Shown here one piece after another: positions 1 to 64,000 of a stretch of 64,000 nucleotides of DNA. Positions within the stretch are counted from its first letter, which is position 1; each line of letters begins with the position of its first letter. A program made the position numbers and the translations under genes. The stretch lies in the IMG/VR virus record IMGVR_UViG_3300042515_001753, positions 124,001 through 188,000 of that record; one strand, written 5' to 3'. The notes under the pieces were generated by a model. The model was given only the letters and a program-made list of their open reading frames with translations, did no database searches and was not told where the DNA came from.

Positions 1-62
1 CTCTAAAAGGAGATGAGTTCCCATTGAATACTGTTCCAATTATTATTCTAGTAAAAAGTTAT

Positions 63-698
63 TTATTTCTTCTCTAAGTCAACAATTTCGTACATATAAT
101 GATCTGATGTTTCCAGTTTTCTCTTATTTTCTACAGAATAAACTGTCATATCAATCTCATAACCAGGATTTTTATCGATCCTATTGAATGTCCAGGCATT
201 ATCATACCAAATAATGCGATTGTTTGGATATGCATAGTAATTTCCTGTTTCAACTTTAAATAAATGAGCACACTTATGCTCCGGAGTCTCTGAAAAATTT
301 AAATCGGGTACTCCTTTATTCTCCCAAGACCAGTCGAGAGTAAACATGTAAGTTCCTAATACTTTTTTTCCGTCCGGACGAATGAGTTGTGCATCTAAAT
401 TTGCAAGTCTGTGCCTTCTTTGAACATCAATATAAGGTGAAAAGCAGTCCCAATACATAATGTCTTCTAAGGGTTCTATTTCTGCATTCGAATCCCAACA
501 AAAGGCATGTAAAGGTCTTCTAGTCCAATTTACACCATTCTCTAAGAATGCTTCGAAAAGAGGTACACGTTTTTCTATACTTGCCACAGAGTGAACATCA
601 CATTTAGTTACTTCGCCATGACCTTTATTCTGATTATAAAGAAACTCATTACGAATGTAACAAGACCAATCTGGTAAACTATGATTTAAGTAAGCCAA
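63..698 (-). CDS. conserved cyanophage hypothetical protein
   Basis: 211-aa ORF in the minus-strand operon; no catalytic motif recognised. Confidence 0.6.
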   Translation of the reverse strand: MAYLNHSLPDWSCYIRNEFLYNQNKGHGEVTKCDVHSVASIEKRVPLFEAFLENGVNWTRRPLHAFCWDSNAEIEPLEDIMYWDCFSPYIDVQRRHRLANLDAQLIRPDGKKVLGTYMFTLDWSWENKGVPDLNFSETPEHKCAHLFKVETGNYYAYPNNRIIWYDNAWTFNRIDKNPGYEIDMTVYSVENKRKLETSDHYMYEIVDLEKK

Positions 699-1063
699 TT
701 CATTTCCTCTTGTTGGTATGTGTTAAGTAGTTCTTCGTCTTTAGAAATGTCTTTAGATGCGTACCAAGATCCATTTTCATAATTATATTTTACATTTTCA
801 TTATAAAGTGTATGATTAATATAATATGCACCATAAGTTTTGTTGAGATCACAATCAATCCAGAATCCTTCATCATCATTAAGAGTGATTGATTTCACTC
901 TACCGTGAATGTTATCTGAAATCGAATTCCAAGATATTTTTATTTTTTTATTTGATTCAAATATGACTGTTCCTTTTGGAATATCCACTAAAGAAAAAAC
1001 ACCTACTCCAGCACAGACTTTACTAGGTGCTAGGTAGGTGTAGAGTGTTAAATCAGGAGTCAT
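686..1063 (-). CDS. SET-domain protein (putative lysine methyltransferase)
   Basis: GVGVF..DIPKGT, YINH and A.KDI.KDEEL..TY motifs in SET order. Confidence 0.7.
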   Translation of the reverse strand: MTPDLTLYTYLAPSKVCAGVGVFSLVDIPKGTVIFESNKKIKISWNSISDNIHGRVKSITLNDDEGFWIDCDLNKTYGAYYINHTLYNENVKYNYENGSWYASKDISKDEELLNTYQQEEMNWLT

Positions 1064-1066
1064 CCC

Positions 1067-1210
1067 TTATCCCTGACCTCTATATCTTTTACGAGCTTTA
1101 TTACGAGACGTAGCAGAATACTTAGTATGAGCACCACAACCTTGCTTGGTCTTCTTGGGAAGAGATTCGATTACCTGCTTTCCACCACCCGATGATTTTT
1201 TAATTGCCAT
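1067..1210 (-). CDS. small basic protein (47 aa)
   Basis: Own translation MAIKKSSGGGKQ...RNKARKRYRGQG; coupled to neighbours; below the ORF-track cutoff. Confidence 0.6.
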   Translation of the reverse strand: MAIKKSSGGGKQVIESLPKKTKQGCGAHTKYSATSRNKARKRYRGQG

Positions 1211-1374
1211 TAATTTTCTCCTATAATTTCAGTTTCAATTTCATTTGGATTTGGAGAACCTGTCTGATAAAATTGTTCCGACAGATCCTCCATAGTATTA
1301 AAGTATTCTTCTTCTGTAAGATTGGAATAAATTTTACGACCCTTACAGATTATATTGTAAGATTCGTTAGACAT
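1210..1374 (-). CDS. small acidic hypothetical protein (54 aa)
   Basis: Own translation MSNESYNIICKGRKIY...; start and stop overlap both neighbours. Confidence 0.6.
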   Translation of the reverse strand: MSNESYNIICKGRKIYSNLTEEEYFNTMEDLSEQFYQTGSPNPNEIETEIIGEN

Positions 1375-2132
1375 CAAATCACTCTTGTCTTTTCGTGACC
1401 GACTCTAATACGAGGATCGCACCAAATTTCAAATCCTGCTTCCTTTGCATCCAAACAGAATGATACATCTTCTCCACACATATCCTGAACTTCTCCGGAT
1501 TCAAAGACTTGCATCTTGGGAGCAAACCAGGGATACTTCATTTCGGAGTGTTCAAATACTCCGTGCTTAATCAGTAACCAACCAAATCCTGCATAATCAA
1601 CGGTGAATGGTTTACGACGCTTTGAGATACTCTCAACAGTTTCGTGATTCATAACTCCACCATTATTACGGAAGTCATCTTCTTCCATCCAGTGAGCGAC
1701 TGATGTGGTGTGCCCATCTTCTGTTGCATACCATCCCGATGCGATATCCCTATCCATCAGAACAAGTTGCCAGAATTTTTCAGTATTAAAGACAATATCA
1801 GAGTCAATCCAAAGTTGCCAATCATACTTAAGTTTTCCATCCCAAGGAAGCTGGTCAGGTCCACGAAGAACATTTGCACCAAGGCACTTGCATCTTGCAA
1901 AGTTTACCATCGATGAATAGTCTTGGGAGATTTGAATACTTGCACCGTTCTGTACAAGATCAAAACATAATTGAACAAAACTCTTTAGGTAGGCATATGA
2001 GACTCCTCTTCCAGGAAGACAAAAGACAATTGATTTGCCTCTCACCATTTCTTTTGCGAGTTCATAATCCCACTCAATTTCTTTATTTGATGCCACGGGG
2101 GCGTTTGCTTTTACGGTAAATCCTTTAGCCAT
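1374..2132 (-). CDS. GT-A fold glycosyltransferase-like protein
   Basis: WIDSDIVF DxD motif, GFGWLLI, GEDVSFC, IRVGHEK. Confidence 0.7.
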   Translation of the reverse strand: MAKGFTVKANAPVASNKEIEWDYELAKEMVRGKSIVFCLPGRGVSYAYLKSFVQLCFDLVQNGASIQISQDYSSMVNFARCKCLGANVLRGPDQLPWDGKLKYDWQLWIDSDIVFNTEKFWQLVLMDRDIASGWYATEDGHTTSVAHWMEEDDFRNNGGVMNHETVESISKRRKPFTVDYAGFGWLLIKHGVFEHSEMKYPWFAPKMQVFESGEVQDMCGEDVSFCLDAKEAGFEIWCDPRIRVGHEKTRVI

Positions 2133-2154
2133 AATTGAAAGTAGTTACTTCAGT

Positions 2155-2183
2155 ATCATACATCATTATGTATCTATTGTCAA
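2155..2183 (-). promoter_or_regulatory. sigma70-type early promoter
   Basis: TTGACA-N17-TATGAT upstream of the ATG at 2132. Confidence 0.75.
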
Positions 2184-2354
2184 TTACTCTTTTTCTGAGA
2201 GAATGACTTCTTCTCCATCTAATGAGAATTTAATTTCAGTATCCTCATACCAAGAAAGTTCATTAATAATTTGCTCGGGAATAATCACAAAATATTTTCC
2301 TGTAATTGGATCAACCTGTACGGACTCAAAAATTTCTCCGGAATTTTTTTTCAT
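2184..2354 (-). CDS. AbrB/MazE-like DNA-binding protein (56 aa)
   Basis: Own translation ...GKYFVIIPEQIINELSWYEDTEIKFSLDGEEVILSEKE fits the swapped-hairpin pattern. Confidence 0.55.
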   Translation of the reverse strand: MKKNSGEIFESVQVDPITGKYFVIIPEQIINELSWYEDTEIKFSLDGEEVILSEKE

Positions 2355-2566
2355 CTTCGTGTTTATAAAACCTTATTTTATTTTTATATAGCGAAAAAAA
2401 TTTTTATGTTTGGTGTTTATATATCTCTCGCTTCCGTAACACTTTGTAGGTTAGGGTAGTTAGGCGTTTTTATATACGGGGGCGCGGGACCCGGACGCGG
2501 CACCAAGGGGACTGTCCTATCACGAACGACCAGACTGCCCCCACACGAACGACCAAGGGGTAGGGG

Positions 2567-2746
2567 TCAGTACCCCAACCAGACCAGGAACTCACCGGCA
2601 TCGACCCCGCCGAAGGCAGAGGTTACCCCGTACTCAGTCCGGAAGTCATCGAACAGACCGTGCTCCTTTGCTGCCTGACAGGCGGTGCTCCACCTGATTT
2701 GCCCGTTGTCGTCGGCAGCGTTGAGAAGGATTTGGGAGAAGGTCAT
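2567..2746 (-). CDS. small early hypothetical protein
   Basis: Start reassigned to MTFSQ, after the repeated promoter/leader. Confidence 0.6.
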   Translation of the reverse strand: MTFSQILLNAADDNGQIRWSTACQAAKEHGLFDDFRTEYGVTSAFGGVDAGEFLVWLGY

Positions 2747-2823
2747 CAGGGTCGGTTGCTTTGGAACTGAGAGAATCATACCACGAATCGGGGGGCAGGG
2801 AACGAACCCCACCCCCACGAATC

Positions 2824-3090
2824 TCACCCCACCCAGGTCAGACGCTTCGCTTCGGGGTTGCACCAGTGCTGATGCCCCGGACCCTGCCAACCCACGAACG
2901 GGGTGTGAAGGTCTGCCAACTCAACAGCGGACAGACCATCATTCTCCCATCCCCGCGTATGGGAGTTTGCCTGATGCCCCTGCTTTACTTCCCATTCTGT
3001 GCCATTGAACTTAGGAAGGTTGCTGACCTTAGTTCCGACCCATACGGTGCTGCGGGTCTGGAGGTCGGATGCTTGGTTGTAGAGTGCCAT
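2824..3090 (-). CDS. small early hypothetical protein
   Basis: MALYNQ start follows the repeated leader. Confidence 0.55.
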   Translation of the reverse strand: MALYNQASDLQTRSTVWVGTKVSNLPKFNGTEWEVKQGHQANSHTRGWENDGLSAVELADLHTPFVGWQGPGHQHWCNPEAKRLTWVG

Positions 3091-3136
3091 TAGGTGGGTT
3101 GCTTTGGAACTGAGAGAATCATAGCACGGAATGGGG

Positions 3137-3301
3137 TCAGAGGGAAACCCACCCCTGCTTGATGCGGCGCTCAAGATGGCGGGCAGCAAGGTCCTCTTTA
3201 CGGGTCATCGCTGCCTGACCGGGACGGGGACCACGGCGGGGCAGGCGGGTGACCTTCATTTCACCAGAGGCAATGGCAGCGTTCAGTTCGGCAGAGGTCA
3301 T
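3137..3301 (-). CDS. small basic early protein
   Basis: MTSAEL start follows the repeated leader. Confidence 0.55.
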   Translation of the reverse strand: MTSAELNAAIASGEMKVTRLPRRGPRPGQAAMTRKEDLAARHLERRIKQGWVSL

Positions 3302-3372
3302 CGGGTCAGGTGTCGGTTGCTTTGGAATTCTACAGTATAGAGGGGGCACCGGTCAAGGTCCCCCAGAGGGTC

Positions 3373-3561
3373 TCACCCTAGGTGGTAGCGCGACCCGTTG
3401 GCATATGCCCCAGAGGTCACCAGATGCCGGTTCATTGAATCAACCCAGAGCTGCATTTGAGCAGGCGACTGGCGTAGGTCATCATTGGCAATAACCGTGA
3501 TGGTGCGACCGTTGGTGGGGTCAAACCAGGTCAGCAGAGCACGGTTTAGGTTTGAGTTCAT
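3373..3561 (-). CDS. small early hypothetical protein
   Basis: MNSNLN start follows the repeated leader. Confidence 0.55.
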   Translation of the reverse strand: MNSNLNRALLTWFDPTNGRTITVIANDDLRQSPAQMQLWVDSMNRHLVTSGAYANGSRYHLG

Positions 3562-3603
3562 CGGGGTGGGTTGCTTTGGAACTGAGAGAATCATAGCACA
3601 GAA

Positions 3604-3828
3604 TCAGGCGGCATCCCGCGCCGCTAGCAGCAGGGCATGAAACTTGTGGAATTTATGGGTCATTCCGATAGAGAGGGTCGGTCTCCCGTTGCTGCCCCCA
3701 TGAGGCAGAGTGAAGGTCTGGGCGATGGTGGGATGGGTGACCTTAAGATGCTTGCTACCGGGGGTGATGGTGGCGCCTGCCTTGCAGAGTTGGCGTTGAG
3801 CGTCACGAATCTTGACTGGTGATGCCAT
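3604..3828 (-). CDS. HicA-like toxin/RNase fold protein
   Basis: 74 aa, L.KAG....GSKHLKVTHP....TLPHG....LSIG resembles HicA (GSH..HP..P.H..L..G). Confidence 0.55.
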   Translation of the reverse strand: MASPVKIRDAQRQLCKAGATITPGSKHLKVTHPTIAQTFTLPHGGSNGRPTLSIGMTHKFHKFHALLLAARDAA

Positions 3829-3860
3829 CGGGGGGTTGCGGTTGATAGTATTGTAGCAGG

Positions 3861-4067
3861 TCAGCGGTCGTTTAGGTGCTGGTCAAACCCCCGTGCCATT
3901 CCCTCCAGAAAAGCGGCACCGATACCCTGCCAGAAGGTCGGGTCCTTGACGCTAGCGCCCAGGGCATCCATCCATTCCTGAGTGGTGGTATCAGCGATCT
4001 GCTGCCGCTGCTCTGGGGTCAGGTCATCCAGGAACTGCTGCAGGTCGTCGGTTGCGTTGCGGGTCAT
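3861..4067 (-). CDS. small acidic early protein
   Basis: ORF with its own promoter/leader. Confidence 0.55.
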   Translation of the reverse strand: MTRNATDDLQQFLDDLTPEQRQQIADTTTQEWMDALGASVKDPTFWQGIGAAFLEGMARGFDQHLNDR

Positions 4068-4117
4068 CAGAAGCGGTTGCGGTTGATAGTATTGTAGCAG
4101 GTCGGGGGTCAGACCCC

Positions 4118-4297
4118 TCAGATTCCGTTGAGGAAGTCTGCCAGTGCCTCATCGTATTCTGCTTTGGTTTGGAAGGTCCTCCCGTGGATGGTTCGGGGAT
4201 AGGTGGCATCCAAACCAGCGGCAGCGACGTTCCGGCAGTCCTGCTCATCGTATCCCATTTCAATCAGGGTTGCGACGTAGGGGTTGAAGGCGGTCAT
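4118..4297 (-). CDS. small early hypothetical protein
   Basis: MTAFNP start follows the leader. Confidence 0.55.
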   Translation of the reverse strand: MTAFNPYVATLIEMGYDEQDCRNVAAAGLDATYPRTIHGRTFQTKAEYDEALADFLNGI

Positions 4298-4349
4298 TCG
4301 GGTCGGTGTCGGTGGAACTGATGAAATCATAGCACGGAATGGGGGCAGA

Positions 4350-4466
4350 TTACCACCACCACTCGCCAAAGTTTTTGCCGTTGTGGGGGAGTCCTACGGC
4401 AACCCATAGGATGGGGATGATGAATGCGGCGGCGAGCAGGAGTCCGGCAGCGACATAGTGGTTCAT
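4350..4466 (-). CDS. small membrane peptide (38 aa)
   Basis: Own translation MNHYVAAGLLLAAAFIIPILWVAVG..., one hydrophobic segment. Confidence 0.45.
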   Translation of the reverse strand: MNHYVAAGLLLAAAFIIPILWVAVGLPHNGKNFGEWWW

Positions 4467-4554
4467 CGGGTCGGTTCGTTTGGTATGCTTTAGTCTACAG
4501 GGTCATCGGCGCCGGTCTGGGGCAGCGTGTGCCAGTCTGGCAATTGGTTAGGTA

Positions 4555-4704
4555 TCAGAACTGAATCTCACTTAGAGTAGGATTAGCAGCGGAATCAGGA
4601 CCGACACTATCAGAAACCCCATCAACAATTGAATCAAGAATTTGGAGAATTTGCTCACCATTCGAACCTTTAGCAAGGAGTGAGAGAAGGACATCGCGGG
4701 ACAT
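4555..4704 (-). CDS. small hypothetical protein (49 aa)
   Basis: Own translation MSRDVLLSLLAKGSNGEQILQILDSI... Confidence 0.55.
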   Translation of the reverse strand: MSRDVLLSLLAKGSNGEQILQILDSIVDGVSDSVGPDSAANPTLSEIQF

Positions 4705-4771
4705 AATGTAGAATGAAAAATGTTAATGAAAGTGTGGGAGAAGTTTAGAGTCATTCCCCAGGACTTGAGAT

Positions 4772-5032
4772 TTAGAAGTCGAAAACGTCGCCGTTGATTT
4801 CTGCGCGGTTGATTTTAGGGTCAGTCCATTTCACACCGTCGCGGGTTTCTTTGGCACCACAATCATACATCAATTCCAGCAGTTCTTCATAGCAGCAGAT
4901 ATCACGTTCTTCGATAGCATCCTGAACGTAAGCATCATTCTGAATCCAGAGAGCTACGTTCCAGGTTTCATAATTGGTCCAACCGTTGTAGGTTTGGTCG
5001 GTCAGGCAGGTCTGGTAGGTGGTGACGGTCAT
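4772..5032 (-). CDS. conserved phage hypothetical protein
   Basis: YNGWTNYETWNVALWI motif common in phage early proteins. Confidence 0.65.
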   Translation of the reverse strand: MTVTTYQTCLTDQTYNGWTNYETWNVALWIQNDAYVQDAIEERDICCYEELLELMYDCGAKETRDGVKWTDPKINRAEINGDVFDF

Positions 5033-5106
5033 TTGCTTGGGTTGGTTGGTATGAATCAATTATAAGGGGTGGAGAGGGTGCCATGGGCACCCGATGTGCC
5101 AGTTCC

Positions 5107-5304
5107 TCAGGCGGCACACATCAGGGCGGATTCCATACTCACCTCCCGAACATCCATCTTGGAGTAATCATAACCCTCCTGCTCCTCAAGATACACAAGG
5201 TAAGCATTTGCGGTGGAGAAGCAGTCAAACAAGCGGAGCGATTTGAAGTCCTCACCTTCATAATCCCAACCACCGATGACAGCGTAGACTTTAGTGATTT
5301 GCAT
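5107..5304 (-). CDS. small acidic early protein
   Basis: MQITKVYAVIGGWDYEGE; own promoter cassette. Confidence 0.6.
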   Translation of the reverse strand: MQITKVYAVIGGWDYEGEDFKSLRLFDCFSTANAYLVYLEEQEGYDYSKMDVREVSMESALMCAA

Positions 5305-5373
5305 TTGCTTGGGTTGCGTGGTATGAATCAATTATAAGGGGTGGAGAGGGTGCCAGAGGCACCCGGTGTGCCA

Positions 5374-5541
5374 CTATGCCAGGTGGGCGAACTGTGCCAG
5401 ACTGCTGGGGGCGATGTGGGAGGGGGACCCGCAGGACTTGTAGAAGTCTACCATCCTCTCCGCCTCGTCAAGGGTGCCGAAGAACTGGGAGCGCCACTCG
5501 GTCTGGTTGTAGGGGGTCTGGTAGCGGACTTCGATTCGCAT
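5374..5541 (-). CDS. small hypothetical protein (55 aa)
   Basis: Own translation MRIEVRYQTPYNQTEWRSQFF...; leader and TAGAAT -10 upstream. Confidence 0.6.
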   Translation of the reverse strand: MRIEVRYQTPYNQTEWRSQFFGTLDEAERMVDFYKSCGSPSHIAPSSLAQFAHLA

Positions 5542-5747
5542 CGGTTGGGTTGCTTGGTATGGGATAATTCTACAGGGTCTGGGGGGTCTGGGGGCAGGTG
5601 GTGGACGGTTCGGAAAGTGGCACAGCAGCGGCAGCAGGGTGCTTCTGGGGCATTATGATAATGGGACAAGGGAGAGAGGGGCAAGGTCGCCCTGATGACG
5701 CAAACGGTCGGTACTGGGGCAGCTCTAAAATAAAAAAAGAAAAGTAT

Positions 5748-5770
5748 AAAAAAAGGGGCTAAGTTGCCCC
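5748..5770 (-). terminator. intrinsic terminator
   Basis: GGGGC-AACTTA-GCCCC followed by T7 just after the stop at 5777. Confidence 0.75.
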
Positions 5771-5776
5771 CCTGAT

Positions 5777-6364
5777 TCAGATAACCTCCTTGCCGAACTT
5801 ACCACAGAGGTAGAATGCCATACCCTTATCTTTGAGGGTGCAACCTGCAAACATCAGAGGAACATAACGACCATTAGTTTTAGATGCTTTGGTGCGGATT
5901 TGCAGGAGTCCGTTAGGTCCGGTGATGGTGCTCAGTTGCTTTCCAGCGTTGAAAAGAGTTCGGATGGTATCACAAATGAAGGTGTAATCCTCTGCCAATT
6001 CTTGATAGTGCTCAGGGTGAGTCTCAGGATTCAGAACCTCGGTGCCCACATAATCGTTGGCACGGGTGAAACCAACGTAGATGGTTTGAGAGAGTTTTTC
6101 TCCAACCTTACTGTCGGCAAAGGTTACACCGTCCTCCAGAATCTCAGAGAGGCAGTGCTTCAACTGTGTGACGGCGATAGACTCACCAACCGTGAAAGTC
6201 TTAAGTTCACCGTCCACCAAATCTTTGAGGTTGGAACTGTTAGGAATGCCCAGAGCAGTTTCAATCAGTTGACCCCGTGAACCTTTGTTTTTAGCAGGTT
6301 TGGCAAATGCGGAAAAGTTGGTGACCTTCAGTTGGGCAGCGACTTGAAGAACGTTCAGGGTCAT
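5777..6364 (-). CDS. MutH/Sau3AI-like PD-(D/E)xK endonuclease
   Basis: NKGSRGQLIETALG...D...ELKT and LQIRTKAS parallel MutH DKG..G..LE..LG / ELKT / LQLRPKA; start at MTLNVL after a TTGACC-N17-CATACT promoter. Confidence 0.65.
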   Translation of the reverse strand: MTLNVLQVAAQLKVTNFSAFAKPAKNKGSRGQLIETALGIPNSSNLKDLVDGELKTFTVGESIAVTQLKHCLSEILEDGVTFADSKVGEKLSQTIYVGFTRANDYVGTEVLNPETHPEHYQELAEDYTFICDTIRTLFNAGKQLSTITGPNGLLQIRTKASKTNGRYVPLMFAGCTLKDKGMAFYLCGKFGKEVI

Positions 6365-6442
6365 TTGCTTGGGTGGGTTGCTTATGAACATAGTATGACA
6401 CGGCACGGGGGGCAGGTCAACCCCCCGAACCATCAGCGTTGC

Positions 6443-7345
6443 TTATGCGACCTGAAACCTCCCGTTGTTGAAGTTAGCATAACTGAAGACCTCACGATTG
6501 ACCAGTTTGAACATACCAAACTGATTGGACATTACATAACCTTCGGCATCAATTCGGTCATAACCAAGATAAGCAGCAGGACCCGAATTGCGACAGATAA
6601 AGAGGCAATCTTCCTTGATGGACTTCACTAGTGCCCACAGTCCAATCAGGTTAGGGTCACAATTAAAATCCTCAAACTCTTGGGCAATGATAGCATCACC
6701 GGCACGAATACAGGCATTCAGTTGTTGCTTAATCTTTGCTGCTTGCTTGTCAGAAACAAACTCTACTGTGGTTGCAACTTGCCGGGCAAAGGATACAACC
6801 TCCTCAACATCAGCGAAGGACTCCTGATTGTGGGCGATGTATGCATCAGGTTTGACAAACTTTACGCTGTCGGTGTCATTCCAGATGGCACGATCAGGCA
6901 TCGCCACAGCATCACGCAAATCAGATTCTGCAAAGTAGCAGGTATGCGGAGCAACGATGATTTGCTGAGAAACTACTTCAGGAAACTTGTAAGTGATCGT
7001 GTTGGGAGTATACTCATCAGAACCACCAAACCCAATAAAATCACATTGGTAGACAGTATCTGTGCGAGGAAGATAATCAAAACAAGCGTGAAGAATACGC
7101 GCAACTTCACCCTGATGGTTTGCATCAATTTCTTCATGAGAGTGATTGATTTTGATTTTAACTTTGTTGAATACACTTTTGGTTCCCACGAAATACTTTC
7201 CCGTGGCAGGATTGGTGCCCCAAACAATAGCAGGACTTCCATCAATCTTTACACTCAGGGGTCCGGGATTCACGAACCAATCCAACACGGTCAGGTCGCC
7301 GGTCAGGATAGAATCTTCGGGGTGTTCGAGGTGGGTGTTTTTCAT
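6443..7345 (-). CDS. putative ATP-dependent ligase-like nucleotidyltransferase
   Basis: KIDG (motif I), EGYV (motif IV) and FKLVNR (motif V-like). Confidence 0.5.
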   Translation of the reverse strand: MKNTHLEHPEDSILTGDLTVLDWFVNPGPLSVKIDGSPAIVWGTNPATGKYFVGTKSVFNKVKIKINHSHEEIDANHQGEVARILHACFDYLPRTDTVYQCDFIGFGGSDEYTPNTITYKFPEVVSQQIIVAPHTCYFAESDLRDAVAMPDRAIWNDTDSVKFVKPDAYIAHNQESFADVEEVVSFARQVATTVEFVSDKQAAKIKQQLNACIRAGDAIIAQEFEDFNCDPNLIGLWALVKSIKEDCLFICRNSGPAAYLGYDRIDAEGYVMSNQFGMFKLVNREVFSYANFNNGRFQVA

Positions 7346-7411
7346 ACTGCTATTGTAAGGGGTCAGGAGGGGGTCTGGGGGGAACCGTGTGCCAGTTCCC
7401 CAAGTGTCGCA

Positions 7412-7753
7412 CTATACCAGAACCATTCCATTTACAAAGTCACACTCATTAAACACGGGGGAAGATCCTGCCTGCCCGATGAACTTGTGGATGAACCATT
7501 TAAAGTTCTTTTGGAATACACATTCACCCTGAATCCCGTGAACACGAAGAATAGCATTCAGGCGGGATTTGGTGGTAGCAGACTGCCAACCGCCATCAAA
7601 CAGAGTGACGAAATTATCACCAACTTCGGCAATCTTGTTGCCGTGAAGAGTAACAATTGCCACGCCATCTTCGTGAGTGACAGTAGTATTGCCGCTGCTG
7701 AAGTTGCGACCGTTGGTGATGGCAGCGTTCATCATCTTTTCAATCTTCCGCAT
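7412..7753 (-). CDS. conserved cyanophage hypothetical protein
   Basis: MRKIEK...LHGNKIA...TTKSRLNAIL. Confidence 0.65.
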   Translation of the reverse strand: MRKIEKMMNAAITNGRNFSSGNTTVTHEDGVAIVTLHGNKIAEVGDNFVTLFDGGWQSATTKSRLNAILRVHGIQGECVFQKNFKWFIHKFIGQAGSSPVFNECDFVNGMVLV

Positions 7754-7825
7754 TGGTTGGGTTGCGTGGTATGAATCAATTATAAGGGGTCGGAGGGGGC
7801 AGCGGAACCCCCTCTGTGCCACTAG

Positions 7826-8047
7826 TCAGACTGGCACAGCAGTTGCAGATTCTAACAAATCTATGGCAAACTCCTCACCATAAATCTCTGTAATCTCATT
7901 CACAATCTGCTCCTCAGTATAGTCTGCATACTCTGAGGTGATTAAATCAAAGAGCATAATCTCCATAGAATCATTATCTAAACCTTCGATAATATGGTTG
8001 GCATAATTATCAATGAATTGTTGAAATTGTGCTTTGTTGAGTGTCAT
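7826..8047 (-). CDS. small acidic protein
   Basis: D/E-rich; similar to 9428..9619. Confidence 0.6.
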   Translation of the reverse strand: MTLNKAQFQQFIDNYANHIIEGLDNDSMEIMLFDLITSEYADYTEEQIVNEITEIYGEEFAIDLLESATAVPV

Positions 8048-8056
8048 TTTGTTTGA

Positions 8057-8293
8057 TTAGTGAGTGTTAAGAACGTGAACGAAATCCAGAGAACAGACAC
8101 ACCAACCGGCATAATCTGTCACCTCTTCAACTAAAGCATCGGCAACAACTTCATCATCATAACCATCATCAACTTCAACCTCAAAGACATTACCAAGCAC
8201 ATCATCTAGCACTGCTTGTTGTTCTTCGGGGGTGAAGTCTAAGTCATCAAAATCAAAGGAAACTTCAGTAACTTGGAGGGTGAGGGTTGTCAT
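8057..8293 (-). CDS. highly acidic small protein
   Basis: About 30% D/E, no K or R. Confidence 0.65.
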   Translation of the reverse strand: MTTLTLQVTEVSFDFDDLDFTPEEQQAVLDDVLGNVFEVEVDDGYDDEVVADALVEEVTDYAGWCVCSLDFVHVLNTH

Positions 8294-8417
8294 TTACGCA
8301 GGGGAGAATTGAAGTAGGAACGAAACACCGAAACCACGATGATTGCGGTGCTGATGACACCAATCAAACCCAGATAGGTTACGGCGTCACCAGTGAATGT
8401 CATAATCTCAGGCATAA

Positions 8418-8564
8418 TCAATAGGTACGAATGGACTTAATTTTGTCATAGAGTTTGGAAATGTCTATGCAAAGAACTTCACTCACTTCCTCATAATCAT
8501 CATGAAACTCAATGAGTGCCAGCAGCGCACGAATCTCATTTTGGTTGAGTTCTAGAACTTCCAT
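8418..8564 (-). CDS. small hypothetical protein (48 aa)
   Basis: Own translation MEVLELNQNEIRALLALIEF... Confidence 0.5.
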   Translation of the reverse strand: MEVLELNQNEIRALLALIEFHDDYEEVSEVLCIDISKLYDKIKSIRTY

Positions 8565-8568
8565 AGTT

Positions 8569-8697
8569 TTAGTAATCAATGTTAGAGTTTAGGTAGTCAT
8601 TTAGATTGAACTTTTCTTCATCAAGTTCACGAAGTTCGGGCAGGTCAAATATCTCACCGGGAGCATCTTGAATCTCGCTCCAGAGTTCTTCAAACAT
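8569..8697 (-). CDS. small acidic peptide (42 aa)
   Basis: Own translation MFEELWSEIQDAPGEIFDLPEL...; promoter cassette upstream. Confidence 0.55.
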   Translation of the reverse strand: MFEELWSEIQDAPGEIFDLPELRELDEEKFNLNDYLNSNIDY

Positions 8698-8811
8698 CGG
8701 GTTGGTGTCTCAGGTACGAATGTAATATAACAGGGTTTGTGGGGTCTCACAAGGGGGTCTGTGACACTCTACGAACTGGCATAGGAGACCTTGACAAAAC
8801 TAGGATTATAT

Positions 8812-8845
8812 AAAAAAAATGAGGAAGGTCACCACACCCTCCTCA
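8812..8845 (-). terminator. intrinsic terminator
   Basis: TGAGGAGGGT/ACCTTCCTCA hairpin followed by a T run. Confidence 0.65.
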
Positions 8846-8937
8846 CATACAACACCCATAACCCTATTAATATGATATCACCACAGGAGTAACTTTTGCT
8901 TATAGAGAGGCAAACTCATTCCTCTCTGTATTATACT

Positions 8938-9357
8938 CTAGAACGAAGAACTAAACACATAACCATTCACGAAGTCAAAGTCATATGATAGATTCTGCTG
9001 CCAAGTTGCCTCCCAATCAATTACCAAACCAGAAGGAACATCACCGAGGTCACTATAGAATTCTTCAGCGAAGTCAGCACCATCAGCATAACACCCACGA
9101 TAAGCATCTTCTACGTGCTCAACATACGAAACACTACCTTGATATTCAATAAAGGCATCAACTACATCATAACCAATATTCTCACCAACACGAACATACT
9201 CATCATAATATGCCACGAAGTCATCCTCATTGTGCTCATCAATAAACTTGAGAGCATCATCTAAATCATACTCACCTTCAACACAGTTCTCCTCAATGAA
9301 CTCAACAGTTTCCAGTTTCAGAACTTCTTTGTAGTTGGCAGTCATCGTGATAGTCAT
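8938..9357 (-). CDS. ArdA-like antirestriction (DNA mimic) protein
   Basis: Very acidic; C-terminal Y.G.Y....DFAEE...P..L.IDWEA.W...L..DF....GYVF resembles ArdA. Confidence 0.6.
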   Translation of the reverse strand: MTITMTANYKEVLKLETVEFIEENCVEGEYDLDDALKFIDEHNEDDFVAYYDEYVRVGENIGYDVVDAFIEYQGSVSYVEHVEDAYRGCYADGADFAEEFYSDLGDVPSGLVIDWEATWQQNLSYDFDFVNGYVFSSSF

Positions 9358-9427
9358 TTGGTGAATTGCTTGAGTACGAATGTAGAATAACAGGATTGAG
9401 GCAGGAAGTCTAGGGGTCTTGTGCCAC

Positions 9428-9619
9428 TTATGCCACTGGCACATCCTCCAACAGTTCTGGACTGTATTCTGTAACCTCTGTAATCAGTTCTTCATCAGTA
9501 TAATCGGTAAGATTTTCTACCATAGTATCATAAACAAAACGTTCCATAGTTTTGTAATCCATACTCTCAATCATTTGCTGGACGTAATCTTCAACGAGTT
9601 GGTCACGGTCGAATGTCAT
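9428..9619 (-). CDS. small acidic protein
   Basis: Paralog-like to 7826..8047 (DYTDEELITEVTEY vs DYTEEQIVNEITEIY). Confidence 0.6.
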   Translation of the reverse strand: MTFDRDQLVEDYVQQMIESMDYKTMERFVYDTMVENLTDYTDEELITEVTEYSPELLEDVPVA

Positions 9620-9691
9620 TTGGTGAATTGCTTGAGTACGAATGTAGAATAACAGGTTTTGGGGGATTAATCAACCCCCTTGTGACACTTC

Positions 9692-9904
9692 CTAGACTGT
9701 CACAAACATCGTCTTGTCAGGGTTGCGGTAGATGTTATCACCATACCACACTTCCAACTTCAAAGTGTTACCATAGAAGTTGCTCGGGATGCCATAACGA
9801 AGAAACCCTGAAGTTGTCTTGTAGTGACTAGTCAAACGCTGATTATTCATTCCACACTGATCATAACTGCCATCGGCATTCTGTCGGGTGTAGATAATCT
9901 TCAT
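9692..9904 (-). CDS. small hypothetical protein
   Basis: MKIIYTR start after the promoter cassette. Confidence 0.55.
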   Translation of the reverse strand: MKIIYTRQNADGSYDQCGMNNQRLTSHYKTTSGFLRYGIPSNFYGNTLKLEVWYGDNIYRNPDKTMFVTV

Positions 9905-9953
9905 TTGGATTTGTTTGGTATGAATGTAGAATAACAGGATTGAGGCAGGAAGT

Positions 9954-10139
9954 CTAGGGGTCTTGTGACAGTTCCTCAAGTGGCACAGTATCAATTCTCC
10001 TTGGTGTGTTGGGTGTATACTCTGGATGAGAATTCTCCCATTTGACTAGTTCATTAACCCAATCTTCCTGCCCTAATACATTAACCCAATCTTCCTGCCC
10101 TAATACATTCTTCCAGAAATTATCGTAGTTCATAATCAT
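9954..10139 (-). CDS. small protein with an internal 27-bp tandem duplication
   Basis: NVLGQEDWV twice. Confidence 0.45.
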   Translation of the reverse strand: MIMNYDNFWKNVLGQEDWVNVLGQEDWVNELVKWENSHPEYTPNTPRRIDTVPLEELSQDP

Positions 10140-10342
10140 ACCTCTGCCAGCAACAGTTTGTGAATACGGTCTGCTTCTTCTAGAACATCAGGGTCTAAAC
10201 GGTCCCATTCTACCCAATCATATGCAGACCCTGCAGTTTCATATGAACCATCAGATAGCAGCGGAGCATACATTAGGACCCGCTGATTGTTTGCATCCAG
10301 TTTGTAAGTGCAACCGTTGAGTTCGGAAATGACGAAAACCAT
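10136..10342 (-). CDS. small hypothetical protein
   Basis: MVFVISEL start after the cassette. Confidence 0.55.
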   Translation of the reverse strand: MVFVISELNGCTYKLDANNQRVLMYAPLLSDGSYETAGSAYDWVEWDRLDPDVLEEADRIHKLLLAEV

Positions 10343-10419
10343 TTGGTGTCTCAGGTATGAATGTAATATATCAGGGATTGTGGAGAACCGCAACCCCCCT
10401 TGTGCCAGTTCTCAGAGTG

Positions 10420-10611
10420 TCACATCACAACTCTGGAAGTATAAGGATTAGTCCTAACTTCCCAACGTTTCGCTGTAGGATACTGACGAAAGATAATCTC
10501 ATCAATCTTCTTCTCTATCCATTTGTTATACTTTTTATAATTGCCAATCTCTTGATTGAGTAGTAGAACATTATACTCTGAATCTTGGACTTGCAGATAC
10601 CAAGTTTGCAT
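10420..10611 (-). CDS. small hypothetical protein
   Basis: ORF with its own cassette. Confidence 0.55.
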   Translation of the reverse strand: MQTWYLQVQDSEYNVLLLNQEIGNYKKYNKWIEKKIDEIIFRQYPTAKRWEVRTNPYTSRVVM

Positions 10612-10699
10612 CGGTGAATTCCTCAGGTATGAATGTAGAATATCAGGGTTTAGGCAGGAAGTCTAGGGGTCTTGTGCCAGTTCGAGAATTGTCACATCA

Positions 10700-10940
10700 T
10701 TATATCCGGATACTAAAAAATCCTCCTATTCTTGATATCGTTTCAAGAACACGAGATAACTATATTCAGTTCGGTAATCTTCGTTTGTTCGCTATATTCG
10801 GCGCCGTGGGAAACCTATAGTTAAACCCTGTCCGCCTAGATGATATTTAAGGGATACTTAGTTTCTTATATTCTGTCAGATTGACTCTGTATCCCGCAGG
10901 AGAGTTCAAGTGCTGCTCTATGATATAAGAACTCAAGTGA
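10700..10940 (-). ncRNA. candidate structured late ncRNA with a pseudoknot
   Basis: No credible ORF; TATAAATA at 10944-10951; several inverted repeats; loop GGGATAC can pair with GTATCCC. Confidence 0.4.
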
Positions 10941-10981
10941 TTTTATTTATATAAGTTTGTGCCAATTAATGAAGTGGCACA

Positions 10982-11134
10982 TTACACCCACGGTTCGAGT
11001 TCCTTTATGCTAGCATAGACATCTTCGTCACCTTCGAGGTCTAGAAGGTCCTTCCAGTCGGTTGTTTCTATATCTAGGTCATCATAGCACATAATGTCTA
11101 ATGTAACCCGTACAAGGCGCTTCTGGGCAATCAT
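10982..11134 (-). CDS. small acidic protein (50 aa)
   Basis: Own translation MIAQKRLVRVTLDIMCYDDLD... Confidence 0.55.
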   Translation of the reverse strand: MIAQKRLVRVTLDIMCYDDLDIETTDWKDLLDLEGDEDVYASIKELEPWV

Positions 11135-11165
11135 AGGAGTCTCGTTGTGTGTGTACTAGATTATA

Positions 11166-11306
11166 TCATGCATAGTGACGATATGCAAGTGATTCGTAAT
11201 CATGTGCATCTCGCGCATAATCCTCGTCGAGATCTAGTGTATACCCGTCGAGATCATATGATGCATCGATGGTGTATGTATAGTCGAGATCGTAGTCGTC
11301 GTACAT
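11166..11306 (-). CDS. Asp/Tyr-rich peptide (46 aa)
   Basis: Own translation MYDDYDLDYTYTIDASYDLDGYTLDLDEDYARDAHDYESLAYRHYA. Confidence 0.45.
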   Translation of the reverse strand: MYDDYDLDYTYTIDASYDLDGYTLDLDEDYARDAHDYESLAYRHYA

Positions 11307-11433
11307 AGCTCTTCGAGATGTGTATGTGTACTAGATGATTGTAGCACATATCTCGACGAGCTGCAAGTGTGTTCTCGACGAGATTGTTGTATGTATATAT
11401 GCGTTCTCGACTAGATTTTGTGTGCTTATGAGT

Positions 11434-11462
11434 ATTCTAGACTAGATTATGAGATTTGTCAA
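11434..11462 (-). promoter_or_regulatory. sigma70 promoter (leftward)
   Basis: TTGACA-N17-TAGAAT. Confidence 0.75.
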
Positions 11463-11514
11463 GGTCTCGTCGAGAATTTGTGTGGGTCTCAGAGTATTTT
11501 GGCGGGGGTGGGGC

Positions 11515-11543
11515 TTGACAAACTGCGATTCTTATGCTATACA
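11515..11543 (+). promoter_or_regulatory. sigma70 promoter (rightward)
   Basis: TTGACA-N17-TATACA with extended TG. Confidence 0.6.
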
Positions 11544-11556
11544 GGTAAAGGTTGCA

Positions 11557-11810
11557 ATAAGAACACACATTTATAAGCATTTAACTCATAAGAACACACA
11601 TTTATAAGTATTTTATCAGCATTTATAAGTATTTTATAAGTATTCTAACACATTTTCCCCAGAATACACCAGTTTTCCACAGGTTTTTCCACAACACTAT
11701 CAGTAATATAAGCAAATCATAACAAAAGAGTACCCTCACAATACTATAGTCGTTCTTTGCAATACTATAATAACATACATACAATACTATAATCGTTCTT
11801 TGCAATACAC
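11557..11810. repeat. AT-rich direct repeats and DnaA-box-like 9-mers
   Basis: ATAAGAACACACATTTATAAG x2, further (A)TTTATAAG copies, AATACTATARTCGTTCTTTGCAATAC x2; TTTTCCACA at 11673 and 11685, TTTTCCCCA at 11653. Confidence 0.7.
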
Positions 11811-11815
11811 CACAT

Positions 11816-12547
11816 ATGGCACAGGGTATAGTATACGTCATCATCAACAAAGAAACGGGGCACAAGTACCTGAATGCAACCACACTGTCGATGAATAAAG
11901 AATGGCAGAATCACATTCAGGCATCAAACAGAATGTCCACTCAACTTATACACAGAGCATTCCGTCAATATGGACTACACAAGTTCATGATTAAACAGAT
12001 TGATGAATGTGATGAGAAAATACTGGAAGATAAGGTAACTTATTGGTTTGAACAATATAAACCAGAATATAATGATCCTCTACCCAAAAAGAAACCAGAA
12101 CCTATTATTATTGAAGAACCTGTTGTTGTAATAAAAGAAAAGAAATCAACCTGGAGACAAATTAAACCAGAAGAAAGATCAACCGGTAAATGTTTAAGTA
12201 TCAGAGTTCAGGGTACACATATTGAAACAGGTGAAGTTAAGGAATGGGAGAATGCCAGAGCTGCTGCATTAGAAATTACGGGAGATAAAAAAAGAAACAG
12301 TAACGTATTAAATGCCGCAAAGAAAGGTAATACCTACTATGGATACAGATGGAAAGTATTAGACACAAAAACTCATAAACGATCAGTCAAAGGAGTACAT
12401 AAAGTGACTCACGTTGAAGTTCATTATGAAAGCATTAGTGAGGCAATACGACAGATAGGTGATGGTAGTAATGGAAGTGGTTTGTTAAAGAGTCTACGCA
12501 ATCCCAACAAATATACCTACAAAGGTTTCTTATGGTTTTATGAATAA
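11816..12547 (+). CDS. degenerate GIY-YIG homing endonuclease-like protein with two NUMOD1-like HTH domains
   Basis: GIVYVIINKETGHKYLNAT (YIG degenerate); YESISEAIRQ...YKGFLW. Confidence 0.65.
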   Translation: MAQGIVYVIINKETGHKYLNATTLSMNKEWQNHIQASNRMSTQLIHRAFRQYGLHKFMIKQIDECDEKILEDKVTYWFEQYKPEYNDPLPKKKPEPIIIEEPVVVIKEKKSTWRQIKPEERSTGKCLSIRVQGTHIETGEVKEWENARAAALEITGDKKRNSNVLNAAKKGNTYYGYRWKVLDTKTHKRSVKGVHKVTHVEVHYESISEAIRQIGDGSNGSGLLKSLRNPNKYTYKGFLWFYE

Positions 12548-12549
12548 TA

Positions 12550-13840
12550 TTACTCCGATCCACCATAAAGTCGTTGCCCCTCATTATACCCTATTTCGAA
12601 TGCAGTTCGCAACCACCTTTTAATATTTCTTGTATCACCACTTTCTTTGGCATAATCAAAGTCATCCCAGAATCGTTCTGAACGAAAGGAATAACCCTCC
12701 ATCTCATCAAACCATTCATCAAAGAGTTTTTTAATCTCAATACGACGATTGTTTTGTTGCTCTAAGTATTCAAGTTTATCTGGTGCAGGTTCTTCACCTA
12801 ACCAATCCTCTAATGTGCCAGAATCAATTGTGTCAGTCATCTCTTTTAATGATTTTAAATATTGTTGGAATTACTTCACTTTTTGGTTTATTAAGTTCAG
12901 TAAATCCAGGTCCCCTAACATCTAAGTGCTTACAATATACACTAGTAAATATTTTAGATGTTGCCCAAGGAACACCATTTCCACTACTCATAGAATGATT
13001 AGTGTGTTTCTTTCTTTTCTGTTGATGTTTCATTTGTTACAATCCAAGAAATAAGTGTATCGTGCAGAATTATCAGGAGTATATCGTACCACATCACATC
13101 CTTTATAAGTATCCACCACCTCAAACTTTTGGTCTGGTTCTACTGGTTTTACATCCTCTCCCGGATTTATCAACACTAATAGAGAAAGGAATCCCATACC
13201 AACTATAACACCAAGTAGCACTGCTCTGTAATAATCTTGTCGGTTCATTCTTCTACCTCCCAAGGGGATTTGCGATTCATAAGTTTTCTCAAAGACTCTA
13301 TTTGTTCTGGGTCTGGATTGTTTATTTTTTCAACCAGTGTATCATATGCTTCTTGAGATACATACATCGTCTCTGGTTTGACACCCTTACCCCATAACTT
13401 CTCAAACCATTTTTTACTCATTACATAAGAATAATAAGGGTCTCTGCCTGATAGATTATAAGGGTCAAAATTTGGTTGAGACATTATGTATTCATCCTGC
13501 ATTTGATAATAACCTATATTCAACTCTTCCCAGAAGGCACAACGGTCTATGCGGTCATTATAATCAAGACGAAAGTGAATACAATTACCCCAGGACCACC
13601 AAGCATCTTCAAACCAAGTCTTCATTTTCCTTCAAGAATATCAAGTTGTTCAGCAGCATAAGAACCAAAGTCAATCTCACCTAACTCTGTATCACCACAA
13701 TACTCGGGCACATTCTCTATCATAAATTCATCAAGATAAAGAAACACACGAATTGCTCTGCGTTTATCGTGTTCGCAAATTTGTGAATGAGGTTCCGCAA
13801 TAGTGTTCGTAACCATCTCAAAGAATTCTTCCAAAGTCAT
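12550..13840 (-). other. five coupled small hypothetical ORFs (12550-12840, 12833-13033, 13030-13263, 13245-13625, 13622-13840)
   Basis: Overlapping start/stop chain downstream of the cassette near 13860-13920. Confidence 0.55.
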
Positions 13841-13921
13841 CAGGTTTCTGTGTGTATGAATGTATTATAGCATAAAAAAAGGACCCCGTGAAGAGTCTGG
13901 TGGACAGTTTGAGAAGTGGTT

Positions 13922-15094
13922 TTAGATACCAAACCTTCCTCTGGTTGCATTATAGTTCTGTTGGACTTCTTGTGCTGTGAGTGCTCTGTTGTGAATATTT
14001 CCAGAATATACTCTCCCATTAAAGTAATAAGCTCCGTAACCACCATCCCATCTACCCAAACAAATTGGATAGTTTGTTGATTTTGGTGTTGCTGAAAGTA
14101 TATAAGAAGAATCTAACTGACCATTTATATACCAATAAATTTTATTCTCCGATGAGTTATAAACTAAAACTGCGTTAAAAATAACATCATTGGTAATAAT
14201 AAAATTTGTCACTTTAGCATCATATTCTCTTGTTCCATTTGTATACCCAATTGAAGGTGCAAGTTTGTTTGCACCTACGTGATTAATTCCAAAATTTGCT
14301 GTTGAAGCATAATTGTGTTGTGTTAAAATTCCCGCAGGAGCATTTGGTCCTCCAGTAACCATTGCCCATACTGAAAAAGTTTGACTTCCAGATATTGTAG
14401 TATTTGCAGTTGTTACAAAATCATTAGTTCCATCAAAACTCAAAGAACCACCATTTGCACTACTATAAGTCGGTCCATTCGTCAGTGTTCCTGTATTCCC
14501 ATTACCAATCAAATCTCTCCAAGTGGTTCCATTTGTATTTGATATGGAATTAAATGAAGATGCAGAACTTGCTTTTTCTAACTGAAATCCATCAACCCAT
14601 AGTGTCACACCATTAACATAACAATCTATTCTAACTTGTACTCCAGCAGTAGTTGCTTGTGTCATAGTATAACTACCAGAAATACGAGTCCATTCTGTAG
14701 TTACACTATAATAAGGTTGTCCATATGCAATATAATTTCCACTTGAGTTGGACTCAAATATTAGCATAGATGCTGAAAATGATGAACTTCCTTTTACCCA
14801 AAAACTAAATGTCCAAGTTTGTCCTTGTGCAGCAGGAGATAAAGTAAATGGGAGTGAATTATATGTATTAGTATATGCAGCAGTTCCTGATGTTATTAGT
14901 TTTAAGGGAGAATTTCCAACTGGACTTGAAGTTGAAGTATCTCTGGATACTGTCATTTGATGCCCACTGGTTCCCCAAGAATATCCATCTAGTGGATAAG
15001 GAAAAACATTTTGACTATAACTTTTTGTATTTGCACCATCAAGTGCTAATACTAAACCACTCTCACTTACATCAGGACCCGCAGCACAAGCCAC
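13922..15094 (-). CDS. LamG/ConA-like lectin protein with an inserted carbohydrate-binding module
   Basis: GLVLALDGAN.KSY, TFSFWVK...EWTRIS...DGFQLE, FDGTND, NRALTAQEVQQNYNA. Confidence 0.75.
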   Translation of the reverse strand: MACAAGPDVSESGLVLALDGANTKSYSQNVFPYPLDGYSWGTSGHQMTVSRDTSTSSPVGNSPLKLITSGTAAYTNTYNSLPFTLSPAAQGQTWTFSFWVKGSSSFSASMLIFESNSSGNYIAYGQPYYSVTTEWTRISGSYTMTQATTAGVQVRIDCYVNGVTLWVDGFQLEKASSASSFNSISNTNGTTWRDLIGNGNTGTLTNGPTYSSANGGSLSFDGTNDFVTTANTTISGSQTFSVWAMVTGGPNAPAGILTQHNYASTANFGINHVGANKLAPSIGYTNGTREYDAKVTNFIITNDVIFNAVLVYNSSENKIYWYINGQLDSSYILSATPKSTNYPICLGRWDGGYGAYYFNGRVYSGNIHNRALTAQEVQQNYNATRGRFGI

Positions 15095-15095
15095 C

Positions 15096-15425
15096 TTACA
15101 TACCCTCCATAATACTCACCCATTCCTCACCACTCAATATCTCTAAAATCTCTGTGTAACTATAAATCCCTTCAAGTGTTGTGAGTTCACTAATAAAACT
15201 TGGTGGTTGTGGTTCTTGTGGTATGATTGTTTCTATTTCGTTTGTCTCTGCGTTTGTGATTTCATAAGGTGTTGGGTCATAAGGTCCTTGGTCCCACTTT
15301 ACGAAAGTTTTAGTACCATCTGTGCTGATGCGAAGTGTTTCTGCGGAAGTTTCGCATACTTGAGAGAAATCAATCTTATCAATTTCTGTTGTTGAGAAGA
15401 TTGCAAAGTTTCTTGATTCGTACAT
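15096..15425 (-). CDS. small protein accompanying the LamG genes
   Basis: IDFSQVCETSAETLRIS.DGTKTFVKW. Confidence 0.6.
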   Translation of the reverse strand: MYESRNFAIFSTTEIDKIDFSQVCETSAETLRISTDGTKTFVKWDQGPYDPTPYEITNAETNEIETIIPQEPQPPSFISELTTLEGIYSYTEILEILSGEEWVSIMEGM

Positions 15426-15440
15426 AGTTTTTTTAGATAT

Positions 15441-16202
15441 TTAGATTCCATAACGTGATCGAATAGCACTAAAGTTTTGTCGGACTTCTGCTGCTGTGAG
15501 TGCTCTGTTGTATGCGGACATTGTTGATATTTGTCCAGCAAAAATATCACAACATCCACGATATCCAATTCCAGGTTCATATGTGGGTATGGCAACGTTT
15601 CCGCCAGCACCAGCGGCAATAGCCACACTTCCAGAAACAATACCATCAACATAACCATATATTGTATAACTTCCAAGTTGTGCTGCTCTATCAAAAACTG
15701 CAGTCATCATATGCCAGTTTCCATTATTTAAAGTTGAACCACCCAAACCACCTTCTTGATATCCAAAACCACCAACACCACCAATTAAATAATATACCCC
15801 ACCAGTATCGGTCATACCAAACCTCCACCCATCAGAACTTGAAGTATTACTAAAAATAGTTTCTCTATCCCCTGCTGCTTTTACTGATATGTTTCTTCTA
15901 ACAAATGTATTTAAAGTAAAAGAACCAGTCGTTGGAACAATAACGCTAGACATAGTAAAACCATTACCATCACTAGCAGTAGCATAAGATGTAGGAGTAT
16001 TCATACTAAAATCAAAAAAACCAGAAGAATTATAGGTTACTTGACCTCCATACCCACCAATATTTGTTCTTGTTGCATTATTGCCTCTACCACTCAAATC
16101 AGTCCAAATTTCTCCAGTTCCAGGATAAGACCTAGGGTTCCCAGCATCTAAAGCAAGTACCAATCCCGATGAAACTATGGAAGGATTATAAGATATTCCC
16201 AT
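15441..16202 (-). CDS. LamG/ConA-like lectin protein
   Basis: Same N- and C-terminal motifs; WH.MTAVFD; ATAAATA upstream. Confidence 0.75.
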   Translation of the reverse strand: MGISYNPSIVSSGLVLALDAGNPRSYPGTGEIWTDLSGRGNNATRTNIGGYGGQVTYNSSGFFDFSMNTPTSYATASDGNGFTMSSVIVPTTGSFTLNTFVRRNISVKAAGDRETIFSNTSSSDGWRFGMTDTGGVYYLIGGVGGFGYQEGGLGGSTLNNGNWHMMTAVFDRAAQLGSYTIYGYVDGIVSGSVAIAAGAGGNVAIPTYEPGIGYRGCCDIFAGQISTMSAYNRALTAAEVRQNFSAIRSRYGI

Positions 16203-16236
16203 TCTCTCTCAATACCTCTTCGTTTTTATATTTATG

Positions 16237-16941
16237 TTATACTGAGAACCTGCCTCTAAGGGCATTATAGTTTTGTTGGATTTCTGTTGCGGAGAGTGCT
16301 CTATTATAATAAGAAACATTTGAAATATTTCCATTCCAAAGCTCAGATACTATTGCTTGATTTCCACCAATTCTAAAGTCAACGCTTAAATCTGGTGAAG
16401 AAGATAAAGAACTATAAGAAAAAGTTTGAGAAGAATTATTTAAATATATGGTTACTGATGGAGATGCTATTGACCCAGATACAGTAACTGCATAAAAATT
16501 CCAAACATTGGCAGACGGGGTTAAAGTACCATTAAATTGAAATCCGCCCCCAGAATTTGATGCAAAATATCTTAAATTTCCAGTATCAACTCTTAAAAGA
16601 CTGTACAATTGACCAACTGAAACAGCTTTATAAACTCCCCACAATGTGCTAGATGAAGAAAAAGAATTTGCTTTTGCCCACATAGATATTGTAATCGGAA
16701 CTTGAACTCCATTTAATAAACTTGGTGTTCCCAAAGTTACATAATCATTACTGCCATCAAACACAATAGACCCTAAATTACTACTATTATACCCAACACC
16801 ATTCACAAGAGTTCCATTATTCCCACGACCACTCAAATCAGTCCAAGCAGTTCCAGAACCAGGATAAGACTTTGAGTTCGCAGCATCTAAACAAAGGACA
16901 AGACCATTTGTAATTATGGAGGGACTGTGAGCAAGCGACAT
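16237..16941 (-). CDS. LamG/ConA-like lectin protein
   Basis: Same N- and C-terminal motifs; ATAAATA near 16963-16969. Confidence 0.75.
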   Translation of the reverse strand: MSLAHSPSIITNGLVLCLDAANSKSYPGSGTAWTDLSGRGNNGTLVNGVGYNSSNLGSIVFDGSNDYVTLGTPSLLNGVQVPITISMWAKANSFSSSSTLWGVYKAVSVGQLYSLLRVDTGNLRYFASNSGGGFQFNGTLTPSANVWNFYAVTVSGSIASPSVTIYLNNSSQTFSYSSLSSSPDLSVDFRIGGNQAIVSELWNGNISNVSYYNRALSATEIQQNYNALRGRFSV

Positions 16942-16965
16942 TTTATAAGTTCTCTGTGTTCTTAT

Positions 16966-19900
16966 TTATTCTGGTGTCTCATCACTCAAAGAAACCCTGA
17001 GATTATCACCCCCAATATGAAGGTGAAATATCCTTCCATCATTCAAGTATATTCCGCACCAATATACATCTTCCGTCATATTTTCCCAGTGAACCATCTT
17101 CACATCTTCCAACACAAACTCATCAGGATTTTCAGTCATTTTGCCTCCCAGAGATTCCCAATGATACCACATTCGTGAAACCTTCTTGTAGTATCACAAT
17201 AACGACCATTAGATTTCCCAGTCACAACATTTCCAGTTACAAGTGGATGAACGCACAAATCAAATGTGTCCCCAGAACCAGTAATATGAGCAGACCAATC
17301 TTTTTTATAGTGCTTACAATCCTTACATAATTTTATTTCAGTCATTGATAAGGATTGGGTAGATTTTTGACTACTTCAGTAAAGAAAGAAAGACGGTCTT
17401 TGGTGTAAGCAACATCTACATTATGTGTCTCACAGAGTTTCATAATCTTCATAGTCTTTTCGTTGTAAAAAGAATATCCCTCAAATTGCCCATACTCAAC
17501 ATTATCAAGAAGTGATTCCTTCATCACCTCAAAGAGTTGAAAAAGTTCTTGTTGAGAGAGTTCTACTTGTCGTTCAGTTTGTTGGTGCCCGTTGAATGTG
17601 ATTTTCATAGTGTTTCAGCAAAAGATTTAGCATACTCATCATTCACCAGTTTACAGAGTCCCATAATGTCCTGTTTCATTTCAGGTGTTGTTCCTGTCTT
17701 ACAAACCTCATCATAGAAGTTAGTAAGTGAGACTGTGAGAATATTCAGTTGTCGTTGAGTGAGGTTCATTTGATGTTCAAATACTTTTTGTTGGAAATCA
17801 TATGGTCCAGAACTTGAGCAAGTTTCTGCTCATAAGTTGGATTATGATACTTCAAACATTCAACATAAGCATCGTGAAGACGAGCATACAAATCATCCCA
17901 GTGCTGTTTGTTAATGGTGGTCATTTCAATTTACTCCATACAATTCCAAAATCCTTTTCGCAACAACAATAGAAAGTTCTTTGTTGCCGATAGACATATC
18001 TTCGGTGATGTTTTTAGAACCTTCTTCAAGTGCTTTCTCACTTGAACGGATGTAAACTCCCGAATTGTCTGCGTTTAGTTCTACACGATAAACCATTTCC
18101 TCTGCTTCATCGGTGAATTCATAAACATCGGTCAAACTATGAACAATTTGAGTTCCGGAAACGATATTGTAAGGTTGAAAAGTCATTTGGAGAACCTCCT
18201 TTGTGTATAAAAGTATTATAAGGCATCAAAGGGCACCTGTGAAGTGCCCTTGTGCCGGTTTCTCAAGTGTCCTCAAGTCCAAGTTCTAACATTTGCCTTT
18301 GGGTGTTCCTTACAAGCATCCAACACCTCTTCCACAAAGGGAACAAAGTCTTTGTAAGTTCCCCAACCATTAGAAGCATCAAACTGCTTATAGTGTTCTG
18401 GATGAGATTTGAGTTTTAGAAGTCCTGCCTCAAGATGTGGAATAAGTTTATCAGCAGTTGGATTTTCATAAAGGTCATCAGGACGCCACAGACACTTATA
18501 GATGCCTGCTTCTTCTGCCATCGTATTCAGGTTGTGAGTGATGTTTCCAGAATACAACTCAACCTTATGAGGTTCAGGTGCTCCCGTATCAACTTCAATT
18601 TCCAACGAAATATCAAGAGACATAATGTGTTTGTGCTTATGAGACTATTATAAGGCATCCACAGGGGGATTGGTGAGGTCTTGTGCCGGTTCTTCAATCG
18701 TCTCTGTGTCTTCCAGTTCGTGTATAAGTTCCCAAAGGTCTCTACAACTCACTACCATATCACCACATCCAAATTCACGATATTCTTCAAACTCTTCAAT
18801 CACAAACCGAAGTGCGGCGGAGATTACTTTTTCCCTATCGTTCTTTTTGGGACGAAGAGTACAACACATCGTTGCTTCTACAATTCTATCTGCGGGTGAT
18901 AACATTATGCTACACCCTCCGCACTATCTTTGAATTCTTTTACTTTTTTAAGGAATGAAATTGATTGTTGATAAAGTGCCTCAATCAAGTCCTCAATATC
19001 AGCAATCGCAATCTCATTATACTCCCTGTTTAGGTTCTCACAACGCAGAGCATCAATCATAGACTGAAATGCGATAATTTGTTGCTGTTCTGGTGTGATA
19101 GGAGTTCCGTGAGGAAGTCCAGAACATTCAAGATTATGGAAATCATTATACCTTTGAAGCACACGATTACTCTTTTCTCTGCGTTCTGCTTCCTCAAACA
19201 TTTCGTCAGGATAAGGTTCAGTCATAATGCCTCCAGCACCTCAATAATACCCAGTATATCACGAACATTCACAACAAGCAACCCGTGGTCTCCATCTACA
19301 TTATAATTATCATAACCACACTGATTGATTAGTTCTCTCAAAAGAGCAGCATACTCATATCTCACTCTTGCAACCATCGGGTCGTCGTGTCCCTCACGAA
19401 TAAGTTTTCCCAGAGGAACACCACCATCAGAGACCCGGTGTGCGGCATTTAGAAGTTCTTGAGTTTGTTGTTGTGCTTTCAGTTTGCGGAGTTTCTGTGT
19501 TGCTCGTGCCGTGAGATACCTTTTGTTTTCTCGTAAGTTTTGGATTTCTTCTGGATTAAGTAGAAACCCGTCTGATATATTCCCGTATTCTTCAGTCATC
19601 TCTTATATCCTTGAACCATTGGGAAAATTCAATCCACTTTTCATCATTTACTTTTTTTTGAAGTTCAGCAGCAGGGTAGTTTTTGTTTATTTTATGACAC
19701 CAAGCAGTCATCTCATCAATAATAAGAACCCGATGCCTATTAAGCATTTCGCAGATTTGAGCATCAGTCATTCAGTTTTGCCTCAAGTTCGGCAATCTTC
19801 AGGTAGAGTTCCTCCAAGTGTGATGTGAGTTTATATGCGTTGATTTCACACATCTCATAGACACCATCGGTTGTGAGGTCTCCAAAGATGGTTCTCCAGT

Positions 19901-20095
19901 CGTCGGTTCTCTCAGTCATTTTCAGTTCCTCCATAAGGTTTCATACCAGCATTATAACCCATTTCGTGGATTTTTAGGGCAAACTCAACCATTTGTTTTT
20001 TGGTTGAAGAAAAATACTCTATTCCCTCATAATCATCAACCAATACTTCAAGATGCTTTTCAGCAAGGTCAAGCATTTCTTCTTCAGTCATCAGG
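16966..20095 (-). other. array of small hypothetical ORFs (e.g. 16966-17140, 17136-17345, 17342-17608, 17926-18186, 18273-18623, 18648-18905, 18905-19225, 19222-19599)
   Basis: ATGA-coupled short ORFs, mostly starting MT. Confidence 0.55.
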
Positions 20096-20172
20096 TGTCT
20101 GTGTGTATGAAAGTATTATACGACAAAGGGCACCCGTTTTCAAGTGCCCGTGTTCCAGTTCGTAAAGTGTCC

Positions 20173-20994
20173 TTATGCTATTCGTTTTCTTTTAGAAGTA
20201 TCAATACCTTTTGCTTTCTGGTATTTTGATAAACCACCAGAGTTAGAAACATAACCAGTTTCAAGGCACATCCATCTTTGTGCGTTATTTCTTTTTGATA
20301 ATTCACTTTTTTGTTCTGGTGTTAATGAAAAACAACCTGTACCCTCTTCATATCTTTTTCTCCCATTTCTTCTACCAATTTCACTTCTTACTTCTTTTGG
20401 TAATTTTCCAAGTCCATTTGCATATGCTTTTTTAGCAGAGGCAGATAATTCTTCACTTGTTAGTGCAAATATTCCGATACCAAGTTCTTGGACTTTTTGT
20501 GCTCCCTTTTTACCATCTTCGGTCATTTGCTCTTTGGTTCTACCAAACACTCCAGTTTTATTTTGCATTTGTGTTTTTGCTCCCATTTTACCACCTTTTC
20601 TACCTGCTTTGGATAGTTCTTCTTGCGTCATAGAAAATATACCAATATTTTCTTCTTTTATTTTTTTCACAAGTTTTTTACCATTTTCTTTCAAAACTTT
20701 CAAAGATACTTTTCCACCACAACCTTCATTAAGACACCACTTATCGGCATTAAAGAATGGTTTAATCAATCTTGTTTCAACTTCTTGTGCTTCTAACCAA
20801 CCTTCATCTGTGAAGTCAAAGAATTGAACTATTTGTTTCTTTGGTGTATAAAGTTTCCAACACCATCGGTTTGTCTTTGGAGAACCCATATAATACTCAT
20901 TATATGTTTTTTCTTTATGAACTCCATAATAGTAATATGGAACTTCTTCAAAGGTAATCTTATACAAGTATATTCTTGGACTTTGTGAAGTCAT
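20173..20994 (-). CDS. GIY-YIG (Seg-like) homing endonuclease
   Basis: IYLYKIT...YYYYGVH...YMGS, A..VE..LI, CLNE; C-terminal GIF...E..S..GRKGG repeats. Confidence 0.75.
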   Translation of the reverse strand: MTSQSPRIYLYKITFEEVPYYYYGVHKEKTYNEYYMGSPKTNRWCWKLYTPKKQIVQFFDFTDEGWLEAQEVETRLIKPFFNADKWCLNEGCGGKVSLKVLKENGKKLVKKIKEENIGIFSMTQEELSKAGRKGGKMGAKTQMQNKTGVFGRTKEQMTEDGKKGAQKVQELGIGIFALTSEELSASAKKAYANGLGKLPKEVRSEIGRRNGRKRYEEGTGCFSLTPEQKSELSKRNNAQRWMCLETGYVSNSGGLSKYQKAKGIDTSKRKRIA

Positions 20995-21040
20995 TTCTAT
21001 TCTACTGGTACTGCATTAGTATTTATAAGAGTTTATAATA

Positions 21041-21100
21041 GAAAAGGTGCCCCGAAGAGCACCTAATCTGTCCGTAGAGAATTGCAGTACCAACAGACAT
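21041..21100 (-). ncRNA. putative antisense sRNA cognate to the nuclease at 20173..20994
   Basis: ATAAATA 21104-21110, hairpin 21069-21099, terminator 21045-21064 plus T run; loop complementary to the mRNA leader at 21001-21015. Confidence 0.6.
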
Positions 21101-21878
21101 TCTTATTTATTATCGTTCTCTACCTCTTCTTCCAGTTGCTTATAAAGCGCACATTCGTATCCACACAAAAATGCACTTTCAACCCAACTAATAAGTATTT
21201 GTTTCCTTTGGTTCTCATCCTCAATTTTTATGTCGTCCATAAAGTATTCATACCGATATGTAAATCTACCGTAAAAATCTTCATAAAACCATTTGTTAAA
21301 TGAAAGTTGAGCGTCTTTTTGAGGGTCAAAATATTCATTTGCAGGATGTTTAGTCATCGTAGTTTCCTCTTGATTTTGGTGAGACAATCATTAAATCCTT
21401 CTACACTACACTCCACATAAATATTTTGACTTCCTGCTGCTGATTGTTCTTTCGGCAACCATTCTTTCTCAATTCTATCTACCAAACTTTCAATAGTCTC
21501 TGCTGCCTCATTATTATTGAGAAAGATTTCATCCCACCAATCAGCAATAATACCATAAAGAGTTTCTGGTTTCTTTGGTTCTTCCACTCTCTTATACTTC
21601 ACACCCATAATGGTTGCGTAGTCTCCTTCTATGAGAACTTTTGAGATGTCGGTTTCAGTCATTTTCTTTCATACAAGGGTATTCAAACTTTTCACCAATA
21701 CATTCTAACATAGTGCGGGCAAAGGTAATCTCACCATAAGCACAACCATCTTCAAAGGCATCATCATAACTACCAGCACTTGGAGTATAATCATCTCCAA
21801 ATAGACCTTCATAGCAGTGTTTTACCTCTGCTACTTCTTTGAGAACCTTGAGGAGAAGATTGAGTTTTTCTTCGTTAG

Positions 21879-22028
21879 TCATTGTAGAACATCAATAAGT
21901 TTGTTAAACATCCAAGAGATTATGAGTGCCTGTCCCCAAGTAAGAGGAAAGAAAGACACAAGTGCCCAACCCAATAATCCCACAACAATATAAAATCCAA
22001 TTGTTGCTCCAATCTCGTGTTTAGTCAT
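21879..22028 (-). CDS. small membrane protein, copy 1 (49 aa)
   Basis: MTKHEIGATIGFYIVVGLLGWALVSFFPLTWGQALIISWMFNKLIDVLQ. Confidence 0.6.
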   Translation of the reverse strand: MTKHEIGATIGFYIVVGLLGWALVSFFPLTWGQALIISWMFNKLIDVLQ

Positions 22029-25000
22029 TTTATGTTCCCCGTGAGAAATACTTTGAGTGTCTTCCCATCATTATGAAAACTTACCTGAACTTTAGAACAC
22101 TCATCCCATTCATCCCAAAAAAGGTCTCCATCATCATTTGAAATTACTTCAACACGATTTACATTTGGATACTTTTGAATGTTTTCAGTCATTTGAGGTT
22201 CCTCATAATGAATTCTTTGTATTCTCTTTGCCCCAACTTATAAGCATTCATAGAATAGTCGGTGTCTGGATATCCAATAGTATTAGGCAACCATTCTTTG
22301 AGTGCTTCAATCATAAACTCTATACTTCTTGGGTCAATTTTTCCACCACCTTCTTTGAGGACATAAAAGAAAAATGAGTTCTTGTTTGCTTGGTTCATTT
22401 CAATACCTCCAAGCAAATAGAACAGAGACAATCATCAGTGAATTGGTAGAACCAACCATCCTCGTGGTGAATGCGAAACTCTTTTGTGATTTGGTAAGTC
22501 ATCAGGTCTTTGTGTGTATGAGTGTATTATAAGGCATCCTGTGGGTCTGTGGAGGGGTCTTGTGCCAGTTCTTCAAGTGTCCTACAGACCCAAATGTTTT
22601 CTATCAGTATCACTCAAAGAAGCAAGGTCTTTCTTGAGTTGTTGTAGTTTTCGTTCCTTTGCTTTTACTTTCTCTGCCTTTTCTTTCTCCAGTTGTTTCA
22701 TCCGTTTATCATATTCCTTGTCGGTTTCTTCACGATGCTTGTAGAGATAATATTCAGTGTATTTTTCACCACCATAATCCCATTCATATTCACTCTCAAT
22801 CCCCTCCCAACCAGCATCTAATTCTGCTTGAAGTGAGGAAATAATGTCTTCAAGTTTTCCATCAATGTCCCCATAATACTTTTGAGTTTCTTTGACTTGA
22901 ATTTTTTTAGGTTGGTTAGTCATTTCAGTTCTCCATAAGAAAGTGTTTTGATTTCTTCTACATTCAAGGTTTTGACATAACCACGAGGATAATCATTATC
23001 ATAAGCATTAAAGACAAAAACAGGAATGTTTCGTTCCTTACAGATTTGTTTGAACTTGTCTTCATTCAGTTCAAACTTACCAACATACTCAACATTTGGA
23101 TACATATCCCAAGATGCTACAAGTCCTCCTGTATAATACCCCCACTCAAACTCATCAAGTTCTTGAATGATGTTTTCTACATCTTGAATGTTTTCTGGAT
23201 TAGTGTAGATGCGTCCGTATCCTTTGTAATTGAAGGCAGTCATTTCAGTTCCTCCAGTTCATTCGCAAGTTCAAGAATGTTCTTTTCAGTAATACCAATC
23301 CACTTGAGTTCTTCTACAACTTTACGAAGAGTAGCAACAGCAATAGTATGAGGATGAGATTGTTCCATATCACCCCAGTCAAATCTCACTTCTTCAATAG
23401 CATCTGCGACTGCTTGTGCCTCTTTAGTCATTTTCATTTCAGTTGTCCTCTATCAAACGAATGTTGTTTTCAATCTCACCTCTCATATCATAAAAATATG
23501 CTTTAGCAGCATCAAGACACCATTTATCGTAGTCATCTTGTGTAGGATAGTCTACATCTTCCAGTTCTCCCCACATTGAAATAAACTCATCTACGGAAAG
23601 TGTGTATTCCAGAGGAATGTATGCGACTTTGGGAATGATGTGGTTAGTCATTTCAGTCCAATCAGTTTAGCAAATTCAGGAGTAATGATGAGGTTTTGTT
23701 CTCTTACAAGATTACGAACTTCTTTACGAAGATTTATCCACTTGTTGTAGTAATCTTGTGATGCTTTTTGTGCTCTGTTTTTAGCATCAAAGTCGCACTG
23801 GTGTTCGTAGGTTCTACTTTCGTAGTATCTCATTTCAGTTCTTGGAGGACAGAGATAAAGGTTTCAAGGCAATCTTTGGGAATGTGAAAAGGTTCCCCCG
23901 TTTTAGTTTCTTCAATTCCGTGAGATGTGTATTGATTAATCTCTACAAGACCTTGACCATCATCAGTAAGTTGGTAGAACCAATCATCTTCAATGTTGTG
24001 AATACGAAGTTGTCGGGTGATTTGGTAAGTCATTTGATAGTCACCGTTTGATTTTTGATTTGGCAAAGACGGGAAAGATTATCACCCGCAGTAGCAACTT
24101 GAAGGAAGTTGTAGTTAGTTCCACATTGCTCGTTGAGTGCTTTCTGAGTTGTGAGGACCTGCATGACCCCTGTGATGGGGGCAGCAAGAAGAACCAAAAC
24201 AATACCACCAGTAATCACAGCAATCCAAGCATCCGTAAAATCAAAGTTGTTGCGTTTCATTTCAGTTCCTCAAAATTGATGTTTAATTTCTTCTTCTGTT
24301 GCTATCTCCACAATAGGATAACTCATATCTTCATAAGCACCAAAATCAAAATCAGTACTCAATCTTGAGGCAACATTATCGCACAGATAATCAGCAAAAA
24401 TTCCTGGGTCAAGTTCTCCATCATCTGTAAGCATATCATCATCCTTATGCTTTTCGGGGTCAAACCTCACATAAAAAGTTACTTTATAACCTTTTAGATT
24501 TTCCAAAGCATCATTTACCTTCTGCTGTTCCTTATGCTTTTGGATTTGAAGTTCAAGTTCGTTGAGTTGTTCTTTGGTCAGTTGTGAAAGGTCAATCATC
24601 AGGTGTCTGTGTGTATAAGAGTATTATAGGGCATCCAGAGGCACCCAGAGCATCCCCTGTGCCAGTTCTTCAAGTGTCCTTACACCGATGTAATGGAATA
24701 CGAAGAAACTGAAAGAACCTTCCAATATATCCTATCGGTTCTCCGCATTTAGGACAACAATAAGATGGATAAGTCATTTATCTTTCCAAGTAAAGTCAAA
24801 AAAGATTTTAGCACAATTCCTCACCAACCAGTTAGGTTTCTTATCCAGATACATTTTGATGTTTGGTTGAATAGACCAATAACCTACCTTATTTGTACCA
24901 ATTCTATACTCTGTATTCCAAGATACAGTATTATTGGCAACAAGATAAGAACCATCTGTTCCTACTGTAAGTGTTACTGGAAAACTACCATATTTTTTTG

Positions 25001-25569
25001 CGGATTCAAAGTCCTCATCCTGTTTCTTACAGAACTCATCATACCTTTTCAACTTATACAACCAGTTGTGCCCAATCCTATATTCAAGATGAGTTTTCTC
25101 AATCAGTTTCTCAAACTTCTCTTCCAGTTCTTGTGAGATTTCTTCTAATGACTTGCGTGGTAATTGAAATGAACCTTTGATTTCAGGATGCTTATAAGGA
25201 ATGGTGAAGTATTCCTTTGCGACTTCATATTGTTCATTATCTTCACCCATAGAAGCAATCAAACCCATAGTATCAAAGACATTTTTTATATCTTTGATGG
25301 TTTTGAGTTTGCTTGTATCAAGTTTGTGATTTAGTCGTTCAGTCATTTTACAGCATCCACAAATACAGGAACTTGACCACAAATCTCATTTGCCGCAGTA
25401 TCATTCACACCATAAGATTTTCTACATTCTATCACAATCTCATAAGATTTCAAGAACATCTCTCTGTCCTTTTGAGTATTGTAAGTGTTTAGTAGTTCCA
25501 TAGAAAGGAAATAACCAGTAATGATAAGAAGTGGAATAATGAGAGTAAAGATAAAAAGTTTCATTTCAG

Positions 25570-25782
25570 TCATAATCCTTTGCGTGATACTTCTTCATTT
25601 AATTCCCAACCAGCATCGTGCCCCACTTTGAAACCTTTAGTATAACCTTCATCATAAAGTTCTCGGGCAAACTTCAAGAGGTCTTCTTCATCACATTCCC
25701 AGTAAATGTCGTTTGTTGTTTTACTTATGTGTCTATCAAACCCATAGGATTTAGCAAGTTCAATAATTTCAGGATTAGTCAT
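25570..25782 (-). CDS. hypothetical protein, copy 1
   Basis: Near-identical to 27834..28046. Confidence 0.65.
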   Translation of the reverse strand: MTNPEIIELAKSYGFDRHISKTTNDIYWECDEEDLLKFARELYDEGYTKGFKVGHDAGWELNEEVSRKGL

Positions 25783-27833
25783 TCTTCAATCTCCAAGAAC
25801 ACCAGACCTTACACTATCCACACCTTCTCCATAACCATCACTATAACCCTTATTATATGCCTTATAAGTAGATATAAGAGCAAACTTTACAGCAACCTCA
25901 CGGAAGGCATTATTGAGAGCACCAATCATTTCAGTATTCATTCCAAACTGGGTTCCATCTCCCCAGAGTTCAATAAGTTCTTGTTCAGTCATCAGTTTGC
26001 CTCCAACTTGTAGTAATCATACTTCACCTTACACCCCTTTGGTTGTTCCATACAATACACAATTACTTTTTCTTCTGTTTCTTGTCGTGCGGTGACTGTT
26101 CCCAAGAGAAGTCCTGGAAAAAATCCTATCACAATACCACTAAGGATAATACCAAGAGTTGGTGTAAGATTGTCGTCAGTCATCAGTTTGCCTCCAATTC
26201 AGTAGCAATATCTAAAATTGCCTCACGAATACTTTCATTTCTTGTTTCAAGTGCTTCATCCCATTCTCTATGCCCTGAAAAACAGGCATAATTTTCAGGG
26301 GCAACATTATCAGCAAGAACACGAAGAGCAGCAGCAAAACCCTCTCGGATTGTTCCTCCGTTAGAAAATACTTCATCGGCAGCATCTATGATTGCTTGTG
26401 TTTGGGGTGAAAGGTTAGTCATCGGTTGGTTGCTTATGAGTGTATTATAGGGCATCACAGGAGCATTTGGAGTGTCCTTGTGCCAGTTCGTCAAGTGTCC
26501 CTCACAATACCTCACAAAGCCCTTGAATACTATACCTTGTAATAAATCCTTTGGTTGTGTATTTTTTCTTATAATTCTCAATAAACTCTTTTGCTTCTTT
26601 TTTGGTTTCAAATGTACCGAAGTTGCGATAGAATTCTTCAATAGTACCATCATAACTATCAATATAAGTTCTCACAATCCACTTATGAGAATGCTCTGGG
26701 TAAAAATCATTTTCTTCTATGTGTTTATAGTATTCTTCTTTACTCATAATACATATCCTCCTCATACTTCACATAATCACTTTGAAGATAATTGAAGAAC
26801 TCTCCATCATCGTGGGTCATAGTCCAGCACCATTCATCAAAACATTCACCAATCCAATACCAACCAGATTGGAGTTTCTCAAAGACATTCATAGGTCTGT
26901 TGTATTTCATTTCTCCTCTACCCAAGTACAATCAAAACAAAGTTTCATCATAAACCTCACAAACCTATTAGGAACGTGTCCTTCTTGTGGAGTATAAGCA
27001 ATTCCACAACCAGGACTACCACCAAACATATAACAAGTCCAATTAGATTGTTTTGGATTATGAATGTAGGAAGATATATAAGGATACGGTAGATTATCCC
27101 CAGAAGGTTTTACTGGTTGTCCTATGTTATACTCCATCGCATCAACATCCCAACCACAACATTCCACAGCACTATGAAGTGTAGAAAGAAACTCTGGGGT
27201 GATAAGTTCTTTGAGTTCTTGTTTCGTCATTTCAAATTTTCTCCCAAAACAGTAAGACATTCTTCATATCCTTTCAAGTATTCTCCAGTCATCACATTAT
27301 GAGTGTATTGAGACATCCATTCTTTTACAATTTCACAAAACTCATCACAATCAGGTACAATCCATACTGTTTCATGAAATAATTGATGAAGAGTTTTGAG
27401 TTCTTCTGGTTCTTCTTCTGGTTCTTGTGATACTTTCTCTTCATAAGCAGCATTATAACCCTGCTCAAAATTCGTCCAAGTTGAACCATCCCAACAAGTA
27501 TCGGCAATATCAGTCACAGGATACCTACCATAAACTCTTTTGAATGCTTCTTCTACTGGTGATTTTGTTTTTTCCAGTTCCTCCAAGAATGAGAGTTTCT
27601 TCTCAAGCATTTTGATTTCTGCTTTTACTTTTTGAATTTCAGTCATTTTAGTTCCTCAATAATGGATTTGATTTGTTTGAGATTATCATAGTTTTCTTTA
27701 TGAAAATCATAAAGTTCAGACAAACTCTCTATGTTATTTTCGGTATAATTAGTTTCCTCACGGATTTCCCAAGAAAGACTTTCCATCTCTCCTGATGCTT
27801 CTTCAAGATAATAGTTGAGAGTATCAAGTAAAG

Positions 27834-28046
27834 TCATAACCCTCTGCGTGATACTTCTTCATTTAGTTCCCAACCAGCATCGTGCCCTACTTTGAAACCT
27901 TTAGTATAACCCTCATCATAGAGTTCTCGGGCAAACTTCAAGAGGTCTTCTTCATCACATTCCCAGTAAATGTCGTGTGTTGTTTTACTTATGTGTCTAT
28001 CAAACCCATAGGTTTCAGCAAGTTTTAGAAGTTCTTCGTTAGTCAT
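27834..28046 (-). CDS. hypothetical protein, copy 2
   Basis: Near-identical to 25570..25782. Confidence 0.65.
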   Translation of the reverse strand: MTNEELLKLAETYGFDRHISKTTHDIYWECDEEDLLKFARELYDEGYTKGFKVGHDAGWELNEEVSRRGL

Positions 28047-29925
28047 TTTCTAAAAAGTCGTTCAAGTTTTTCTTTGTTCTTGAAGAGTTCATAAGATTTG
28101 ATTTGCTCTCCATAATACTTACTGATGTGCCTACACAAATCTTCTTCTTGTTTAGTAATATCCAGATTATGTTTGTCTTTCATGATAAGGATAGTTTCAA
28201 TATCTTTGAGAGCACTAACTGGAATATCTAAAAACTCTTCGTAGGTCATAATTACCACTCCAATTCAACATACACATAATCCCTCAAATAATCAGGAAGG
28301 TTTTCTTTCAGGTATTCTACCATATATTCTTGAAGTTCATAAGCAGTTGGAGAGCACTCTTCAATCAACACACCATACTCCGCATCCTCATCGTGAATAC
28401 TATACTTCACATATACATCAACCACTCGCAGGTCAGCATAATTTACACCACTAAATCGTTCGGTGGAGTTCTTATGTTCTTCAAGTGCCTTTGTAGCAAC
28501 TTCTTGAATTTGAAATAGATTGTCTTTGATGTTGGAGTTCATTTGTTGTATTTCAGTAGCATTTTGAGTGTTGTTGATGGTTCCATACTCTCATCAATCT
28601 TATGAGGTTCCAGAAGTTCTACAAGTTCCTCATACTTCTTCTTATAGTCAATACCCAAATCAACTTCATCCCCAGAAAGAGCATCCCTGATGATTTCTAT
28701 GGATGTGAATATATTATGCCCTTCCCGTATATTTGGTGGAAATATACCATACACAAAATCATAGGTATGTCCTCGTTTATGAAGATATTTTCTAATTTCA
28801 TCTTCAGTCAAAGAAAAGTTGAAAGTATAACCAAATTTTTCACTACAATAATCAAATTTCATTTTTTCACTCCTGTAAGTTCATTTCGTTTCCAGTCATA
28901 CCATAATTCAAATAGTAAAAGAACTGTATTCTCAATCTATCTGGATTTTTGAAACCATCCAAATGAGGATACATAGTTCCTCTCCAAGTGTATAAACAAT
29001 ATTCAAAAACACTTATGGATGTTTGAATAGTCCATTTATGTTTCATCGGTTTCATTTTGCCCTCATCGCAGTAATCACAGCATTTCTTACGGTTTTTCCT
29101 TTTAGATGGTTCATACGAGACCCACCATTCATAAACACCCAATCACTTTCACCATTCATTTGGAGATTGTGTGGATGAAATTGATTGAGTAGAAATTCAA
29201 GGATTTCTGTGTCTGTTGGTTCAGTCATTTTCTTCATCGGGTAGTTTTTCATTCAAATCAATACCATCTAAAACTTTATCAGACCATTTTAGCACATTCT
29301 CAATCAGTTTATCATTAACTTCTTTTTTCTTTTCCACAAACTTTTCAATCAGTTCATCATTAGGGTCGTTGAGGATTTGTTTTACTGGGTCTTTCTCTTC
29401 AATCATCAGTTTGATTTGTTTGAGATTATCATAAAGTTCTTTATTGAAGTCATAACATTCAGTCAAATGGTCTATGTTGTTGTCCTCATAGTTAGTTTCC
29501 TCACGGATTTCCCAAGACAAACCATCCATATCTGCTGCGGTTTCTGTGAGAAAGTATTCAAGTGTTTCAAGTAAATTCATTTTCTAATCACAGCAATTAC
29601 TTTACGGTTTGGATACTTCTCTACAATTATATCACGAGCATTCTCATAATCAATAGCATCCTTTACGGTTTCATAATACACAGTTTTATCTGCGTCATCC
29701 CAAGTTTGAACTTCGTAAGTCATTTTTCCTCCCAAAAAGGGTTTCATTTCAATCCACTCATACAAATAGAACAAAGACAATCATCAGTTTTAGGAACTCT
29801 AAACATAATGTGATTTCCAGAGCAACAATCTCTATCACCACATTTCATACAATTATCGCAAACCCACTCTTTTTGATTACGACATTTGACGAAATCTTCA
29901 AGAGTGTATTGTTGGAGAATAGAAG

Positions 29926-30075
29926 TCATTCTAATACATCAATAAGTTTGTTAAACATCCAAGAGATTATGAGTGCCTGTCCCCAAGTAAGAGGAAAGAA
30001 AGACACAAGTGCCCAACCCAATAATCCCACAACAATATAAAATCCAATTGTTGCTCCAATCTCGTGTTTAGTCAT
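29926..30075 (-). CDS. small membrane protein, copy 2
   Basis: 149 bp identical to 21889-22037. Confidence 0.6.
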   Translation of the reverse strand: MTKHEIGATIGFYIVVGLLGWALVSFFPLTWGQALIISWMFNKLIDVLE

Positions 30076-31321
30076 TTTATGTTCACCTTGAAGAGTTTGT
30101 AGATGGCATCAGCAACAGCAAGTGCTTCTACATTTCCCATACAAATATGTTGAATTCGTTTATCTCCTTTTTCTTTATCAAACTGCCAATAAGAAATGGT
30201 GCATCCATCGCATCCCACATCAATATGAGTGTCTTCTACCGTATACCAATAATCTCCGTATTCTTGAATACGAACTTGGTTTGTGATTTCAATAGTCATT
30301 TGGAGTTCCTTTGGTTATGAGACTATTATAAGGCATCTGGTGCCCCTGTGGAGGGGTCTTGTGCCAGTTCGTCAAGTGTCCTCTGTTCTTCAAGGATTGT
30401 TTCAAAAATCATTCTGGTATAGGTTTCTGTTGCTCCCGACTGTCTTGCTAATCTTATAATGTCTTTATCTTTATTAGTCATCCACATAAACCTCAAAGAT
30501 AATTTTATTACGCACAATACCCATTATATCCCTTTCCATACTCATACTCGCAACCTGTGCTTTTCCTTGTTGGATTTTATCTACTACTTGTTGAAAAGAT
30601 ACATTCAAGTCATCAGGGTCATAACATTTTGCGAGTTTTCGTGGTTTTGATTTCTCTACTGGTTTTGGAGGTTCTGGTGGTTTTGGATTGTGGATTTCAT
30701 TATATTTTTCAATTAGTGGATTAGTCATTTTCTTTACAATACCTTTGATATTCCCAATGATGAACCATTTCTACAAGGAAGAACACTTTGAGGTGCTCCT
30801 TTGAGTTTCTCTGGGTTGAGTTTATATCCCGTTGTTCCTATTTTTAGTGTTGGTTCAATCATAAGGTATCCATTCGGCAAAACTAAAGATATAAGCAAGT
30901 CCCCATTCTAATGTATGAGGTGGTAGTTCGTCAATATGATTAAACGCAAGTCGTCTTGCTTCCAAGATGCGTTCTCTACCTACCGCAAGTAGATTTGCTT
31001 TAGAACCTTTGAGAAACTCATTATAATCTGCCTGATTATTCTGTTTCGCACCAGAGATATACAATCGTCTCATTTCAGTAAAAAGTTCTGCGGTTTCGGG
31101 GGCAAATGTAATCACTTCTTCCCCCAAAGGGATTTCCATAGTTTTCATCGCACTCATAGAAAACTTCATAGCATCTCTGGTTTCTTCTACTGATAAGGCA
31201 TCTTCATCCTCATCACGAAACTTATACTGAATAATACCATTTGAACATTCAATCACTCTCAACAGAGCAATCTTGCCCTTCTCTGCGTCAGGTAGTGCTT
31301 GAAATCTTGTGTCCCAGTCAA

Positions 31322-31924
31322 TCATTTTTTTCCAAGTCTCCAACCATCACCGGGACATTCTAGCATCATTTTACAATTTCCGCAACCATCATTCCACCAC
31401 TTTTTACCTTTTCGTGCCTCACTCATTTTTCTTCTGGTTTCTTCTGAATGATTTTTACCTTTTTGCGATTCACTTAATTTTCTTTTGGTTTCTTCGGAAA
31501 AAGTTTTACCTTTTTGCGATTCACTCATATTTCTTCTGGATTCTTCTGAATGAGTTTTACCTTTATGTGATTCACTTATTTTTCTTCTTATTTCTTTTGA
31601 ACGAGGTTTGCCTTTAAGTGCTTCACTCATTTTTCTTCTGGTTTCATCACTTACAACAGCACCAGAAACTCCATCTCCACCATTAGTTTTATTATGAAGA
31701 ATACCAGTTCCCAAATCTTTTCTACCGAACACCGCAATCATATAAACCTCGTGCCTAAACGATTCTTCTTCGGTTAAGTTTTGTTTTAGAATAAGTATTT
31801 TTGATTTATCTTTTGGTGGTTTGATGCCTTTATCTCTTCTTCTATATGCCCTATTACCTTTACCTTTTCCTATGTAATAAGGTGTCTTATCTTCACGCAA
31901 ATATGCGTAAGTGTAGTAATACAT
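31322..31924 (-). CDS. GIY-YIG homing endonuclease with NUMOD3 repeats
   Basis: YYTYAYLRED.TPYYIGKG..R, E..MI..FGR, L.N.T.GGDG; about 5 copies of SEETRRKMSE.KGK. Confidence 0.85.
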   Translation of the reverse strand: MYYYTYAYLREDKTPYYIGKGKGNRAYRRRDKGIKPPKDKSKILILKQNLTEEESFRHEVYMIAVFGRKDLGTGILHNKTNGGDGVSGAVVSDETRRKMSEALKGKPRSKEIRRKISESHKGKTHSEESRRNMSESQKGKTFSEETKRKLSESQKGKNHSEETRRKMSEARKGKKWWNDGCGNCKMMLECPGDGWRLGKK

Positions 31925-31967
31925 CTGCTTTATAGTGTGTCGTAATACTATTTATACAAGTTATACA

Positions 31968-32024
31968 AGAAAAGGTGCCCGAAAGCACCCAATCTTTGCT
32001 TCTGGTTACGACACACATAAGCAT
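31968..32024 (-). ncRNA. putative antisense sRNA cognate to the nuclease at 31322..31924
   Basis: ATAAATA 32028-32034, hairpin 31997-32023, terminator 31974-31989 plus TTTTCTT; complementary to the leader at 31926-31945. Confidence 0.6.
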
Positions 32025-32184
32025 CATTATTTATTTATTTTGTTCCCAGACCATTTGGTGCGAGAGTTTGTCTCTCAAGGAATTAATTCTTTCGTCATCA
32101 TACTGCTGAAAGTTTCCTTTCTTCTCTATTTTTTTGTAATAGTGTAGAGCATTTATAATTATACCATAATCTTCTATTGTAATA

Positions 32185-34373
32185 TCAATTTTCATAACTC
32201 AATTGAATAATCTTTGATATATCTATTGTTGCGAAGAATGTCTGTAATCCTACAATATCCCAAGTTTTAATTTTAACACAGAACGGAACCATTGCCAATC
32301 CACCAATCAAACGAAAATAACACCCCAACTTTACATCCACATAAAGAAGAATGAAGTATCCAACCAATAACAGAATACTACCAATAATACGAAGAGATGT
32401 TGCTGTTAATTTAATCACATTCTCATTTTTAATACTTCTGCCGTTACTTCTTGTTGTTTCATATACAACTTTAGCATACCTTTGAGTGAAATCTGTAGTT
32501 CTTCTACATTCTCACAATTATCAATATTTCTTGCTAATTTTTCATACTCAAACATCTTTGAGGGATTTGTGAGTATAATATCATCTGGATGTCCCATCAT
32601 TTTTCTTATAAAACTCTATTTTAAGTTGAGTAATGAGTAAATCAACTTTATCTTCAATACGAGTAAGTCGTTCCTCAATAGTATCTATAAGATACTCATC
32701 AATTGCTTCTTTTTTAACTGAATAAGGGTCAATCGTTGCCATAGTTCCTTGTAGTGAATTGAGTAGTTGTTCGTCAGTCATTTTGCGTCTCCGTTACTGG
32801 TGGAAGTGGTGTTACTGGAGGTAGTATAACAGGTTCTGGTGCTGGTAGTTGTAGTGGTTGTGCCACTTCTACAACTGGTTTTTGTGATGTCACTTCTTCC
32901 AGTTGTTTCTCAAGTTGCATAATCCTCTCATCAAGTGCTGATGGTGGAGTATTCGCAGAACTTTCGGCAAGTTTATAACCAGCAACACTCACACCAAAGA
33001 TACTTGCGAGTGCTGCAACAGCGGAAATAGTTTTAGTGAAACTCATAATCAGTCGGCATTTTCGGTGTAGTATTCATCACGATAAGTATTCAAATTTCTA
33101 CAGTACCAAGAAAGAACATCAACAGAAACACTATACTTCCAGATATGAAGGTCAAATCCAAACAAGGAAGAATGTCCGACATTTACAAGCAAACCAGAAC
33201 TTCCTGCATATTCATTAAGGTCAACATTCAACTGAAGCAAGCAAAGTCGTTTGATTTGTAGAATATTCAGGTAATACTCTTTGCCGAAATCATCAACAAA
33301 CAGATAATCAATTAGTTTCATTTTCCTCAAAATTAAAGTACATATCAAAATACCGGTAATACTTCTGCTTTTTTACATCCCTGTGATTCTACCATATTCT
33401 TCCAGAAAAAGGCACTCTCAACATCAAGGAAGACCGCAGACTGTTTACTGAACTGACCCTTTTTCTTGGGTTTGAGGTAGACAACGCTGTATTTCATAAT
33501 TAGGAAAATGGTGAGTACGAAGAGCATTATACACAATAAATGAGTTTGTAATAAAAATGGAGAGGAACGCAATCAGACGAACCACCGCAATTTGGTCCGA
33601 TTCTTTGTCGGTCTTACCGGTCTTCTCCCCCAGAGACTTTGCAATCAGTCTCCATAGATTACTTTGCTTCTGTTTCATAGTCTCCAATAATTTCTATATC
33701 TTTCCATTCATTTGGATAAACAAGCATACAAACACTTCTGAACTTATCATCATAGGTTTCTATACAAACTGTGACATATTCATCACATACGAATTCAATA
33801 ACCCCAGTGCATTTCTTATACTCAACTTGAATTCCTTCGGTGAAAGTCATCATACGAAACACATCTCCAGAGAAGTTTTCTTAGGTGGCATAGCAGTATA
33901 TGAAGTAGTATTCTCTATATTTACCTCTTTGCCAGCAGTCTTAGAATTCACAGGAGCATAATAGACTTTTTTCTTTGGCGAATAGAAACCCCACACAGTT
34001 TTGGTAGGAGCACCAAGATTATAGTCAAACTTACGAGTACAGCACAACCAAATACGAATCATTCTTGTATTGAATTGTTCGTACTCATAAGAATACTCTT
34101 TTGTGGGTGCCTTATGAGGAAACTCGGGAATCATTAGGTTAAGAATGCTTCAATTACTGAACTTTGATAGTCATCTTTTAAGGCAAATTTTTGTGCTTTG
34201 ATGACATTTTCACGAAGTTTATTATAATGTTCTGAATATTGATTGCCGTCCTCAGAAACAATTAAATCAAAACACTCATTATCACTTTTTGCAATTACAT
34301 TCCAGATTCCAGAATATTCTGAGATGGGGAATGGCAAAAAATGCTCCACAAGATACAAATACTTTTGGTCCAT
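32185..34373 (-). other. small conserved-type cyanophage ORFs (32185-32418 membrane, 32415-32600, 32581-32781, 32774-33046 Pro-rich with signal anchor, 33049-33321, 33445-33687, 33659-33862, 33850-34134, 34134-34373)
   Basis: Coupled ORF chain. Confidence 0.55.
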
Positions 34374-34443
34374 TTACCTTATTTGTTTAACAGATATATC
34401 ATAAGTTATTTTAGAGAAAAAGTCAAGAAGAATGTGACACCTA

Positions 34444-35136
34444 TTAAACTGTCCACAACTTATTTGCAACAATCTTTTCAAATGTTACAAGTTTAATACC
34501 AAACATTTCCGCTATTTGTATATTTTTATATTGTTTTAATGTATGCAATTTTCTAATTTGATTAACTTTATCCCAATTAAGAATTGCTCTTCCATTTCTT
34601 TCCCCAGGAAGACCTTTTCTGCTTGTATCTTCTCTAATTTCCCTTTCTTTTTGATATTTCTCAACTTCTTCTTCAGTTCTTGGAATAATTTTATAACCTT
34701 TATGTTGTAATCTTTTTCCATAAAGAGTTTCGTGAATATGACCCGCATTTAGATTATTATCTCTACAATATTTGGATAGATTTTTTATCAGTTCTCTTTT
34801 TCCATTTGGTTCTTCTACAAGATATTCTTTTATACAATATTCTCTTCCTTGATTTCCACCGGTAGTTGTATTATATCCATTATTAAAAGTATCGTATGTA
34901 TGAATCCAGTATATTTCCATTTCATTTAATAAAGAAATATCATATTCTTCTATTATACCCCAAATAAATCCATCCTTACCATATTTTTTAAGGGCATTTG
35001 CAAACTTGTGATTATAATTGACACAATCTAAAAAATGCTCTCCAATTCTTGAATTTATATATTTTTTAATTGTTTGTCCAATATATTTTTTTCTTGTCGC
35101 AATACAATAGGCACAATAAATCTTACCTTTAGACAT
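34444..35136 (-). CDS. GIY-YIG homing endonuclease
   Basis: GKIYCAY...KYIGQT..R..EH, E.YWI..Y.T..NGYN.T.GG; start reassigned to MSKGKIY after TATAAATA. Confidence 0.85.
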   Translation of the reverse strand: MSKGKIYCAYCIATRKKYIGQTIKKYINSRIGEHFLDCVNYNHKFANALKKYGKDGFIWGIIEEYDISLLNEMEIYWIHTYDTFNNGYNTTTGGNQGREYCIKEYLVEEPNGKRELIKNLSKYCRDNNLNAGHIHETLYGKRLQHKGYKIIPRTEEEVEKYQKEREIREDTSRKGLPGERNGRAILNWDKVNQIRKLHTLKQYKNIQIAEMFGIKLVTFEKIVANKLWTV

Positions 35137-35171
35137 ATCTGCTCTTTTGTTGGGTGCAATAGTATTTATAC

Positions 35172-35230
35172 AAGAAAAGGAGCATCTCTGCTCCTCCTCT
35201 ACCTGTGAAGATTGCACCCAACTCAGGCAT
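35172..35230 (-). ncRNA. putative antisense sRNA cognate to the nuclease at 34444..35136
   Basis: CTAAATA 35234-35240, hairpin 35200-35229, terminator 35178-35195 plus TTTCTT; perfect 12-nt complement to the leader at 35149-35160. Confidence 0.6.
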
Positions 35231-35395
35231 CACTATTTAGTTTAGCAGAATGTTGTAGACAAGTCAACTGGCGGCGAAGTTCTGTATGAATCGGTACTAA
35301 GTATGAGTTAAAATAATGCTCGTATTCATTATCTTTCATAAGTTTTCTAATACCCCCCACTTGTTGTAGTGCCAGAAGAATCTTGATTTCATTAG

Positions 35396-36810
35396 TCATA
35401 GAAACTCCGCAACAAAGTAATCAACCGTCAATTCCAGTTTTGCGGCAGTGCTTTCAATATATTCATCTAAAATCTCAGGAGAATCTTGCTGAATAATGGC
35501 ATAGTAATTATACCAGAGAGGGGAAAGAACTTCATTCATTTGGAGTAACGGCAATTGGGGTGAGATTCTGGAAGTGAGGCACATACAGTATCATATGCCT
35601 TGAACAGTTTTGCATCACGATGAGCAAGTGCTGCATTATACATCAGAATGCCGATGAATGCCAGAAAGATGTAAGTAACTTTCATCAGCAGGCACCCATC
35701 ATAGGATTGACATTAGCAGGTTGAGTATTGAATCCGGTCACTTTATAACCAAGACCGATACGCTCATCACACTCACGCTCAAAGTCACTTTTGGTGATAC
35801 ATTTAGTGCTCATCGTATCCACACCTTGAAACTTGAGAACCTTGTAGATAAACTGAGTATCACCGGCAACGGGGAAATAGTCAACAACCATTGTGCCGGT
35901 GGTAGAAGTGAGTTGCATGGGGTGTTCCGTTGATTACCTTGTAATTATAGGGCATTACCAGCACCACAGTAGTGCCGCTGTGCCAGTTTGGAAATTGGTT
36001 TTGAGTGTCTGGGATACCATAGGCAGCGGTCGGTGCTTGGAGAGGCACCCAGAACCCTTGCAAACACTAGGGTCAAAACCTGATTTTTTGCGATTTTCAC
36101 CCTTTAGGTGCTATGCTTGGTCTGGTGCGGGCAGAATCTGCTGTTTTTTGAAGTTCCTCATCCTTGTTTGAGACAGATACGATCCATTATACACATAGCA
36201 AGGTCAAATTGCAAGTCCTCATCAACTTCTCCAAGTTTTTCTTTCAGAGCATCAGGGACAACTTGCTGCATAAATTCACACCAACGCTCATCCTCATAGA
36301 TGTAATCAATCACTTCAGGAACCAGTGCCGATGCCAGATTGCTGATTGTTTGACTAGAGAGTGCCATAATTAGTTAGTAGGAAACTTGAGATTGTATTTG
36401 GAAATGAGAAGGTCTCTTACAAGTTCGCGGTCAATACTATCACCACAGAACTCTTCATTCTTGATTTGAAGAATCTGAATCAAATCATCAGTTGCTTTTT
36501 GAATCAGAGGAAGAGTTGCATCCATAGGATAGATTCCACCTTCACCATAGAAGGAGAAAACATAATCCACAAACTCATCAAGTTGTTGGTCGGTTTGAAT
36601 TGTCATTTCAGTTACCCTCACCAATAGAGTTAAGAATGTGACGGGCAAACTTCATAAAATCATATGAAGTCACGCCGTAAGGGTCAAAACCATCAAGCAT
36701 ATCAGTCTGATTGTAGGTATTCACAATCAGCAGGCAGGCATCATAGAGTGCCGCTTGGTGCTCCTCCTTGGAGTGAAAAGAGATGGCGCTGTATGCGGGC
36801 AGAGTCACGG
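35396..36810 (-). other. small hypothetical ORFs (35396-35539, 35685-35918, 36158-36367, 36370-36606, 36608-36807)
   Basis: ORFs downstream of promoter cassettes. Confidence 0.5.
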
Positions 36811-36836
36811 GTTCCGTTCCCTTGATTACCTTGTTA

Positions 36837-37313
36837 TTATAGGGCATTCATCAGGCGGTTGGGGAACCACCATGCCACTTTGGGAGCTGGCACACCCTGT
36901 TTCTCAATTAAGTACTCCAGATATAGGGTTTCTTCTTGCTCCCGTGCCTCAATTTCGTGCCCTTGATACCAATATTCATAATCTTCCATGCAATCTTTAC
37001 CATAATACATTTTTCCGCGTTTCTGGCGGAGAGAACCTACTACCCACTGCCTCAGGTGAGTCAGTTCATGAAAAAGAGTTTTTATATACAACTCTTCTGA
37101 CATATGAGTATTCAGTTCAATCAGGAACTCTCTGGGGCGATAGGTTTCACCCAGAACATCACACCAACCATAAACGTGCTCACGCCTCAATCCACGATGA
37201 ACAATCTCCACATAGATTTTGTGGCGTGGGAGGAACTTATTCAGAAACCAAGAGGCAACATCCTCACAGGTCCGCTTGCGATAACCGTATCCACTGTGAA
37301 AAATGGTACTCAT
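36837..37313 (-). CDS. zincin-like metallopeptidase (HExxH)
   Basis: TLFHELTHLRQW and a downstream HEIEA. Confidence 0.65.
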   Translation of the reverse strand: MSTIFHSGYGYRKRTCEDVASWFLNKFLPRHKIYVEIVHRGLRREHVYGWCDVLGETYRPREFLIELNTHMSEELYIKTLFHELTHLRQWVVGSLRQKRGKMYYGKDCMEDYEYWYQGHEIEAREQEETLYLEYLIEKQGVPAPKVAWWFPNRLMNAL

Positions 37314-37486
37314 AGCAAGTTCTCAAAAATTACAGAAGTCAATCGTGTTCCCCAATTCATAAAAACGATGAATGAAGAGATAAAAATCAGTTTATCAGTC
37401 TTGGTCATTATTTGAATGTAGACAATAATTAAAGAACAGAGCAAATGATGCCAACCCTAACCACCAAAAGAAAATCGTAAGCATAA

Positions 37487-37912
37487 TCAGCAACCAAACA
37501 TTAGTGCTCCAATACCTGCACCAAAAATACCCCACGAATTACTTCTCTTATTTCCATAAGAATAATTGTAACTACCAGAGTTACGGTTGCGAGTATAGTT
37601 GGAATTGTAGTTGTATCCCGTTTGACCTGAGAGAGCAGTTGCTAGTCCATAACCAACGGCAGCACCAGCAGCAGGATTGCAGACTCTCTGGCGCTGATAT
37701 GTGGGATTCCAATTGCCACCACTCACCTGATTACAAGGAACATTATAGGATTGAGTCTGAACTCCACCCGGATAGTAGTTTCCGTACTGGTCATAACCAC
37801 CGCGAACATAGACCTCCTGATATTGAGTACAGACACCAAATTGATTCACCTGTTGTGCCATTACTGGTGCGGGTAGGAATACCAGTGGAAGAAGGAGAAG
37901 AAGTTTTTTCAT
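37487..37912 (-). CDS. exported/membrane glycine-zipper-like protein
   Basis: Signal peptide MKKLLLLLPL; GAAVGYGLA and GAGIGALMFG. Confidence 0.55.
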   Translation of the reverse strand: MKKLLLLLPLVFLPAPVMAQQVNQFGVCTQYQEVYVRGGYDQYGNYYPGGVQTQSYNVPCNQVSGGNWNPTYQRQRVCNPAAGAAVGYGLATALSGQTGYNYNSNYTRNRNSGSYNYSYGNKRSNSWGIFGAGIGALMFGC

Positions 37913-38164
37913 TTTACTCCGTAAATTGTATCTATTTGGGTTTTTACTATAAGTCCAGATGCCTTTGCCTTTCTAACTGCCATTCGGACTGCGGTTTGCT
38001 CTGCTTTTGATTCTGCCCCAAGAATATCATACAAATCATCATGAAGACGAATGTATTTTGCTCCTTTTTTAATAAGAGAGTTGATAATCACGGTTGCGGC
38101 AACATCAAAAGCGGCAACATAGTCACCAGAGGCAGAAGGTTTGAATGAGTACATGATAAAATCC

Positions 38165-38623
38165 TCAGCGAGCATAAAGATAAGAAGATGCCCAGTCGGC
38201 ATTCTGCAGCAACCACTCCCTCTGCTCAATAATGCGGAGATCGTAGCGAACACCTTTGGCAGGAGATTTCCAACTGGCACTTTTATAAATTTGTCCAGTC
38301 TTCTTTTCTATGAATGCATGAACAGAACGGGAAGGAGAACGATTAGGACCGTTATCAATTACCATAATGATTTTGTGATACTTGCGACCACTCTCAATAA
38401 TAAACTCATAATTACAAATACCTTCTTTCAGATTGGCAATCTGCTTCTGGTGATACTCATGAGTATCAGCATCATCAACAAACTTCTGGTGAGACTTAAT
38501 GCTGTAATCAATAAAGTTCTGCTTGAGAGCATCACACAGCATCAGAGTCCATTTCGTAACATTCAACTGGATGGTGTTACGGGCGTCTTGCTGGGCAGCG
38601 TAGTCAGCGAAGGTGGTCGTCAT
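38165..38623 (-). CDS. conserved phage hypothetical protein
   Basis: GRKYHKI...SVHAFI.KKTG.IYK.ASWK.PAKGVRY. Confidence 0.65.
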   Translation of the reverse strand: MTTTFADYAAQQDARNTIQLNVTKWTLMLCDALKQNFIDYSIKSHQKFVDDADTHEYHQKQIANLKEGICNYEFIIESGRKYHKIIMVIDNGPNRSPSRSVHAFIEKKTGQIYKSASWKSPAKGVRYDLRIIEQREWLLQNADWASSYLYAR

Positions 38624-38843
38624 CGGTTTGCTTGCTTATGAGGTTATTATAGGGCATCCAGAGGGGTCTGGGGTCCCCTGTGTGCCAGTTCTTAACGTGA
38701 CACAGGCGGCGGAAGCTTCGGAGCATTCATTTCTACAGTAGTTTTCTGTAGATTAAGCATCATACCATCTAGGGCACCGGCAACTGGACTGAATCCAATC
38801 GTTGCAACAATAATACCGAAGATGGTTCCGGAAATGAAGTTAA

Positions 38844-39251
38844 TCATACGGCAAGAGCGGCAGGATGAATAGGAACTTCTTTTACCATATTGAGACCACG
38901 GGAGTCGTTAGCATAGCATACCCACTCACCATTAGTAAAGAGATACCAATACTCTTCACCGTCAGACAGATATTCATTCAAGTTAGCATCAAGGCGAGGA
39001 GGGCAATCTTCGTTCCTTTGCGAATAATATTGGGGACCATAAACACCCTGCACGACACTATCATCCCAACGTTCATCAGTCCAGCAGGAACTCATATCAC
39101 CACCATCAATCAGTTCTTCAGCAAGAGATTTTGCGTTGTAGTGAGTGTTGAGAATACGACCCAACCACTCAGGATAACCATCCCAGTGATGATAGGCAGA
39201 GAGCACAGAACCATCAGAGAGTTCAATACCAATTCGTGAGCGGGTTGCCAT
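38844..39251 (-). CDS. conserved phage hypothetical protein
   Basis: MATRSRIG...YHHWDGYP. Confidence 0.65.
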   Translation of the reverse strand: MATRSRIGIELSDGSVLSAYHHWDGYPEWLGRILNTHYNAKSLAEELIDGGDMSSCWTDERWDDSVVQGVYGPQYYSQRNEDCPPRLDANLNEYLSDGEEYWYLFTNGEWVCYANDSRGLNMVKEVPIHPAALAV

Positions 39252-39276
39252 CGGAGGCGTTTCGTTGATTACCTTG

Positions 39277-40146
39277 TTAGTATAGGGCATCCAGCAGCGG
39301 CGTGGAGGGGTCTTGTACCACTTCCTGAACTGGCACAGAATTCTTGATTCGTTCTTCGGCAATCTTATAGTAGTTCTCATCCATTTCAATACCAATAAAG
39401 TTTCTGTTAGTGTTCATACAGGCAACGCCAGTTGTACCAGAACCCATACAATTATCCAAGATAGTTTCTCCCTCGTTACTGTATGTTTTTATGAGATATT
39501 CCATCAAAGCAACTGGTTTTTGTGTGGGGTGAACAACATTTCTATCCAATCCAAACTCAATAATTTCTGATGGATAGTTAGTGTATTTTTGCTCATATTC
39601 AGTCTCATGAAGTAACTTATTGTTCTTACCCATGTGCTCTGGATTATGTAAGAAATTACCAAGACGCTTTGCGTTGTTTTTTTTCTTGACGTTCTTTTCA
39701 ATCAATCCCTGCGGATTGTATGTCATATTTTTTCCATTTTTTGATGCTGCGGCAGCTCCACCAGAAGAGAATACAACAACGTCTTCAGTACATTTCATAG
39801 GACGATAGTTGGCAAGAAGAAATCCAGTTGTCTTCTTCTTTTTCCAAATCCATTCATACTTAAACCATTCTAGATTACTCAAGATGAGTTGACTGGTGAA
39901 AGGTTGATCTGCTGTCAATACAACAGTTCCTAACGGTTTTAGAATGCGTTTGTATTGTTCCCACAATTGATCAAGTGGAATTACAGTATCCCAACCCAAG
40001 AGTCGATTACTTCCTTTACTTTCTACACCCCTTCTATCGCTAGTTCCATAGGGAAGATCGCAGAGGATCAGATCAACCGACCCATCTGCGATCTTGTTCA
40101 TTTCAACCAGACAATCACCGAACAGGAGTTGTGGAGATAATTGCAT
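39277..40146 (-). CDS. N6A/N4C DNA methyltransferase (beta class)
   Basis: GDCL, DLPYG, HPTQKP, LDNCMGSGTT. Confidence 0.9.
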   Translation of the reverse strand: MQLSPQLLFGDCLVEMNKIADGSVDLILCDLPYGTSDRRGVESKGSNRLLGWDTVIPLDQLWEQYKRILKPLGTVVLTADQPFTSQLILSNLEWFKYEWIWKKKKTTGFLLANYRPMKCTEDVVVFSSGGAAAASKNGKNMTYNPQGLIEKNVKKKNNAKRLGNFLHNPEHMGKNNKLLHETEYEQKYTNYPSEIIEFGLDRNVVHPTQKPVALMEYLIKTYSNEGETILDNCMGSGTTGVACMNTNRNFIGIEMDENYYKIAEERIKNSVPVQEVVQDPSTPLLDALY

Positions 40147-40744
40147 TCTTGAGAGTCTCATAAACATAATTGAGATAGTTTACTACAGTCTCTTGATTAA
40201 AACCAGTTTCATACCAGTTTACTGCTTTGCCGTTCACTTTCTTAGAACGACGACGACCAGTAAGGGAGAACATCTGGATACGATCACCGTAACCTTGAGT
40301 GTAGTTGCAAGTGTTGACCAAATCCTCACGAATGTCGATGCAATATCCAACAACACCAAACTTACAGTCAGGGTACAGTTGTTCTGCACAAGACATAATG
40401 ATGTTGCGAATAACTGCTCGCTTAAGAGTATAGAAGGGTTTGTCAACCCAAGCACGGTCTTCCTGAAGATAGGCATACTTACCATTTACCTTAACGTGCT
40501 GATCAAGACGTTCCTTACCAAATCCCTTGAAATCAGATTTGATATAGTCTTTACTATGCTCAATCTCGGTCTCAGGAAACTCTTCCTTCAAAAGAGTAAT
40601 CACAGAACTGAGAGCAAACTCAGACCAGGTTTCAAGTGCAGGACCAGAGTAATTTTTCAGAGGAACAGCAGTTAACCCCTGCCCCTTCTCAAACTGTTCG
40701 GTCAAGAGACCAACAACGTTTTCAGTAATGTTAGCGAGTGTCAT
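40115..40744 (-). CDS. hypothetical protein, possible cognate restriction endonuclease
   Basis: Overlaps the MTase start; LDQH...QEDRAW is a weak PD-(D/E)xK-like pattern. Confidence 0.35.
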   Translation of the reverse strand: MTLANITENVVGLLTEQFEKGQGLTAVPLKNYSGPALETWSEFALSSVITLLKEEFPETEIEHSKDYIKSDFKGFGKERLDQHVKVNGKYAYLQEDRAWVDKPFYTLKRAVIRNIIMSCAEQLYPDCKFGVVGYCIDIREDLVNTCNYTQGYGDRIQMFSLTGRRRSKKVNGKAVNWYETGFNQETVVNYLNYVYETLKNAIISTTPVR

Positions 40745-40837
40745 TTTTTAAAAATCCTCTACGTGGAGGGTTTGATGTTTGACTCCCATATTATAGACCC
40801 TCCATCAACCAAAGTCAAGGGGGGTCTTGTGTCAGTT

Positions 40838-41683
40838 TCAGGACTGCCACACGGCAATCAGTTCATTTGCCTTTTTTCTGCTAGAACTGTTTGCAGAAAT
40901 GGACCTTGACACCTGAATTGAATGGATTTCGGCATTTTTATAAAGTTCTCTTGTAACGGGAACATCGTGATTAGAAAGTATCACTTTAATTCCACGATTT
41001 ACCAGAGTTTCTGCTAAATCTCTCAATTCAATCTGCTGTTCGTGAGTAAATCCATCTGTTGCATAATTGGTAAAGTTAGAAGTCTCAGATGCAGGAACAT
41101 ATGGAGGGTCAAAGTAAACAACATCACCTTCGCCTAAAGATTCATACAGCAATTCGTTAGAGAATGTGGTATTGGTGAACTCAACACATCTATTATTAAA
41201 TGTGGCAATAAAGTCCAACATTTCTTTTTCAGGAAAGTGTGCCTTTGTATTTTCTATCTTCCCAGTCTTTGAGTTCTTATTCTCTTTACCATAGGGAACA
41301 TTAAACTCATTCTTGGAATTATAACGACAAAGACCATTAAAGGCGTGTTTATTCAAGTACAGGAACAGTTTAGCTCGCTCTCTGGCATCAGTTTCAGAAT
41401 TAAACCGATTTCTCATTTCAATATACTTTTGTCTGCTATTATTATCATCAACAAATATCTGGGTACAGTCAGATACAAACTCAATATCAATATTTGTGTA
41501 AAGAAAATACAAATCCGAATTAATATCATTCAGAATATATTCATCTGCATGTACATTTAGTGCTACAGACAGACTTCCACCAAAAGGCTCACAATATCTG
41601 GTGGGAGTTCCAATTAGAGGTAAAAGATGGGGCAGGACCCTAAACTTATTTCCTGCCCACTTTAATGGAGATTTAATCATCAT
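40838..41683 (-). CDS. dam: Dam-family DNA adenine methyltransferase
   Basis: SPLKWAGNK, YCEPFGG, NDIN, FNGLCRYNS..FNVPYG, DPPY. Confidence 0.85.
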   Translation of the reverse strand: MMIKSPLKWAGNKFRVLPHLLPLIGTPTRYCEPFGGSLSVALNVHADEYILNDINSDLYFLYTNIDIEFVSDCTQIFVDDNNSRQKYIEMRNRFNSETDARERAKLFLYLNKHAFNGLCRYNSKNEFNVPYGKENKNSKTGKIENTKAHFPEKEMLDFIATFNNRCVEFTNTTFSNELLYESLGEGDVVYFDPPYVPASETSNFTNYATDGFTHEQQIELRDLAETLVNRGIKVILSNHDVPVTRELYKNAEIHSIQVSRSISANSSSRKKANELIAVWQS

Positions 41684-41741
41684 ATCCCAATATATGAATA
41701 CAACTATAACATAAAAAAGAGGGTTGTCAACCCCCTCACAA

Positions 41742-41954
41742 TCAATCATCATACATTCTACATTCTAGTGCATCAGGATGGGAATCACAATACAATTCAA
41801 GTGGTGTTGGATCGTGAGAATCTTCTGGATGATGTTCTTTATATGATTCTAATGCCTGTAGTTCTTCTGCTGTGTGTCTGCGGGTTTGTGGGGAGATTGT
41901 AGGATCATCAAGAACTTTCTTATCCTTTTCAATATGCTGATCGATTGTACTCAT
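41742..41954 (-). CDS. cp12: CP12 Calvin-cycle regulator (phage type)
   Basis: EEL...PTPLELYCDSHPDALECRMYDD C-terminal CP12 signature; no N-terminal Cys pair. Confidence 0.9.
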   Translation of the reverse strand: MSTIDQHIEKDKKVLDDPTISPQTRRHTAEELQALESYKEHHPEDSHDPTPLELYCDSHPDALECRMYDD

Positions 41955-41980
41955 AATACTCGGTAAATTAGATACAATAT

Positions 41981-42870
41981 TTATTTTGTTTGTGAAGATA
42001 CAAAGTTTCCTTTACCATAGAGAGACCTTACAAATAATGCAGTAAATTCCTCCATCTTTTGGGGGCATACTTGACTTGGATCGTAATTAATTGCTTCTCT
42101 CAGAGCATTCAGTTCTCTCCACTCTTCTTGACTGAGATATTCTGAGTTTGTTTTGGGAAGTGTCATAGGTTTAATAAGAATGTTAGGATTCTAACACAAA
42201 TCCTTTATATTATGTAGAAATTTAACATTCTCTTTTGTTTTCGATAAATTCATCTAAAGCATCCAAATCATCTTTGAGTTCTTTTTCTTGCTTTTGATCG
42301 TGATAATAAGACCACAGGGCATTATGAACCTCCATAAGGTGATCCACCCAGAAACCAGTAGGATAGATTCCCAAAGCATCTTGCAGTCCTCTGTGACTGG
42401 TTCCTTCACTTTCTGCCTTACACATAATATAGCAGATTGCCTGAACCATATCAAGTTTATCAGACTCAGAGAGCATAAAGTACTTACCTACTGCTCGTTG
42501 CTTTGCTTCTTCATTTGCCTTTTGCATTTCTTTGCAGGCATCAGAGTCCCACCATTCTTTCAAACTCTCCCCTAGAGTATTTGGTTTTTGTAATTCTTCT
42601 GGACTTATTAGAGGATTTTCTTCAGTATTAGGTTCGGTCATCATCTGCTCCAAATATGGTTCCGAAAAATCCAGTATCACCGAATTTACGGTTTTCCAGT
42701 TTATCCAGAATTGAATCAGTATTTTGAACTGATTCAATACGACTAATCATATCAGAAATCACCAAACATACCATAGGTCGTTCTTGTCGTGCCGCAAATG
42801 CCAGTGCTGCTCTCAAAGATTGTTCTGCATCTTTTAAATTTTCTTCAACTGATTTTGATAGTGCCATCGT
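41981..42870 (-). other. hypothetical ORFs (41981-42166, 42222-42644, 42628-42867)
   Basis: Coupled ORFs. Confidence 0.55.
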
Positions 42871-43020
42871 TTTCCTCCTCAAATAACATACAATCAATAC
42901 AGGACTTTATTTCCAACATATCATCCTTAGAAAGTCCATCTAAGGTAATTGCTTGCTTCTCAAACGCAACGGTGATATTATAAACTTCACCATCAAATCC
43001 ACCACAGGTTTGTATAGTTC

Positions 43021-43725
43021 TCATTCTTTAATCCAGAAACCATCATCAGTCATAGTCCAACCAGCAGCAATTGCCTCATCGTGATTTAAGGTCTTTTCAA
43101 TCTTTCGCAGAAGAAAAGTACCATCATTCCTATCCACCCATTCTACATCATCACCTTGTTTAAGATTTGCTGCTTCCAACAAGTCATCGGGGAAGGTGAT
43201 AAAGTATTCAGTTTCTCCAGTATCACCATTCTCCACTTCTTCTACAGGAAGTTGCCACTTGACTACTTTATCTTTCTTTGAATTTGCAATAAGATACTCC
43301 AAGTCACTATGTCCCCAAGGTGGCATACAATCATCCTTTACTTCTTCTGAGTCCCAAAAGTTATTCCAAGCACCTTTACACTCTGGTGATGAGTCATCTT
43401 TATCGCAGGTGACTGGAGAAATATAAGAAGGAGTCATATTTCCTGCCGTATCAACATTAAAAAAGGCAGTATTCTCTTCTTTACCGGCAACAACAGTCTC
43501 TTGCCAGGCAAGTTTGAACTTTTCATCAAACTCATTCAGATAGTATTCAAGAAACTCATAAGCAGCAGACATCATAGTTTCTGCTTTATCGTATTGATGT
43601 TCTTGAATCCTATCTATTGCAGCATCAATAATCTCACGGGCAGAACAAATCTTGGATGTAATCATCTCAAGTTCGTTCATCGTTTCCCAGACTTTATTTA
43701 CCATGTCGTTTGAGTTCCTCCTCAA
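43021..43725 (-). CDS. multidomain protein: coiled N-terminus, CP12-N-like Cys pair, C-terminal AbrB/MazE-like domain
   Basis: TCDKDDSSPECKGAW; EYFITFPDDLLEAANLKQGDDVEW. Confidence 0.5.
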   Translation of the reverse strand: MRRNSNDMVNKVWETMNELEMITSKICSAREIIDAAIDRIQEHQYDKAETMMSAAYEFLEYYLNEFDEKFKLAWQETVVAGKEENTAFFNVDTAGNMTPSYISPVTCDKDDSSPECKGAWNNFWDSEEVKDDCMPPWGHSDLEYLIANSKKDKVVKWQLPVEEVENGDTGETEYFITFPDDLLEAANLKQGDDVEWVDRNDGTFLLRKIEKTLNHDEAIAAGWTMTDDGFWIKE

Positions 43726-45438
43726 CTGCTTGCTGTACTATAACCTGAATCTCAGCAGAAGTCAACCCATTTAACCACTTCCAGTTCGGGTCTTCCTTGT
43801 CCCAGTCCATCGTAAATGAACCATCGGCATTTTCAGTAATCTTAAGAGTATCAATCTCTTGGTTTGGGTTTGTTACACTCATTACAATAAAAACTAAATC
43901 CTTCTTTAAAGTATTTTACCACCTGATAGTGCTCTGCGTCAAGTGGTTTCTCTTCACCACACTTAGAGCAGACTCTAGTTTGGGGACTCCCAGTCGGACT
44001 TTTCTTCCTTACGGAGAGTCTTAAGTTCTTTGTAAAGTTCCTTGATTTGCTGGTAAGCGTCTTCTGGCGACATTTTATCTGCGATTTCAAGTCCTGCAAT
44101 GAGACCCACTTTATCACCAAACCGAGCGAGTGCCCGTTCAAAAACTGTAAGCGATTCATACATCTTCGGTAATTCCACAATGTTCGGCAAGAATATCTAT
44201 ACGGGCATCAACCGCATCTATAGAGTTGGCATTTTCATATAAGCAATTGGTAGTTTCTATATTCTCTTCTTCAAGACGCTTAATGTCTATAAGAGCACCT
44301 TCGTACTTTTGTTCCAGAGTAGTAATGCGTTCTGCAAGTAGTAGAACTTGTTTGGCAAGAGAAGAACAAAGTCCCACAAGACAATATTCATTATCATATT
44401 CATCAAAAACGATAAGTTTGTGCTTGTCAGGCATCTCATAATCTTTGAGAAACCAATCAAATAATCTAAATCTCATTACAGCACTCCAATTTCTTTAAGA
44501 TAATTCCTATACCTCATAAATCTACCCACACTTGGTTGATTAGGAACATTCAGTTGATGGCAAATCTCTGCATATGCCAAAAATTCCGCCCAAGGTGTGG
44601 TGTAATCCAGAGTATGATATGGATAATCAGAGTTTTCCATCCACACTTCCCTGATGAGTAATTACTTCCATAAATCCTTCTTGAAGACCTTTCATATAGT
44701 ACCTAGTAGCATTAATACAACCTTCTTCAGTCAGTGATGTAATAAGTCGTTTTTCTTCTTTATTATAGGAGTGATATACATCCCATCTTGCTTTTTCAAT
44801 ATAAAAGCAATCATCAATCAGTTTCTTTTCATCCATTTTTATAGGTGATTGTATAATCTTTTTTCTTAAAGTTGTTGCGGGCAATGTACTTTTGAGCGTG
44901 GTCTTCGGTCTGGAAATAACAGGTCTTGACATCCTTTAGTTCTTTACCATCCTTATGAGTAATTTTAATAGGAAATCCATCTCCGTGAGGAAACTCTTCT
45001 TTAATGGGTTTGATCATATGTTGGCAAAGTGTTCCAGATACTCAGTCATCATAGCAAGACTTTGACTATTCGTCAAGTTCCTGTGCGAGTTGTAGCATAT
45101 CATTTTTATCCAGAACAATCAAATTGTCTTGAGCAGTATAAAACCTTACAGTTTCTGCGGCAACTTGTAGAATTGCAGAAACCAATTTCTCTTCAGTATC
45201 GGCACCTTGATTGTTCCTACAATCCCATACTGCGTTCATAAATGCTTGTGAGCGTTCAGACATAAGTTTCGTCCTCAAAGGTAAAGTATTCGTAAATTTG
45301 TGCCATTACACACTCTTCAAGATGTGCCATGATTGACCCTTCATTAGGATTTTCTACATGCTTATGAGCACGTTGCCAACCACGACGCACACCCTCCTCG
45401 ATTGCTTGTTCTAGTATCACAAGTGTTTTTACTTTCAT
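43694..45438 (-). other. small hypothetical ORFs
   Basis: Coupled ORF chain. Confidence 0.5.
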
Positions 45439-46235
45439 AGTTCCACCTCAAAGTTAGGATCAAAGTTAATGTTCAGGTCTGCATTATTATATCCGTTGTA
45501 GTAACCACGAGGATTACATACAACTCTACAATTACCAATTTTGTAATCTAGACTCTCGTGAGTATGACCGTGACTCCAGTATTTGATTTGAGGATTATTC
45601 AAAATCAAATCATCGAGGTCACTTACATAAGCACCATTCGCAATTCCAGAACTTCTATATTTTGGATGAACGGATTCATAAGAAGGTCCGTGATGTGTAA
45701 GAACCCAGACCTTTTGGTTCTCAAATATAGGTAGAGTGTCCAGAAGAAACTGTTTAGATTTCTTATGAAACTTGAGAGTATCATCGGGAGTTAGTTTGCG
45801 GTAGTTAGAACCAATACGAATGACCTTATAATCATTCATACATTGGGAAGCTTCCATCATCTCCAGAGCATTCTCATTACGAAAATCAGTCCAAAGTGTG
45901 GAACCTATGAAATTCCAATCTTGGATTTTCACCACACTATTTTCCATCAGGTGAATACCATCAGGTAGATGCTCTGCAAGAACATTCCAAGTTCCTTCGT
46001 AGTTGTATCCATATGCTTCGTGGTTTCCTGCAAGATACAGAACCCAATCAAAGTTATCTACACACCTTTGTAGAAAGTCCTTATAAACTTTCTTAAGAGG
46101 TCCGTCCTTCTTAAAATGACGAGCACATAGAATGTCCCCACCAAGAATTAGGACTTCACCTTCTCCCAGATCAGGAACACCGTGACCGTGCTCGCAACAC
46201 TCTAAATGTAAATCCGAAATCACGCGCACTCTCAT
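45435..46235 (-). CDS. calcineurin-like metallophosphoesterase
   Basis: SDLH, GGDI, GNHE, THH, HGHTH, NPRGY. Confidence 0.9.
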   Translation of the reverse strand: MRVRVISDLHLECCEHGHGVPDLGEGEVLILGGDILCARHFKKDGPLKKVYKDFLQRCVDNFDWVLYLAGNHEAYGYNYEGTWNVLAEHLPDGIHLMENSVVKIQDWNFIGSTLWTDFRNENALEMMEASQCMNDYKVIRIGSNYRKLTPDDTLKFHKKSKQFLLDTLPIFENQKVWVLTHHGPSYESVHPKYRSSGIANGAYVSDLDDLILNNPQIKYWSHGHTHESLDYKIGNCRVVCNPRGYYNGYNNADLNINFDPNFEVEL

Positions 46236-48922
46236 AATACCTCCCAGTGTGCGTCAGCTTTGTCACCAAAACGATTTACACCCTCACGAGTTGATACCCA
46301 AAAAAAGTATTTGCGATTTGCTGATGCGAGAAACAACTCACCACCAGTATCCTGTTCTACAACACACAGAGGATTACCCTCCATCGTGTTAGCAAGACGG
46401 TTCTTTGCCTTACTGGATTTGGGTTTGACTGTGACTAATCGGCGGTTCATCGGTCTGTTTTAGATATACTCATTATAGGGGTAGTTTCACCCATTTTGGG
46501 GGTGGTTGTGCCAGTTCTTCAATTGGATTAGTCATTCCGATTTTAGCATAGAAAAATACATCTTATAGTATTTTTTCTTGAGTTGAGTTATGATCTCAAA
46601 GTCTTCTTCATCAATACAATCAAGTAAGTATGAAACTCCCTCAAGCTCACTCAATAATCTTGCTATTGTTGTTGAGTTCAGTTGCTTTACATTCCATTTC
46701 TGCCTGAAGTTCTCTTGCGAGTTTTTCATACTTCCATTTCATCATCAGGTTTGTAATAGGATTTTTTGGATGAAGTCTTATCATCCATAACATTCTTTCG
46801 GTATTGATTTTTATAATTTTGAAAATAAGAGTCAAATATACTGCTATATTTTCATCTACCCATATAAGGTATGCAAGTATTCCAAATATTACCACACAGG
46901 CAGATTGAAATGGAGTCATTTTAGTCCCAAAAAATTTCTAGTGATTTGAGAGCACGAAAGAATTGCCCTGCATAATATGTATCAGGATTAGACATCTGCT
47001 GTAATTCTTTGATGTATGCAATGATACCTTCTGTGGCAGGATTTATCTCAAAATACTCATAAAACCGAAAGACATCAAACTTCTCATTATATTGGAACAT
47101 CGTATTCCAGTTTTCTTGATATCCTTTGGTATAAACATCTTCTCTTTCAATATTATTGAGATTTATGAATTCAAGAGGAATCAGTTTTGAATCATCTTCA
47201 CTTCCTTCTGGTTCATCATACTTCATTTCATCAAATAAATCCTTCCCTGTCCTTTTGTTAATCATACGAAGACCATCAGAATACTTTTGATGAAGGTCTA
47301 AATCCTGAACAATCTCAGACTTTTTCCATTCTTTAGACTCATTCAGAAATCTCTGCTTTGTGCTGTAGTATTCATCATCAGTATCAGATGCACGAAAAAC
47401 AAGGTTGATACGATAGCAACCTTGTTCGTGATATGATTTCCACTTTCTTTGAGAAAAGTGAAGTATTTCAAATGAGGATTGAGTCATTATTCCATTTTAT
47501 AAGCGAGTATATTTAGAACCCGACTGCCTTAGATTTCTTTTTAGGTTTATCAAGGGCATTTACATAATCCAAATAATCGGGGATTTGATTGTGAACGAAC
47601 CAATACCCCTGAACGCCCTCCCAATCGTCAAAAAATACGGTTTTGCCACTTTTCAGGACAAGTTCGTAGTTATGACGGTCATATGGGACATCAGAGGTTT
47701 GTTGAAATACTTCCATCACTGAACTCCATCAAACTGACGAACGAACCGAAGACACTGTTTAAATTTTTGGAATTCAGCATCCGAAAAATTATCAGAAGCA
47801 TAAGGAATGCCCACAATTGCGGCACAAACCCGATTCACATTCACAGTAATCATCATCTCATTTGCCGATGCCGGTTGAATGAACAGAAGAGGCAGAAGAA
47901 AGACAATCTTTTTCATAGATAGTTCTCAAGACTGGATGATGAACTCCGCTTTCGTGGAGTCTGTTTGACTTTTTTCTGAATGTAATCCTTGGCAGTTGTG
48001 AGATTGTTTGAGGTATGAACCTGTTCACCATTACAGATAATGACGAACTTATTACCCCAAGGAACTGCTGCCCATTTTCCGTCTTTAGTTACATAACCGG
48101 CAGGGTCTGAAGGTTTATTATTCAGAATATCATAATTAGGAGTATTTGGTATTTTAGGGGTCAGCATGTGACATTCACAACTCTGGCGTTTGGATTTCGT
48201 GCCTCAATAACTCTTTTTGCCTCAGCAGGATTGTTAGCATATACTTCTTCTGTTTGGCGTTGATTACCGGCAATAAAAATCACCCGATACTTCATTTGAG
48301 TTTCCTCTTTTGGTTACTTGTGTATTATAGCAGGAAAGGGGTCCGTTGAGAACCCCCTGTGCCAGTTTGAAAAGTGTCTTAAGGTTTAAGGAATAAGATC
48401 AGAATTACCTCCATCAATCCAAAGATTATCATCTACTTGAATATAACCAATTTCATTTACATTTTCATAATGTTCTTGGAGACGGGCAACCTTATTTTTC
48501 AATCCAATACTTTCGATAACATATCCTTCAAGTGTTTGAGTCGTAACATCCGGATCATCACTAAGTTCTTCCAAATGATGACGTTCGTTATTATCTACAA
48601 GAGGTGCAAGAGTTTCCCAAGTGTTACCAAAACCATTTGCAAGACAAGGATTACAGTTCAACTTATACATTAAATTAGATACCATCACCATAATATTTTT
48701 AGCATTTGGATTATCAAGTGTATATTCAAATGCTTCAGAAAATCCAAGTCCAGATTGACCCGTTCGAATTACATCAATTTGATTACCATCATCATCATAG
48801 TTATCACTATAATCAATTGATTGCTCACAAAGTTCTGGTTCGTTGCGAAGTAATTCCCAACAAAACTCAAGAATATTGCAAAGTGTATCATATTCAGTTG
48901 GAGACAAAATTGGTTTAGTCAT
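46232..48922 (-). other. hypothetical ORFs (46232-46450, 46647-46919, 46921-47487, 47513-47719, 47716-47916, 47913-48167, 48386-48922)
   Basis: ORF track. Confidence 0.55.
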
Positions 48923-48988
48923 AATGTTTTGAAGTGCCTGGATATTATAGCAGGAAAGGGGTCCCTTGAGAACCCCCTGTGCCAGTTT

Positions 48989-49480
48989 TTAATCTGGACA
49001 CCCAGCACCATATTTTATGGCAACTGAAAAACGGTGTCTATCATAAAAAGATGTTGCTTTATGAAGTAAACTTGCATTAAAAGCAACTAGACGATTTGGA
49101 ATAGGCAGAATTCCATAAAGTCTTTCATCAATAAAAAATTGAGTTTCTCCACCATCATCCAAATCCCAAGTTTCATTTGGATAATATAAAAATGTAACTT
49201 CTTCACTACTTCCATCAGTATGAAAATAAGGATTTTCTGATGGAGCAAAACAATTTATGTACATCCTGTACAATTTGAGATTTGTAACAAACTCTTTAGT
49301 TTTAGTTTTAAATAAATTATAAATTGGTTCGGTTTCTGAAATGTTATGAACCATTCCAGTAGGCGGATGATTTTCATCATCTGCTTCACCATAGGTATAC
49401 ACAGAAGATTTACAATATTCCAAAACAAAATCAAATTGTTCTTGTGATAGAAAATTATCGGTCACTTCAATCATATACAC
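48989..49480 (-). CDS. 2OG-Fe(II) oxygenase
   Basis: HTD, GGET.F, H, R.S. Confidence 0.85.
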   Translation of the reverse strand: MYMIEVTDNFLSQEQFDFVLEYCKSSVYTYGEADDENHPPTGMVHNISETEPIYNLFKTKTKEFVTNLKLYRMYINCFAPSENPYFHTDGSSEEVTFLYYPNETWDLDDGGETQFFIDERLYGILPIPNRLVAFNASLLHKATSFYDRHRFSVAIKYGAGCPD

Positions 49481-50061
49481 TCCTCATAATGAATACCGTA
49501 CTTTATGGCAATTGAAAAGCGATGCCGATTACGAAAAGGTGTTGCCGTATGTTCTAAATTAGCATCAAATGAAATTAAACGATTTGGAATGGGTGGAATT
49601 CCATAAAATCCCCCATCAATAAAAAACTTGGTTTCTCCACCATCATCTAAGTCCCAAGTTTCATTTGGATAATATAGAAATGTAGTTCCAACCTCTCCAT
49701 CAGTATGAAAATAAGACTTTTCTAATGCGGCAAAACAATTGATGTAAATTCTTGTAATATCTTTTGTTTTATACTGTGTAAATTGAGTTTCTATTGAACT
49801 TGAAAATAGATCAAACAATTTTTTTTGATTAACAATTTTTGAAGGGTCTCCTCCAATTAAATGTGATTCATCTGATAATGGATTATCCTCAGTGTGATGA
49901 TAAACTTCGTGAACTAATCCAGTACAGTATTTAAAATTAGTTGGAGAATTAGAATCTGAACCGCCACCTTCTCCATAAAAATAAGATGCTTTGATACAAT
50001 AGTCAAGAATAAAAAGATGTTCTTCTTCAGTAAAAAAATTATCATAAACATCAATACTCAT
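49471..50061 (-). CDS. 2OG-Fe(II) oxygenase (paralog of the previous gene)
   Basis: Shares TFLYYPNETWDLDDGGET; HTD...H...R.S. Confidence 0.85.
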   Translation of the reverse strand: MSIDVYDNFFTEEEHLFILDYCIKASYFYGEGGGSDSNSPTNFKYCTGLVHEVYHHTEDNPLSDESHLIGGDPSKIVNQKKLFDLFSSSIETQFTQYKTKDITRIYINCFAALEKSYFHTDGEVGTTFLYYPNETWDLDDGGETKFFIDGGFYGIPPIPNRLISFDANLEHTATPFRNRHRFSIAIKYGIHYEECI

Positions 50062-50714
50062 ATTGATTCATCTCCGTACTGCAAAACCTTAATATTCATA
50101 GCAATTGTTATACGAGGATAATCTTCAGTATAAGCACAAGGTTCTACCGAATGTCTAAGATACGATGGAAACATTATAAAATCTCCCTCTTGAATTTTTG
50201 GTTTATATTTACTATCATATTGATTTCTATTAAACTCTAGTGAAAAACATCTTAATTGCTCTAAAGGGTCTCTAAAAATAGGAGGTTTATGTCTAGTTTT
50301 ATCAAATGAAAGAAAATGAATGCAAGAGAAGTGAGTGCTTCTAAAAATATTTCCCAGATGATCATGGTCTTCCTGATATTCTCCATTAGTATAGCAATTG
50401 TACCATATCTCATCAATCATAATTTGATATGTTGAGTCAAAAAAACTGTCAAGACATTTGGCATATTTTTTTTCTAAAATTGATTGATATGTATTGTCTT
50501 CTCCAAAAAATATTTCTTCTCCTGGTTTTTCCCCAGAAAAAGATGTTTTAAGTTTATTAGTAAACCATCCTTCGGGAATTGAAAGTTCCTCAGAATCCTT
50601 AAGAATCTTTGGTACTAACATTTCTTTTATTTCATCATTATTTTCAATTTTACTGTGAAAAAATGATACTGGAAAAATAGGAATCCTACTTTGGTTATCA
50701 AAATCTTTACCCAT
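50058..50714 (-). CDS. putative 2OG-Fe(II) oxygenase
   Basis: QEDHDH, FPSYLRHSV, RITIAMN. Confidence 0.75.
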   Translation of the reverse strand: MGKDFDNQSRIPIFPVSFFHSKIENNDEIKEMLVPKILKDSEELSIPEGWFTNKLKTSFSGEKPGEEIFFGEDNTYQSILEKKYAKCLDSFFDSTYQIMIDEIWYNCYTNGEYQEDHDHLGNIFRSTHFSCIHFLSFDKTRHKPPIFRDPLEQLRCFSLEFNRNQYDSKYKPKIQEGDFIMFPSYLRHSVEPCAYTEDYPRITIAMNIKVLQYGDESI

Positions 50715-51399
50715 CTATATCATCCTCAATTTTTACTACAATATTTCCAGAAATACTTATCCTATAGTCGTCAGAAGTATAAAATGGATAAACACTATGA
50801 TTTAACCAGGATGGAAACATTACCATAGTTCCCTCCCAAGTTTTATCTATAAACAAAGGCAAAGTCTCCATATTTCCATTTGGGGAAATAAAATGAAATT
50901 CAAATAAAGAATTTAAGGATTCATTTGAATTCCTACAATTTTTATGATCTAATTCATTAGTTAAATCATAAGGAATACGCATCCAAATTACAAATGAATA
51001 ATCTCCTGCGTGAGAATGTCGTGGATTAAACTCATATTTTTTTTGCAAGTTAATCCAAAGACTTTCAAGTTCATAATTAATTTCTCTCTCAAAAAAGTTA
51101 TTATCGTGGTCAAATTTTTTAACGGGATTTAGTTGCTCGTCTTCTACTACCCGAAAATAACTTTTAGCAACATCAATAGAAAAATTCTCAATTAAATGTG
51201 AGGATTCAGTAGAAAGTTTATATTCTTCTTCAATATTTCCTGCCAAATAATGATTCCATTTTATAAGATTAGATTTATTCTCTAAAATAAAATCAATATC
51301 TTCATTTATTTTTTCAAGAATATCTTCTGGAAGTTTTGTTCTAACATAATATAAAGATGTAATTGGTTCGGCATATATTTTAAGTTGTTCTTCATCCAT
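50707..51399 (-). CDS. putative 2OG-Fe(II) oxygenase
   Basis: EFNPRHSH, FPSWLNHSVYPF, RISISGN. Confidence 0.75.
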   Translation of the reverse strand: MDEEQLKIYAEPITSLYYVRTKLPEDILEKINEDIDFILENKSNLIKWNHYLAGNIEEEYKLSTESSHLIENFSIDVAKSYFRVVEDEQLNPVKKFDHDNNFFEREINYELESLWINLQKKYEFNPRHSHAGDYSFVIWMRIPYDLTNELDHKNCRNSNESLNSLFEFHFISPNGNMETLPLFIDKTWEGTMVMFPSWLNHSVYPFYTSDDYRISISGNIVVKIEDDIDG

Positions 51400-51432
51400 A
51401 ATTAATTTGTTCTATAAGTTAATTATATCACA

Positions 51433-52668
51433 TCAGCGATTGATTGTGCTGACTGCAACGTCTCCCTGCTTAAAGATGATGTCCACCACGTTCTGGACCT
51501 TCTGTGCGGTGCCCGTAGATGCCTTGTCAAAGGTCGGGCAGATGACCAGACCATAGGATTTGGTGTAGGAGTCCAAAGCACCTGCCTGAAGGGCACCAGA
51601 GCGGATTCCAGCGGCATCTGCAGGGTGAAGGCGCAGCGTCCGCCCAACGGTCTGACCGATGCCCACGATGTCCATAGAGCGCATAAACACGACCGCTTCC
51701 AGAGCAGAGATGTTGATGCCTTCTGCCAAAATGCTGTGATGAAGAACCACAAACTTCTTGTCTGCATCCTTACCCCATTCGTTGAGAGTGTCAAAGAACA
51801 CCTCACGATTCACCTTATCACCATCAATAAATGCACCGTGCTTAGAAGTGATGTGCATCACAGAATAACCTTCCTCTGCCAGTTGTTCGGCAAAGTCAGT
51901 TTCGGAAAGCAAACCAATAATGTGCTTGGTTGCCTTGGCACAAATCAGAATCTTATCAACGGGATTGTCCTGAATGGTCTGAAGAAGATACTCACAGTCA
52001 CGCTGAGCAATATCCTCACCCTTGACAGAAAGGCGCATTTGAGTTGCAATCACCTTAGGAGGAATGATGTAACCGTTCTGAACCAGTTGAGGAGCAGGAA
52101 CCTTAGCGATGATGCTACCGTAGACCTCAGTATCATTCATACCTGCCTTACCAATTACATTACTGTATTTGGGAGTGGCGGTGAAGAAGAAACAACGCTC
52201 TGCCTCTGCACTGAAATACTCTACCGCAGGGAAGAAATGGCGTTGAATGCTATTGTGCGCCTCATCAAACAAAGTAGTGTTGACTTTAATATCAGCACGT
52301 TGAAGTTGCTGTAGAGAATTATAGGTAGTGAAGATAAGTTTGTGACCTTGTGTTTGTTCGTACCAAGTACGAATTACACTAGGTTTCGTGGTGCTAAAAT
52401 GTCTAGTTTCTCCCGAGTGGATATGAAGAACAGAAGCGTTGGTGATGAACTCCAAATATTCACTAGAAAGTTGTTCTGCCAACAAAATACGAGGACTAAC
52501 AACTACAATAGTCTTAGGAGCATCAGACTTGAATTGCTCCATCGCATCAAAGATACCAACGTTGGTCTTACCACCACCGGTAGGAAACACACAGATACCT
52601 TTAGAATGCTGTTGCAGAGCATTCAGGGCATCTTGCTGGTGGGGACGGAGTTGAATCACGTTTCTCAT
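51433..52668 (-). CDS. SF2 DEAH helicase (ResIII-like)
   Basis: LRPHQ, PTGGGKT, DEAH, TATP, LAEGIN, QTVGRTLR. Confidence 0.9.
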   Translation of the reverse strand: MRNVIQLRPHQQDALNALQQHSKGICVFPTGGGKTNVGIFDAMEQFKSDAPKTIVVVSPRILLAEQLSSEYLEFITNASVLHIHSGETRHFSTTKPSVIRTWYEQTQGHKLIFTTYNSLQQLQRADIKVNTTLFDEAHNSIQRHFFPAVEYFSAEAERCFFFTATPKYSNVIGKAGMNDTEVYGSIIAKVPAPQLVQNGYIIPPKVIATQMRLSVKGEDIAQRDCEYLLQTIQDNPVDKILICAKATKHIIGLLSETDFAEQLAEEGYSVMHITSKHGAFIDGDKVNREVFFDTLNEWGKDADKKFVVLHHSILAEGINISALEAVVFMRSMDIVGIGQTVGRTLRLHPADAAGIRSGALQAGALDSYTKSYGLVICPTFDKASTGTAQKVQNVVDIIFKQGDVAVSTINR

Positions 52669-52768
52669 TTGCTTATAGGATTATTATACAGCAAAAAAGG
52701 GGTCTGTGCGGACCCCTGTGCCAGTTCTTAAAGTGTCTTAGTATCTCATCTTCAACGGAGACAAACCT

Positions 52769-52797
52769 AGTCTACAGCGATTTAGAGATTATGTCAA
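52769..52797 (-). promoter_or_regulatory. sigma70 promoter
   Basis: TTGACA-N17-TAGACT. Confidence 0.65.
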
Positions 52798-52802
52798 GCC
52801 CC

Positions 52803-54803
52803 TTATGGAACTACAACTGTACTAAGAACTCCTGTATTACTTACAAACAATCTATACTTAGTTCCATTAGCAGATGTAAGAATTAAACCAGTAGAAGTGT
52901 TTATACCAACAGAAACATCACCACCAATTACTCTTGCTGGTCCGTTTACCAGTAATCTTGTTCCTAAGGGATTATCTACGTTTGTGGTTCCAATACCAAC
53001 TGTACCAAAAACTGTGTCTACTTCTGAGGCATCAATACCAAGACCAAATCTAATTGAAGTTGTTCCAATTCCTATTCCAGATGAATTAATAACTACTGCA
53101 TCTTCTGGAGTTAATAAATAATTTCCACCAATATGCAAAGGTTCTAATGGAATTGTATTTCCAATACCAACTTTTTGTTCAAAAAATCCATGATTAGTCA
53201 CATTAATGTCATAGAAAGTTGATATTCCAGAAGTTGCATTTACATTTTCATCACCTACACTCATGATTTGATTTCCATTAGCATCAAGAAGTCCAGATTG
53301 ACCGTCTAAAATATAAAGTGTTCGAACACTCGTACTGGTTGCTGCTCCAGTTGCAACAATATCTTGAGATACATTTAAAGAAGAAACACTTACATCTCCA
53401 GAAACCTGAAGTTTACTTGTAGGATTCGTAATACCAATTCCAAGATTTCCTCCATAAGTTAATGTCATCAAAGGATTTGAAGCATCTGGAGCATAAATCC
53501 AGTTAAAATCTCCAATATTTCCACTACCTGCACTATAATTGAGGTAATGATTTAAATTTCCAGTACCATAATTAATAACATCCAAAGTTCTTGAATTACT
53601 GTAGGGATATACTCCAGAAGTATTTCCAAATCTTAGAGCACCATTATTCCCAGTAAGAGTTGTGCTTCTACCTACTGCAACAATTGCCTCTGCAGTATCA
53701 CTCGTAACTTGTAATTTAGATGTGGAACTTCTTCTGATATGAATATCACTTGAAGGAGAGTTTGTACCCACTCCAATTGACTCCGCATAAAGTCTTGTGG
53801 AGACAGTTGAGATTCCTATAGATGATGATTGACTTATAATACTTGAAGAGGTTATAATTCCTATATTATTAATATTTGAGGAAGTTATATTAGATACTGT
53901 AATATTAGGAGATCCACTAATGCTGGTAGCGGTTGTGGCAGTTCCAGTTACATTTCCTACAAATCCTCCAGTTGAGGTTGTAACCCCAGAAACTAAAAGT
54001 CTAGATGCGTTTGCTACACCAAGGGTTGCAATTCCTGTATTATTTAAATTAGTGTTTGTTAATGAAGTAATAACTCCATTACTTGCGGTAATTATTCCAG
54101 TAATACTAATATTTTGAGGTAATCTAGAATTATCTAAGGTTCCATTAGTGATATTGGTGGCATTAAGTCCCTGTAAATTTGTTCCGAATCCACTAAATGA
54201 GTATGCCGTTACAATACCAGAGACATTAATATTTTGTGACAATCTGGCATTATCTAGTGTTCCGGATGCAATATTAGATGCATTTAAATTAGTAATATTA
54301 GTTCCTAAACCACTTAAACTAGATGCGGTTATAATTCCAGTTGTATTTACATTTCCCGTAATCTCATCAACAGATAATCCATTTCCTGTGAGAGGATCTA
54401 GACCAACTTGTAAAGAATAATTTGGAATATCTGTTCCTACACCAACTTTTGATGTTGTAGAAATATTTCCTGCACTAATATACCATCCATCAACAGCAAT
54501 TGCATAAATGTCAGTAAGACCAGAGGCACTTCCATAAAATGCCGTGGCACTTACAATTCCCGTAGAGACATTAAATGTAATTGCAGAACCAACCTTTACA
54601 TCATTATAAAAAGTGGAAACTCCGGTGATTGTTAGATTGGTTGCCGTGACTAATCCAGTAACCTTTGCGGTTCCGTAAACATCCAAAAACTCTGTTGGAA
54701 TTGATGTTCCGATTCCAACCAGACCATTTGCATTTACAATAAAGTTGTCATCATCAACCTGAACTCCATTTCTAAAATTAAATGACTTATTATAATTTGC
54801 CAT
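52803..54803 (-). CDS. tail fibre-like structural protein
   Basis: Repeated GIGT.NP and GIITA motifs; S/T/G/N-rich; late promoter-like ATAAATA upstream. Confidence 0.75.
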   Translation of the reverse strand: MANYNKSFNFRNGVQVDDDNFIVNANGLVGIGTSIPTEFLDVYGTAKVTGLVTATNLTITGVSTFYNDVKVGSAITFNVSTGIVSATAFYGSASGLTDIYAIAVDGWYISAGNISTTSKVGVGTDIPNYSLQVGLDPLTGNGLSVDEITGNVNTTGIITASSLSGLGTNITNLNASNIASGTLDNARLSQNINVSGIVTAYSFSGFGTNLQGLNATNITNGTLDNSRLPQNISITGIITASNGVITSLTNTNLNNTGIATLGVANASRLLVSGVTTSTGGFVGNVTGTATTATSISGSPNITVSNITSSNINNIGIITSSSIISQSSSIGISTVSTRLYAESIGVGTNSPSSDIHIRRSSTSKLQVTSDTAEAIVAVGRSTTLTGNNGALRFGNTSGVYPYSNSRTLDVINYGTGNLNHYLNYSAGSGNIGDFNWIYAPDASNPLMTLTYGGNLGIGITNPTSKLQVSGDVSVSSLNVSQDIVATGAATSTSVRTLYILDGQSGLLDANGNQIMSVGDENVNATSGISTFYDINVTNHGFFEQKVGIGNTIPLEPLHIGGNYLLTPEDAVVINSSGIGIGTTSIRFGLGIDASEVDTVFGTVGIGTTNVDNPLGTRLLVNGPARVIGGDVSVGINTSTGLILTSANGTKYRLFVSNTGVLSTVVVP

Positions 54804-54842
54804 CTTCTGGATACTTTTTAGTTATTTATTGACTTTATGAAG

Positions 54843-55817
54843 TTAGGTTGGAGTAGTATTATAAAGTATTGGTCCAGATATGGAACCTCCGACGTTTGAT
54901 ATAGATGTTCCGCTTCCATCGTTGTAGATAATAATTGCTCTTCCTTGCGATCCTCCGGCATTTCCAGTTCCGCTAGCACCATTACCTCCATTAGATCCTC
55001 CGGCACCTGCGGCATTTCCACTTGTTCCTCCAGCACCACCAGTAGTCAACCCACCTGAAGCACCAGCACTTCCATCGTTGCTTGCATTTCCACCACCAGC
55101 ACCCCCGTTACCGCCAGGATATCCAGAACCTCCACCACCCCCAGCTCCTGCTGTGCGTACTTCTGTTCTGCGCCTTGTAATAGACCCTGTTCTTCTAGAT
55201 TGATTAGTCCAAGAACCTCCGCCGCCGCCTCCACCACCGGATTGGATGTATCCTCTATTTGTAACGATTGTTGGATATTGAATTCCTAAGGCACTACTTC
55301 CATCACCACCTACGGTTGAATTGGTAAGAGTACTGTCTGCTCCTTTTCCACCATCTCCCCCAGAACCATAAAGTTGCCCACTTGGTCCAATTTCAAGTTC
55401 TAATTGCGTATTTGCTTCCCATTCGCCAGTTGTTAGTGCCACATTATTAATTGATGCCTTATTAGATCCAATAATTTTATTTACATTAATAATAATTCTT
55501 GTATTTGCACCACTTGCTGGTCTAGTTTTAAATTCACCAATCACAGTCACGTTTTGATTATTATACCTAACACGAGCACTCAAACGTTGAGCAATGAATG
55601 AGGTATCATAAAAACCAACGACAACATTTAATTTTTTAGAATAAAAATCACTAAATGCGATAGGTCCAGATTGAGGAATTCCAGTATCTAAGGGAAGATT
55701 TGATAATGTTCCAACAGTTTGACTAACTCGGTAAGCTCCAAAACTTATATTTGTAGTTGGTCCAAACTCTCTTGAGATATCTGAAGCAGATATTGAACCC
55801 GATGCTTGTAGCGCCAT
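54843..55817 (-). CDS. glycine-rich fibre-tip/adhesin-like protein
   Basis: Poly-Gly tracts as in gp38-type adhesins; follows the fibre gene. Confidence 0.6.
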   Translation of the reverse strand: MALQASGSISASDISREFGPTTNISFGAYRVSQTVGTLSNLPLDTGIPQSGPIAFSDFYSKKLNVVVGFYDTSFIAQRLSARVRYNNQNVTVIGEFKTRPASGANTRIIINVNKIIGSNKASINNVALTTGEWEANTQLELEIGPSGQLYGSGGDGGKGADSTLTNSTVGGDGSSALGIQYPTIVTNRGYIQSGGGGGGGGSWTNQSRRTGSITRRRTEVRTAGAGGGGGSGYPGGNGGAGGGNASNDGSAGASGGLTTGGAGGTSGNAAGAGGSNGGNGASGTGNAGGSQGRAIIIYNDGSGTSISNVGGSISGPILYNTTPT

Positions 55818-55819
55818 AG

Positions 55820-58800
55820 TTACTTAACTCCTTTGAGTTCGTTGATTTCTGCTTTGAGTTCTTTGATTGCCTCAATCAGTAGAGGAACAAGTTTTTCGTA
55901 TTGAACCGTAATGTAGTTAGAATCTACAGGAGCAGGTTTGACTGCTTCTGGAAGAACTACCTGAACTTGTTGTGCAGATACGCCCACATAACGAACTAAA
56001 CCATCAAAACCAAGTGACTGCCCAATCTCATTAAAGTTATATGTAAATCCGCTCAGAGCAAGAACTTTATCTAGAGCATTTTCTAGTGGTTGAATATTTG
56101 TTTTGAGTCTTTCGTCGGAAGCAAAAGCAGTAATATCTCCACTTACAGATAAATTCGTTCCATCAAAAACTAAACTAGATGAAGTGGTAGCATTATTGGA
56201 ACCATCCTTAAAGACAACTTGATTGGCAGAACCGAAACTTAAATCGGCGGCAGTAGAAGCAGAAGTCGCATTACCAGATAATGTGGCAGTAATGGTTCCA
56301 GCACTAAAGTTGTTAGAAGCATTACGAGCAACAATAGTTGATGCCGTGTTTGCTGAAGTTGCATTAGAAGTTACAGTAAATGTGGCAGCACCGGAATTAT
56401 TAAATGTTGCGGATCCAGATAATCCAGTACCAGAAGTATTAAGTGTTAATAAATTACTAAGAGTACCAACAAATGTAGATGCTGTTAAAGCATTAGTATT
56501 AGCATTATAAGTCAATCCAGAATCAATAAACGGACTTTGATTACCTGTTGATTGATTTGCAACTAATACTATTGAAGTTGTAGTGTCTGATGATGTAGTA
56601 GAGGAAATGTTTATATTATTTGCATTAGTTGCAGTTCCAGTCACATCACCGACTATGTTACCAGTTATATTACCGGTCACATTACCAGTAATAGTTCCAG
56701 TTACATTTAAATTTCCACCTACATTCAGGTTCTGAGCAATACCGACACCACCACTTACAACTAGTGCTCCATTTGCCGTGGTTGTGGACGGAGTATTAGA
56801 ACTTACTTTTAATTGTGATTTAATATTTACAGCATTTGTAAACTTAACTTCCTTATTAAATGTAACCGGACCATCAAATTGAGAAAGAATCGTGCCAGAA
56901 TTACCACCCTCAACAACAAGACGTTCTTTAACGGTTACTTCATCAAATACGGCACTTAATCTAGATGGGTCTTCACCGGTAACCGTTGGAATTGGATTAT
57001 CATATGTAACTTCCTCACCAGTTGATGAAGATGTTTTACGATTACCAATAAAGGAGTCACCATTATTATTCATACCAGTATAAACAACAATACCACCAGA
57101 CCTTTCCTGTGACTGTACCAAGAACTCTTCTCTTTCTGTCAAAGTTACGGTCTGAACCTGAGGCAATCCTGTTGAGTAGTTTCCTGGACCATATCCAAGA
57201 TACTCAAAAGTATGCCCCGAAGCTCTAACAATTGAAGGTCTTCTGAATTCAATTGAGATTGGTTTAATCTTTCTGATAAGTGAACCACTATCGTGAGCGG
57301 TTTGTTTCGTGGATAGAGCACCACGAATCACCGTAATCTCATTTCCTCCACCACCACTCAGAGTGCTACTCGCAACTCTCATAATCTCTTCATCAATCTG
57401 AATATAAGAACCAAGTGGGAATCTCTTGGTGATTGCTGCTGCACTTACAGGGCTTGATACTGCAACTGTGAGAGAAGTGGTGGTAATTCCACTAGCGGCA
57501 ACAAGTGTTTCCTTATCAAATAATGGAATACTTCTGATTCCTAGATTTTCTGCTGTAGAATCAGAACTGGCATTATTTGCAGAAAGCCCGTGCTTCAGTA
57601 CATATCCACCATTCACACTCAGAGAAGGTGTAAGTGCCGTAAATGCATTTACACTAACTCTATCTTTTACAATATAATCTCCTCTATTATTATTTGAGGA
57701 ATCAATCACTCTAAATCTATTACCGGCAACTAATCCGTGAGGTGCAGAACAATTAAAGGTACTTATCCCAGACCCAGAAGAATAACTGGTGGTTGTAATC
57801 CGAACCGAAGGTCCAACGATAAAGGCATATTGATTTGCCGTAACTACAGAGTCTCCTGCTGTCTTGGCAATTGAAATCTGATTGTCTGCCGAAACTGCCG
57901 TAATACGGTGATATGTGTCTGAGGTTGTTCCATCACCCGTAAATTGAACCACATTACCAATTGCCGTTGTAATTCCTGATGTGATAATATTAAATCTTGC
58001 ATTACCATTACCATTACCTATCACAGAGGCATCAAAATATAATGCACCGGCAGAATATCCAGATCCAGAAGAAACAACATCTGCAGAAATTACCGCTCCA
58101 CCAGATACCACAACTTTTGCAGTTGCTCCTCTCCAGGTTCCAGTCTGAGAAGTATTGAGAAGTTTGAGGTTTTGATATGTTCCAGAATTATAAGATGCAC
58201 CAGCAACTAAAGTACTGAAGGTTACAATACCGGCAAGACCGTGCTCTCTTGCAAAGGTAATCGTTGCACTTGATGTAGAGTTAGATACTGAGGATACATC
58301 AAGACCAACTCCTAGATTTGTGAGTAAGGTATCGGTCGATTCTTTTGTAATACTCTTCTTAAGGTCACTTGTTACGACATCACCAATCGGGGACCTCTTT
58401 GCAAATGTTTTGGCAGATGTTGGAGTATCATTAACATTATCTCTGTCTAACTGAGGATAAAGGTCAACAACATTCTGACTATACTTAATGTTTGTGAACT
58501 CCGTTGGAATTGCCTTATTGGCACTTAAAGTATAGATATGATAAACACCATCCTGAATACCACTAATGTATGAAGTAATTACTTCGCTTCTATAATTGTA
58601 AAGATTTGATTGTAAGTTATTTCTTTCAAATCTTGGAGATGAGGTTGTTCTATTGGAGGTTACATTTGTGAATAATGCGGGAGTTCTTGTTGTGGTATGA
58701 GTAAAGGTCATATCATCAACAACTGATGCAACCGTAAAGGTTCCGTTATAACCAAGATTATCTTCACCAGTTGTGTTAGTACTGTCCGTTACATTTTTAA

Positions 58801-61381
58801 TAATAATACTATCACCAACCTGAAGATTGTGTGGAAGTTCAGAAATTACAGTTACGGTTGAGGATGCACGAGAGCAAGTACTAATAAATCTTGAATTTCG
58901 GTTATACTCATAGTCGGATTCCGTAAGACTCGAAAGACTAAAATCACTATTATTACGATACCCAGTTGAACTTGATTCTTGAATTACAAATCCGTCTTCT
59001 GGATTTTTAGAACCCACAAGTTCTTTTGGAATTACAACTCTAATTTTATAAAGTTTTTCATCCAAACTTCTGGTGTCTTCAATTCTTTTTACATAAGAAG
59101 GTTCGGTTCTTTCGGTCAATACAGCAACACCTAATGCAACAATTGCCGTATAAATGTCACTACTTACATTTGTGTTAATGTACCACTGACTATTTGTAGT
59201 ATCATATTGTACTGGATGTCCAACATCTCCGGCAATCTTATCAGATACTCTGCTCAGAATTCTTAGATTAGTTCCTTTATATACATCAATTGCAGTTCCA
59301 CTTACAGCTGCCGACTCTGAAGAAGCAAGTTTAATTTGAGTGGAAGATTGTCTGATTGCATAATAAACTGTATTTTCTACAATATTTTCTGGCAAATCAC
59401 CATCGTCACTTAGAATAATAACTTTTTCACCCGTTTGGATGTTATGAGTACCAAGTGTAAAAATATTAGATGATGGTATGGATGATGTATATTCTTTAAC
59501 AGAACTTGTAATACCATCGGACATTAAAATATTTGCCGAGTATTCTGTTCCGTTTCCAACGAAATATAGTTTGTCACTTACTTTTGCACCAATTCTATAT
59601 CCTTGAGTAAGAATTGGGGGGATATCATCTTGAGAAGTAAATCCAAAGAGATATAATCTGGTGCTGTTTGCGACTGATATAGTCTTTGTAACATCTAATG
59701 AAATCCAATCAATATCTTGCTCATCTTCCACTATTGCTCTTGGAGCAATAATTGAGGTAATGAATGCCTTATTGTCTTTATCAAATGCTTCTTTCTTAAA
59801 TCCAGAAGATGTAAGTGAAATCTGACCGAAGTTGGAGTTTGAGTTGGTGATACTTAGGTCAGCACCAGTTTCTGCATCAAAGTGCTTATTGAATCCAATC
59901 GCAAAGACGGATACAATCTGAATAAAGGCATCATTCGTTGCCTTAATATGACTTGATTCCCATCCACTTCTATAAATTGATAGTGGATCTAGGTGATAAA
60001 CCGTTCCGAGTGAAGATGATTGGGAAGATAAAGTTGCTCCTGCAACTCTGGATATAGTAATATTATCGGAATAATCTCTATTTGTTGGATTGTATTTTAC
60101 AAATGCACGGTCGTCTTTTTGTAGAGATACGCCCGTGAATTGTGCCACAACCATCGAACGGAAACCCGATGCCTTACTACCATCGGCAAGCATTCCGTTC
60201 ATACCATAAACAGAACGCAAGGAAATATTAAAGATATATGGAGATGCTCCAGATACGGTATCAGTTTCAATTGTTACAAATCCACTCGATGCATTTCCTG
60301 GTGTTGCCAGATTGGGTGGAAAACTTGGGAGTAAGTATGTAAATACGGTTGGATCAGTTGCACTAATACTCTGAACTTTTGTTGAGATATTATATTCTAC
60401 TGGAGAAACTCCACTAATCTTGATTGGGGTTCCTGCCGTGAATTCGTGAGCTACTGCAGTTTTGACCGTGACCTGATTAGTTGCGGTTCCACCAGACCCA
60501 GACTCAATTGTAGAAATCTGAAGAGGATCTGCGGCAAAGGCACCTACAATTTCCCATTCTGGTCTCTGCTTCTCAAAACCAAGAGAATCAGCGGGGTACT
60601 TTTGATCAATATCTCTACCAGATGCAAGATTAAATGCATTAGAGAGTTTTGCATAATACATATCAAGGTCAGTCAGACCCGTATCTTCATATAGATTTAC
60701 TCCATCAGCATACTCAAAGCAGGTGAGTTTGTGGTGAGAAAATATTGGAGTTGATTGGTTATTGACGGAGAAATCTGCTGGGTCAGTATAAACAGTACCC
60801 TCTGTGCTACCATCAAAGATACAGAACTGCCAGAAATAGCAGGCACCGGTAATTCTAAAAATTGCCGAGTTTGGAACAGCAGAATCTGTTGGGTTCGGAA
60901 CATATTTTGGGCGAATCTTGGTCTTTCTTAAATCTAGACCAACAATTGAGGTTCCTCTGGGTACAACAACCCCGCCGTTTGCACTATTAAACTTATAAAG
61001 AATATTATCTTCTTGTGTAAGGTCGAATACTGATTCAAGTGTGAGTGATAATGTGCTCGATGCTGGAGATGTTGTTCCACTCGGAGATGTTACTGTTGCT
61101 GTTCCACCAACATCCTTTATAGAAAAACCCGGACGATTATCAACAGTATGCTGCCCAGGCATCAAGAGAATTGTGGTTTTCTCTACTTCATCATTACTAT
61201 TTCCTCTTAGATAGGAAAATCTTGCTGCCTCTAAAAGTGCTCTCTGTAGCGTCTTAAAGGGTTGAGCAAGTGAGTTACCCTGATTACTGATGCTATCTGT
61301 GGAATCAAGGTCACTAGGCGAAACATAAAGAATGCGACCTTCTGTGTTCTTTATGAAATTATCTAATTTGTTCAGACCCAT
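55820..61381 (-). CDS. large tail fibre/structural protein with C-terminal intramolecular chaperone (S74)
   Basis: 1853 aa; SDERLKTNI...GVSAQ....PEAV...V.YEKLVPLLIEAIKEL. Confidence 0.8.
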   Translation of the reverse strand: MGLNKLDNFIKNTEGRILYVSPSDLDSTDSISNQGNSLAQPFKTLQRALLEAARFSYLRGNSNDEVEKTTILLMPGQHTVDNRPGFSIKDVGGTATVTSPSGTTSPASSTLSLTLESVFDLTQEDNILYKFNSANGGVVVPRGTSIVGLDLRKTKIRPKYVPNPTDSAVPNSAIFRITGACYFWQFCIFDGSTEGTVYTDPADFSVNNQSTPIFSHHKLTCFEYADGVNLYEDTGLTDLDMYYAKLSNAFNLASGRDIDQKYPADSLGFEKQRPEWEIVGAFAADPLQISTIESGSGGTATNQVTVKTAVAHEFTAGTPIKISGVSPVEYNISTKVQSISATDPTVFTYLLPSFPPNLATPGNASSGFVTIETDTVSGASPYIFNISLRSVYGMNGMLADGSKASGFRSMVVAQFTGVSLQKDDRAFVKYNPTNRDYSDNITISRVAGATLSSQSSSLGTVYHLDPLSIYRSGWESSHIKATNDAFIQIVSVFAIGFNKHFDAETGADLSITNSNSNFGQISLTSSGFKKEAFDKDNKAFITSIIAPRAIVEDEQDIDWISLDVTKTISVANSTRLYLFGFTSQDDIPPILTQGYRIGAKVSDKLYFVGNGTEYSANILMSDGITSSVKEYTSSIPSSNIFTLGTHNIQTGEKVIILSDDGDLPENIVENTVYYAIRQSSTQIKLASSESAAVSGTAIDVYKGTNLRILSRVSDKIAGDVGHPVQYDTTNSQWYINTNVSSDIYTAIVALGVAVLTERTEPSYVKRIEDTRSLDEKLYKIRVVIPKELVGSKNPEDGFVIQESSSTGYRNNSDFSLSSLTESDYEYNRNSRFISTCSRASSTVTVISELPHNLQVGDSIIIKNVTDSTNTTGEDNLGYNGTFTVASVVDDMTFTHTTTRTPALFTNVTSNRTTSSPRFERNNLQSNLYNYRSEVITSYISGIQDGVYHIYTLSANKAIPTEFTNIKYSQNVVDLYPQLDRDNVNDTPTSAKTFAKRSPIGDVVTSDLKKSITKESTDTLLTNLGVGLDVSSVSNSTSSATITFAREHGLAGIVTFSTLVAGASYNSGTYQNLKLLNTSQTGTWRGATAKVVVSGGAVISADVVSSGSGYSAGALYFDASVIGNGNGNARFNIITSGITTAIGNVVQFTGDGTTSDTYHRITAVSADNQISIAKTAGDSVVTANQYAFIVGPSVRITTTSYSSGSGISTFNCSAPHGLVAGNRFRVIDSSNNNRGDYIVKDRVSVNAFTALTPSLSVNGGYVLKHGLSANNASSDSTAENLGIRSIPLFDKETLVAASGITTTSLTVAVSSPVSAAAITKRFPLGSYIQIDEEIMRVASSTLSGGGGNEITVIRGALSTKQTAHDSGSLIRKIKPISIEFRRPSIVRASGHTFEYLGYGPGNYSTGLPQVQTVTLTEREEFLVQSQERSGGIVVYTGMNNNGDSFIGNRKTSSSTGEEVTYDNPIPTVTGEDPSRLSAVFDEVTVKERLVVEGGNSGTILSQFDGPVTFNKEVKFTNAVNIKSQLKVSSNTPSTTTANGALVVSGGVGIAQNLNVGGNLNVTGTITGNVTGNITGNIVGDVTGTATNANNINISSTTSSDTTTSIVLVANQSTGNQSPFIDSGLTYNANTNALTASTFVGTLSNLLTLNTSGTGLSGSATFNNSGAATFTVTSNATSANTASTIVARNASNNFSAGTITATLSGNATSASTAADLSFGSANQVVFKDGSNNATTSSSLVFDGTNLSVSGDITAFASDERLKTNIQPLENALDKVLALSGFTYNFNEIGQSLGFDGLVRYVGVSAQQVQVVLPEAVKPAPVDSNYITVQYEKLVPLLIEAIKELKAEINELKGVK

Positions 61382-61411
61382 TTTATTATCTATAGACCTA
61401 TTATGTTTTAT

Positions 61412-61720
61412 TTATGAAGATAAGTCCTGCCGCAAAAACTCATAACCTTCATCTGGAAGGTCTTGGGGGTTTTCTAGGTCCATATCAAAAAGTAATGGGT
61501 GTGCTTCCTCGTCTATAAGATAGAATGAGTTTTTAAATAAATCATCTGGTTCAAATGCACGATACTTATCTGCCGTTCTACAGAGGTCTTCATCGTATAA
61601 GTGCCCATCAGGTAATTCATCGAAGGTAAATGGAATCTCGTTGATGAAGTACATTTTCACAATCATACTTCCGTTATTATACCAACAATATGACTGACTT
61701 ATTTTATACTTGAAAGACAT
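61412..61720 (-). CDS. conserved cyanophage hypothetical protein
   Basis: 102-aa ORF. Confidence 0.6.
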   Translation of the reverse strand: MSFKYKISQSYCWYNNGSMIVKMYFINEIPFTFDELPDGHLYDEDLCRTADKYRAFEPDDLFKNSFYLIDEEAHPLLFDMDLENPQDLPDEGYEFLRQDLSS

Positions 61721-61743
61721 TTGAGTATCTCAATATCTTATAT

Positions 61744-62457
61744 TTATTTTAACCATTTACGAATAGAATTATCACTAACTCCATATTTTTTACCTACAGC
61801 AAGATAAGAACTTTCTTTTACTTCTTGTAATAATTGTTCTTTAGAAGGTCTTTCAACTTTTCTTTGGGATTTTGAATAGCAACTATTACAAAGACCAGTT
61901 TTGCAGTTTGTTTTCAATTCAACCCCACAAGAAGAACATTTATGAATTTTTTTGGTTAGTATTGTTTGGATTTTATTTTTTATTGTTTGTGAGTTTTTAT
62001 TTTTCTTATTTTTACCACGATATGTTGGAGTTTTAGCGTGACAATTTGGGCATAAGATTTTTAAATTTTCTAATATATTGTTATAATGGTCTCCATCAAT
62101 ATGATCTAATTCTAAAGGTATTGGTTCTTCTAACCATTCACTCAATCCGCAGCATTCACATCTATGATTCTTTAATCCCTCTATAATTAATCTTTTTCGC
62201 AATTTGTTAGAATTGTACTCATAATTCTTAACAAGGATTTCACTTAATGGTGTTGTATTAAACTTATGAGTTTTTCCCTTTAGATGTCCTTGACCTGTAA
62301 AATGTGAAGTGTCTATTCCATAAAGTTTTTCAAATTTTTTAAATACTCTATAGTTTCCACCTCTTGGAGATAATCCAAGTTTTGTAAGTGCTTGTGCTAT
62401 GGAATAACTTTCTTCTACTGCTTTTTTAAATTCTTCTATGCTATATGAATGTCTCAT
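61744..62457 (-). CDS. free-standing HNH homing endonuclease
   Basis: CECCG...LELDHIDGD..NN..ENL..LCPNCH; Zn ribbon and C-terminal HTH. Confidence 0.9.
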   Translation of the reverse strand: MRHSYSIEEFKKAVEESYSIAQALTKLGLSPRGGNYRVFKKFEKLYGIDTSHFTGQGHLKGKTHKFNTTPLSEILVKNYEYNSNKLRKRLIIEGLKNHRCECCGLSEWLEEPIPLELDHIDGDHYNNILENLKILCPNCHAKTPTYRGKNKKNKNSQTIKNKIQTILTKKIHKCSSCGVELKTNCKTGLCNSCYSKSQRKVERPSKEQLLQEVKESSYLAVGKKYGVSDNSIRKWLK

Positions 62458-62500
62458 ACTGGTAAACTTATTGTATAGTTATTTATATAAGTTTACCAGT
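62458..62500 (-). promoter_or_regulatory. late promoter inside a 13-bp hairpin that occludes the HNH translation start
   Basis: ACTGGTAAACTTA-TATAAATAACTATACAA-TAAGTTTACCAGT-ATG. Confidence 0.8.
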
Positions 62501-62503
62501 TCA

Positions 62504-62774
62504 TACCCGTGAGTGGATTCGAACCACCGCTTGAGAGATTTTCTTACCACTATAGTTTTCACTACCCTTTCGGTTTGTGGTCTGGACTATACCTTCATCA
62601 TACCTTTCGGTTTAGATGTTCCCCGTCTAGTCTCTACACCTTCATCTTACGATGCTTGGCTCGGTATTGCCATTTTACAGGTTTCACCGAATTTGAGGAA
62701 TTGCACTCATAAGGTTTCCCAAATGAGGCTCAATTTTCATAAGTCTCTTGCCTCTTCCGCTGGGCTACACGGGC
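62504..62774 (-). tRNA. trnL: tRNA-Leu(UAA), intron-containing; exons 62774-62741 and 62542-62504
   Basis: Spliced product GCCCGTG..AGAGA-CTTAAAA-TCTCT..GGTGG-TTCGAAT-CCACT-CACGGGT-A, 73 nt. Confidence 0.9.
62543..62740 (-). mobile_element. group I intron (trnL/IC3-like), 198 nt, no ORF
   Basis: Inserted at U^AA and ends in G; P AAATTCGGTGAAACC, Q AATACCGAGCCAAG, R GTGTAGAGACTAGACGG, S AAGGTATAGTCC. Confidence 0.9.
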
Positions 62775-62788
62775 TTGTGTATGAGACT

Positions 62789-62817
62789 ATTATAACTCAA
62801 AGAGTCCTAATAGTCAA
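62789..62817 (-). promoter_or_regulatory. sigma70 promoter for trnL
   Basis: TTGACT-N17-TATAAT. Confidence 0.75.
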
Positions 62818-62818
62818 G

Positions 62819-62892
62819 TGCTCATTGTGGGAATCTAACCCACCTTCGGCGCTTTATGAGAACGCTGCATTCAAACAGATTGCTAAATGAGC
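62819..62892 (-). tRNA. tRNA with CAU anticodon (Met or Ile2), atypical D and T loops
   Basis: GCTCATT/AATGAGC acceptor, GCGTT-CTCATAA-AGCGC, T-loop TTAGATT. Confidence 0.7.
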
Positions 62893-62921
62893 ATTCGCTA
62901 TTCGCAAATGACGAATAGCAA

Positions 62922-63009
62922 TACGAGTGCCTGGATTCGAACCAGGTCAAAGCCGCTAATCTGGCGGAAAGGCGTTATAAGTGCCCTCTGACTACCAAGT
63001 CTCACTCGC
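62922..63009 (-). tRNA. atypical tRNA with UAU anticodon (Ile?) and long variable arm
   Basis: GCGAGTG/CACTCGT acceptor, CCTGG-TTCGAAT-CCAGG, loop CTTATAA. Confidence 0.6.
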
Positions 63010-63057
63010 ATAAAAGTTGCCTTGAAGCAACATATAAGACCTATAAGTTGCCTTGAC

Positions 63058-63240
63058 TCAACAACCTTCTTCGTGGTCGGTGTGTATTCGTATGAGGTCG
63101 TCTGCTTCTTTGTATTGTCTATAAGGAATCATCATAGCATCTCCGTGTTCGCTAGTAACAATAAAAGACTCTCCATTTTCCACTCTTTCTAGTAGATTAT
63201 CAAAGTCTTCTTGAAATTCTTCTACCGTAAACTTTTCCAT
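63058..63240 (-). CDS. Phd/YefM antitoxin-like protein
   Basis: MEKFTVEEFQEDFDNLLERVENGESFIVT..G matches the Phd N-terminal pattern. Confidence 0.6.
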   Translation of the reverse strand: MEKFTVEEFQEDFDNLLERVENGESFIVTSEHGDAMMIPYRQYKEADDLIRIHTDHEEGC

Positions 63241-63243
63241 TTA

Positions 63244-63429
63244 TCAAAGAGGATTTGAGTATGCAAGACAATCATCACTTACCTGAGCACGAACCACTTC
63301 CAGTACATTCATAAACTGGTCTGGAGTTTCACAATTCACAACTCGTTCACCACCCTCACTCGAATACAGATAGAACTTACGAGCAAGCGTATCGACAACA
63401 CAACGGGTCAGGGTCTCTTCGGCAGGCAT
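63244..63429 (-). CDS. conserved cyanophage hypothetical protein
   Basis: 61-aa ORF after a consensus promoter. Confidence 0.6.
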   Translation of the reverse strand: MPAEETLTRCVVDTLARKFYLYSSEGGERVVNCETPDQFMNVLEVVRAQVSDDCLAYSNPL

Positions 63430-63455
63430 CAGGCGTTTCGTTTGATTACCTAGGT

Positions 63456-63484
63456 ATTATAGGGCATCTGGGGGCAGGTGTCAA
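63456..63484 (-). promoter_or_regulatory. consensus sigma70 promoter
   Basis: TTGACA-N17-TATAAT. Confidence 0.85.
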
Positions 63485-63539
63485 GGGGTTTTGGGCACCA
63501 AATTGAGTTATAATACATAGTATAGAAAAAATAATAAGT

Positions 63540-64000
63540 ATGAGTGATTTTGTAAAAAAAGGTTGGTATTATCTTCCAAATATTATTACCAAAGAAGAAG
63601 CAATACAAATCAAATATCAAAACTTATGTGGTGCTATAAATGATTTAGGTTCTTTAGAGGGACATTGGGACCCAGAAAGAGGTAGAGTTTTGACTTGTTA
63701 TGCTCCACCTTCTTGCACCTTTGTAATGAAGAGAATTCAACCAGTTCTTGAAGATTTACTAGGTGAAGAACTCATTCCAACATATTGGTTCTCCACAACT
63801 TATCATAATGGTGGATGGATGAACTGCCATACTGATCGTCCTTCTTGTGAAGTATCAATCACTATGAATATCTGTGGTGATGCTTCTTGGCCAATTAAAA
63901 TCAAAGACCTGACTGGTAAAACAATTAAAGCAGTTACACCAGTTGGAGATGGAGTTGCATACTTAGGAACACTTGTAGAGCACTGGAGAAGTCCTCTGAG
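63540..64000 (+). CDS. 2OG-Fe(II) oxygenase (runs off the window end)
   Basis: Own translation MSDFVKKGWY...HTDRPSCEVSITMN...EHWRSPL. Confidence 0.75.
   Translation, partial: MSDFVKKGWYYLPNIITKEEAIQIKYQNLCGAINDLGSLEGHWDPERGRVLTCYAPPSCTFVMKRIQPVLEDLLGEELIPTYWFSTTYHNGGWMNCHTDRPSCEVSITMNICGDASWPIKIKDLTGKTIKAVTPVGDGVAYLGTLVEHWRSPL

Follow-up and report, generated by a model that had tools for sequence, protein, structure and literature searches.

About 30 predicted promoters in a lake cyanophage lack a usable -35 element and carry in its place a 24-bp dyad, and the same dyad lies at the same distance upstream of the Cyano-1/Yfr2 small-RNA genes across cyanobacteria. The half-sites of the dyad are those of the unique yfr2-promoter palindrome of Cyanobiaceae, which we identify with CGRE1, the site shown experimentally to bind and respond to the GntR regulator PMM1637/PlmA. 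This implies that the phage probably borrows this host activator for genes that are probably early, although binding of PlmA to the phage box, the transcription start sites and the timing are inferred. The occurrence of the dyad at cellular yfr2 promoters is new here.

The window analysed (64,000 nt; positions 124,001 to 188,000 of IMG/VR record IMGVR_UViG_3300042515_001753) is part of a 234-kb T4-like cyanomyovirus from lake metagenomes, and its genes in this region run on the minus strand. We first tested whether a palindromic box recurs at a fixed distance from a -10, as proposed in a sequence-only reading of the window, and this observation was confirmed. The pattern given in that reading, searched with up to 3 mismatches, matched 20 times, compared to 0 matches in 100 dinucleotide shuffles. 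In gene orientation, the box is TGTG(A/C)CA(C/G)TT-N4-AA(C/G)TG(G/T)CACA, and the promoter-proximal half, AACTGGCACA, is the better conserved. A two-block position weight matrix (PWM; box plus -10 block) found 30 minus-strand units from 4528 to 52740, which are the limits given in the sequence-only reading, whereas the reversed genome gave 0 (Table 1). Four of the 30 units (4528, 10958, 32859 and 34433) are weak, and only about 4-5 further units lie in the other 170 kb of the genome. Each unit consists of the dyad, a GC-rich spacer of 28-30 nt, a TATAAT-like -10 and a start codon about 15-20 nt after the predicted transcription start. The coordinate pairs 18220/18251, 22531/22561, 30330/30360 and 52688/52717, cited as examples in the sequence-only reading, are the -10 and box edges on the plus strand.

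The distance from the box end to an exact TATAAT peaks at 28-30 nt in this genome (16 of 20 cases). In 304 units from related contigs, a set that was partly seeded with a 28-30 nt constraint, the distance is 29 nt in 168, 30 nt in 86 and 28 nt in 39. By contrast, two units outside the window place the box 5 bp closer, abutting a -35, which is half a helical turn away from the main class. The best match to TTGACA is 4 of 6 or fewer in 24 of 28 boxed promoters, and the four near-consensus sigma-70 promoters that the sequence-only reading described as lacking the box are present as claimed.

Table 1. Boxed promoter units and unboxed comparator promoters in the window (positions of the 64,000-nt stretch)
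Span	Strand	Feature	Box	-10 or promoter sequence	Spacer	Remarks
4485..4551	-	Boxed promoter unit, weak	4528-4551	TAGACT 4492-4497	30 nt	Box score 19.5; poor -10
5052..5118	-	Boxed promoter unit	5095-5118	TATAAT 5059-5064	30 nt	Hairpin in spacer
5324..5390	-	Boxed promoter unit	5367-5390	TATAAT 5331-5336		Degenerate distal half of box
7345..7411	-	Boxed promoter unit	7388-7411	TACAAT 7352-7357		Predicted +1 falls on the ATG of the DUF6267 gene, so the mRNA would be leaderless
7772..7838	-	Boxed promoter unit	7815-7838	TATAAT 7779-7784		
8717..8783	-	Boxed promoter unit	8760-8783	TATATT 8724-8729		
9377..9443	-	Boxed promoter unit	9420-9443	TGT-TATTCT 9384-9389		Palindromic box
9639..9704	-	Boxed promoter unit	9681-9704	TATTCT 9646-9651	29 nt	Palindromic box
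9921..9987	-	Boxed promoter unit	9964-9987	TATTCT 9928-9933		Palindromic box
10358..10424	-	Boxed promoter unit	10401-10424	TATATT 10365-10370		
10630..10696	-	Boxed promoter unit	10673-10696	TATTCT 10637-10642		
10913..10981	-	Palindromic box, doubtful as a promoter	10958-10981	TATCAT, weak	32 nt	No ORF close by
18208..18274	-	Boxed promoter unit	18251-18274	TATAAT 18215-18220		Hairpin plus T-run in spacer; GATGCC; ATG at 18186
18640..18705	-	Boxed promoter unit	18682-18705	TATAAT 18647-18652		
20108..20174	-	Boxed promoter unit	20151-20174	TATAAT 20115-20120		Terminator-like hairpin in spacer
22519..22584	-	Boxed promoter unit	22561-22584	TATAAT 22526-22531		
24616..24681	-	Boxed promoter unit	24658-24681	TATAAT 24623-24628		ATG at 24599; metatranscriptome contigs diverge at its distal edge, 24678-24680
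26437..26502	-	Boxed promoter unit	26479-26502	TATAAT 26444-26449		
30318..30383	-	Boxed promoter unit	30360-30383	TATAAT 30325-30330		ATG at 30299
32816..32882	-	Boxed unit, weaker	32859-32882	TATACT 32823-32828		Lies inside an ORF
34391..34456	-	Boxed unit, weak	34433-34456	TATGAT 34398-34403		
35937..36002	-	Boxed promoter unit	35979-36002	TATAAT 35944-35949		
36829..36894	-	Boxed promoter unit	36871-36894	TATAAT 36836-36841		
38639..38704	-	Boxed promoter unit	38681-38704	TATAAT 38646-38651		
39272..39337	-	Boxed promoter unit	39314-39337	TATACT 39279-39284		
40783..40851	-	Boxed promoter unit	40828-40851	TATAAT 40790-40795	32 nt	Also has a -35-like TTGACT
46465..46530	-	Boxed promoter unit	46507-46530	TATAAT 46472-46477		
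48317..48381	-	Boxed promoter unit	48358-48381	TATAAT 48324-48329	28 nt	Hairpin plus T-run
48937..49001	-	Boxed promoter unit	48978-49001	TATAAT 48944-48949		Hairpin plus T-run
52676..52740	-	Boxed promoter unit	52717-52740	TATAAT 52683-52688		Upstream of the 411-aa helicase gene; GC hairpin followed by a run of six T
2154..2183	-	Unboxed sigma-70-type promoter (comparator)		TTGACA-N17-TATGAT		
11433..11462	-	Unboxed sigma-70-type promoter (comparator)		TTGACA-N17-TAGAAT		
62788..62817	-	Unboxed sigma-70-type promoter (comparator)		TTGACT-N17-TATAAT		Initial region like that of the boxed promoters
63455..63484	-	Unboxed consensus promoter (comparator)		TTGACA-N17-TATAAT		

We next tested whether the element occurs in other phages. 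The same architecture was found in S-PM2, S-CRM01, S-SRM01, P-SSM2, P-HM2, P-TIM40, Syn9 and many IMG/VR contigs, many of which carry several units each. The element is conserved across Kyanoviridae: a search for the proximal half followed by N27-31 and TAnnnT gave 15 matches in S-CRM01, 16 in P-SSM2, 8 in P-HM2, 7 in P-TIM40 and 2 in Syn9, with 0 in every reversed control. Likewise, PWM hits numbered 21 in S-PM2, 8 in Syn9 and 38 in the genome studied here, with 0 in the controls.

A genome scan for the dyad revealed a cellular counterpart. At least 120 loci were found where about 17 were expected by our estimate, mostly in Cyanobacteria and Acidobacteria. In cyanobacteria, the box lies about 40 nt upstream of the Cyano-1 RNA (RF01701), whereas in Acidobacteria it lies at leaderless genes. 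The PWM derived from the phage boxes exceeded the 99th control percentile in 15 of 30 Cyano-1 promoters across the phylum, always 37-44 nt before the start of the RNA model, and in 7 of 28 Cyanobiaceae promoters. In both the phage, with the match counts given above, and host yfr2 genes, promoters carry either a -35 or a box. The Yfr2a promoter is very strong and light-stimulated in Synechocystis (PMC2662882).

Several results link the box to PlmA. The palindrome AACTG(G/T)CAC-N1-2-GTG(A/C)CAGTT occurs once per genome in 8 of 41 Cyanobiaceae genomes, compared to 0 in controls, and where a Cyano-1 hit was listed beside it, it lies 49-50 nt upstream of that hit. Its two halves are the two halves of the phage box. 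This palindrome matches the description of CGRE1, which binds PMM1637/PlmA in pull-down and EMSA experiments; binding is lost with R50A, and PlmA raises expression in an E. coli reporter (PMC6191309). However, our identification rests on the verbal description of CGRE1 rather than on its logo, one detail of that description (a 'GTGxCAC' centre) fits imperfectly, and the reported -55 to -57 start implies a transcription start upstream of the Rfam model start. Two Cyanobiaceae genomes have a single GntR gene each, which is plmA. Acidobacteria encode PlmA-like proteins with a conserved wHTH, and in 17 box loci the plmA-like gene is adjacent to the box, usually with the box 10-60 nt after its stop codon; by contrast, published papers call PlmA exclusive to cyanobacteria and CGRE1 restricted to marine picocyanobacteria. 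Long palindromes with GT/AC far from the centre are typical of the YtrA/MocR-related GntR branch, to which PlmA is close (PMC4494728). Finally, domain searches of the phage genome gave no GntR hit and no MotA hit, the latter in a search that lacked a positive control.

Taken together, these results favor, with somewhat better than even confidence, a model in which each unit is a promoter read by host RNA polymerase with its primary sigma factor, having a strong -10 (TATAAT or TGn-TATTCT), no usable -35, and the 24-bp dyad at about -65 to -42. In this view, the dyad would be an operator for the host's PlmA-type GntR regulator, which would bind as a dimer or a higher oligomer and recruit or stabilise the polymerase. 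The phage would in effect have copied the box-type promoter of the host's abundant, light- and nitrogen-stress-induced Yfr2 sRNA genes and placed about 30 copies in front of its small-ORF hyperplastic region, most likely its early genes. As some spacers contain terminator-like hairpins, the units would also work as compact terminator/promoter cassettes between genes and as breakpoints for gene shuffling. The element, its fixed spacing and its spread among T4-like cyanophages are established by the analysis, as are its identity in sequence and geometry with cellular yfr2 promoters, the half-sites shared with the Cyanobiaceae palindrome that we identify with CGRE1, and the linkage of the box to plmA-like genes in Acidobacteria. 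In contrast, we infer that PlmA binds the inverted, 4-nt-spaced arrangement used by the phage, that binding activates transcription, where +1 lies, and that timing is early; metatranscriptome contigs run through the units and give no start sites. A further caution is that the half-sites of the yfr2-promoter palindrome are everted with a 1-2 nt centre, such that one dimer geometry may not fit both arrangements, and that GntR regulators are more often repressors than activators.

The interpretation offered by the sequence-only reading, that a dimeric regulator centred near -53 defines a middle-like class with no recognisable MotA in the window, was only partly supported. The box is a real dyad-symmetric, protein-type site whose variable dyad positions do not covary; it is coupled at a fixed distance to a -10 in promoters without a -35, which is the architecture of an activator-dependent promoter class; and its centre is near -53 if +1 lies 7 nt after the -10. 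However, a phage middle-like class with an unrecognised MotA was not supported. A phage-encoded dimeric regulator, packaged in the virion or made early, remains conceivable, because T4 uses MotA/AsiA at promoters that lack a -35 and the window encodes many small proteins of unknown function, but it is unlikely. The identical box and spacing occur in uninfected cyanobacteria and Acidobacteria, no GntR domain was found in the phage, and the element is shared by phages with very different accessory gene sets. A host factor, and with it probably early timing, fits better.

Recognition by a host factor other than PlmA is less likely than the PlmA model but is the strongest of the alternatives. Candidates are another winged-helix or HTH regulator shared by Cyanobacteria and Acidobacteria, or a part of the polymerase such as the alpha C-terminal domains, in which case PlmA would bind only the everted palindrome. 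The box and its N30-to-(-10) geometry occur in phyla said to lack PlmA, the half-site arrangement differs from that of the yfr2-promoter palindrome, and the box occupies the position of an UP element. Against this reading are the identical half-sites, the 17 acidobacterial loci with adjacent plmA-like genes, and the conservation of the wHTH contact motif between the two phyla; moreover, a GC-containing, sequence-specific dyad is unlike known A/T-rich UP elements. A repressive operator, by which host PlmA or a phage protein would shut off promoters driven by the -10 alone, for example as an early-to-middle switch or under certain host nitrogen or light states, is improbable. Consistent with it, GntR regulators are commonly repressors (PMC4494728), the -10 hexamers are consensus, and in some Synechococcus yfr2 promoters the palindrome overlaps the core promoter, with a position of -20 noted in MIT9313 (PMC6191309). 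However, a site centred near -53 does not occlude the polymerase, the -35 is lacking where the box is present, and PMM1637 raised, and did not lower, yfr2 and yfr4 promoter output. Least likely is that the units are mainly PeSL-type recombination cassettes or RNA elements, such as a 3' hairpin or terminator of the upstream gene, with no role of the box in initiation. Contigs from four metatranscriptomes diverge at the distal box edge, with joints connecting different cassettes, and 13 of the 30 window spacers fold better than shuffled versions, and 7 end with a T-run. Nevertheless, the spacers differ in sequence while their length is held at 28-30 nt, which duplication alone does not explain; dyad positions 5/20 and 8/17 are complementary no more often than column frequencies predict, implying no hairpin selection; and in cells the box lies upstream of the RNA start.

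The closest known system is control of yfr2 promoters by CGRE1 and PMM1637 (PlmA) in marine picocyanobacteria (Lambrecht et al., 2018; PMC6191309). Both involve the same 9-10-nt half-sites, AACTG(G/T)CAC and GTG(A/C)CAGTT, in a palindromic site upstream of a -10 in promoters of a strongly expressed transcript, with the H half-site at nearly the same distance from the RNA start, and activation by a GntR/PlmA dimer has been demonstrated for CGRE1. The phage half-sites are instead inverted around a 4-nt centre (H-N4-H') rather than everted (H'-N-H), and the box is present about 30 times in a phage genome rather than once per host genome. The box-type Cyano-1/Yfr2 promoters of other cyanobacteria found here share the H-N4-H' dyad, the 29-30 nt to a TAnnnT -10 and the lack of a -35, but are cellular, number one to a few per genome and drive an sRNA; we found no description of them in the papers searched.

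The sequence-only reading also drew a parallel to PeSL promoter-early/stem-loop cassettes, which are found in RB49, phi1, T4/PST and KVP40/nt-1 (PMC2839356, PMC4122927), and this parallel holds only in part. The units are compact, repeated regulatory cassettes between small ORFs in a hyperplastic region, some with terminator-like hairpins, and show signs of cassette-mediated shuffling. However, PeSLs are defined by a sigma-70 -35 element, have near-consensus -35 and -10 elements and have no upstream dyad, whereas here the -35 is missing, the hairpin, when present, occupies the -35 region, and a dyad, the putative operator, is added. T4 middle promoters, with a MotA box at -30 and AsiA, likewise lack a -35 and have a good -10, and they depend on an activator site, as is inferred for the boxed promoters, but the site here differs in sequence and position (-53 against -30) and is dyad-symmetric, no motA was found, and the element pre-exists in host genomes. 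The cis-element may be the novel regulatory element reported for early genes of Syn9 (Doron et al., 2016), as Syn9 carries about 8 boxed promoters in its small-ORF region at 48-53 kb and P-TIM40 carries 7; no paper in the literature searched links that element to PlmA or Yfr2. Finally, NtcA and PhoB boxes in cyanophage promoters (reportedly, Sullivan et al., 2010; Zeng and Chisholm, 2012) wire a phage promoter to a host transcription factor, as is inferred here, but those are single sites at a few auxiliary genes, whereas here a whole promoter class of about 30 units would be involved.

The window comprises bases 124001-188000 of a 233,886-bp IMG/VR virus record whose DNA is found in many lake metagenomes. 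The nearest GenBank relatives are freshwater and marine Synechococcus myoviruses, and S-SRM01 is 82% identical over about 400 bp. The genes run on the minus strand, and from 4.5 to 53 kb they are mostly small ORFs, together with two DNA methyltransferases, a helicase, and a phosphoesterase, which is the kind of hyperplastic region that carries early genes in T4-like phages. Other features of the window and of the remaining genome are collected in the table.

Coordinates of features in the window (and, where stated, elsewhere in the phage genome)
Feature	Position	Strand	Description
Boxed promoter units	4528-52740	minus	30 units found by the two-block PWM; four are weak
G+C-rich block	4000-11000		49% G+C against 35-39% elsewhere; boxes fully palindromic; -10 TGn-TATTCT/TATATT; spacer and leader nearly identical at 9420, 9964 and 10673; may be a separately acquired or recently duplicated module
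Possible leaderless unit	7345-7411		Predicted +1 coincides with the ATG of the 300-aa DUF6267 gene; mRNA would be leaderless, like those of the acidobacterial box-driven genes
Class B units	18215-52688		GATGCC conserved at -19 to -14, just upstream of TATAAT; also present in S-PM2 and in IMG/VR relatives; not the usual TGn extended -10
Second conserved leader type	35919-35949, 36809-36841, 39252-39284, 63455 region		TATAAT-(T/A)ACAAGGTAATCAA; shared by boxed and unboxed promoters; also in Syn9 and in IMG/VR contigs
T4-type late-promoter octamers	10951, 21027, 31956, 35170, 62487	minus	TATAAATA; all five on the gene strand, none on the plus strand
Probable tail-fibre gene	55820-61381		1853-aa protein with a C-terminal endosialidase-chaperone (Peptidase_S74) domain
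tRNA-Met gene	62818-62892		Next to the unboxed sigma-70 promoter at 62817
Units with closer box	30992 and 39418 (genome positions, outside the window)		Box abuts a consensus TTGACA -35, 24 nt from the -10; 5 bp (half a helical turn) closer than in the main class

We first tested whether the palindromic box described in the sequence-only reading is real. With up to 3 mismatches allowed, the pattern matched 20 times, compared to 0 matches in shuffled sequences, and in gene orientation the element is TGTG(A/C)CA(C/G)TT-N4-AA(C/G)TG(G/T)CACA. The box is followed by 28-30 nt and then by TATAAT, or by TATTCT or TATATT in the 4.5-11 kb block; about 6 nt after the -10 comes a conserved CATA-type start region, and a start codon lies 14-21 nt further on. 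A two-block PWM recovered the 30 minus-strand units in the window but none in the reversed genome, and only about five more units lie in the remaining 170 kb. When no constraint was placed on spacing, exact TATAAT lay 28-30 nt after the proximal half in 16 of 20 cases in this genome. The -35 region of the boxed promoters is GC-rich and matches TTGACA poorly. By contrast, the four unboxed promoters that the sequence-only reading had named are near-consensus sigma-70 promoters with the same -10 and start region, so that box and -35 look like alternatives. Thus, the observation of a box held at a fixed distance from a -10 was borne out.

The conservation of the box implies a protein site rather than a hairpin. 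In 298 distinct boxes that were selected only on the proximal TG(G/T)CACA and the -10, the distal half is conserved independently (G4 0.68, C6 0.93, A7 0.86, T9 0.79, T10 0.71), and the two variable dyad pairs (5/20 and 8/17) are complementary no more often than their column frequencies predict. The spacers differ in sequence, but their length is held. Thirteen of the 30 window spacers fold markedly better than shuffled versions (z of -2.4 or lower) and seven end in a T-run, which suggests that some units may also terminate the upstream gene.

We next examined how widely the element is distributed among phages. A scan of IMG/VR returned many contigs with 4-9 units each. PWM hits numbered 21 in S-PM2, 8 in Syn9, and 38 in this genome, with 0 in the reversed controls, and the proximal half followed by N27-31 and TAnnnT gave 15 matches in S-CRM01, 16 in P-SSM2, 8 in P-HM2, and 7 in P-TIM40, again with 0 in controls. 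S-SRM01 has 6 exact matches. In Syn9, the units sit in the small-ORF and helicase block at 48-53 kb, and in S-PM2 one unit coincides with a "stem-loop" noted by Puxty et al., who did not recognise a cassette there (PMC4503421).

A counterpart of the box was found in cellular genomes. Scanning one genome per prokaryotic species for the dyad gave at least 120 loci, compared to about 17 that we estimate by chance, and Acidobacteriota and Cyanobacteria dominate the list. Perfect copies also occur in Ktedonobacter, Desulfosporosinus, and Patescibacteria (two, two, and three sequences, respectively), and some of the copies in these other phyla lie inside larger palindromes. In cyanobacteria, the box lies about 40 nt upstream of Cyano-1 RNA (RF01701), whose 5' end, GTGTGAGGAG, is the Yfr2 motif complementary to Yfr1 (PMC6778093). 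Across a phylum-wide sample, the phage-derived box PWM exceeded the 99th control percentile at 15 of 30 Cyano-1 promoters, always 37-44 nt before the model start, and the box-to-(-10) distance is 29-30 nt, as in the phage. The other promoters in the sample mostly carry an ordinary TTGCCA -35 with an extended -10. We found no description of the box-type Yfr2 promoter in the papers that could be searched. Five genomes of 1.6-2.0 Mb in the phylum sample had no Yfr2 and are probably not Prochlorococcus. No Yfr2-like RNA is encoded by the phage.

In Acidobacteria, the box is followed about 30 nt later by a TAnnnT, and start codons of ORFs of at least 80 aa pile up 41-43 nt after the box (26 of 122), which indicates leaderless mRNAs. 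Pfam searches of the genes downstream of acidobacterial boxes showed mostly secreted or outer-membrane proteins of unknown function and no regulator, and Rfam searches of these loci gave nothing consistent next to the box, only one Acido-Lenti-1 hit 110 nt away.

To ask which factor might bind the box, we compared it with CGRE1, a 21-22-nt palindrome that Lambrecht et al. found in yfr2 promoters of Prochlorococcus and marine Synechococcus (PMC6191309). The GntR/PlmA-type regulator PMM1637 was pulled down with CGRE1, EMSA binding was lost in the R50A mutant, and expression was higher with the wild-type protein in an E. coli reporter. In 41 Cyanobiaceae genomes, the palindrome AACTG(G/T)CAC-N1-2-GTG(A/C)CAGTT occurs once per genome in eight, compared to 0 in controls, and where a Cyano-1 hit was listed beside it, it lies 49-50 nt upstream of that hit. 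By contrast, reading the published verbal description of CGRE1 as GTTG-N13-CAAC gave matches only at chance level, and this form was abandoned. The enriched palindrome fits CGRE1 in length, uniqueness, the GTTG/GTTA flank, and the one-nucleotide difference between variants, although we identified CGRE1 from the text and not from a logo, and the published TSS position implies that Prochlorococcus Yfr2 starts upstream of the Rfam model. The palindrome consists of the same two half-sites as the phage box in the opposite order. Many picocyanobacterial yfr2 promoters also show the phage-type H-N4-H' arrangement of half-sites in degenerate form, at the phage's distance from the -10. Two Cyanobiaceae genomes have one GntR gene each, which is plmA and is 51% identical to the Anabaena plmA-type gene.

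Independent comparative support for PlmA came from Acidobacteria, even though PlmA has been described as exclusive to cyanobacteria. Terracidiphilus and Pyrinomonadaceae genomes encode PlmA-like proteins of 329 and 318 aa, whose wHTH is 43-45% identical to that of cyanobacterial PlmA, with a conserved LPST(R)-LA-G(I/L)H-NT-S-Y motif, and one of them aligns over 260 residues with Anabaena PlmA at E = 1e-19. In 17 box loci, such a gene is adjacent to the box, typically with the box 10-60 nt after its stop codon, followed by about 30 nt, a -10, and a leaderless gene for a secreted protein. This is the co-localisation usually used to assign a regulator to its motif. Moreover, GntR regulators of the YtrA/MocR-related branch, to which PlmA is close, have long palindromes with GT/AC far from the centre (PMC4494728). 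The phage genome itself gave no GntR or MotA hit, although the search for MotA (PF09114) gave no positive in the control genomes either.

Taken together, these results lead us to propose that host RNA polymerase with its primary sigma factor recognises the -10, and that a PlmA dimer or oligomer bound at about -65 to -42 supplies the contact that the missing -35 would give. The phage would thereby reuse the architecture of a very strong, light-stimulated host promoter (PMC2662882). Because the proposed factor is present before infection, the class is most likely early, and the unboxed sigma-70 promoters would be a separate class. PlmA associates with PII-PipX (PMC5083789), and its targets rise in high light and late nitrogen starvation; phage early transcription could therefore follow host physiological state. 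The element, its fixed spacing, and its occurrence in phage and cellular promoters are read directly from sequence, whereas binding by PlmA, activation, the position of +1, and early timing are all inferred. The half-site order and spacing also differ between the phage box and the yfr2-promoter palindrome. The interpretation in the sequence-only reading, of a dimeric regulator serving a middle-like promoter class, was thus supported only in part: a dyad-symmetric protein site in promoters lacking a -35 fits our results, but a middle-like class is less likely than an early one.

If this view is correct, it bears on how T4-like cyanophages start transcription without MotA/AsiA, which has been an open question since their first genomes were sequenced. 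A distinct regulatory element is reported for Syn9 early genes (Doron 2016, ISME J), for which we know of no named factor, and the box may already be that element. No paper in the literature that could be searched connects it, or any cyanophage promoter, with PlmA, CGRE1, or Yfr2. Tying a pan-cyanomyovirus promoter element to a specific, purifiable host regulator makes the question directly testable by EMSA, reporter assays, and PlmA depletion, suggests a mechanism by which infection success could depend on light and nitrogen status, and gives a rule for annotating early promoters in cyanophage metagenomes. It also defines the likely operator of PlmA outside marine picocyanobacteria and reveals PlmA-like regulons in Acidobacteria. 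A further reading, which is possible but which we hold only tentatively, is that T4-like cyanophages of both marine and fresh waters wire their early programme to host PlmA, as a partner of the PII-PipX nitrogen/energy sensor, so that take-over of the cell would be gated by the host's light and carbon/nitrogen state through mimicry of the yfr2 sRNA promoter. In this reading, the operator and regulator pair is older than the cyanobacteria, and the "cyanobacteria-only" PlmA subfamily and its operator would need redefining.

Other identities for the box did not fit its motif or its position. A T4 MotA-dependent middle promoter is not supported, because no MotA box TGCTT was found near -30. TGGCAC, as in a sigma-54 promoter (TGGCAC-N5-TTGC at -24/-12), is present, but no TTGC follows it, it lies about 30 nt upstream of a sigma-70 -10, and cyanobacteria are not known to have sigma-54. 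An NtcA-activated promoter would have GTA-N8-TAC centred at -41.5, whereas the box is TGTG-N16-CACA centred near -53. The CRP (TGTGA-N6-TCACA), LexA, and DnaA-box readings likewise fit neither the motif nor its spacing.

The boxed units resemble PeSL cassettes in being clustered, as 30 of about 35 units lie in 48 kb of small ORFs. Contigs from four lake and river metatranscriptomes, which carry no strand or end information and so map no transcription starts, cover the 22-27 kb stretch. Several contigs from different runs match up to 24678-24680, the distal edge of one box, and then continue into unrelated sequence, and joints link positions just downstream of different units (22439 to 24599, 24612 to 26502, and 23651 to 26426). 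These contig joints and loose ends fit related phages that carry different genes between the same cassettes, as proposed for PeSLs, but assembly across repeats could produce the same picture. PeSLs have a near-consensus sigma-70 -35 and -10; in the boxed units the -10 is consensus, but the -35 matches 4 of 6 positions or fewer in 24 of 28 units. PeSLs also have a stem-loop terminator within the cassette; of the 30 window spacers, the 13 that fold and the seven that carry a T-run bear on this feature. Compared with the CGRE1-type promoter, the boxed promoters share the half-sites AACTG(G/T)CAC and GTG(A/C)CAGTT, a site upstream of a -10 at a fixed distance in a promoter lacking a -35, and a host lineage that encodes PlmA, but instead of a 21-22-nt everted palindrome with a 1-2-nt centre, the phage and the non-picocyanobacterial promoters use the inverted order with a 4-nt centre.

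What the first reader, a model, noticed from the sequence alone, without database searches (positions are those of the whole stretch)
10700..10951. Candidate ~240-nt structured late ncRNA with a pseudoknot
Seen: TATAAATA (10944-10951) precedes a long irregular hairpin (10857-10937: TTCTTATAT/ATATAAGAA, CAG/CTG, TTGA/TCAA, CTCT/AGAG). Its loop (10889-10895) is the exact 7-nt complement of 10851-10857 at the stem base. Further stems are 10757-10764/10816-10823 and 10729-10735/10743-10749, followed by a T run. There is no credible ORF and the next gene has its own promoter. I cannot match it to an RNA family I know.
Basis: partly seen in the sequence, partly recalled or inferred. Interest (0 to 1): 0.6.

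Follow-up and report, generated by a model that had tools for sequence, protein, structure and literature searches.

The report
New late small RNA of cyanophages

Summary
I read the region as a stand-alone transcription unit of about 224 nt (10938 to about 10715). It has a T4-type late promoter, TATAAATA (10951-10944), and two structured domains. The first is an 83-nt 5' rod capped by a UNCG tetraloop (10938-10856). The second is a hairpin with an internal loop (10836-10800). An intrinsic terminator follows (10755-10715).

I found 68 distinct relatives in viral and metagenome contigs. Sixty-one have an exact TATAAATA at the same distance. The helices hold through compensatory changes. None has a conserved ORF. 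No Rfam family matches any variant.

However, other family members carry a different, covariation-supported H-type pseudoknot in place of domain 2.

The unit is bracketed by two copies of a 22-bp palindrome and is missing from many close relatives. In 56 of 68 members it lies beside a small acidic protein gene (phrog_12516). Transcription could not be tested, and the function is inferred only.

The parts
10982..11134 (-). Upstream 50-aa acidic protein gene (phrog_12516, function unknown). It is the one gene consistently linked to the RNA.
   Evidence: ORF. PHROG hit E = 1e-13. A family member lies within about 1 kb on the same strand in 56 of 68 distinct RNA loci: 34 upstream, 22 downstream.
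10959..10980 (-). Palindrome copy 1, GTGCCA-N10-TGGCAC, directly after the stop codon. It is the left boundary of the RNA cassette.
   Evidence: Sequence. It belongs to a repeat family with at least 13 copies in the window. Relatives L020, L021 and L031 have a single copy and no RNA.
10944..10951 (-). T4-type late promoter box TATAAATA. The predicted start is A10938, 6 nt downstream (inferred).
   Evidence: An exact TATAAATA lies 29-36 nt before GCAGC in 61 of 68 distinct relatives, and 5 more have NATAAATA.
10856..10938 (-). Domain 1, an 83-nt rod. It consists of closing helix ACUUG/UAAGU, UUCUUAUAU/AUAUAAGAA, internal loop CAUAGAG/ACAGA, CAG/CUG, UUGA/UCAA, CUC/GAG, UCC/GGA and tetraloop UGCG (10898-10895).
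   Evidence: RNAalifold. Pair counts on 65 distinct sequences: 88% of cells paired against 79% in shuffles and 29-52% when slid. Pair 37-58 is CG 34 / UA 29 / GC 2 and pair 39-56 is CG 45 / UA 20, with none unpaired. Basal helices differ in sequence between groups but still pair.
10837..10855 (-). A/U-rich linker, variable in sequence.
   Evidence: Alignments.
10800..10836 (-). Domain 2 (type I), a hairpin. It consists of GGCG/CGCC, an internal loop, GGG/CCC, AAC/GUU and a 5-nt apical loop.
   Evidence: Gapless alignment of 32 distinct sequences: 93% paired against 24-61% when slid. Pair 5-41 is GC 24 / AU 5 / GU 1 / UA 1 and pair 7-39 is CG 23 / UA 7 / AU 1. The outer helix was in no search pattern.
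10756..10799 (-). Variable 3' spacer. It contains a 16-nt insertion relative to most relatives and the segment TATAGTTA, which pairs with the domain-2 loop only in the window, L083 and L214.
10715..10755 (-). Intrinsic terminator: CUC-GUG-UUCUUGA-loop-UCAAGAA-UAG-GAG, then GA and U6 (10720-10715).
   Evidence: Fold. UUCUUGA/UCAAGAA becomes UUUUUGA/UCAAAAA in relatives. A hairpin plus U-run lies 197-288 nt from the predicted start in most members although the sequences are unrelated.
10674..10695 (-). Palindrome copy 2, GTGACA-N10-TGGCAC. It is the right boundary of the cassette and the start of the promoter cassette of the next gene (10420-10611).

Best explanation
Window 10938 to about 10715 (minus strand) is a stand-alone gene for a structured non-coding RNA of about 224 nt. 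It belongs to a previously undescribed family found in T4-like cyanomyoviruses (Kyanoviridae-like, mostly uncultured).

Shown:
- A conserved TATAAATA box sits at a fixed distance upstream.
- The 5' rod begins at the predicted first nucleotide. Its internal loops and three of its helices are nearly invariant in sequence.
- A second structured domain follows.
- A hairpin plus U-run terminator ends the unit.
- No ORF is conserved.
- There is one copy per genome.
- The unit behaves as a cassette: two copies of the phage's repeated intergenic palindrome flank it, and it is present or absent among close relatives.

Inferred:
- The phage late transcription machinery (gp55/gp33-type) transcribes it late in infection.
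- It ends at the terminator, and it is stable because its 5' end is held in a helix.

Most likely mode of action (inference, about one chance in three): it acts in trans as a protein-binding RNA, either a decoy or a scaffold. Its recognition site would be the invariant internal loops of the 5' rod. Domain 2 and the terminator would be exchangeable stabilising modules. The partner may be connected with the neighbouring small acidic protein.

The confidence given (0.75) is for the identity as a conserved structured non-coding RNA gene, not for the mode of action.
For: Promoter:
- TATAAATA is exact in 61 of 68 distinct members, at 29-36 nt from GCAGC.
- In this genome, 28 of 30 TATAAATA sites are on the coding strand and 21 lie 18-60 nt before a start codon.
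- NATAAATA is the accepted late promoter of cyanomyoviruses (PMC2984593).

Structure:
- RNAalifold and pair counts support the helices.
- Two pairs in helix 4 covary perfectly, with no unpaired cell in 65 sequences.
- The outer helix of domain 2 covaries at three pairs.
- The basal helices have six unrelated sequences that all pair, and they start at nucleotide 1-2 of the predicted transcript.
- The tetraloop is UGCG, UACG or UUCG.

Strand:
- The domain-2 alignments have 42 G-U cells against 4 A-C cells.
- The UNCG loop, the promoter and the U-run all fit the minus strand.

Non-coding:
- The longest sense ORFs are 34 codons or fewer.
- They lie in different frames, mostly without ATG, and 1-nt indels occur in conserved parts.

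Selection:
- The rod core is 77-85% identical between groups whose adjacent protein is 32% identical.

Terminator.

Single copy.

Cassette behaviour:
- Searches show 73 loci with the neighbouring gene, of which 12 carry the RNA.

Phage-specific:
- There was 1 match in 185,579 prokaryote genomes, on a 3.3-kb contig that looks like a misbinned phage contig.

New:
- Rfam gave no match for any variant.
- There was no blastn match in 50,697 phage records.
Against:
- The window's own minimum-energy fold prefers the GGGAUAC/GUAUCCC pairing over the consensus rod, and the whole-region z-score is only -1.95.
- The generic terminator scan did not list the site, because its inner stem has only two G-C pairs.
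- Helices 2, 3 and 5 never vary, so they are supported by conservation only. Part of that invariance comes from the exact-pattern searches used to collect members.
- The basal helix is misaligned between groups, with 72% of cells paired.
- Nothing tested here identifies a protein partner or a target. The protein-binding mode rests only on the conservation pattern.
Confidence: 0.75

Rival explanations
1. It is a base-pairing regulatory small RNA. The RNA is made late and pairs through an exposed stretch with host or phage mRNAs to change their translation or decay. Candidate stretches are the A/U-rich linker and the conserved GAAUAU-NA-CUAAC segment before the terminator.
For: The architecture is that of a classic bacterial sRNA: its own promoter, stem-loops and an intrinsic terminator. 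Semi-conserved, probably single-stranded segments exist: UAUAUNAU in the linker, and GAAUAU(C/A)A(CU)AACUC, shared by groups A and B and by L114.
Against: The most conserved nucleotides lie inside helices and internal loops of the rod, not in an open seed. The linker varies a lot. A crude duplex test against the 5' region of the linked gene's mRNA gave z-scores around 0 in 8 of 9 members. The host genome is unknown, so host targets could not be searched.
Confidence: 0.2
2. It is a cis-acting leader, either a riboswitch or an attenuator. The folded part senses a ligand or a protein and decides whether late transcripts stop at the terminator or read through into the downstream genes.
For: A conserved structured domain followed by a terminator is the layout of a transcriptional riboswitch. 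In members with the second type of 3' module, UCCUG can pair either with an upstream CAGGA or with the terminator's AGGAG. In 22 of 68 members the gene downstream is always the phrog_12516 gene.
Against: In 34 of 68 members, including the window, that gene is upstream of the RNA, and the downstream genes differ between relatives. The downstream gene has its own promoter cassette, which in group C is a perfect TTGACA-17-TATAAT. Domain 2 exists in two unrelated architectures, which is hard to reconcile with one ligand pocket. No riboswitch model matches.
Confidence: 0.1
3. It is a DNA-level element rather than a functional RNA. The conserved block would be a recombination, replication or packaging signal, or just the filling of a mobile intergenic cassette. 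The hairpins would then be DNA structures or accidents.
For: Repeated palindromes bracket the unit and it comes and goes among relatives. A homing endonuclease gene lies 0.9 kb away. PeSL-type cassettes are known recombination substrates in T4-like phages (PMC2839356).
Against: Compensatory changes keep the pairing. G-U pairs outnumber A-C pairs 42 to 4, which only makes sense for one RNA strand. The UNCG tetraloop varies only at N. The promoter box and the U-run terminator are kept in members that lack the palindromes.
Confidence: 0.05
4. It is a decayed or unconventional small protein gene.
For: A 29-codon TTG-initiated ORF lies at 10847-10936. Most neighbouring units in this region are tiny protein genes.
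Against: The ORF is lost in relatives. The longest ORFs differ in frame and position. ATG ORFs are 0-28 codons. Single-base indels sit in conserved blocks. No ribosome-binding site follows the promoter.
Confidence: 0.02

Closest known systems
Unannotated element in Synechococcus phage S-SRM01 (MW015081, about 86.3-86.6 kb, minus strand), a cultured freshwater cyanomyovirus
   Same: The layout is the same: the 22-bp palindrome, then TATAAATA, then a long rod whose tip reads CUGAACUCUCC-UACG-GGGUCAAGAGUCAG, then a GGUUUUUGUUGUAUC-type end. It lies next to the phrog_12516 gene, in a 750-nt stretch with no annotated feature.
   Different: The match to the family model is weak (29.5 bits, E about 1e-5 to 1e-4, against 70-94 bits for members). 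It lacks the invariant AGAGCAGC...CUGACAG loops. It is on the opposite strand to the protein gene. Its homology is probable but not established.
CfrI of cyanophage S-PM2 (about 225-nt RNA) and the Rfam cyanophage motifs (PhotoRC-II, wcaG, manA, glnA, abiF)
   Same: All are non-coding RNAs encoded by T4-like cyanophages. CfrI is of similar length (PMC2984593, PMC9964418).
   Different: CfrI is antisense to psbA and a homing endonuclease gene. Here nothing is encoded on the opposite strand. The Rfam motifs are cis-regulatory leaders or a short sRNA, and none of their models matches.
PeSL cassettes (promoter-early stem-loop) of T4-type phages
   Same: Repeated intergenic units flank small accessory genes in a hyperplastic region, and relatives differ by precise gain or loss of one unit between two repeats (PMC2839356).
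   Different: The cargo here is an RNA gene with a late promoter rather than an ORFan with an early promoter. The repeat is a 22-bp palindrome plus a G+C hairpin whose promoter geometry does not fit the sigma-70 spacing. Neither promoter activity nor recombination was tested.
Small stable RNAs of phage T4 (species 1 and 2, also called RNA C and RNA D)
   Same: They are phage-encoded stable structured RNAs of unknown function in a T4-type genome (from general knowledge, not tested here).
   Different: The T4 RNAs are processed out of the tRNA cluster transcript. This RNA has its own late promoter and terminator, lies far from the tRNA cluster, and shares no detectable similarity.

Membership tests
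Any Rfam 15 family | Covariance-model match at or near the gathering score | tested here: not met
   In the window only tRNA reached threshold. At E up to 10 on 10300-11300 there were only chance-level miRNA and snoRNA hits. Six loci carrying other variants gave nothing relevant at E up to 1.
T4-type late transcription unit | TATAAATA box about 6 nt upstream of the start, with no -35 element needed | tested here: met
   The box lies at 10951-10944. It is conserved in 61 of 68 members at a fixed distance. The genome-wide bias fits promoter use.
T4-type late transcription unit | The phage encodes gp55, gp33 and gp45, and the transcript appears late | not tested
   The literature says all cyanomyoviruses carry g55, g33 and g45 (PMC2984593). 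I did not search this genome for them, and no RNA reads could be obtained.
Intrinsic (rho-independent) terminator | Stable hairpin immediately followed by a U-run | tested here: met
   The extended hairpin 10755-10723 is followed by GA and U6. The stem covaries. The equivalent feature occurs in most members. The simple scan missed it because the inner stem has only 2 G-C pairs.
Structured ncRNA (evolutionarily conserved secondary structure) | Compensatory base changes beyond what controls give | tested here: met
   0 of 500 shuffles reached the observed covariation score or percentage paired. Slid controls gave 24-61% paired against 88-99% observed. Caveat: the shuffle control ignores phylogeny, and R-scape was not available.
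   10889-95/10851-57 is broken in L083 and deleted in the others. The pairing of the domain-2 loop with 10757-64 is kept in 3 of 41 members. A different pseudoknot is supported only in type II members, which do not include the window.
PeSL-type mobile cassette | Flanked by repeated promoter/stem-loop units, and relatives differ by precise presence or absence between the repeats | tested here: met
   Palindromes lie at 10959-10980 and 10674-10695. L020, L021 and L031 go straight from the stop codon to a single palindrome. The repeat family is shown.
PeSL-type mobile cassette | The repeats act as sigma-70 early promoters and terminators, and recombination yields mini-circles | not testable with these tools
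   This needs reporter assays and inverse PCR as in PMC2839356. The spacing between the TTGA-like box and the TATAAT-like box (about 30-39 nt) does not fit a standard sigma-70 promoter.
Riboswitch or transcription attenuator | Constant association with a downstream gene class, and a single conserved ligand-binding core | tested here: not met
   Downstream genes vary, and the linked gene is upstream in half of the members. There are two unrelated domain-2 architectures.

The most novel reading that the evidence does not exclude
The RNA and the adjacent small acidic protein (phrog_12516) form a two-part accessory module of cyanophages. In it, a late-made, very stable RNA binds and sequesters a conserved host or phage protein through the invariant loops of its 5' rod. 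Candidate partners are the sigma-70 form of RNA polymerase (these phages lack AsiA and MotA), an RNase, or a defence protein. That would be a new RNA-based host-takeover or counter-defence mechanism.
Probability: 0.12. Interest if true: 0.85.

Novelty: new variant of a known kind. Interest (0 to 1): 0.6.

Why it matters
Very few non-coding RNAs of cyanophages are known. Those that are known are an antisense RNA or cis-acting leaders.

- This is a stand-alone, late-promoter-driven structured RNA family with at least 68 distinct members.
- Its core is more conserved than the proteins encoded around it.
- It sits in the variable region, where host-takeover and anti-defence genes gather.
- It is linked to one small protein gene.

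That makes it a concrete, testable candidate for an RNA-based function in the late phase of infection of globally important cyanobacteria. It also shows that the shuffled cassettes of T4-like phages can carry RNA genes as well as ORFans.

Tried and rejected
- blastn of the window element and of two other variants against 50,697 phage records found nothing apart from the repeated promoter cassette.
- The family model found nothing in the whole genomes of S-SM2, SynMITS9220M01 and Bellamy. In S-SRM01 it gave one weak but plausible hit and one weak hit inside coding sequence, which I take for chance.
- The gapped pattern TCCTNCGGGA..CAANCTGAC returned mostly chance matches. Only 3 of 61 new loci passed the model.
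- A cognate versus non-cognate duplex test for the basal helices was only weakly informative (permutation p = 0.012), because my trimming cut into the stems.
- The RNA-mRNA duplex test against the linked gene showed no signal, and it was a crude test.
- The Atlas look-up of the 50-aa protein gave only unnamed clusters, and Pfam gave none.
- Considered and dropped without a formal test beyond Rfam: 6S RNA, SRP RNA, group II intron domain V, self-cleaving ribozymes, type III antitoxin repeats, CRISPR-repeat mimics, and omega/guide RNAs. None has its defining sequence or repeat features here.

Full report
**Setting**

- The window is bases 124001-188000 of a 233,886-bp viral record.
- Its nearest cultured relatives by DNA are T4-like Synechococcus myoviruses such as S-SRM01, S-T4, ACG-2014f and S-PM2.
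- Around the finding, nearly all genes lie on the minus strand. All coordinates below are window coordinates read on that strand.
- The finding fills most of a 370-nt gap between a 50-aa gene (10982-11134) and a 63-aa gene (10420-10611).

**Observation**

- Taken alone, the window gives only modest statistical support. TATAAATA occurs 5 times against 4.4 expected.
- The minus strand folds with z = -1.95 and the plus strand with z = -0.59.

**Relatives**

- The upstream 50-aa protein retrieved 73 viral loci.
- blastn and, later, a covariance model found the element in only 12 of them.
- In others, such as L020, L021 and L031, the stop codon is followed directly by the next gene's promoter cassette.
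- Exact-pattern scans with two conserved stretches, followed by a model search, raised the set to 68 distinct sequences from viral and metagenome contigs.
- Only one match occurred in 185,579 prokaryote genomes. It lies on a 3.3-kb contig binned with a freshwater actinobacterium, and the contig carries the phage palindromes.
- The own genome has one copy.

**Promoter and ends**

- Sixty-one of 68 members have an exact TATAAATA 29-36 nt before the conserved GCAGC. Five more have NATAAATA.
- In this genome, 28 of 30 TATAAATA sites lie on the coding strand. Twenty-one of them sit 18-60 nt before a start codon. The one at 10944-10951 is among the few with no gene behind it.
- NATAAATA is the accepted late promoter of cyanomyoviruses, which have g55, g33 and g45 but lack motA and asiA (PMC2984593).
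- If transcription starts 6 nt after the box, at A10938, then in every sequence group the first one or two nucleotides already belong to a helix that closes domain 1.
- A hairpin followed by a U-run lies 197-288 nt downstream in most members, although the hairpin sequences are unrelated between groups.
- In the window this is 10755-10723 followed by U6 at 10720-10715. Its stem UUCUUGA/UCAAGAA becomes UUUUUGA/UCAAAAA in relatives.
- The generic terminator scan did not call this site, because its inner stem has only two G-C pairs.

**Domain 1 (10938-10856)**

- RNAalifold on an unfitted MAFFT alignment gives CAG/CUG, UUG/CAA, CUC/GAG and UCC/GGA under a UNCG tetraloop.
- On 65 distinct sequences, two pairs of the CUC/GAG helix switch together with no unpaired case: CG 34 / UA 29 / GC 2 and CG 45 / UA 20.
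- Overall, 88% of cells pair, against 79% in shuffles and 29-52% when the partner is slid.
- The tetraloop reads UGCG, UACG or UUCG.
- The two basal helices have different sequences in six groups, and all of them pair. Examples are CUUAUAU/AUAUAAG, UUUGUUUC/GAAACAAG, UCAUUC/GAAUGA and CUAUUC/GAAUAG.
- Their register differs between groups, so the column-wise count for that helix is only 72%.
- Three helices and the internal loops AGAG/ACAG and CNC/U never vary. Part of that invariance comes from how members were collected. However, the 3' strands were free in the first two patterns and the 5' strands were free in the third.
- The rod core is 77-85% identical between groups whose adjacent protein is 32% identical.

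**Domain 2 (10836-10800)**

- In 32 distinct sequences of equal length, the outer helix GGCG/CGCC was in no search pattern.
- It shows GC 24 / AU 5 / GU 1 / UA 1 at one pair and CG 23 / UA 7 / AU 1 at another. Overall, 93% of cells pair against 24-61% when slid.
- Twenty-four of the 68 members carry a different module in this position: an H-type pseudoknot.
- That pseudoknot has stem GGGAG/CUCC, an A-rich linker, and a loop pairing ACGG:UCGU in one subgroup and CCUG:CAGG in another. In it, 99% of cells pair and two pairs covary.

**Strand and coding**

- In the two domain-2 alignments, G-U cells outnumber A-C cells 42 to 4. This fits an RNA read from the minus strand.
- The longest sense ORFs are 34 codons or fewer. 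They lie in different frames and mostly lack ATG. One-base indels lie in conserved blocks.

- GGGAUAC/GUAUCCC is broken in L083, which is 96.5% identical over the element. The 3' arm is deleted in all more distant members. The 5' arm belongs to the conserved UCC/GGA helix.
- The 8-bp pairing of the domain-2 loop with 10764-10757 exists only in the window, L083 and L214.
- The near relatives L271 and L275 have TATACTTA there, while the loop is unchanged.
- Both pairings may form in this particular phage, but neither is a family feature.

**Context**

- The unit of about 285 nt is bracketed by two copies of a 22-bp palindrome (10959-10980 and 10674-10695).
- That palindrome is the first part of a repeated intergenic cassette: the palindrome, a G+C-rich hairpin, then a TATAAT-like box. 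The window holds at least 13 copies.
- Together with the precise presence or absence in relatives, this resembles the PeSL cassettes that shuffle ORFans in T4-type phages (PMC2839356). Here the cargo is an RNA gene.
- Neighbouring genes include an anti-restriction-like protein (8938-9444) and a GIY-YIG/HNH homing endonuclease on the opposite strand (11816-12547).
- The phrog_12516 gene is within about 1 kb on the same strand in 56 of 68 members. It is upstream in 34 and downstream in 22. Several of the remaining 12 have truncated flanks.
- The wider synteny, with phrog_1574 and the gp25 baseplate gene further downstream, is shared too.
- The protein is much more widespread than the RNA.

**Comparison with known RNAs**

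- No Rfam model matches any variant.
- The cyanophage RNAs listed in the literature are CfrI, PhotoRC-II, wcaG, manA, glnA and abiF. They are either antisense or cis-regulatory, and they are different (PMC9964418, PMC2984593).
- Among cultured phages, only S-SRM01 shows a probable distant homologue. It lies in an unannotated 750-nt gap and has the same order of palindrome, TATAAATA and a UACG-capped rod.

**Function**

Nothing here shows what the RNA does. Four observations bear on it:
- Conservation is concentrated in internal loops rather than in an open stretch.
- The 5' end is sequestered in a helix.
- Domain 2 is interchangeable between two architectures.
- The distribution is accessory and cassette-like.

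These make a trans-acting, protein-binding RNA the most likely reading, at roughly one chance in three. A base-pairing sRNA comes next. A cis-acting attenuator is less likely, because the downstream genes vary and have their own promoters. A crude duplex test against the linked gene's mRNA gave no signal.

**Limits**

- Members were gathered with exact patterns, which inflates apparent invariance.
- The shuffle control does not correct for phylogeny.
- The host is unknown.

Noticed in passing
window, e.g. 10674-10695, 10959-10980, 9413-9443, 9957-9987, 10394-10424, 18675-18705, 22554-22584, 30353-30383: A repeated intergenic cassette lies on the coding strand. It consists of a 22-bp palindrome GTGNCA-N10-TGNCAC right after stop codons, then a G+C-rich hairpin, then a TATAAT-like box and the next start codon. 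The window has at least 13 copies. The 30-39 nt spacing between the TTGA-like and TATAAT-like boxes does not fit a normal sigma-70 promoter. The palindrome could be a regulator site or an mRNA 3' hairpin.
   Followed up: partly
window 10982-11134 (-) and loci L079-L292: The small acidic protein gene (phrog_12516, 50-57 aa, function unknown) is adjacent to the RNA gene on the same strand in 56 of 68 family members, in two alternative orders. The protein also occurs in many phages without the RNA, including the cultured phages S-SM2, Bellamy, P-TIM68, S-CAM7 and S-SRM01.
   Followed up: partly
L101, L107, L109-L111, L113-L115, L146, L160, L177 and metagenome loci (alignment A6): In place of the window's hairpin domain 2, 24 family members carry an H-type pseudoknot. 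It has a GGGAG/CUCC stem, an AAUAAAA linker, and a loop-to-downstream pairing that switches between ACGG:UCGU and CCUG:CAGG.
   Followed up: yes
L211 2668-3418 (S-SRM01 MW015081, about 85.98-86.73 kb): A 750-nt stretch in a cultured freshwater phage has no annotated feature. It holds the palindrome, TATAAATA and a divergent UACG-capped rod on the minus strand, plus an apparently unannotated plus-strand ORF at about 2888-3060.
   Followed up: partly
L208 2290-2360, L209 2290-2370, L210 2290-2360, L211 2140-2190: The cultured phages S-SM2, SynMITS9220M01, Bellamy and S-SRM01 share another conserved non-coding block (GTGATCTAAGCGAGC ... AAATGTCAA) upstream of their phrog_12516 gene. It is unrelated to the RNA studied here.
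   Followed up: no
window 11816-12547 (+): A 243-aa GIY-YIG/HNH-type homing endonuclease gene is the only plus-strand gene in the neighbourhood, 0.9 kb upstream of the RNA. Homologues sit at the same place in L094 and L095.
   Followed up: no
window 8938-9444 (-): A 168-aa protein matches phrog_36653, annotated as an anti-restriction protein (E = 4e-32). A shorter paralogue-like ORF lies at 9692-9994.
   Followed up: no
window 31402-31656; 21877-22044 and 29924-30091; 25568-25783 and 27832-28047: A tandem repeat with a 51-nt period is present, along with two pairs of duplicated blocks (97% and 92% identical).
   Followed up: no
own genome 37627 (-), outside the window; genome 31-38 kb: A second TATAAATA with no long gene behind it precedes a 49-codon ORF and a strong terminator. 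It lies inside a cluster of 20 tRNA genes.
   Followed up: partly
window 62818-62892 (-): A lone tRNA-Met (CAT) gene sits far from the main tRNA cluster.
   Followed up: no

Follow-up and report, generated by a model that had tools for sequence, protein, structure and literature searches.

The flagged non-coding stretch is one copy of a conserved element of T4-like cyanophages, in which a strong promoter facing against the genes is followed by tandem repeats, often by a cluster of sites matching the binding consensus of the host initiator DnaA, and then by very AT-rich DNA. The element looks like a replication origin, although this reading remains tentative and rests on sequence evidence alone. 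The window analyzed here, 64,000 nt in length, corresponds to bases 124,001-188,000 of the 233,886-bp IMG/VR record IMGVR_UViG_3300042515_001753, which is rated 100% complete. DNA and protein matches place this freshwater cyanomyovirus among T4-like cyanophages, the nearest named relatives at the locus being S-SRM01, S-T4 and S-SKS1, and the public sequencing runs that contain the stretch are lake-water metagenomes.

Organization of the locus

A sequence-only reading of positions 11434-11815 had described back-to-back sigma-70 promoters, AT-rich iterated repeats and three DnaA-like boxes (two exact, one with a single mismatch) within about 40 bp, at the edge of the early module; our analysis confirms this observation in all its parts. 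The three boxes lie on the plus strand, TTTTCCCCA at 11653-11661, TTTTCCACA at 11673-11681 and TTTTCCACA at 11685-11693, with starts 20 and 12 nt apart. TTTTCCACA is the form of the DnaA box reported for most cyanobacteria (PMC4674748), which supports the claim that it is the cyanobacterial form, and the cluster comprises two exact copies and one copy with one mismatch; binding by DnaA is inferred from the sequence only. Across the whole window, 9-mers within one mismatch of the box are not enriched (29 found against 35.5 expected). However, the exact 9-mer occurs only 8 times in the genome, and the pair found here is its only cluster.

Upstream of the boxes lie AT-rich iterons (11557-11651, plus strand), consisting of a unit of about 26 nt that starts at 11557 and again at 11588 (31 nt start to start) and a 21-nt unit at 11599 and 11620. 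All these repeats are unique to this locus in the genome. They form the least stable duplex of the locus, and the stretch 11598-11647 is 84% AT, which is in the top 0.5% of 50-nt windows in the genome. The iterons are preceded by a rightward promoter, P(+), at 11515-11543, in which TTGACA (11515-11520) is followed, after a 17-nt spacer ending in an extended-minus-10 TG and a c, by TATACA (11538-11543), with a predicted start near 11550. P(+) was read directly from the sequence, because the promoter scan skips it on account of its last base, A; relatives carry TATGCT, TACGCT or TAAACT at the same place. It points against almost every gene of the genome, as nearly all ORFs of 100 aa or more lie on the minus strand. 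Just upstream of P(+), at 11482-11514 on the plus strand, are a conserved GTGTGGGTCTC motif and a G-run (GGGGGTGGGGC).

Back to back with P(+), with 54 nt between the two minus-35 hexamers, stands the outermost leftward promoter, TTGACA (11462..11457) followed after 17 nt by TAGAAT (11439..11434), which matches the consensus at 11 of 12 positions and the minus-35 hexamer of which is conserved in many relatives. Two more sigma-70-like leftward promoters are inferred from the sequence and are conserved in the alignment of relatives: TTGCAG (11366..11361), a 17-nt spacer and TACAAT (11343..11338), preceding a 46-aa acidic ORF (11166..11306, minus strand), and TTGCAT (11188..11183), a 17-nt spacer and TATAAT (11165..11160), preceding a 50-aa ORF (10982..11134, minus strand). 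The 50-aa ORF is the first well-conserved gene transcribed leftward from the locus and matches phrog_12516 (E 9.7e-14). The 46-aa ORF has no PHROG hit, but its start region is conserved in the alignment; its DLDE-type codons carry copies of the TCGTCGAGA repeat. Palindromes of the form TCTCG-N-CGAGA at 11351, 11373, 11405 and 11465 (feature span 11351-11475), as well as at 11222 inside the 46-aa ORF, where they also encode DLDE-type residues, flank or overlap the leftward promoters. Seven of the eight genome-wide matches lie here, and relatives carry 4-9 copies in most of the 73 loci obtained with the 50-aa protein. The palindromes look like operators for an unidentified repressor.

The placement at the edge of the early module, between a virion-structural cluster and an early, host-takeover cluster, is supported by the surroundings. 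The left cluster, downstream for the minus strand, holds small ORFs, the phrog_12516 protein and an anti-restriction-like protein, whereas the right cluster holds Laminin_G_3 and CBM proteins and a match to a virion structural protein. A simple map of promoter density did not discriminate the extent of the early module. Contigs from four RNA libraries of three studies cover 9.5-11.55 kb of the window densely and the right side hardly at all; as these contigs come from relatives, break at the iterons and carry no information on strand or transcript ends, they support only that the left cluster is expressed, and transcription from P(+) is inferred. Elsewhere in the window, positions 2100-5700 form an island of 50-58% G+C with positive GC skew and no ORF above about 125 aa, in a genome of 37% G+C, short pieces of which match hypothetical-protein genes of other cyanophages, and a single tRNA-Met gene lies on the minus strand at 62818-62892.

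Downstream of the boxes, an exceptional plus-strand ORF (11816..12547) encodes a free-standing homing endonuclease with a GIY-YIG-like N-terminus and an HTH-like C-terminus, as judged from matches to phrog_3404 (E 7e-36), phrog_5123 (1.5e-5, a GIY-YIG phrog) and phrog_3855 (2e-3); there was no Pfam hit at 0.01 and no PDB sequence match. Its leader (11694-11815, plus strand) contains two 28-nt repeats, at 11738 and 11781, that hold a TTGCAA-17-TACAAT promoter-like site. Among the loci retrieved in this analysis (referred to by L numbers), the leader travels with the same endonuclease type in L026, L058, L060 and L145, and is absent from endonuclease-free loci. Of 37 loci with enough flanking sequence, 25 carry a plus-strand ORF of 120 aa or more at this position, most with one of at least three endonuclease-like N-terminal types (two GIY-YIG-like and one NUMOD4/HNH-like by its N-terminus). 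One could accordingly suppose that the repeats and boxes belong to the endonuclease cassette, as its promoter, leader or target region. This is very unlikely, because P(+), the iterons and the boxes are also present in endonuclease-free loci (L024, L051, L072, S-SKS1, S-SCSM1, S-CAM1 and Syn9), and because at least three endonuclease-like types share the site, so that the site precedes them. The endonucleases are therefore passengers at a hotspot, and the 28-nt repeats belong to the cassette.

Conservation of the element among T4-like cyanophages

To determine whether the arrangement is more than a chance occurrence, we used the 50-aa protein as a marker, which retrieved relatives in 73 IMG/VR loci and 7 named phages, and then the promoter core, which retrieved at least 120 more stretches; together these give about 114 distinct element regions. 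A profile of the core hits the genome of the window once (E 6.8e-27), indicating that the non-coding element is single-copy. By profile, it is also present in S-SKS1 (genus Llyrvirus, no family listed in its record), S-SRM01 and S-SCSM1 and, by eye, in S-T4, DSL-LC03, S-SCSM2R, S-CAM1 and, in degenerate form, Syn9 at about 52.6 kb. In every case, the promoter points against the coding strand. The shared order, in the orientation of the window, is the operator-like repeats, the GTGTGGGTCTC motif and G-run, the TTGACA-17-TGnTAnnnT promoter with even its spacer conserved, a short conserved start of the transcribed part, a tandem array, a box slot, and a conserved AT-rich block that is present where no endonuclease gene is inserted.

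Non-conservation of the boxes had been named in advance as grounds for rejecting an origin, and it was not observed. In 44 distinct loci of the first sample, exact TTTTCCACA occurs 31 times on the plus strand and once on the minus strand of the 450 nt behind the promoter, that is, 1.57/kb on the plus strand against 0.031/kb per strand in the rest of the same loci, and 15 loci have two or more boxes within one mismatch. In 75 further distinct loci, an independent sample, the figures are 31 against 2 and 0.92/kb against 0.009/kb, with two or more boxes in 16 loci. Thus, the boxes are 50-100 times denser than in the flanks. Start-to-start spacings are 9, 11-12 and 20-21 nt, about one or two helical turns, and when the loci are aligned on the last box, boxes 2 and 3 are nearly invariant while the spacers vary. 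The boxes recur in about a quarter of related elements, which carry 2-5 boxes on the same strand, and in five named phages from different genera. S-SKS1 has five 22-nt iterons followed by TTTTCCACA, TTATCCACA and TTATCCACA at 21-nt steps, S-SCSM1 has TTCTCCACA and TTTTCCACA 12 nt apart, and DSL-LC03 has eight boxes flanking the element. The variants seen in relatives (TTATCCACA, ATTTCCACA, TTCTCCACA and TATTCCACA) mostly differ at positions that the general consensus TTWTNCACA leaves degenerate. No Bac_DnaA_C match (DnaA domain IV) was found in the genome of the phage, so a host protein is the likely binder.

It should be noted that the boxes are optional. About half of the elements carry, in the same slot, a module of two direct ATTCTCAAT-type sites about 23 nt apart followed by an inverted copy, a putative binding site for an unidentified protein; examples are L040, L042, L055, L064 and L219-L235, as well as S-SRM01 (L001, about 4540-4590) and DSL-LC03 (L208). 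The two modules are almost mutually exclusive, with one locus of 75 carrying both, in addition to DSL-LC03, and the remaining elements carry neither. Pairs of boxes also occur outside this element: more than 118 viral stretches carry two TTTTCCACA boxes 1-4 nt apart, but only 8 of 80 of these (L089-L168) have the promoter core, others forming separate families, for example, with 4-5 boxes separated by GTTATACT-type spacers (L101, L110 and L167), and others again having high-GC contexts.

The sequence-only reading had offered a host DnaA sink as one interpretation. In such a sink, the boxes would titrate DnaA as the phage genome multiplies and shut off host initiation, as the E. coli datA locus titrates DnaA. 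The boxes are indeed of high-affinity consensus and clustered, and some relatives carry more of them, DSL-LC03 having 8 at the element and 13 in its genome against 0 for the reversed control pattern; in S-CAM1, the genome-wide figures are 13 against 1, which suggests further sites outside the element in both phages. Nevertheless, a sink is unlikely to be the main role, albeit not excluded, given that there are only three boxes per genome here, that their position, strand and phasing next to a promoter and AT-rich DNA are fixed, which a sink does not need, and that most relatives lack boxes altogether.

Of 50 loci examined for iterons, 35 have an array; 20 of these have periods of 20-23 nt, and most of the others are near-multiples of about 10.5 nt. 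The units are uniform within a phage and differ between phages, which fits protein binding on DNA rather than an RNA function. Some units resemble the half-site of RpaB/HLR1, but full HLR1 matches are no more frequent than in shuffled sequence (16 found against 10.8 +/- 3.3), and this identity was rejected. The possibility that the iterons are tandem late promoters on the minus strand was rejected as well: their reverse complement reads TATAAATG, which precedes none of 285 ORFs, whereas the late-promoter-like motif of the genome is ATAAATA or CTAAATA, strongly biased to the gene strand (63 against 9). A second motif, ACTGGCACA, is enriched 5-6 fold upstream of 12-16 ORFs of the genome.

We also considered whether P(+) drives a small non-coding RNA of about 150-250 nt, ending in the T-rich block, that would act in trans as a decoy or regulator. 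The promoter is near-consensus and conserved, as are the first 15 or so transcribed bases, and T-runs lie downstream. However, the transcribed body is not conserved in sequence between phages and consists of tandem repeats whose periods follow the DNA helix, its predicted structure is no better than that of shuffled sequence (z -0.35 here) and worse in S-SKS1 (z +2.61), no G+C-rich terminator hairpin was found, and there is no Rfam match even at E up to 1, although Rfam would not list an undescribed family. Such an RNA is therefore unlikely.

A putative origin and competing explanations

The interpretation given in the sequence-only reading, namely a replication origin, a DnaA sink or a DNA-entry pause signal, is partly supported, the origin being the best-supported of the three but unproven. 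What the analysis establishes is the arrangement itself: a near-consensus host-type promoter facing against the coding strand, helically phased AT-rich iterons, a slot that here holds three boxes of the cyanobacterial consensus and, in relatives without the endonuclease insert, a conserved and very AT-rich block. The function, that is, the firing of P(+), unwinding, a persistent R-loop priming leading-strand synthesis, DnaA binding and fork assembly, is inferred throughout. In this view, host RNA polymerase would fire P(+) early after infection, and the unstructured transcript, or the transcription itself, would open the AT-rich repeats, as is thought to occur at the T4 origins oriF and oriG. 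Host DnaA bound to the phased boxes would stabilise or position the opening, or stall the transcript, after which the gp59-like loader and gp41-like helicase, of the kinds that T4 uses at R-loops and both of which we identified in the phage, would build the fork. The divergent leftward promoters with their operator-like palindromes would drive the early genes from the same hub.

Several results weigh against this reading. Because only about a quarter of elements carry DnaA boxes, DnaA cannot be essential to the element. No run of CTA-type DnaA-trios is evident by eye behind the boxes, the order of boxes and AT block is reversed in S-CAM1-type elements, the transcript has no purine bias that would favour an R-loop (mean purine fraction 0.52 against 0.49), and no iteron-binding initiator gene was identified, the neighbouring ORFs being small proteins without assigned function. 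Cumulative GC skew, which is dominated by one-strand coding, gives no origin signal and is uninformative: it falls monotonically in this genome and rises monotonically in Syn9; the detrended maximum at 136.5 kb is confounded by the GC island at 126-132 kb, and the detrended extremes of the two genomes disagree in sign once gene orientation is allowed for.

The main rival, which we regard as possible but less likely, is that a junction of divergent promoters is purely a transcription-control hub and insulator between the late and early modules, without a role in replication. P(+) would then make an antisense transcript that collides with read-through from the late cluster, and proteins bound to the iterons and boxes (DnaA or the ATTCTCAAT binder) would act as roadblocks. 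Consistent with this possibility, the locus sits exactly between the structural and early clusters, operator-like palindromes overlap the leftward promoters, the RNA-library contigs cover the left side, with the limits noted above, and the box modules are interchangeable. Furthermore, DnaA-box complexes block transcribing polymerase, as reportedly seen in the work of Schaefer and Messer on E. coli asnC. However, this explanation does not account for the helically phased, fast-evolving iterons, the conserved AT-rich block, or the use of the sites of the replication initiator in particular.

A DNA-entry pause signal resembling the T5 injection stop is very unlikely. The likeness is superficial, consisting of repeats, palindromes and DnaA boxes in one non-coding stretch. 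The T5 signal needs a fixed end that enters first, but the element sits mid-genome, at 135.5 kb of 234 kb, the record has no end repeats, and related genomes (S-SRM01, DSL-LC03, S-SCSM1 and Syn9) assemble as circles, as expected of circularly permuted, headful-packaged T4-like genomes, so that no fixed end enters first.

Relation to known origins and significance

The combination of a conserved single-copy locus with a promoter, phased iterons, initiator boxes and AT-rich DNA is the classical make-up of an origin, and the element combines features of two types of origins. As in the T4 origins oriF (uvsY) and oriG (gene 34), which consist of a promoter plus a downstream DNA unwinding element and are primed through an R-loop, a promoter is followed at once by easily melted AT-rich DNA, the transcript is predicted to be unstructured, and the replisome is T4-type and includes a gp59-like loader; this layout matches the T4 origin logic invoked in the sequence-only reading. 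However, the promoter here is of the host sigma-70 type rather than a MotA-dependent middle promoter, it points against the genes, and the single-copy element carries iterons and, in many members, DnaA boxes, which oriF and oriG lack. As in iteron origins of plasmids and of prophage P1 (oriR), direct repeats of about 20-22 bp in helical phase lie next to consensus DnaA boxes and AT-rich DNA, and the repeats thus conform to the range of about 17-22 bp typical of iteron-type theta origins; yet no adjacent Rep-type initiator gene was recognised, the element belongs to a lytic T4-like phage with its own replisome, and the DnaA boxes are optional across the family. T4 oriE, with its iterons and the RepEA/RepEB genes, is a precedent for iterons at an origin of a T4-type phage, although the sequences are unrelated. 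The E. coli datA locus is likewise a non-coding cluster of repeats with DnaA boxes, but acts by titration and needs no promoter or iterons.

The cyanobacterial oriC unwinding module (the basal unwinding system, BUS) comprises tandem TTTTCCACA boxes, a spacer and DnaA-trios (PMC8287927; PMC4674748). The phage shares the 9-mer, AT-rich DNA lies nearby, and boxes 2 and 3, on the same strand and separated by a 3-nt gap (2-3 nt in relatives), satisfy the rule that tandem boxes are no more than 3 bp apart (PMC8287927). By contrast, in the host entries examined (S. elongatus and Prochlorococcus) the boxes abut and are followed by GCCC-type spacers and CTA repeats, whereas, by eye, no frame gives a contiguous run of at least three CTA-type trios within about 16 nt on the 3' side of box 3 in the window, L024 or S-SKS1; the loose NAN pattern is uninformative in AT-rich DNA. 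In the open-access literature searched, we found no paper linking cyanophages with DnaA boxes, although prior description cannot be excluded, and the only published statement found on how these phages initiate replication is a cited prediction of a single theta origin in Syn9 (PMC2984593).

Cyanomyoviruses kill a large share of the picocyanobacteria of oceans and lakes, yet how they start DNA replication is unknown, and the MotA-dependent origins of T4 have no counterpart in them. A conserved single-copy element carrying sites that match those of the host initiator is a concrete, mutable candidate that occurs in cultured phages (S-SKS1, S-SCSM1, S-CAM1, Syn9 and DSL-LC03) and is thus amenable to testing. 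A more far-reaching possibility, doubtful on present evidence but not excluded by it, is that T4-like cyanophages start replication at one dedicated origin, driven by host RNA polymerase, that recruits DnaA through a swappable slot, with an ATTCTCAAT-type site for another factor in other lineages, so that phage lineages would tie the start of their replication to different host proteins, and so to the replication or growth state of the host. The site is also a hotspot for homing endonucleases, which is relevant to how these genomes exchange DNA. If DnaA takes part, a T4-like phage would depend on a host initiator, which would link phage replication to the host cell cycle and to light or nutrient state, and the alternative box modules would mark a new axis of host adaptation.

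What the first reader, a model, noticed from the sequence alone, without database searches (positions are those of the whole stretch)
20995..35240. Cognate antisense-sRNA cassette in front of three different GIY-YIG endonucleases
Seen on the minus strand, the same five-part layout precedes three sequence-divergent nuclease genes: TAAATA-N3-ATG, a hairpin with a large loop, a GC hairpin plus U tract (terminator), TATAAATA, then a short leader and ATG. Locus 1 (20995-21110): sRNA TCTGTTGGTACTGCA pairs with leader TGCAGTACCAGTAGA (15 bp including two G-U). Locus 2 (31925-32034): TGCTTATGTGTGTCGTAA pairs with TTACGACACACTATAAAGCA. Locus 3 (35137-35240): GTTGGGTGCAAT pairs with ATTGCACCCAAC (perfect 12 bp). 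The pairing sequences differ between loci, yet complementarity, geometry and spacing are kept, and the target starts where a T4-type late transcript would start. Known: T4 I-TevI-type nucleases use a simple cis hairpin with the late promoter inside it. The separate upstream promoter, own stem and terminator here instead predict a discrete ~60-nt RNA. Inference: an orthogonal sRNA/nuclease pair, with type I antitoxin-like logic, that dampens each toxic nuclease or silences a related incoming one. A nuclease-bound RNA role is less likely. I know of no description of this arrangement.
Basis: partly seen in the sequence, partly recalled or inferred. Interest (0 to 1): 0.9.

Follow-up and report, generated by a model that had tools for sequence, protein, structure and literature searches.

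The report
Mobile control cassette of cyanophage homing nucleases
Three selfish nuclease genes in this cyanophage each carry the same roughly 110-base mobile control cassette, which blocks their translation on read-through transcripts and may also release a small antisense RNA, an idea that is still unproven.

Summary
On the minus strand, three divergent homing-endonuclease genes are each preceded by the same layout:
- a TAAATA box
- a 5' arm inside a local hairpin
- an intrinsic terminator
- TATAAATA
- a complementary leader, then ATG

The window is a T4-like cyanomyovirus (IMG/VR UViG_3300042515_001753).

The layout is a widespread mobile cassette. I found 209 copies (140 unique) in the fetched viral contigs, almost always in front of GIY-YIG-like or HNH nuclease genes. 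The long-range helix shows strong compensatory covariation. Empty-site comparisons show the element begins 0-5 nt before the TAAATA box.

The core is the known T4 arrangement, with a late promoter inside a leader-sequestering hairpin. Dassa et al. 2009 already noted such hairpins in cyanophage-like loci.

What seems undescribed:
- the near-invariant upstream late-promoter-like box
- the local hairpin
- the nested terminator

Together these predict a 49-62-nt RNA complementary to the whole 17-25-nt late leader. A trans-acting sRNA is therefore plausible (about 0.45) but not shown. Arms within one genome are no more different from each other than arms from different genomes, so "orthogonal pairs" is not supported.

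The parts
21104..21110 (-). Locus 1 upstream box ATAAATA (late-promoter-like), overlapping the stop codon of ORF 21103-21387
   Evidence: the box is conserved in relatives
21066..21098 (-). Locus 1 local hairpin P2; it contains the 5' arm TCTGTTGGTACTGCA (21083-21097)
21041..21064 (-). Locus 1 intrinsic terminator (8-bp GC stem, UUCG loop) plus T run
21020..21027 (-). Locus 1 late promoter TATAAATA
21001..21015 (-). Locus 1 leader 3' arm TGCAGTACCAGTAGA; it ends 6 nt before the ATG
20173..20994 (-). Nuclease 1, 273 aa, homing-endonuclease-like (phrog_314, E 3e-9). It has a GIY..YYG-like N-terminal motif, but GIY-YIG membership is not established
32028..32038 (-). Locus 2 upstream box ATAAATAAATA, overlapping the stop codon of ORF 32031-32195; it is the first bases of the inserted element
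31997..32023 (-). Locus 2 local hairpin P2; it contains the 5' arm (32006-32023)
31967..31996 (-). Locus 2 intrinsic terminator (core stem 31973-31990) plus T run
31949..31956 (-). Locus 2 late promoter TATAAATA, preceded by a defective 9-nt duplicate (CTTGTATAA)
31926..31945 (-). Locus 2 leader 3' arm; it ends 1 nt before the ATG
31322..31924 (-). Nuclease 2, 200 aa, with a GIY-YIG-like N-terminus and NUMOD3 repeats. Its TGA stop overlaps the ATG of the next gene (ATGA)
35234..35240 (-). Locus 3 upstream box CTAAATA, inside the last codons of ORF 35223-35399; the element's left junction lies immediately before it
35201..35228 (-). Locus 3 local hairpin P2.
35173..35200 (-). Locus 3 intrinsic terminator (12-bp stem) plus T run
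35163..35170 (-). Locus 3 late promoter TATAAATA
35140..35160 (-). Locus 3 leader 3' arm (core 35149-35160, plus the basal GAGCA pairs); it ends 3 nt before the ATG
34444..35136 (-). Nuclease 3, 230 aa, GIY-YIG (Pfam PF01541, above threshold)
34398..34426 (-). Sigma-70-like promoter (TTGACT-17-TATGAT) in the ~70 nt that the element adds after nuclease 3, in front of the resident downstream gene
62458..62500 (-). Simple form of the same control. A 14-bp hairpin encloses TATAAATA (62480-62487) and ends at the ATG of the HNH nuclease gene 61744-62457. It has no box and no terminator

Best explanation
Each locus is the 5' control module of a free-standing homing-endonuclease element that has inserted precisely between two phage genes.

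**Shown from sequence.**
- The element starts at the TAAATA box and ends at, or shortly after, the nuclease stop codon.
- Its 5' arm and the nuclease leader form a 13-21-bp helix. The helix encloses an intrinsic terminator and a consensus late promoter, and it covers the leader to within 1-7 nt of the ATG.

**Inferred by analogy with T4 I-TevI, segB and Aeh1 mobE.**
- Transcripts coming from the upstream (early) genes mostly stop at the terminator.
- Transcripts that read through fold the long helix, so the nuclease is not translated.
- Late transcripts start at TATAAATA, which is the first nucleotide of the 3' arm. They lack the 5' arm and can be translated.

The nuclease would therefore be made only late, and the element does little harm to its neighbours. 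It supplies an end for the upstream ORF. It also either overlaps the next gene's start codon or brings a promoter for that gene.
For: **Folding in the window.** The long helix is in the MFE fold of all three loci (z -4 to -6). It is also in the MFE of the class-1 cassettes among the 58 unique relatives folded; six odd ones were set aside.

**Covariation.**
- There are 4-6 pair types at every helix position.
- On 96 model-aligned copies, 89.8% of cells pair, against 71.1% in shuffles and 40-54% with slid partners.
- 26 of 29 pairs show compensatory changes.
- Cognate duplexes average -22.6 kcal/mol and non-cognate duplexes -10.4.

**Geometry.** The 3' arm starts 4 nt after TATAAATA and ends 1-7 nt before the ATG.

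**Link to nucleases.** 47 of 59 downstream ORFs match phrog_314 'homing endonuclease', and nearly all the rest are other nuclease families.

**Mobility.** Empty-site alleles exist for all three loci.

**Simple form in the same genome.** An HNH gene carries a plain hairpin around TATAAATA.

**Literature.** PMC2988022, PMC3014915 and PMC2677866.
Against: - No transcript data were available, so promoter use, termination efficiency and translational block are all inferred.
- No clear Shine-Dalgarno sequence is seen in the leader. The block would have to act by occluding the whole short leader.
- A cis-only lock does not need the near-invariant upstream box or the local hairpin P2. The simple hairpins in the same phage group do without them, so this explanation is probably incomplete.
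Confidence: 0.8

Rival explanations
1. Trans-acting sRNA, in addition to the cis lock. The box is a gp55-type late promoter. With the terminator it makes a 49-62-nt RNA: a 4-6-nt tail, hairpin P2 displaying the anti-leader, then the terminator hairpin. This RNA pairs with the whole 17-25-nt 5' UTR of the late nuclease mRNA and damps or thresholds its translation. Terminated 3' ends of upstream transcripts could act in the same way.
For: **The box.**
- It is present in 62 of 64 cassettes selected only by the terminator-promoter junction, and in 50 of them it lies exactly 4 nt from the 5' arm.
- TAAATA is invariant while its neighbours vary. The base before it is A (41) or C (21) and never G or T.
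- ATAAATA is the cyanophage late-promoter core and CTAAATA is the Aeh1 late-promoter core. Both forms precede ordinary genes in the window.
- The box is the first sequence of the mobile element at all three loci.

**Start sites.** The predicted +1 is a purine at both boxes, and each arm starts there.

**P2.** It lies next to the terminator in 49 of 52 cassettes. Its two halves pair better with each other than with halves from other cassettes (-6.4 against -3.4 kcal/mol).

**Terminator.** Its stem covaries (10 of 12 pairs).
Against: - No RNA evidence was available.
- P2 covariation is modest on the model alignment: 79% paired against 73% in shuffles.
- The sRNA and its target would be made at the same time from one element, so the benefit is unclear.
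- The upstream box is usually a weaker variant than the downstream TATAAATA.
- Arms within one genome are not kept apart (10/94 against 284/2652).
- Simple hairpins (the HNH locus; the L072-L080 type) show that the cis solution works alone.
Confidence: 0.45
2. The box and P2 have no regulatory RNA role. The box is kept as the element's end piece (an ORF-closing, AT-rich junction, or a relic of how the cassette arose or recombines). P2 merely stabilises or shapes the 3' end of terminated upstream mRNAs.
For: - The box sits at the element's left junction and overlaps the upstream stop codon in loci 1 and 2.
- Box plus following bases (TAAATA-xTAxTGC) is a direct repeat of promoter plus following bases.
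- L094 has a mutated box (TAATATA) yet keeps the cassette.
Against: - A stop-codon role needs only TAA. It would not require six invariant bases plus A/C before them.
- In locus 3 the upstream ORF reads through the box and stops later.
- The deletion variant L037/L038 is not the product of recombination between the two repeats.
- The fixed 4-nt spacing to the arm is not explained.
Confidence: 0.3
3. The arms are a DNA operator or an RNA ligand bound by the nuclease itself. This would be autorepression like I-TevI at its late promoter, or a nuclease-bound guide RNA.
For: Only by analogy: I-TevI binds an operator that overlaps its late promoter (PMC2988022).
Against: - The same arms occur with nucleases of different families (L005 class A, L282 class B).
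- Close relatives of one nuclease carry different arms (L081, L083, L084).
- The arm sequences of locus 2 do not resemble its insertion site (by eye).
- What is conserved is base pairing, not sequence.
Confidence: 0.05

Closest known systems
T4-type translational control of homing endonucleases: late promoter inside an RBS-sequestering hairpin (I-TevI, I-TevII, I-TevIII, segB, Aeh1 mobE; Gott 1988, Gibb & Edgell 2007/2009, reviewed in PMC2988022)
   Same: - The gene is a nuclease gene.
- A helix covers the translation start region on upstream-initiated transcripts.
- TATAAATA lies inside the helix, so late transcripts lack the 5' arm.
- The window's HNH locus is exactly this simple form.
   Different: - The helix here is long-range (about 70 nt enclosed).
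- It also encloses a conserved intrinsic terminator.
- The 5' arm sits in its own hairpin.
- The module begins with a second, near-invariant late-promoter-like box.
- The whole module is a shared mobile cassette used by several nuclease families.
Hairpins upstream of free-standing GIY-YIG/Vsr-like endonuclease genes in 'fractured gene' loci of cyanophage-like metagenomic DNA (Dassa et al. 2009, PMC2677866)
   Same: - Same phage group and same gene class.
- TATAAATA lies inside the hairpin.
- Two conserved motifs complement each other in the stem.
- The nuclease 3' end overlaps the next gene's start (seen here at locus 2).
   Different: - That paper reads the structure as a cis hairpin only. 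Its text has no occurrence of 'terminator', and the passages I read mention no upstream box, local hairpin or discrete RNA.
- The loci here lie between small ORFs, not inside split-intein genes.
Type I toxin-antitoxin pairs with a neighbouring, partly complementary sRNA (tisB/istR-1, zorO/orzO; recalled from my own knowledge, not tested)
   Same: If the sRNA exists, the logic matches. A short RNA with its own promoter and terminator lies next to a potentially harmful gene and pairs about 17-20 bp with that gene's 5' UTR.
   Different: - The protein is a 200-270-aa DNA endonuclease, not a small membrane peptide.
- The sRNA lies on the same strand in tandem, not divergent or antisense.
- Both RNAs would be late-phage transcripts.
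- No addiction or stability difference is known.
PeSL mobile regulatory cassettes (promoter-early plus stem-loop) of T4-type phages (Arbiol et al. 2010; recalled from my own knowledge)
   Same: Short, repeated promoter-plus-stem-loop modules that flank small genes in the plastic regions and shuffle between loci. The window also has early-type repeats of this kind at 9349-10984.
   Different: The cassette here carries late promoters, a long-range helix to the leader and a strict link to nuclease genes.
CfrI antisense RNA of cyanophage S-PM2 (Millard et al. 2010; cited in PMC2984593)
   Same: A cyanomyovirus non-coding RNA linked to a homing-endonuclease gene.
   Different: CfrI is a ~225-nt true antisense transcript running opposite to the nuclease gene and psbA. 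It is not a same-strand upstream module complementary to the leader.

Membership tests
T4-type late-promoter-in-hairpin control of homing endonuclease genes | The regulated gene encodes a homing endonuclease | tested here: met
   - PHROG homing-endonuclease families match all three genes.
- Pfam GIY-YIG matches nuclease 3 and NUMOD3 matches nuclease 2.
- All three loci have empty-site alleles, which shows the genes are insertions.
T4-type late-promoter-in-hairpin control of homing endonuclease genes | An RNA helix sequesters the translation initiation region on transcripts that start upstream | tested here: met
   - The helix is in the MFE fold, z -4 to -6.
- It ends 1-7 nt before the ATG in 52 cassettes.
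- It covaries.
- Note that no clear Shine-Dalgarno sequence is visible. The whole leader is covered.
T4-type late-promoter-in-hairpin control of homing endonuclease genes | A late promoter lies inside the helix, so late transcripts lack the 5' arm | tested here: met
   TATAAATA lies 4 nt before the first paired base of the 3' arm. This is by sequence only.
T4-type late-promoter-in-hairpin control of homing endonuclease genes | Translation is restricted to late infection (experimental) | not testable with these tools
   No expression data were available.
Cyanophage-like endonuclease 5'-UTR hairpins of Dassa et al. 2009 | A hairpin with TATAAATA and two mutually complementary conserved motifs upstream of a free-standing GIY-YIG or Vsr-like gene, with the nuclease 3' end overlapping the next gene | tested here: met
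   (ATGA overlap at locus 2). Their motif sequences (a supplementary figure) could not be read, so identity of the motifs is not shown.
Type I toxin-antitoxin system | A discrete antitoxin sRNA with its own promoter and terminator | tested here: inconclusive
   A conserved late-promoter-like box and a covarying terminator are predicted. There is no transcript evidence.
Type I toxin-antitoxin system | The sRNA base-pairs with the toxin mRNA | tested here: met
   Complementarity is 13-21 bp, at -22.6 kcal/mol for cognate pairs. This shows potential only.
Type I toxin-antitoxin system | The toxin is a small, usually membrane-active peptide, and a stable mRNA is paired with a labile sRNA | tested here: not met
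   The products are 200-273-aa nucleases. RNA stability is not testable here.
Any Rfam family (release 15) | A covariance-model match | tested here: not met
   No hit at gathering threshold in the window apart from one tRNA. No hit at E<=1 in four cassette-bearing loci.
GIY-YIG nuclease superfamily (all three genes, as the title claims) | A recognisable GIY-YIG catalytic domain | tested here: inconclusive
   - Nuclease 3: Pfam PF01541, 25.7 bits against a 22.6 cut-off, and a weak match to I-TevI 1LN0/1MK0.
- Nuclease 2: its family links to nuclease 3's at hhalign 65.6%, E 6e-5, over the HEIY...N..GG region. The family profile also has a weak PDB match to a GIY-YIG domain protein (9u75, E 0.02).
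- Nuclease 1: no profile link, no PDB hit, and an AlphaFold model with pLDDT 55.8, too poor to search with.

The most novel reading that the evidence does not exclude
The cassette's 5' half is a true late-expressed, roughly 55-nt sRNA gene carried by the selfish element itself. Each homing-endonuclease element would then bring its own antisense regulator, which titrates the late nuclease mRNA by pairing with its entire 5' UTR. That would be a type I antitoxin-like safeguard, and the first trans-acting regulatory sRNA class in T4-like phages. It would be modular and shared by GIY-YIG and HNH elements across cyanomyoviruses.
Probability: 0.4. Interest if true: 0.8.

Novelty: new variant of a known kind. 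Interest (0 to 1): 0.6.

Why it matters
Homing endonucleases are selfish DNA cutters that must be kept quiet to persist. The T4 answer, a late promoter inside an inhibitory hairpin, is a textbook case.

This work shows that cyanomyoviruses use a more elaborate, portable version. It moves as a unit with nuclease genes of different families and inserts cleanly at gene junctions.

A 2010 review of T4 post-transcriptional control states that no small trans-acting regulatory RNA had been functionally characterised from T4 (PMC3014915). A 2025 review of phage sRNAs lists none of this kind.

If the conserved upstream box really fires, these elements would provide:
- many natural sRNA/leader pairs with differing sequences
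- a test case for how mobile elements limit their own toxicity
- a cultured system in which to test it (S-SRM01 carries several cassettes)

Tried and rejected
- **Megablast of locus 1 against phage records:** no match. The window's origin came from IMG/VR instead.
- **RNAalifold on the MAFFT alignment A1:** no structure, because the hypervariable arms were out of register. I replaced it with per-sequence duplex analysis and a covariance-model alignment.
- **Rfam:** no family.
- **Micro-ORF starting at the 'ATG' after the box:** rejected. The triplet is not always a start codon and the ORF lengths are scattered.
- **Box as a stop-codon donor:** insufficient. Locus 3 reads through it.
- **Arms as mimics of the homing site or operator:** no resemblance at locus 2 (by eye), and the arms are not tied to a nuclease family.
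- **Enforced orthogonality within a genome:** not seen.
- **Looking for a cultured phage with transcriptome data that carries the cassette:** the cassette-DNA searches found only S-SRM01 among deposited phages. A protein search with nuclease 2 found related genes in other Synechococcus phages, but I inspected only S-SRM01 for the cassette.
- **Gibb & Edgell 2007 and 2009:** not held in the library.
- **Structure prediction of nuclease 1:** too low in confidence to use, so I ran no fold search.
- **The 5th TATAAATA (10951):** it folds into a similar enclosing helix but has no downstream ORF. Left unexplained.

Full report
**What is there**

Genes in the window run mostly on the minus strand, and the DNA is a T4-like cyanomyovirus. 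Distant blastn hits go to Synechococcus phages such as S-SRM01. The window is identical to part of IMG/VR contig UViG_3300042515_001753, which is 233,886 bp long.

At the three stated loci the minus strand reads as follows:
- the end of an upstream ORF
- an ATAAATA or CTAAATA box
- 3-4 nt
- a 5' arm
- a GC hairpin plus T run
- TATAAATA
- 3-4 nt
- a 3' arm complementary to the 5' arm
- 1-6 nt
- the ATG of a 200-273-aa ORF

The long-range helix is in the minimum-free-energy fold of all three regions, with z-scores of -5.3, -4.1 and -6.0. TATAAATA occurs only five times in 64 kb.

The three ORFs match PHROG homing-endonuclease families. Their GIY-YIG status differs:
- Nuclease 3 passes Pfam GIY-YIG.
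- Nuclease 2 has NUMOD3 repeats, and its family profile links to nuclease 3's.
- Nuclease 1 is not proven to be GIY-YIG.

**It is a widespread cassette, and the arms covary**

Homologues of the three nucleases in IMG/VR (99 loci) mostly carry the same module of about 110 nt. Of 58 unique copies, the 52 of the main type all fold with the long helix enclosing the terminator and promoter; six odd ones were set aside.

Measures of the helix:
- It has 13-21 bp (mean 16.9), with 4-6 different standard pair types at every position.
- Cognate 5'-module/leader duplexes average -22.6 ± 1.8 kcal/mol. Non-cognate duplexes average -10.4 ± 4.1.
- A covariance model finds exactly the three loci in the window and 96 copies in 78 sources.
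- On that alignment 89.8% of cells pair, against 71.1% in shuffles and 40-54% with slid partners.
- 26 of 29 pairs show changes on both sides, including all 12 of the central helix and 10 of 12 in the terminator.

That alignment is fitted to the model, so it leans towards the structure. The per-sequence analysis agrees with it.

**An unbiased look at the upstream box**

I selected sites only by the 18-nt terminator-promoter junction. This gave 74 unique sites:
- 67 have an ORF starting 10-50 nt downstream.
- 64 of those have a strong long helix.
- 62 of the 64 have TAAATA ending 2-7 nt before the first paired base, and 50 have it at exactly 4 nt.

The six box bases are flanked by variable bases. 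The base before the box is A (41) or C (21), never G or T. ATAAATA is the cyanophage late-promoter core (NATAAATA; PMC2984593). CTAAATA is the Aeh1 late consensus (PMC1524935). Both forms also precede ordinary genes in the window.

With T4 geometry (box at -13 to -6), the predicted +1 is a purine at both the box and the TATAAATA. It falls on the first or second paired base of each arm. The predicted products are:
- a 49-62-nt RNA ending at the terminator
- a late mRNA whose 17-25-nt 5' UTR is complementary to that RNA over its whole length

**The 5' half folds on its own**

The stretch from the box to the T run folds as two adjacent hairpins in 49 of 52 cassettes. These are P2, which carries the variable anti-leader in its apical part, and the terminator. 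The gap between them is 0-2 nt and the 5' tail is 4-6 nt.

P2 shows several pair types. Its two halves prefer each other over halves from other cassettes (-6.4 against -3.4 kcal/mol). On the model alignment the signal is only modest: 79% paired against 73% in shuffles, and 30 against 11.6 double-change cells.

**It is mobile, and the box is its first sequence**

Relatives provide an empty allele for each locus.

- **Locus 2.** The two resident genes overlap by ATGA in the empty allele. In the window the insert runs from the box to the nuclease stop codon, and that stop recreates the ATGA overlap.
- **Locus 1.** The insert lies between ...GGTAGAGAA and GGACACTT..., with the box 5 nt inside.
- **Locus 3.** Homology ends immediately before CTAAATA. 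The element adds a sigma-70-like promoter after the nuclease gene for the resident downstream gene.

At the locus 1 site another phage (L282) carries a nuclease of a different class behind a cassette with different arms. The L282 arms also occur with yet another nuclease class in L005. The cassette is therefore a module that is exchanged between nuclease genes.

Downstream ORFs are almost always nucleases. 47 of 59 match phrog_314, and the rest are mostly other endonuclease families. At least four GIY-YIG-like subfamilies and HNH are represented.

**How it most likely works**

The core is the known T4 solution (PMC2988022, PMC3014915):
- Upstream-initiated transcripts are terminated.
- Any that read through are silenced by the helix that covers the leader.
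- Late transcripts from the embedded TATAAATA lack the 5' arm and are translated.

The window's fourth nuclease gene (HNH, 61744-62457) has the plain form of this control, a 14-bp hairpin around TATAAATA that ends at the ATG. Dassa et al. 2009 reported TATAAATA-containing hairpins with two complementary motifs upstream of such genes in cyanophage-like metagenomic loci. They read them the same way. I put 0.8 on this cis lock.

**What the cis lock does not explain**

Three features go beyond what a cis hairpin needs:
- the near-invariant box at a fixed distance from the arm
- its position as the element's first sequence
- the P2 hairpin

Terminated 3' ends of upstream transcripts would carry the same anti-leader and could act in the same way.

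Against the stronger form of the idea:
- Arms within one contig are no more distinct than arms from different contigs (10 of 94 against 284 of 2652 cross-reactive pairs).
- Some contigs hold two cassettes with the same arms (L093/L094 and L015).

"Orthogonal pairs" is therefore not supported as a selected property. No transcript evidence was available. Among deposited phages the cassette was confirmed only in S-SRM01.

**Novelty**

Rfam has no such family. A 2025 review of phage sRNAs lists nothing like it. The T4 review says no trans-acting sRNA had been characterised in T4.

The finding is a new, richer variant of a known control. It would become a new kind of phage sRNA system only if the box is shown to fire.

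Noticed in passing
window 62505-62770 (-), intron 62561-62750: A tRNA-like gene is interrupted by a group I intron (Rfam Intron_gpI, 64.4 bits, E 4e-16). ARAGORN did not call this tRNA. The HNH nuclease gene 61744-62457 follows directly, outside the intron. This is a free-standing nuclease beside an intron, as with psbA/F-CphI in S-PM2.
   Followed up: partly
window 10880-11010 (-), TATAAATA at 10944-10951: This is the fifth TATAAATA. It is enclosed by a long-range helix around a small hairpin and followed by an AGAGCAG leader-like motif. No ORF follows for about 340 nt. It may be a cassette whose nuclease gene was lost, or a late non-coding transcript.
   Followed up: partly
window 11816-12547 (+): Another GIY-YIG-like ORF (243 aa) lies on the opposite strand with no cassette. 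It is preceded by two 28-nt tandem repeats that contain TATAAT-like boxes. It is a nuclease gene that does not follow the late-only layout.
   Followed up: no
window 9349-10984: Four to six copies of a repeated intergenic module of up to 95 nt lie in front of small ORFs. Each has a TGTGxCA...TGxCACA hairpin plus conserved downstream sequence. They resemble the early-promoter/stem-loop cassettes of T4-type plastic regions.
   Followed up: partly
L016:2759, L056, L162, L178, L271: These carry a second cassette class in front of class-A nucleases. The arms are of the TGTGTCTGGGG / CCCCAGACACA type and reach the ATG. No TAAATA box is found next to the 5' arm.
   Followed up: no
L037, L038 (compare L024-L026): These are deletion variants in which the box, 5' arm, terminator and promoter are gone but the leader 3' arm and the nuclease gene remain, fused behind the upstream gene.
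   Followed up: no
L195, L225, L241: These cassettes are inserted directly after a tRNA-like 3' end (GGTTCGA...), here in front of HNH nuclease genes. tRNA clusters appear to be a recurrent landing site.
   Followed up: no
window 21028-21040 and 31957-31965 (-): Loci 1 and 2 (and L008) have a short defective duplicate of the promoter region (TATAAAC / TATAAC) just before the true TATAAATA. Most relatives lack it.
   Followed up: no
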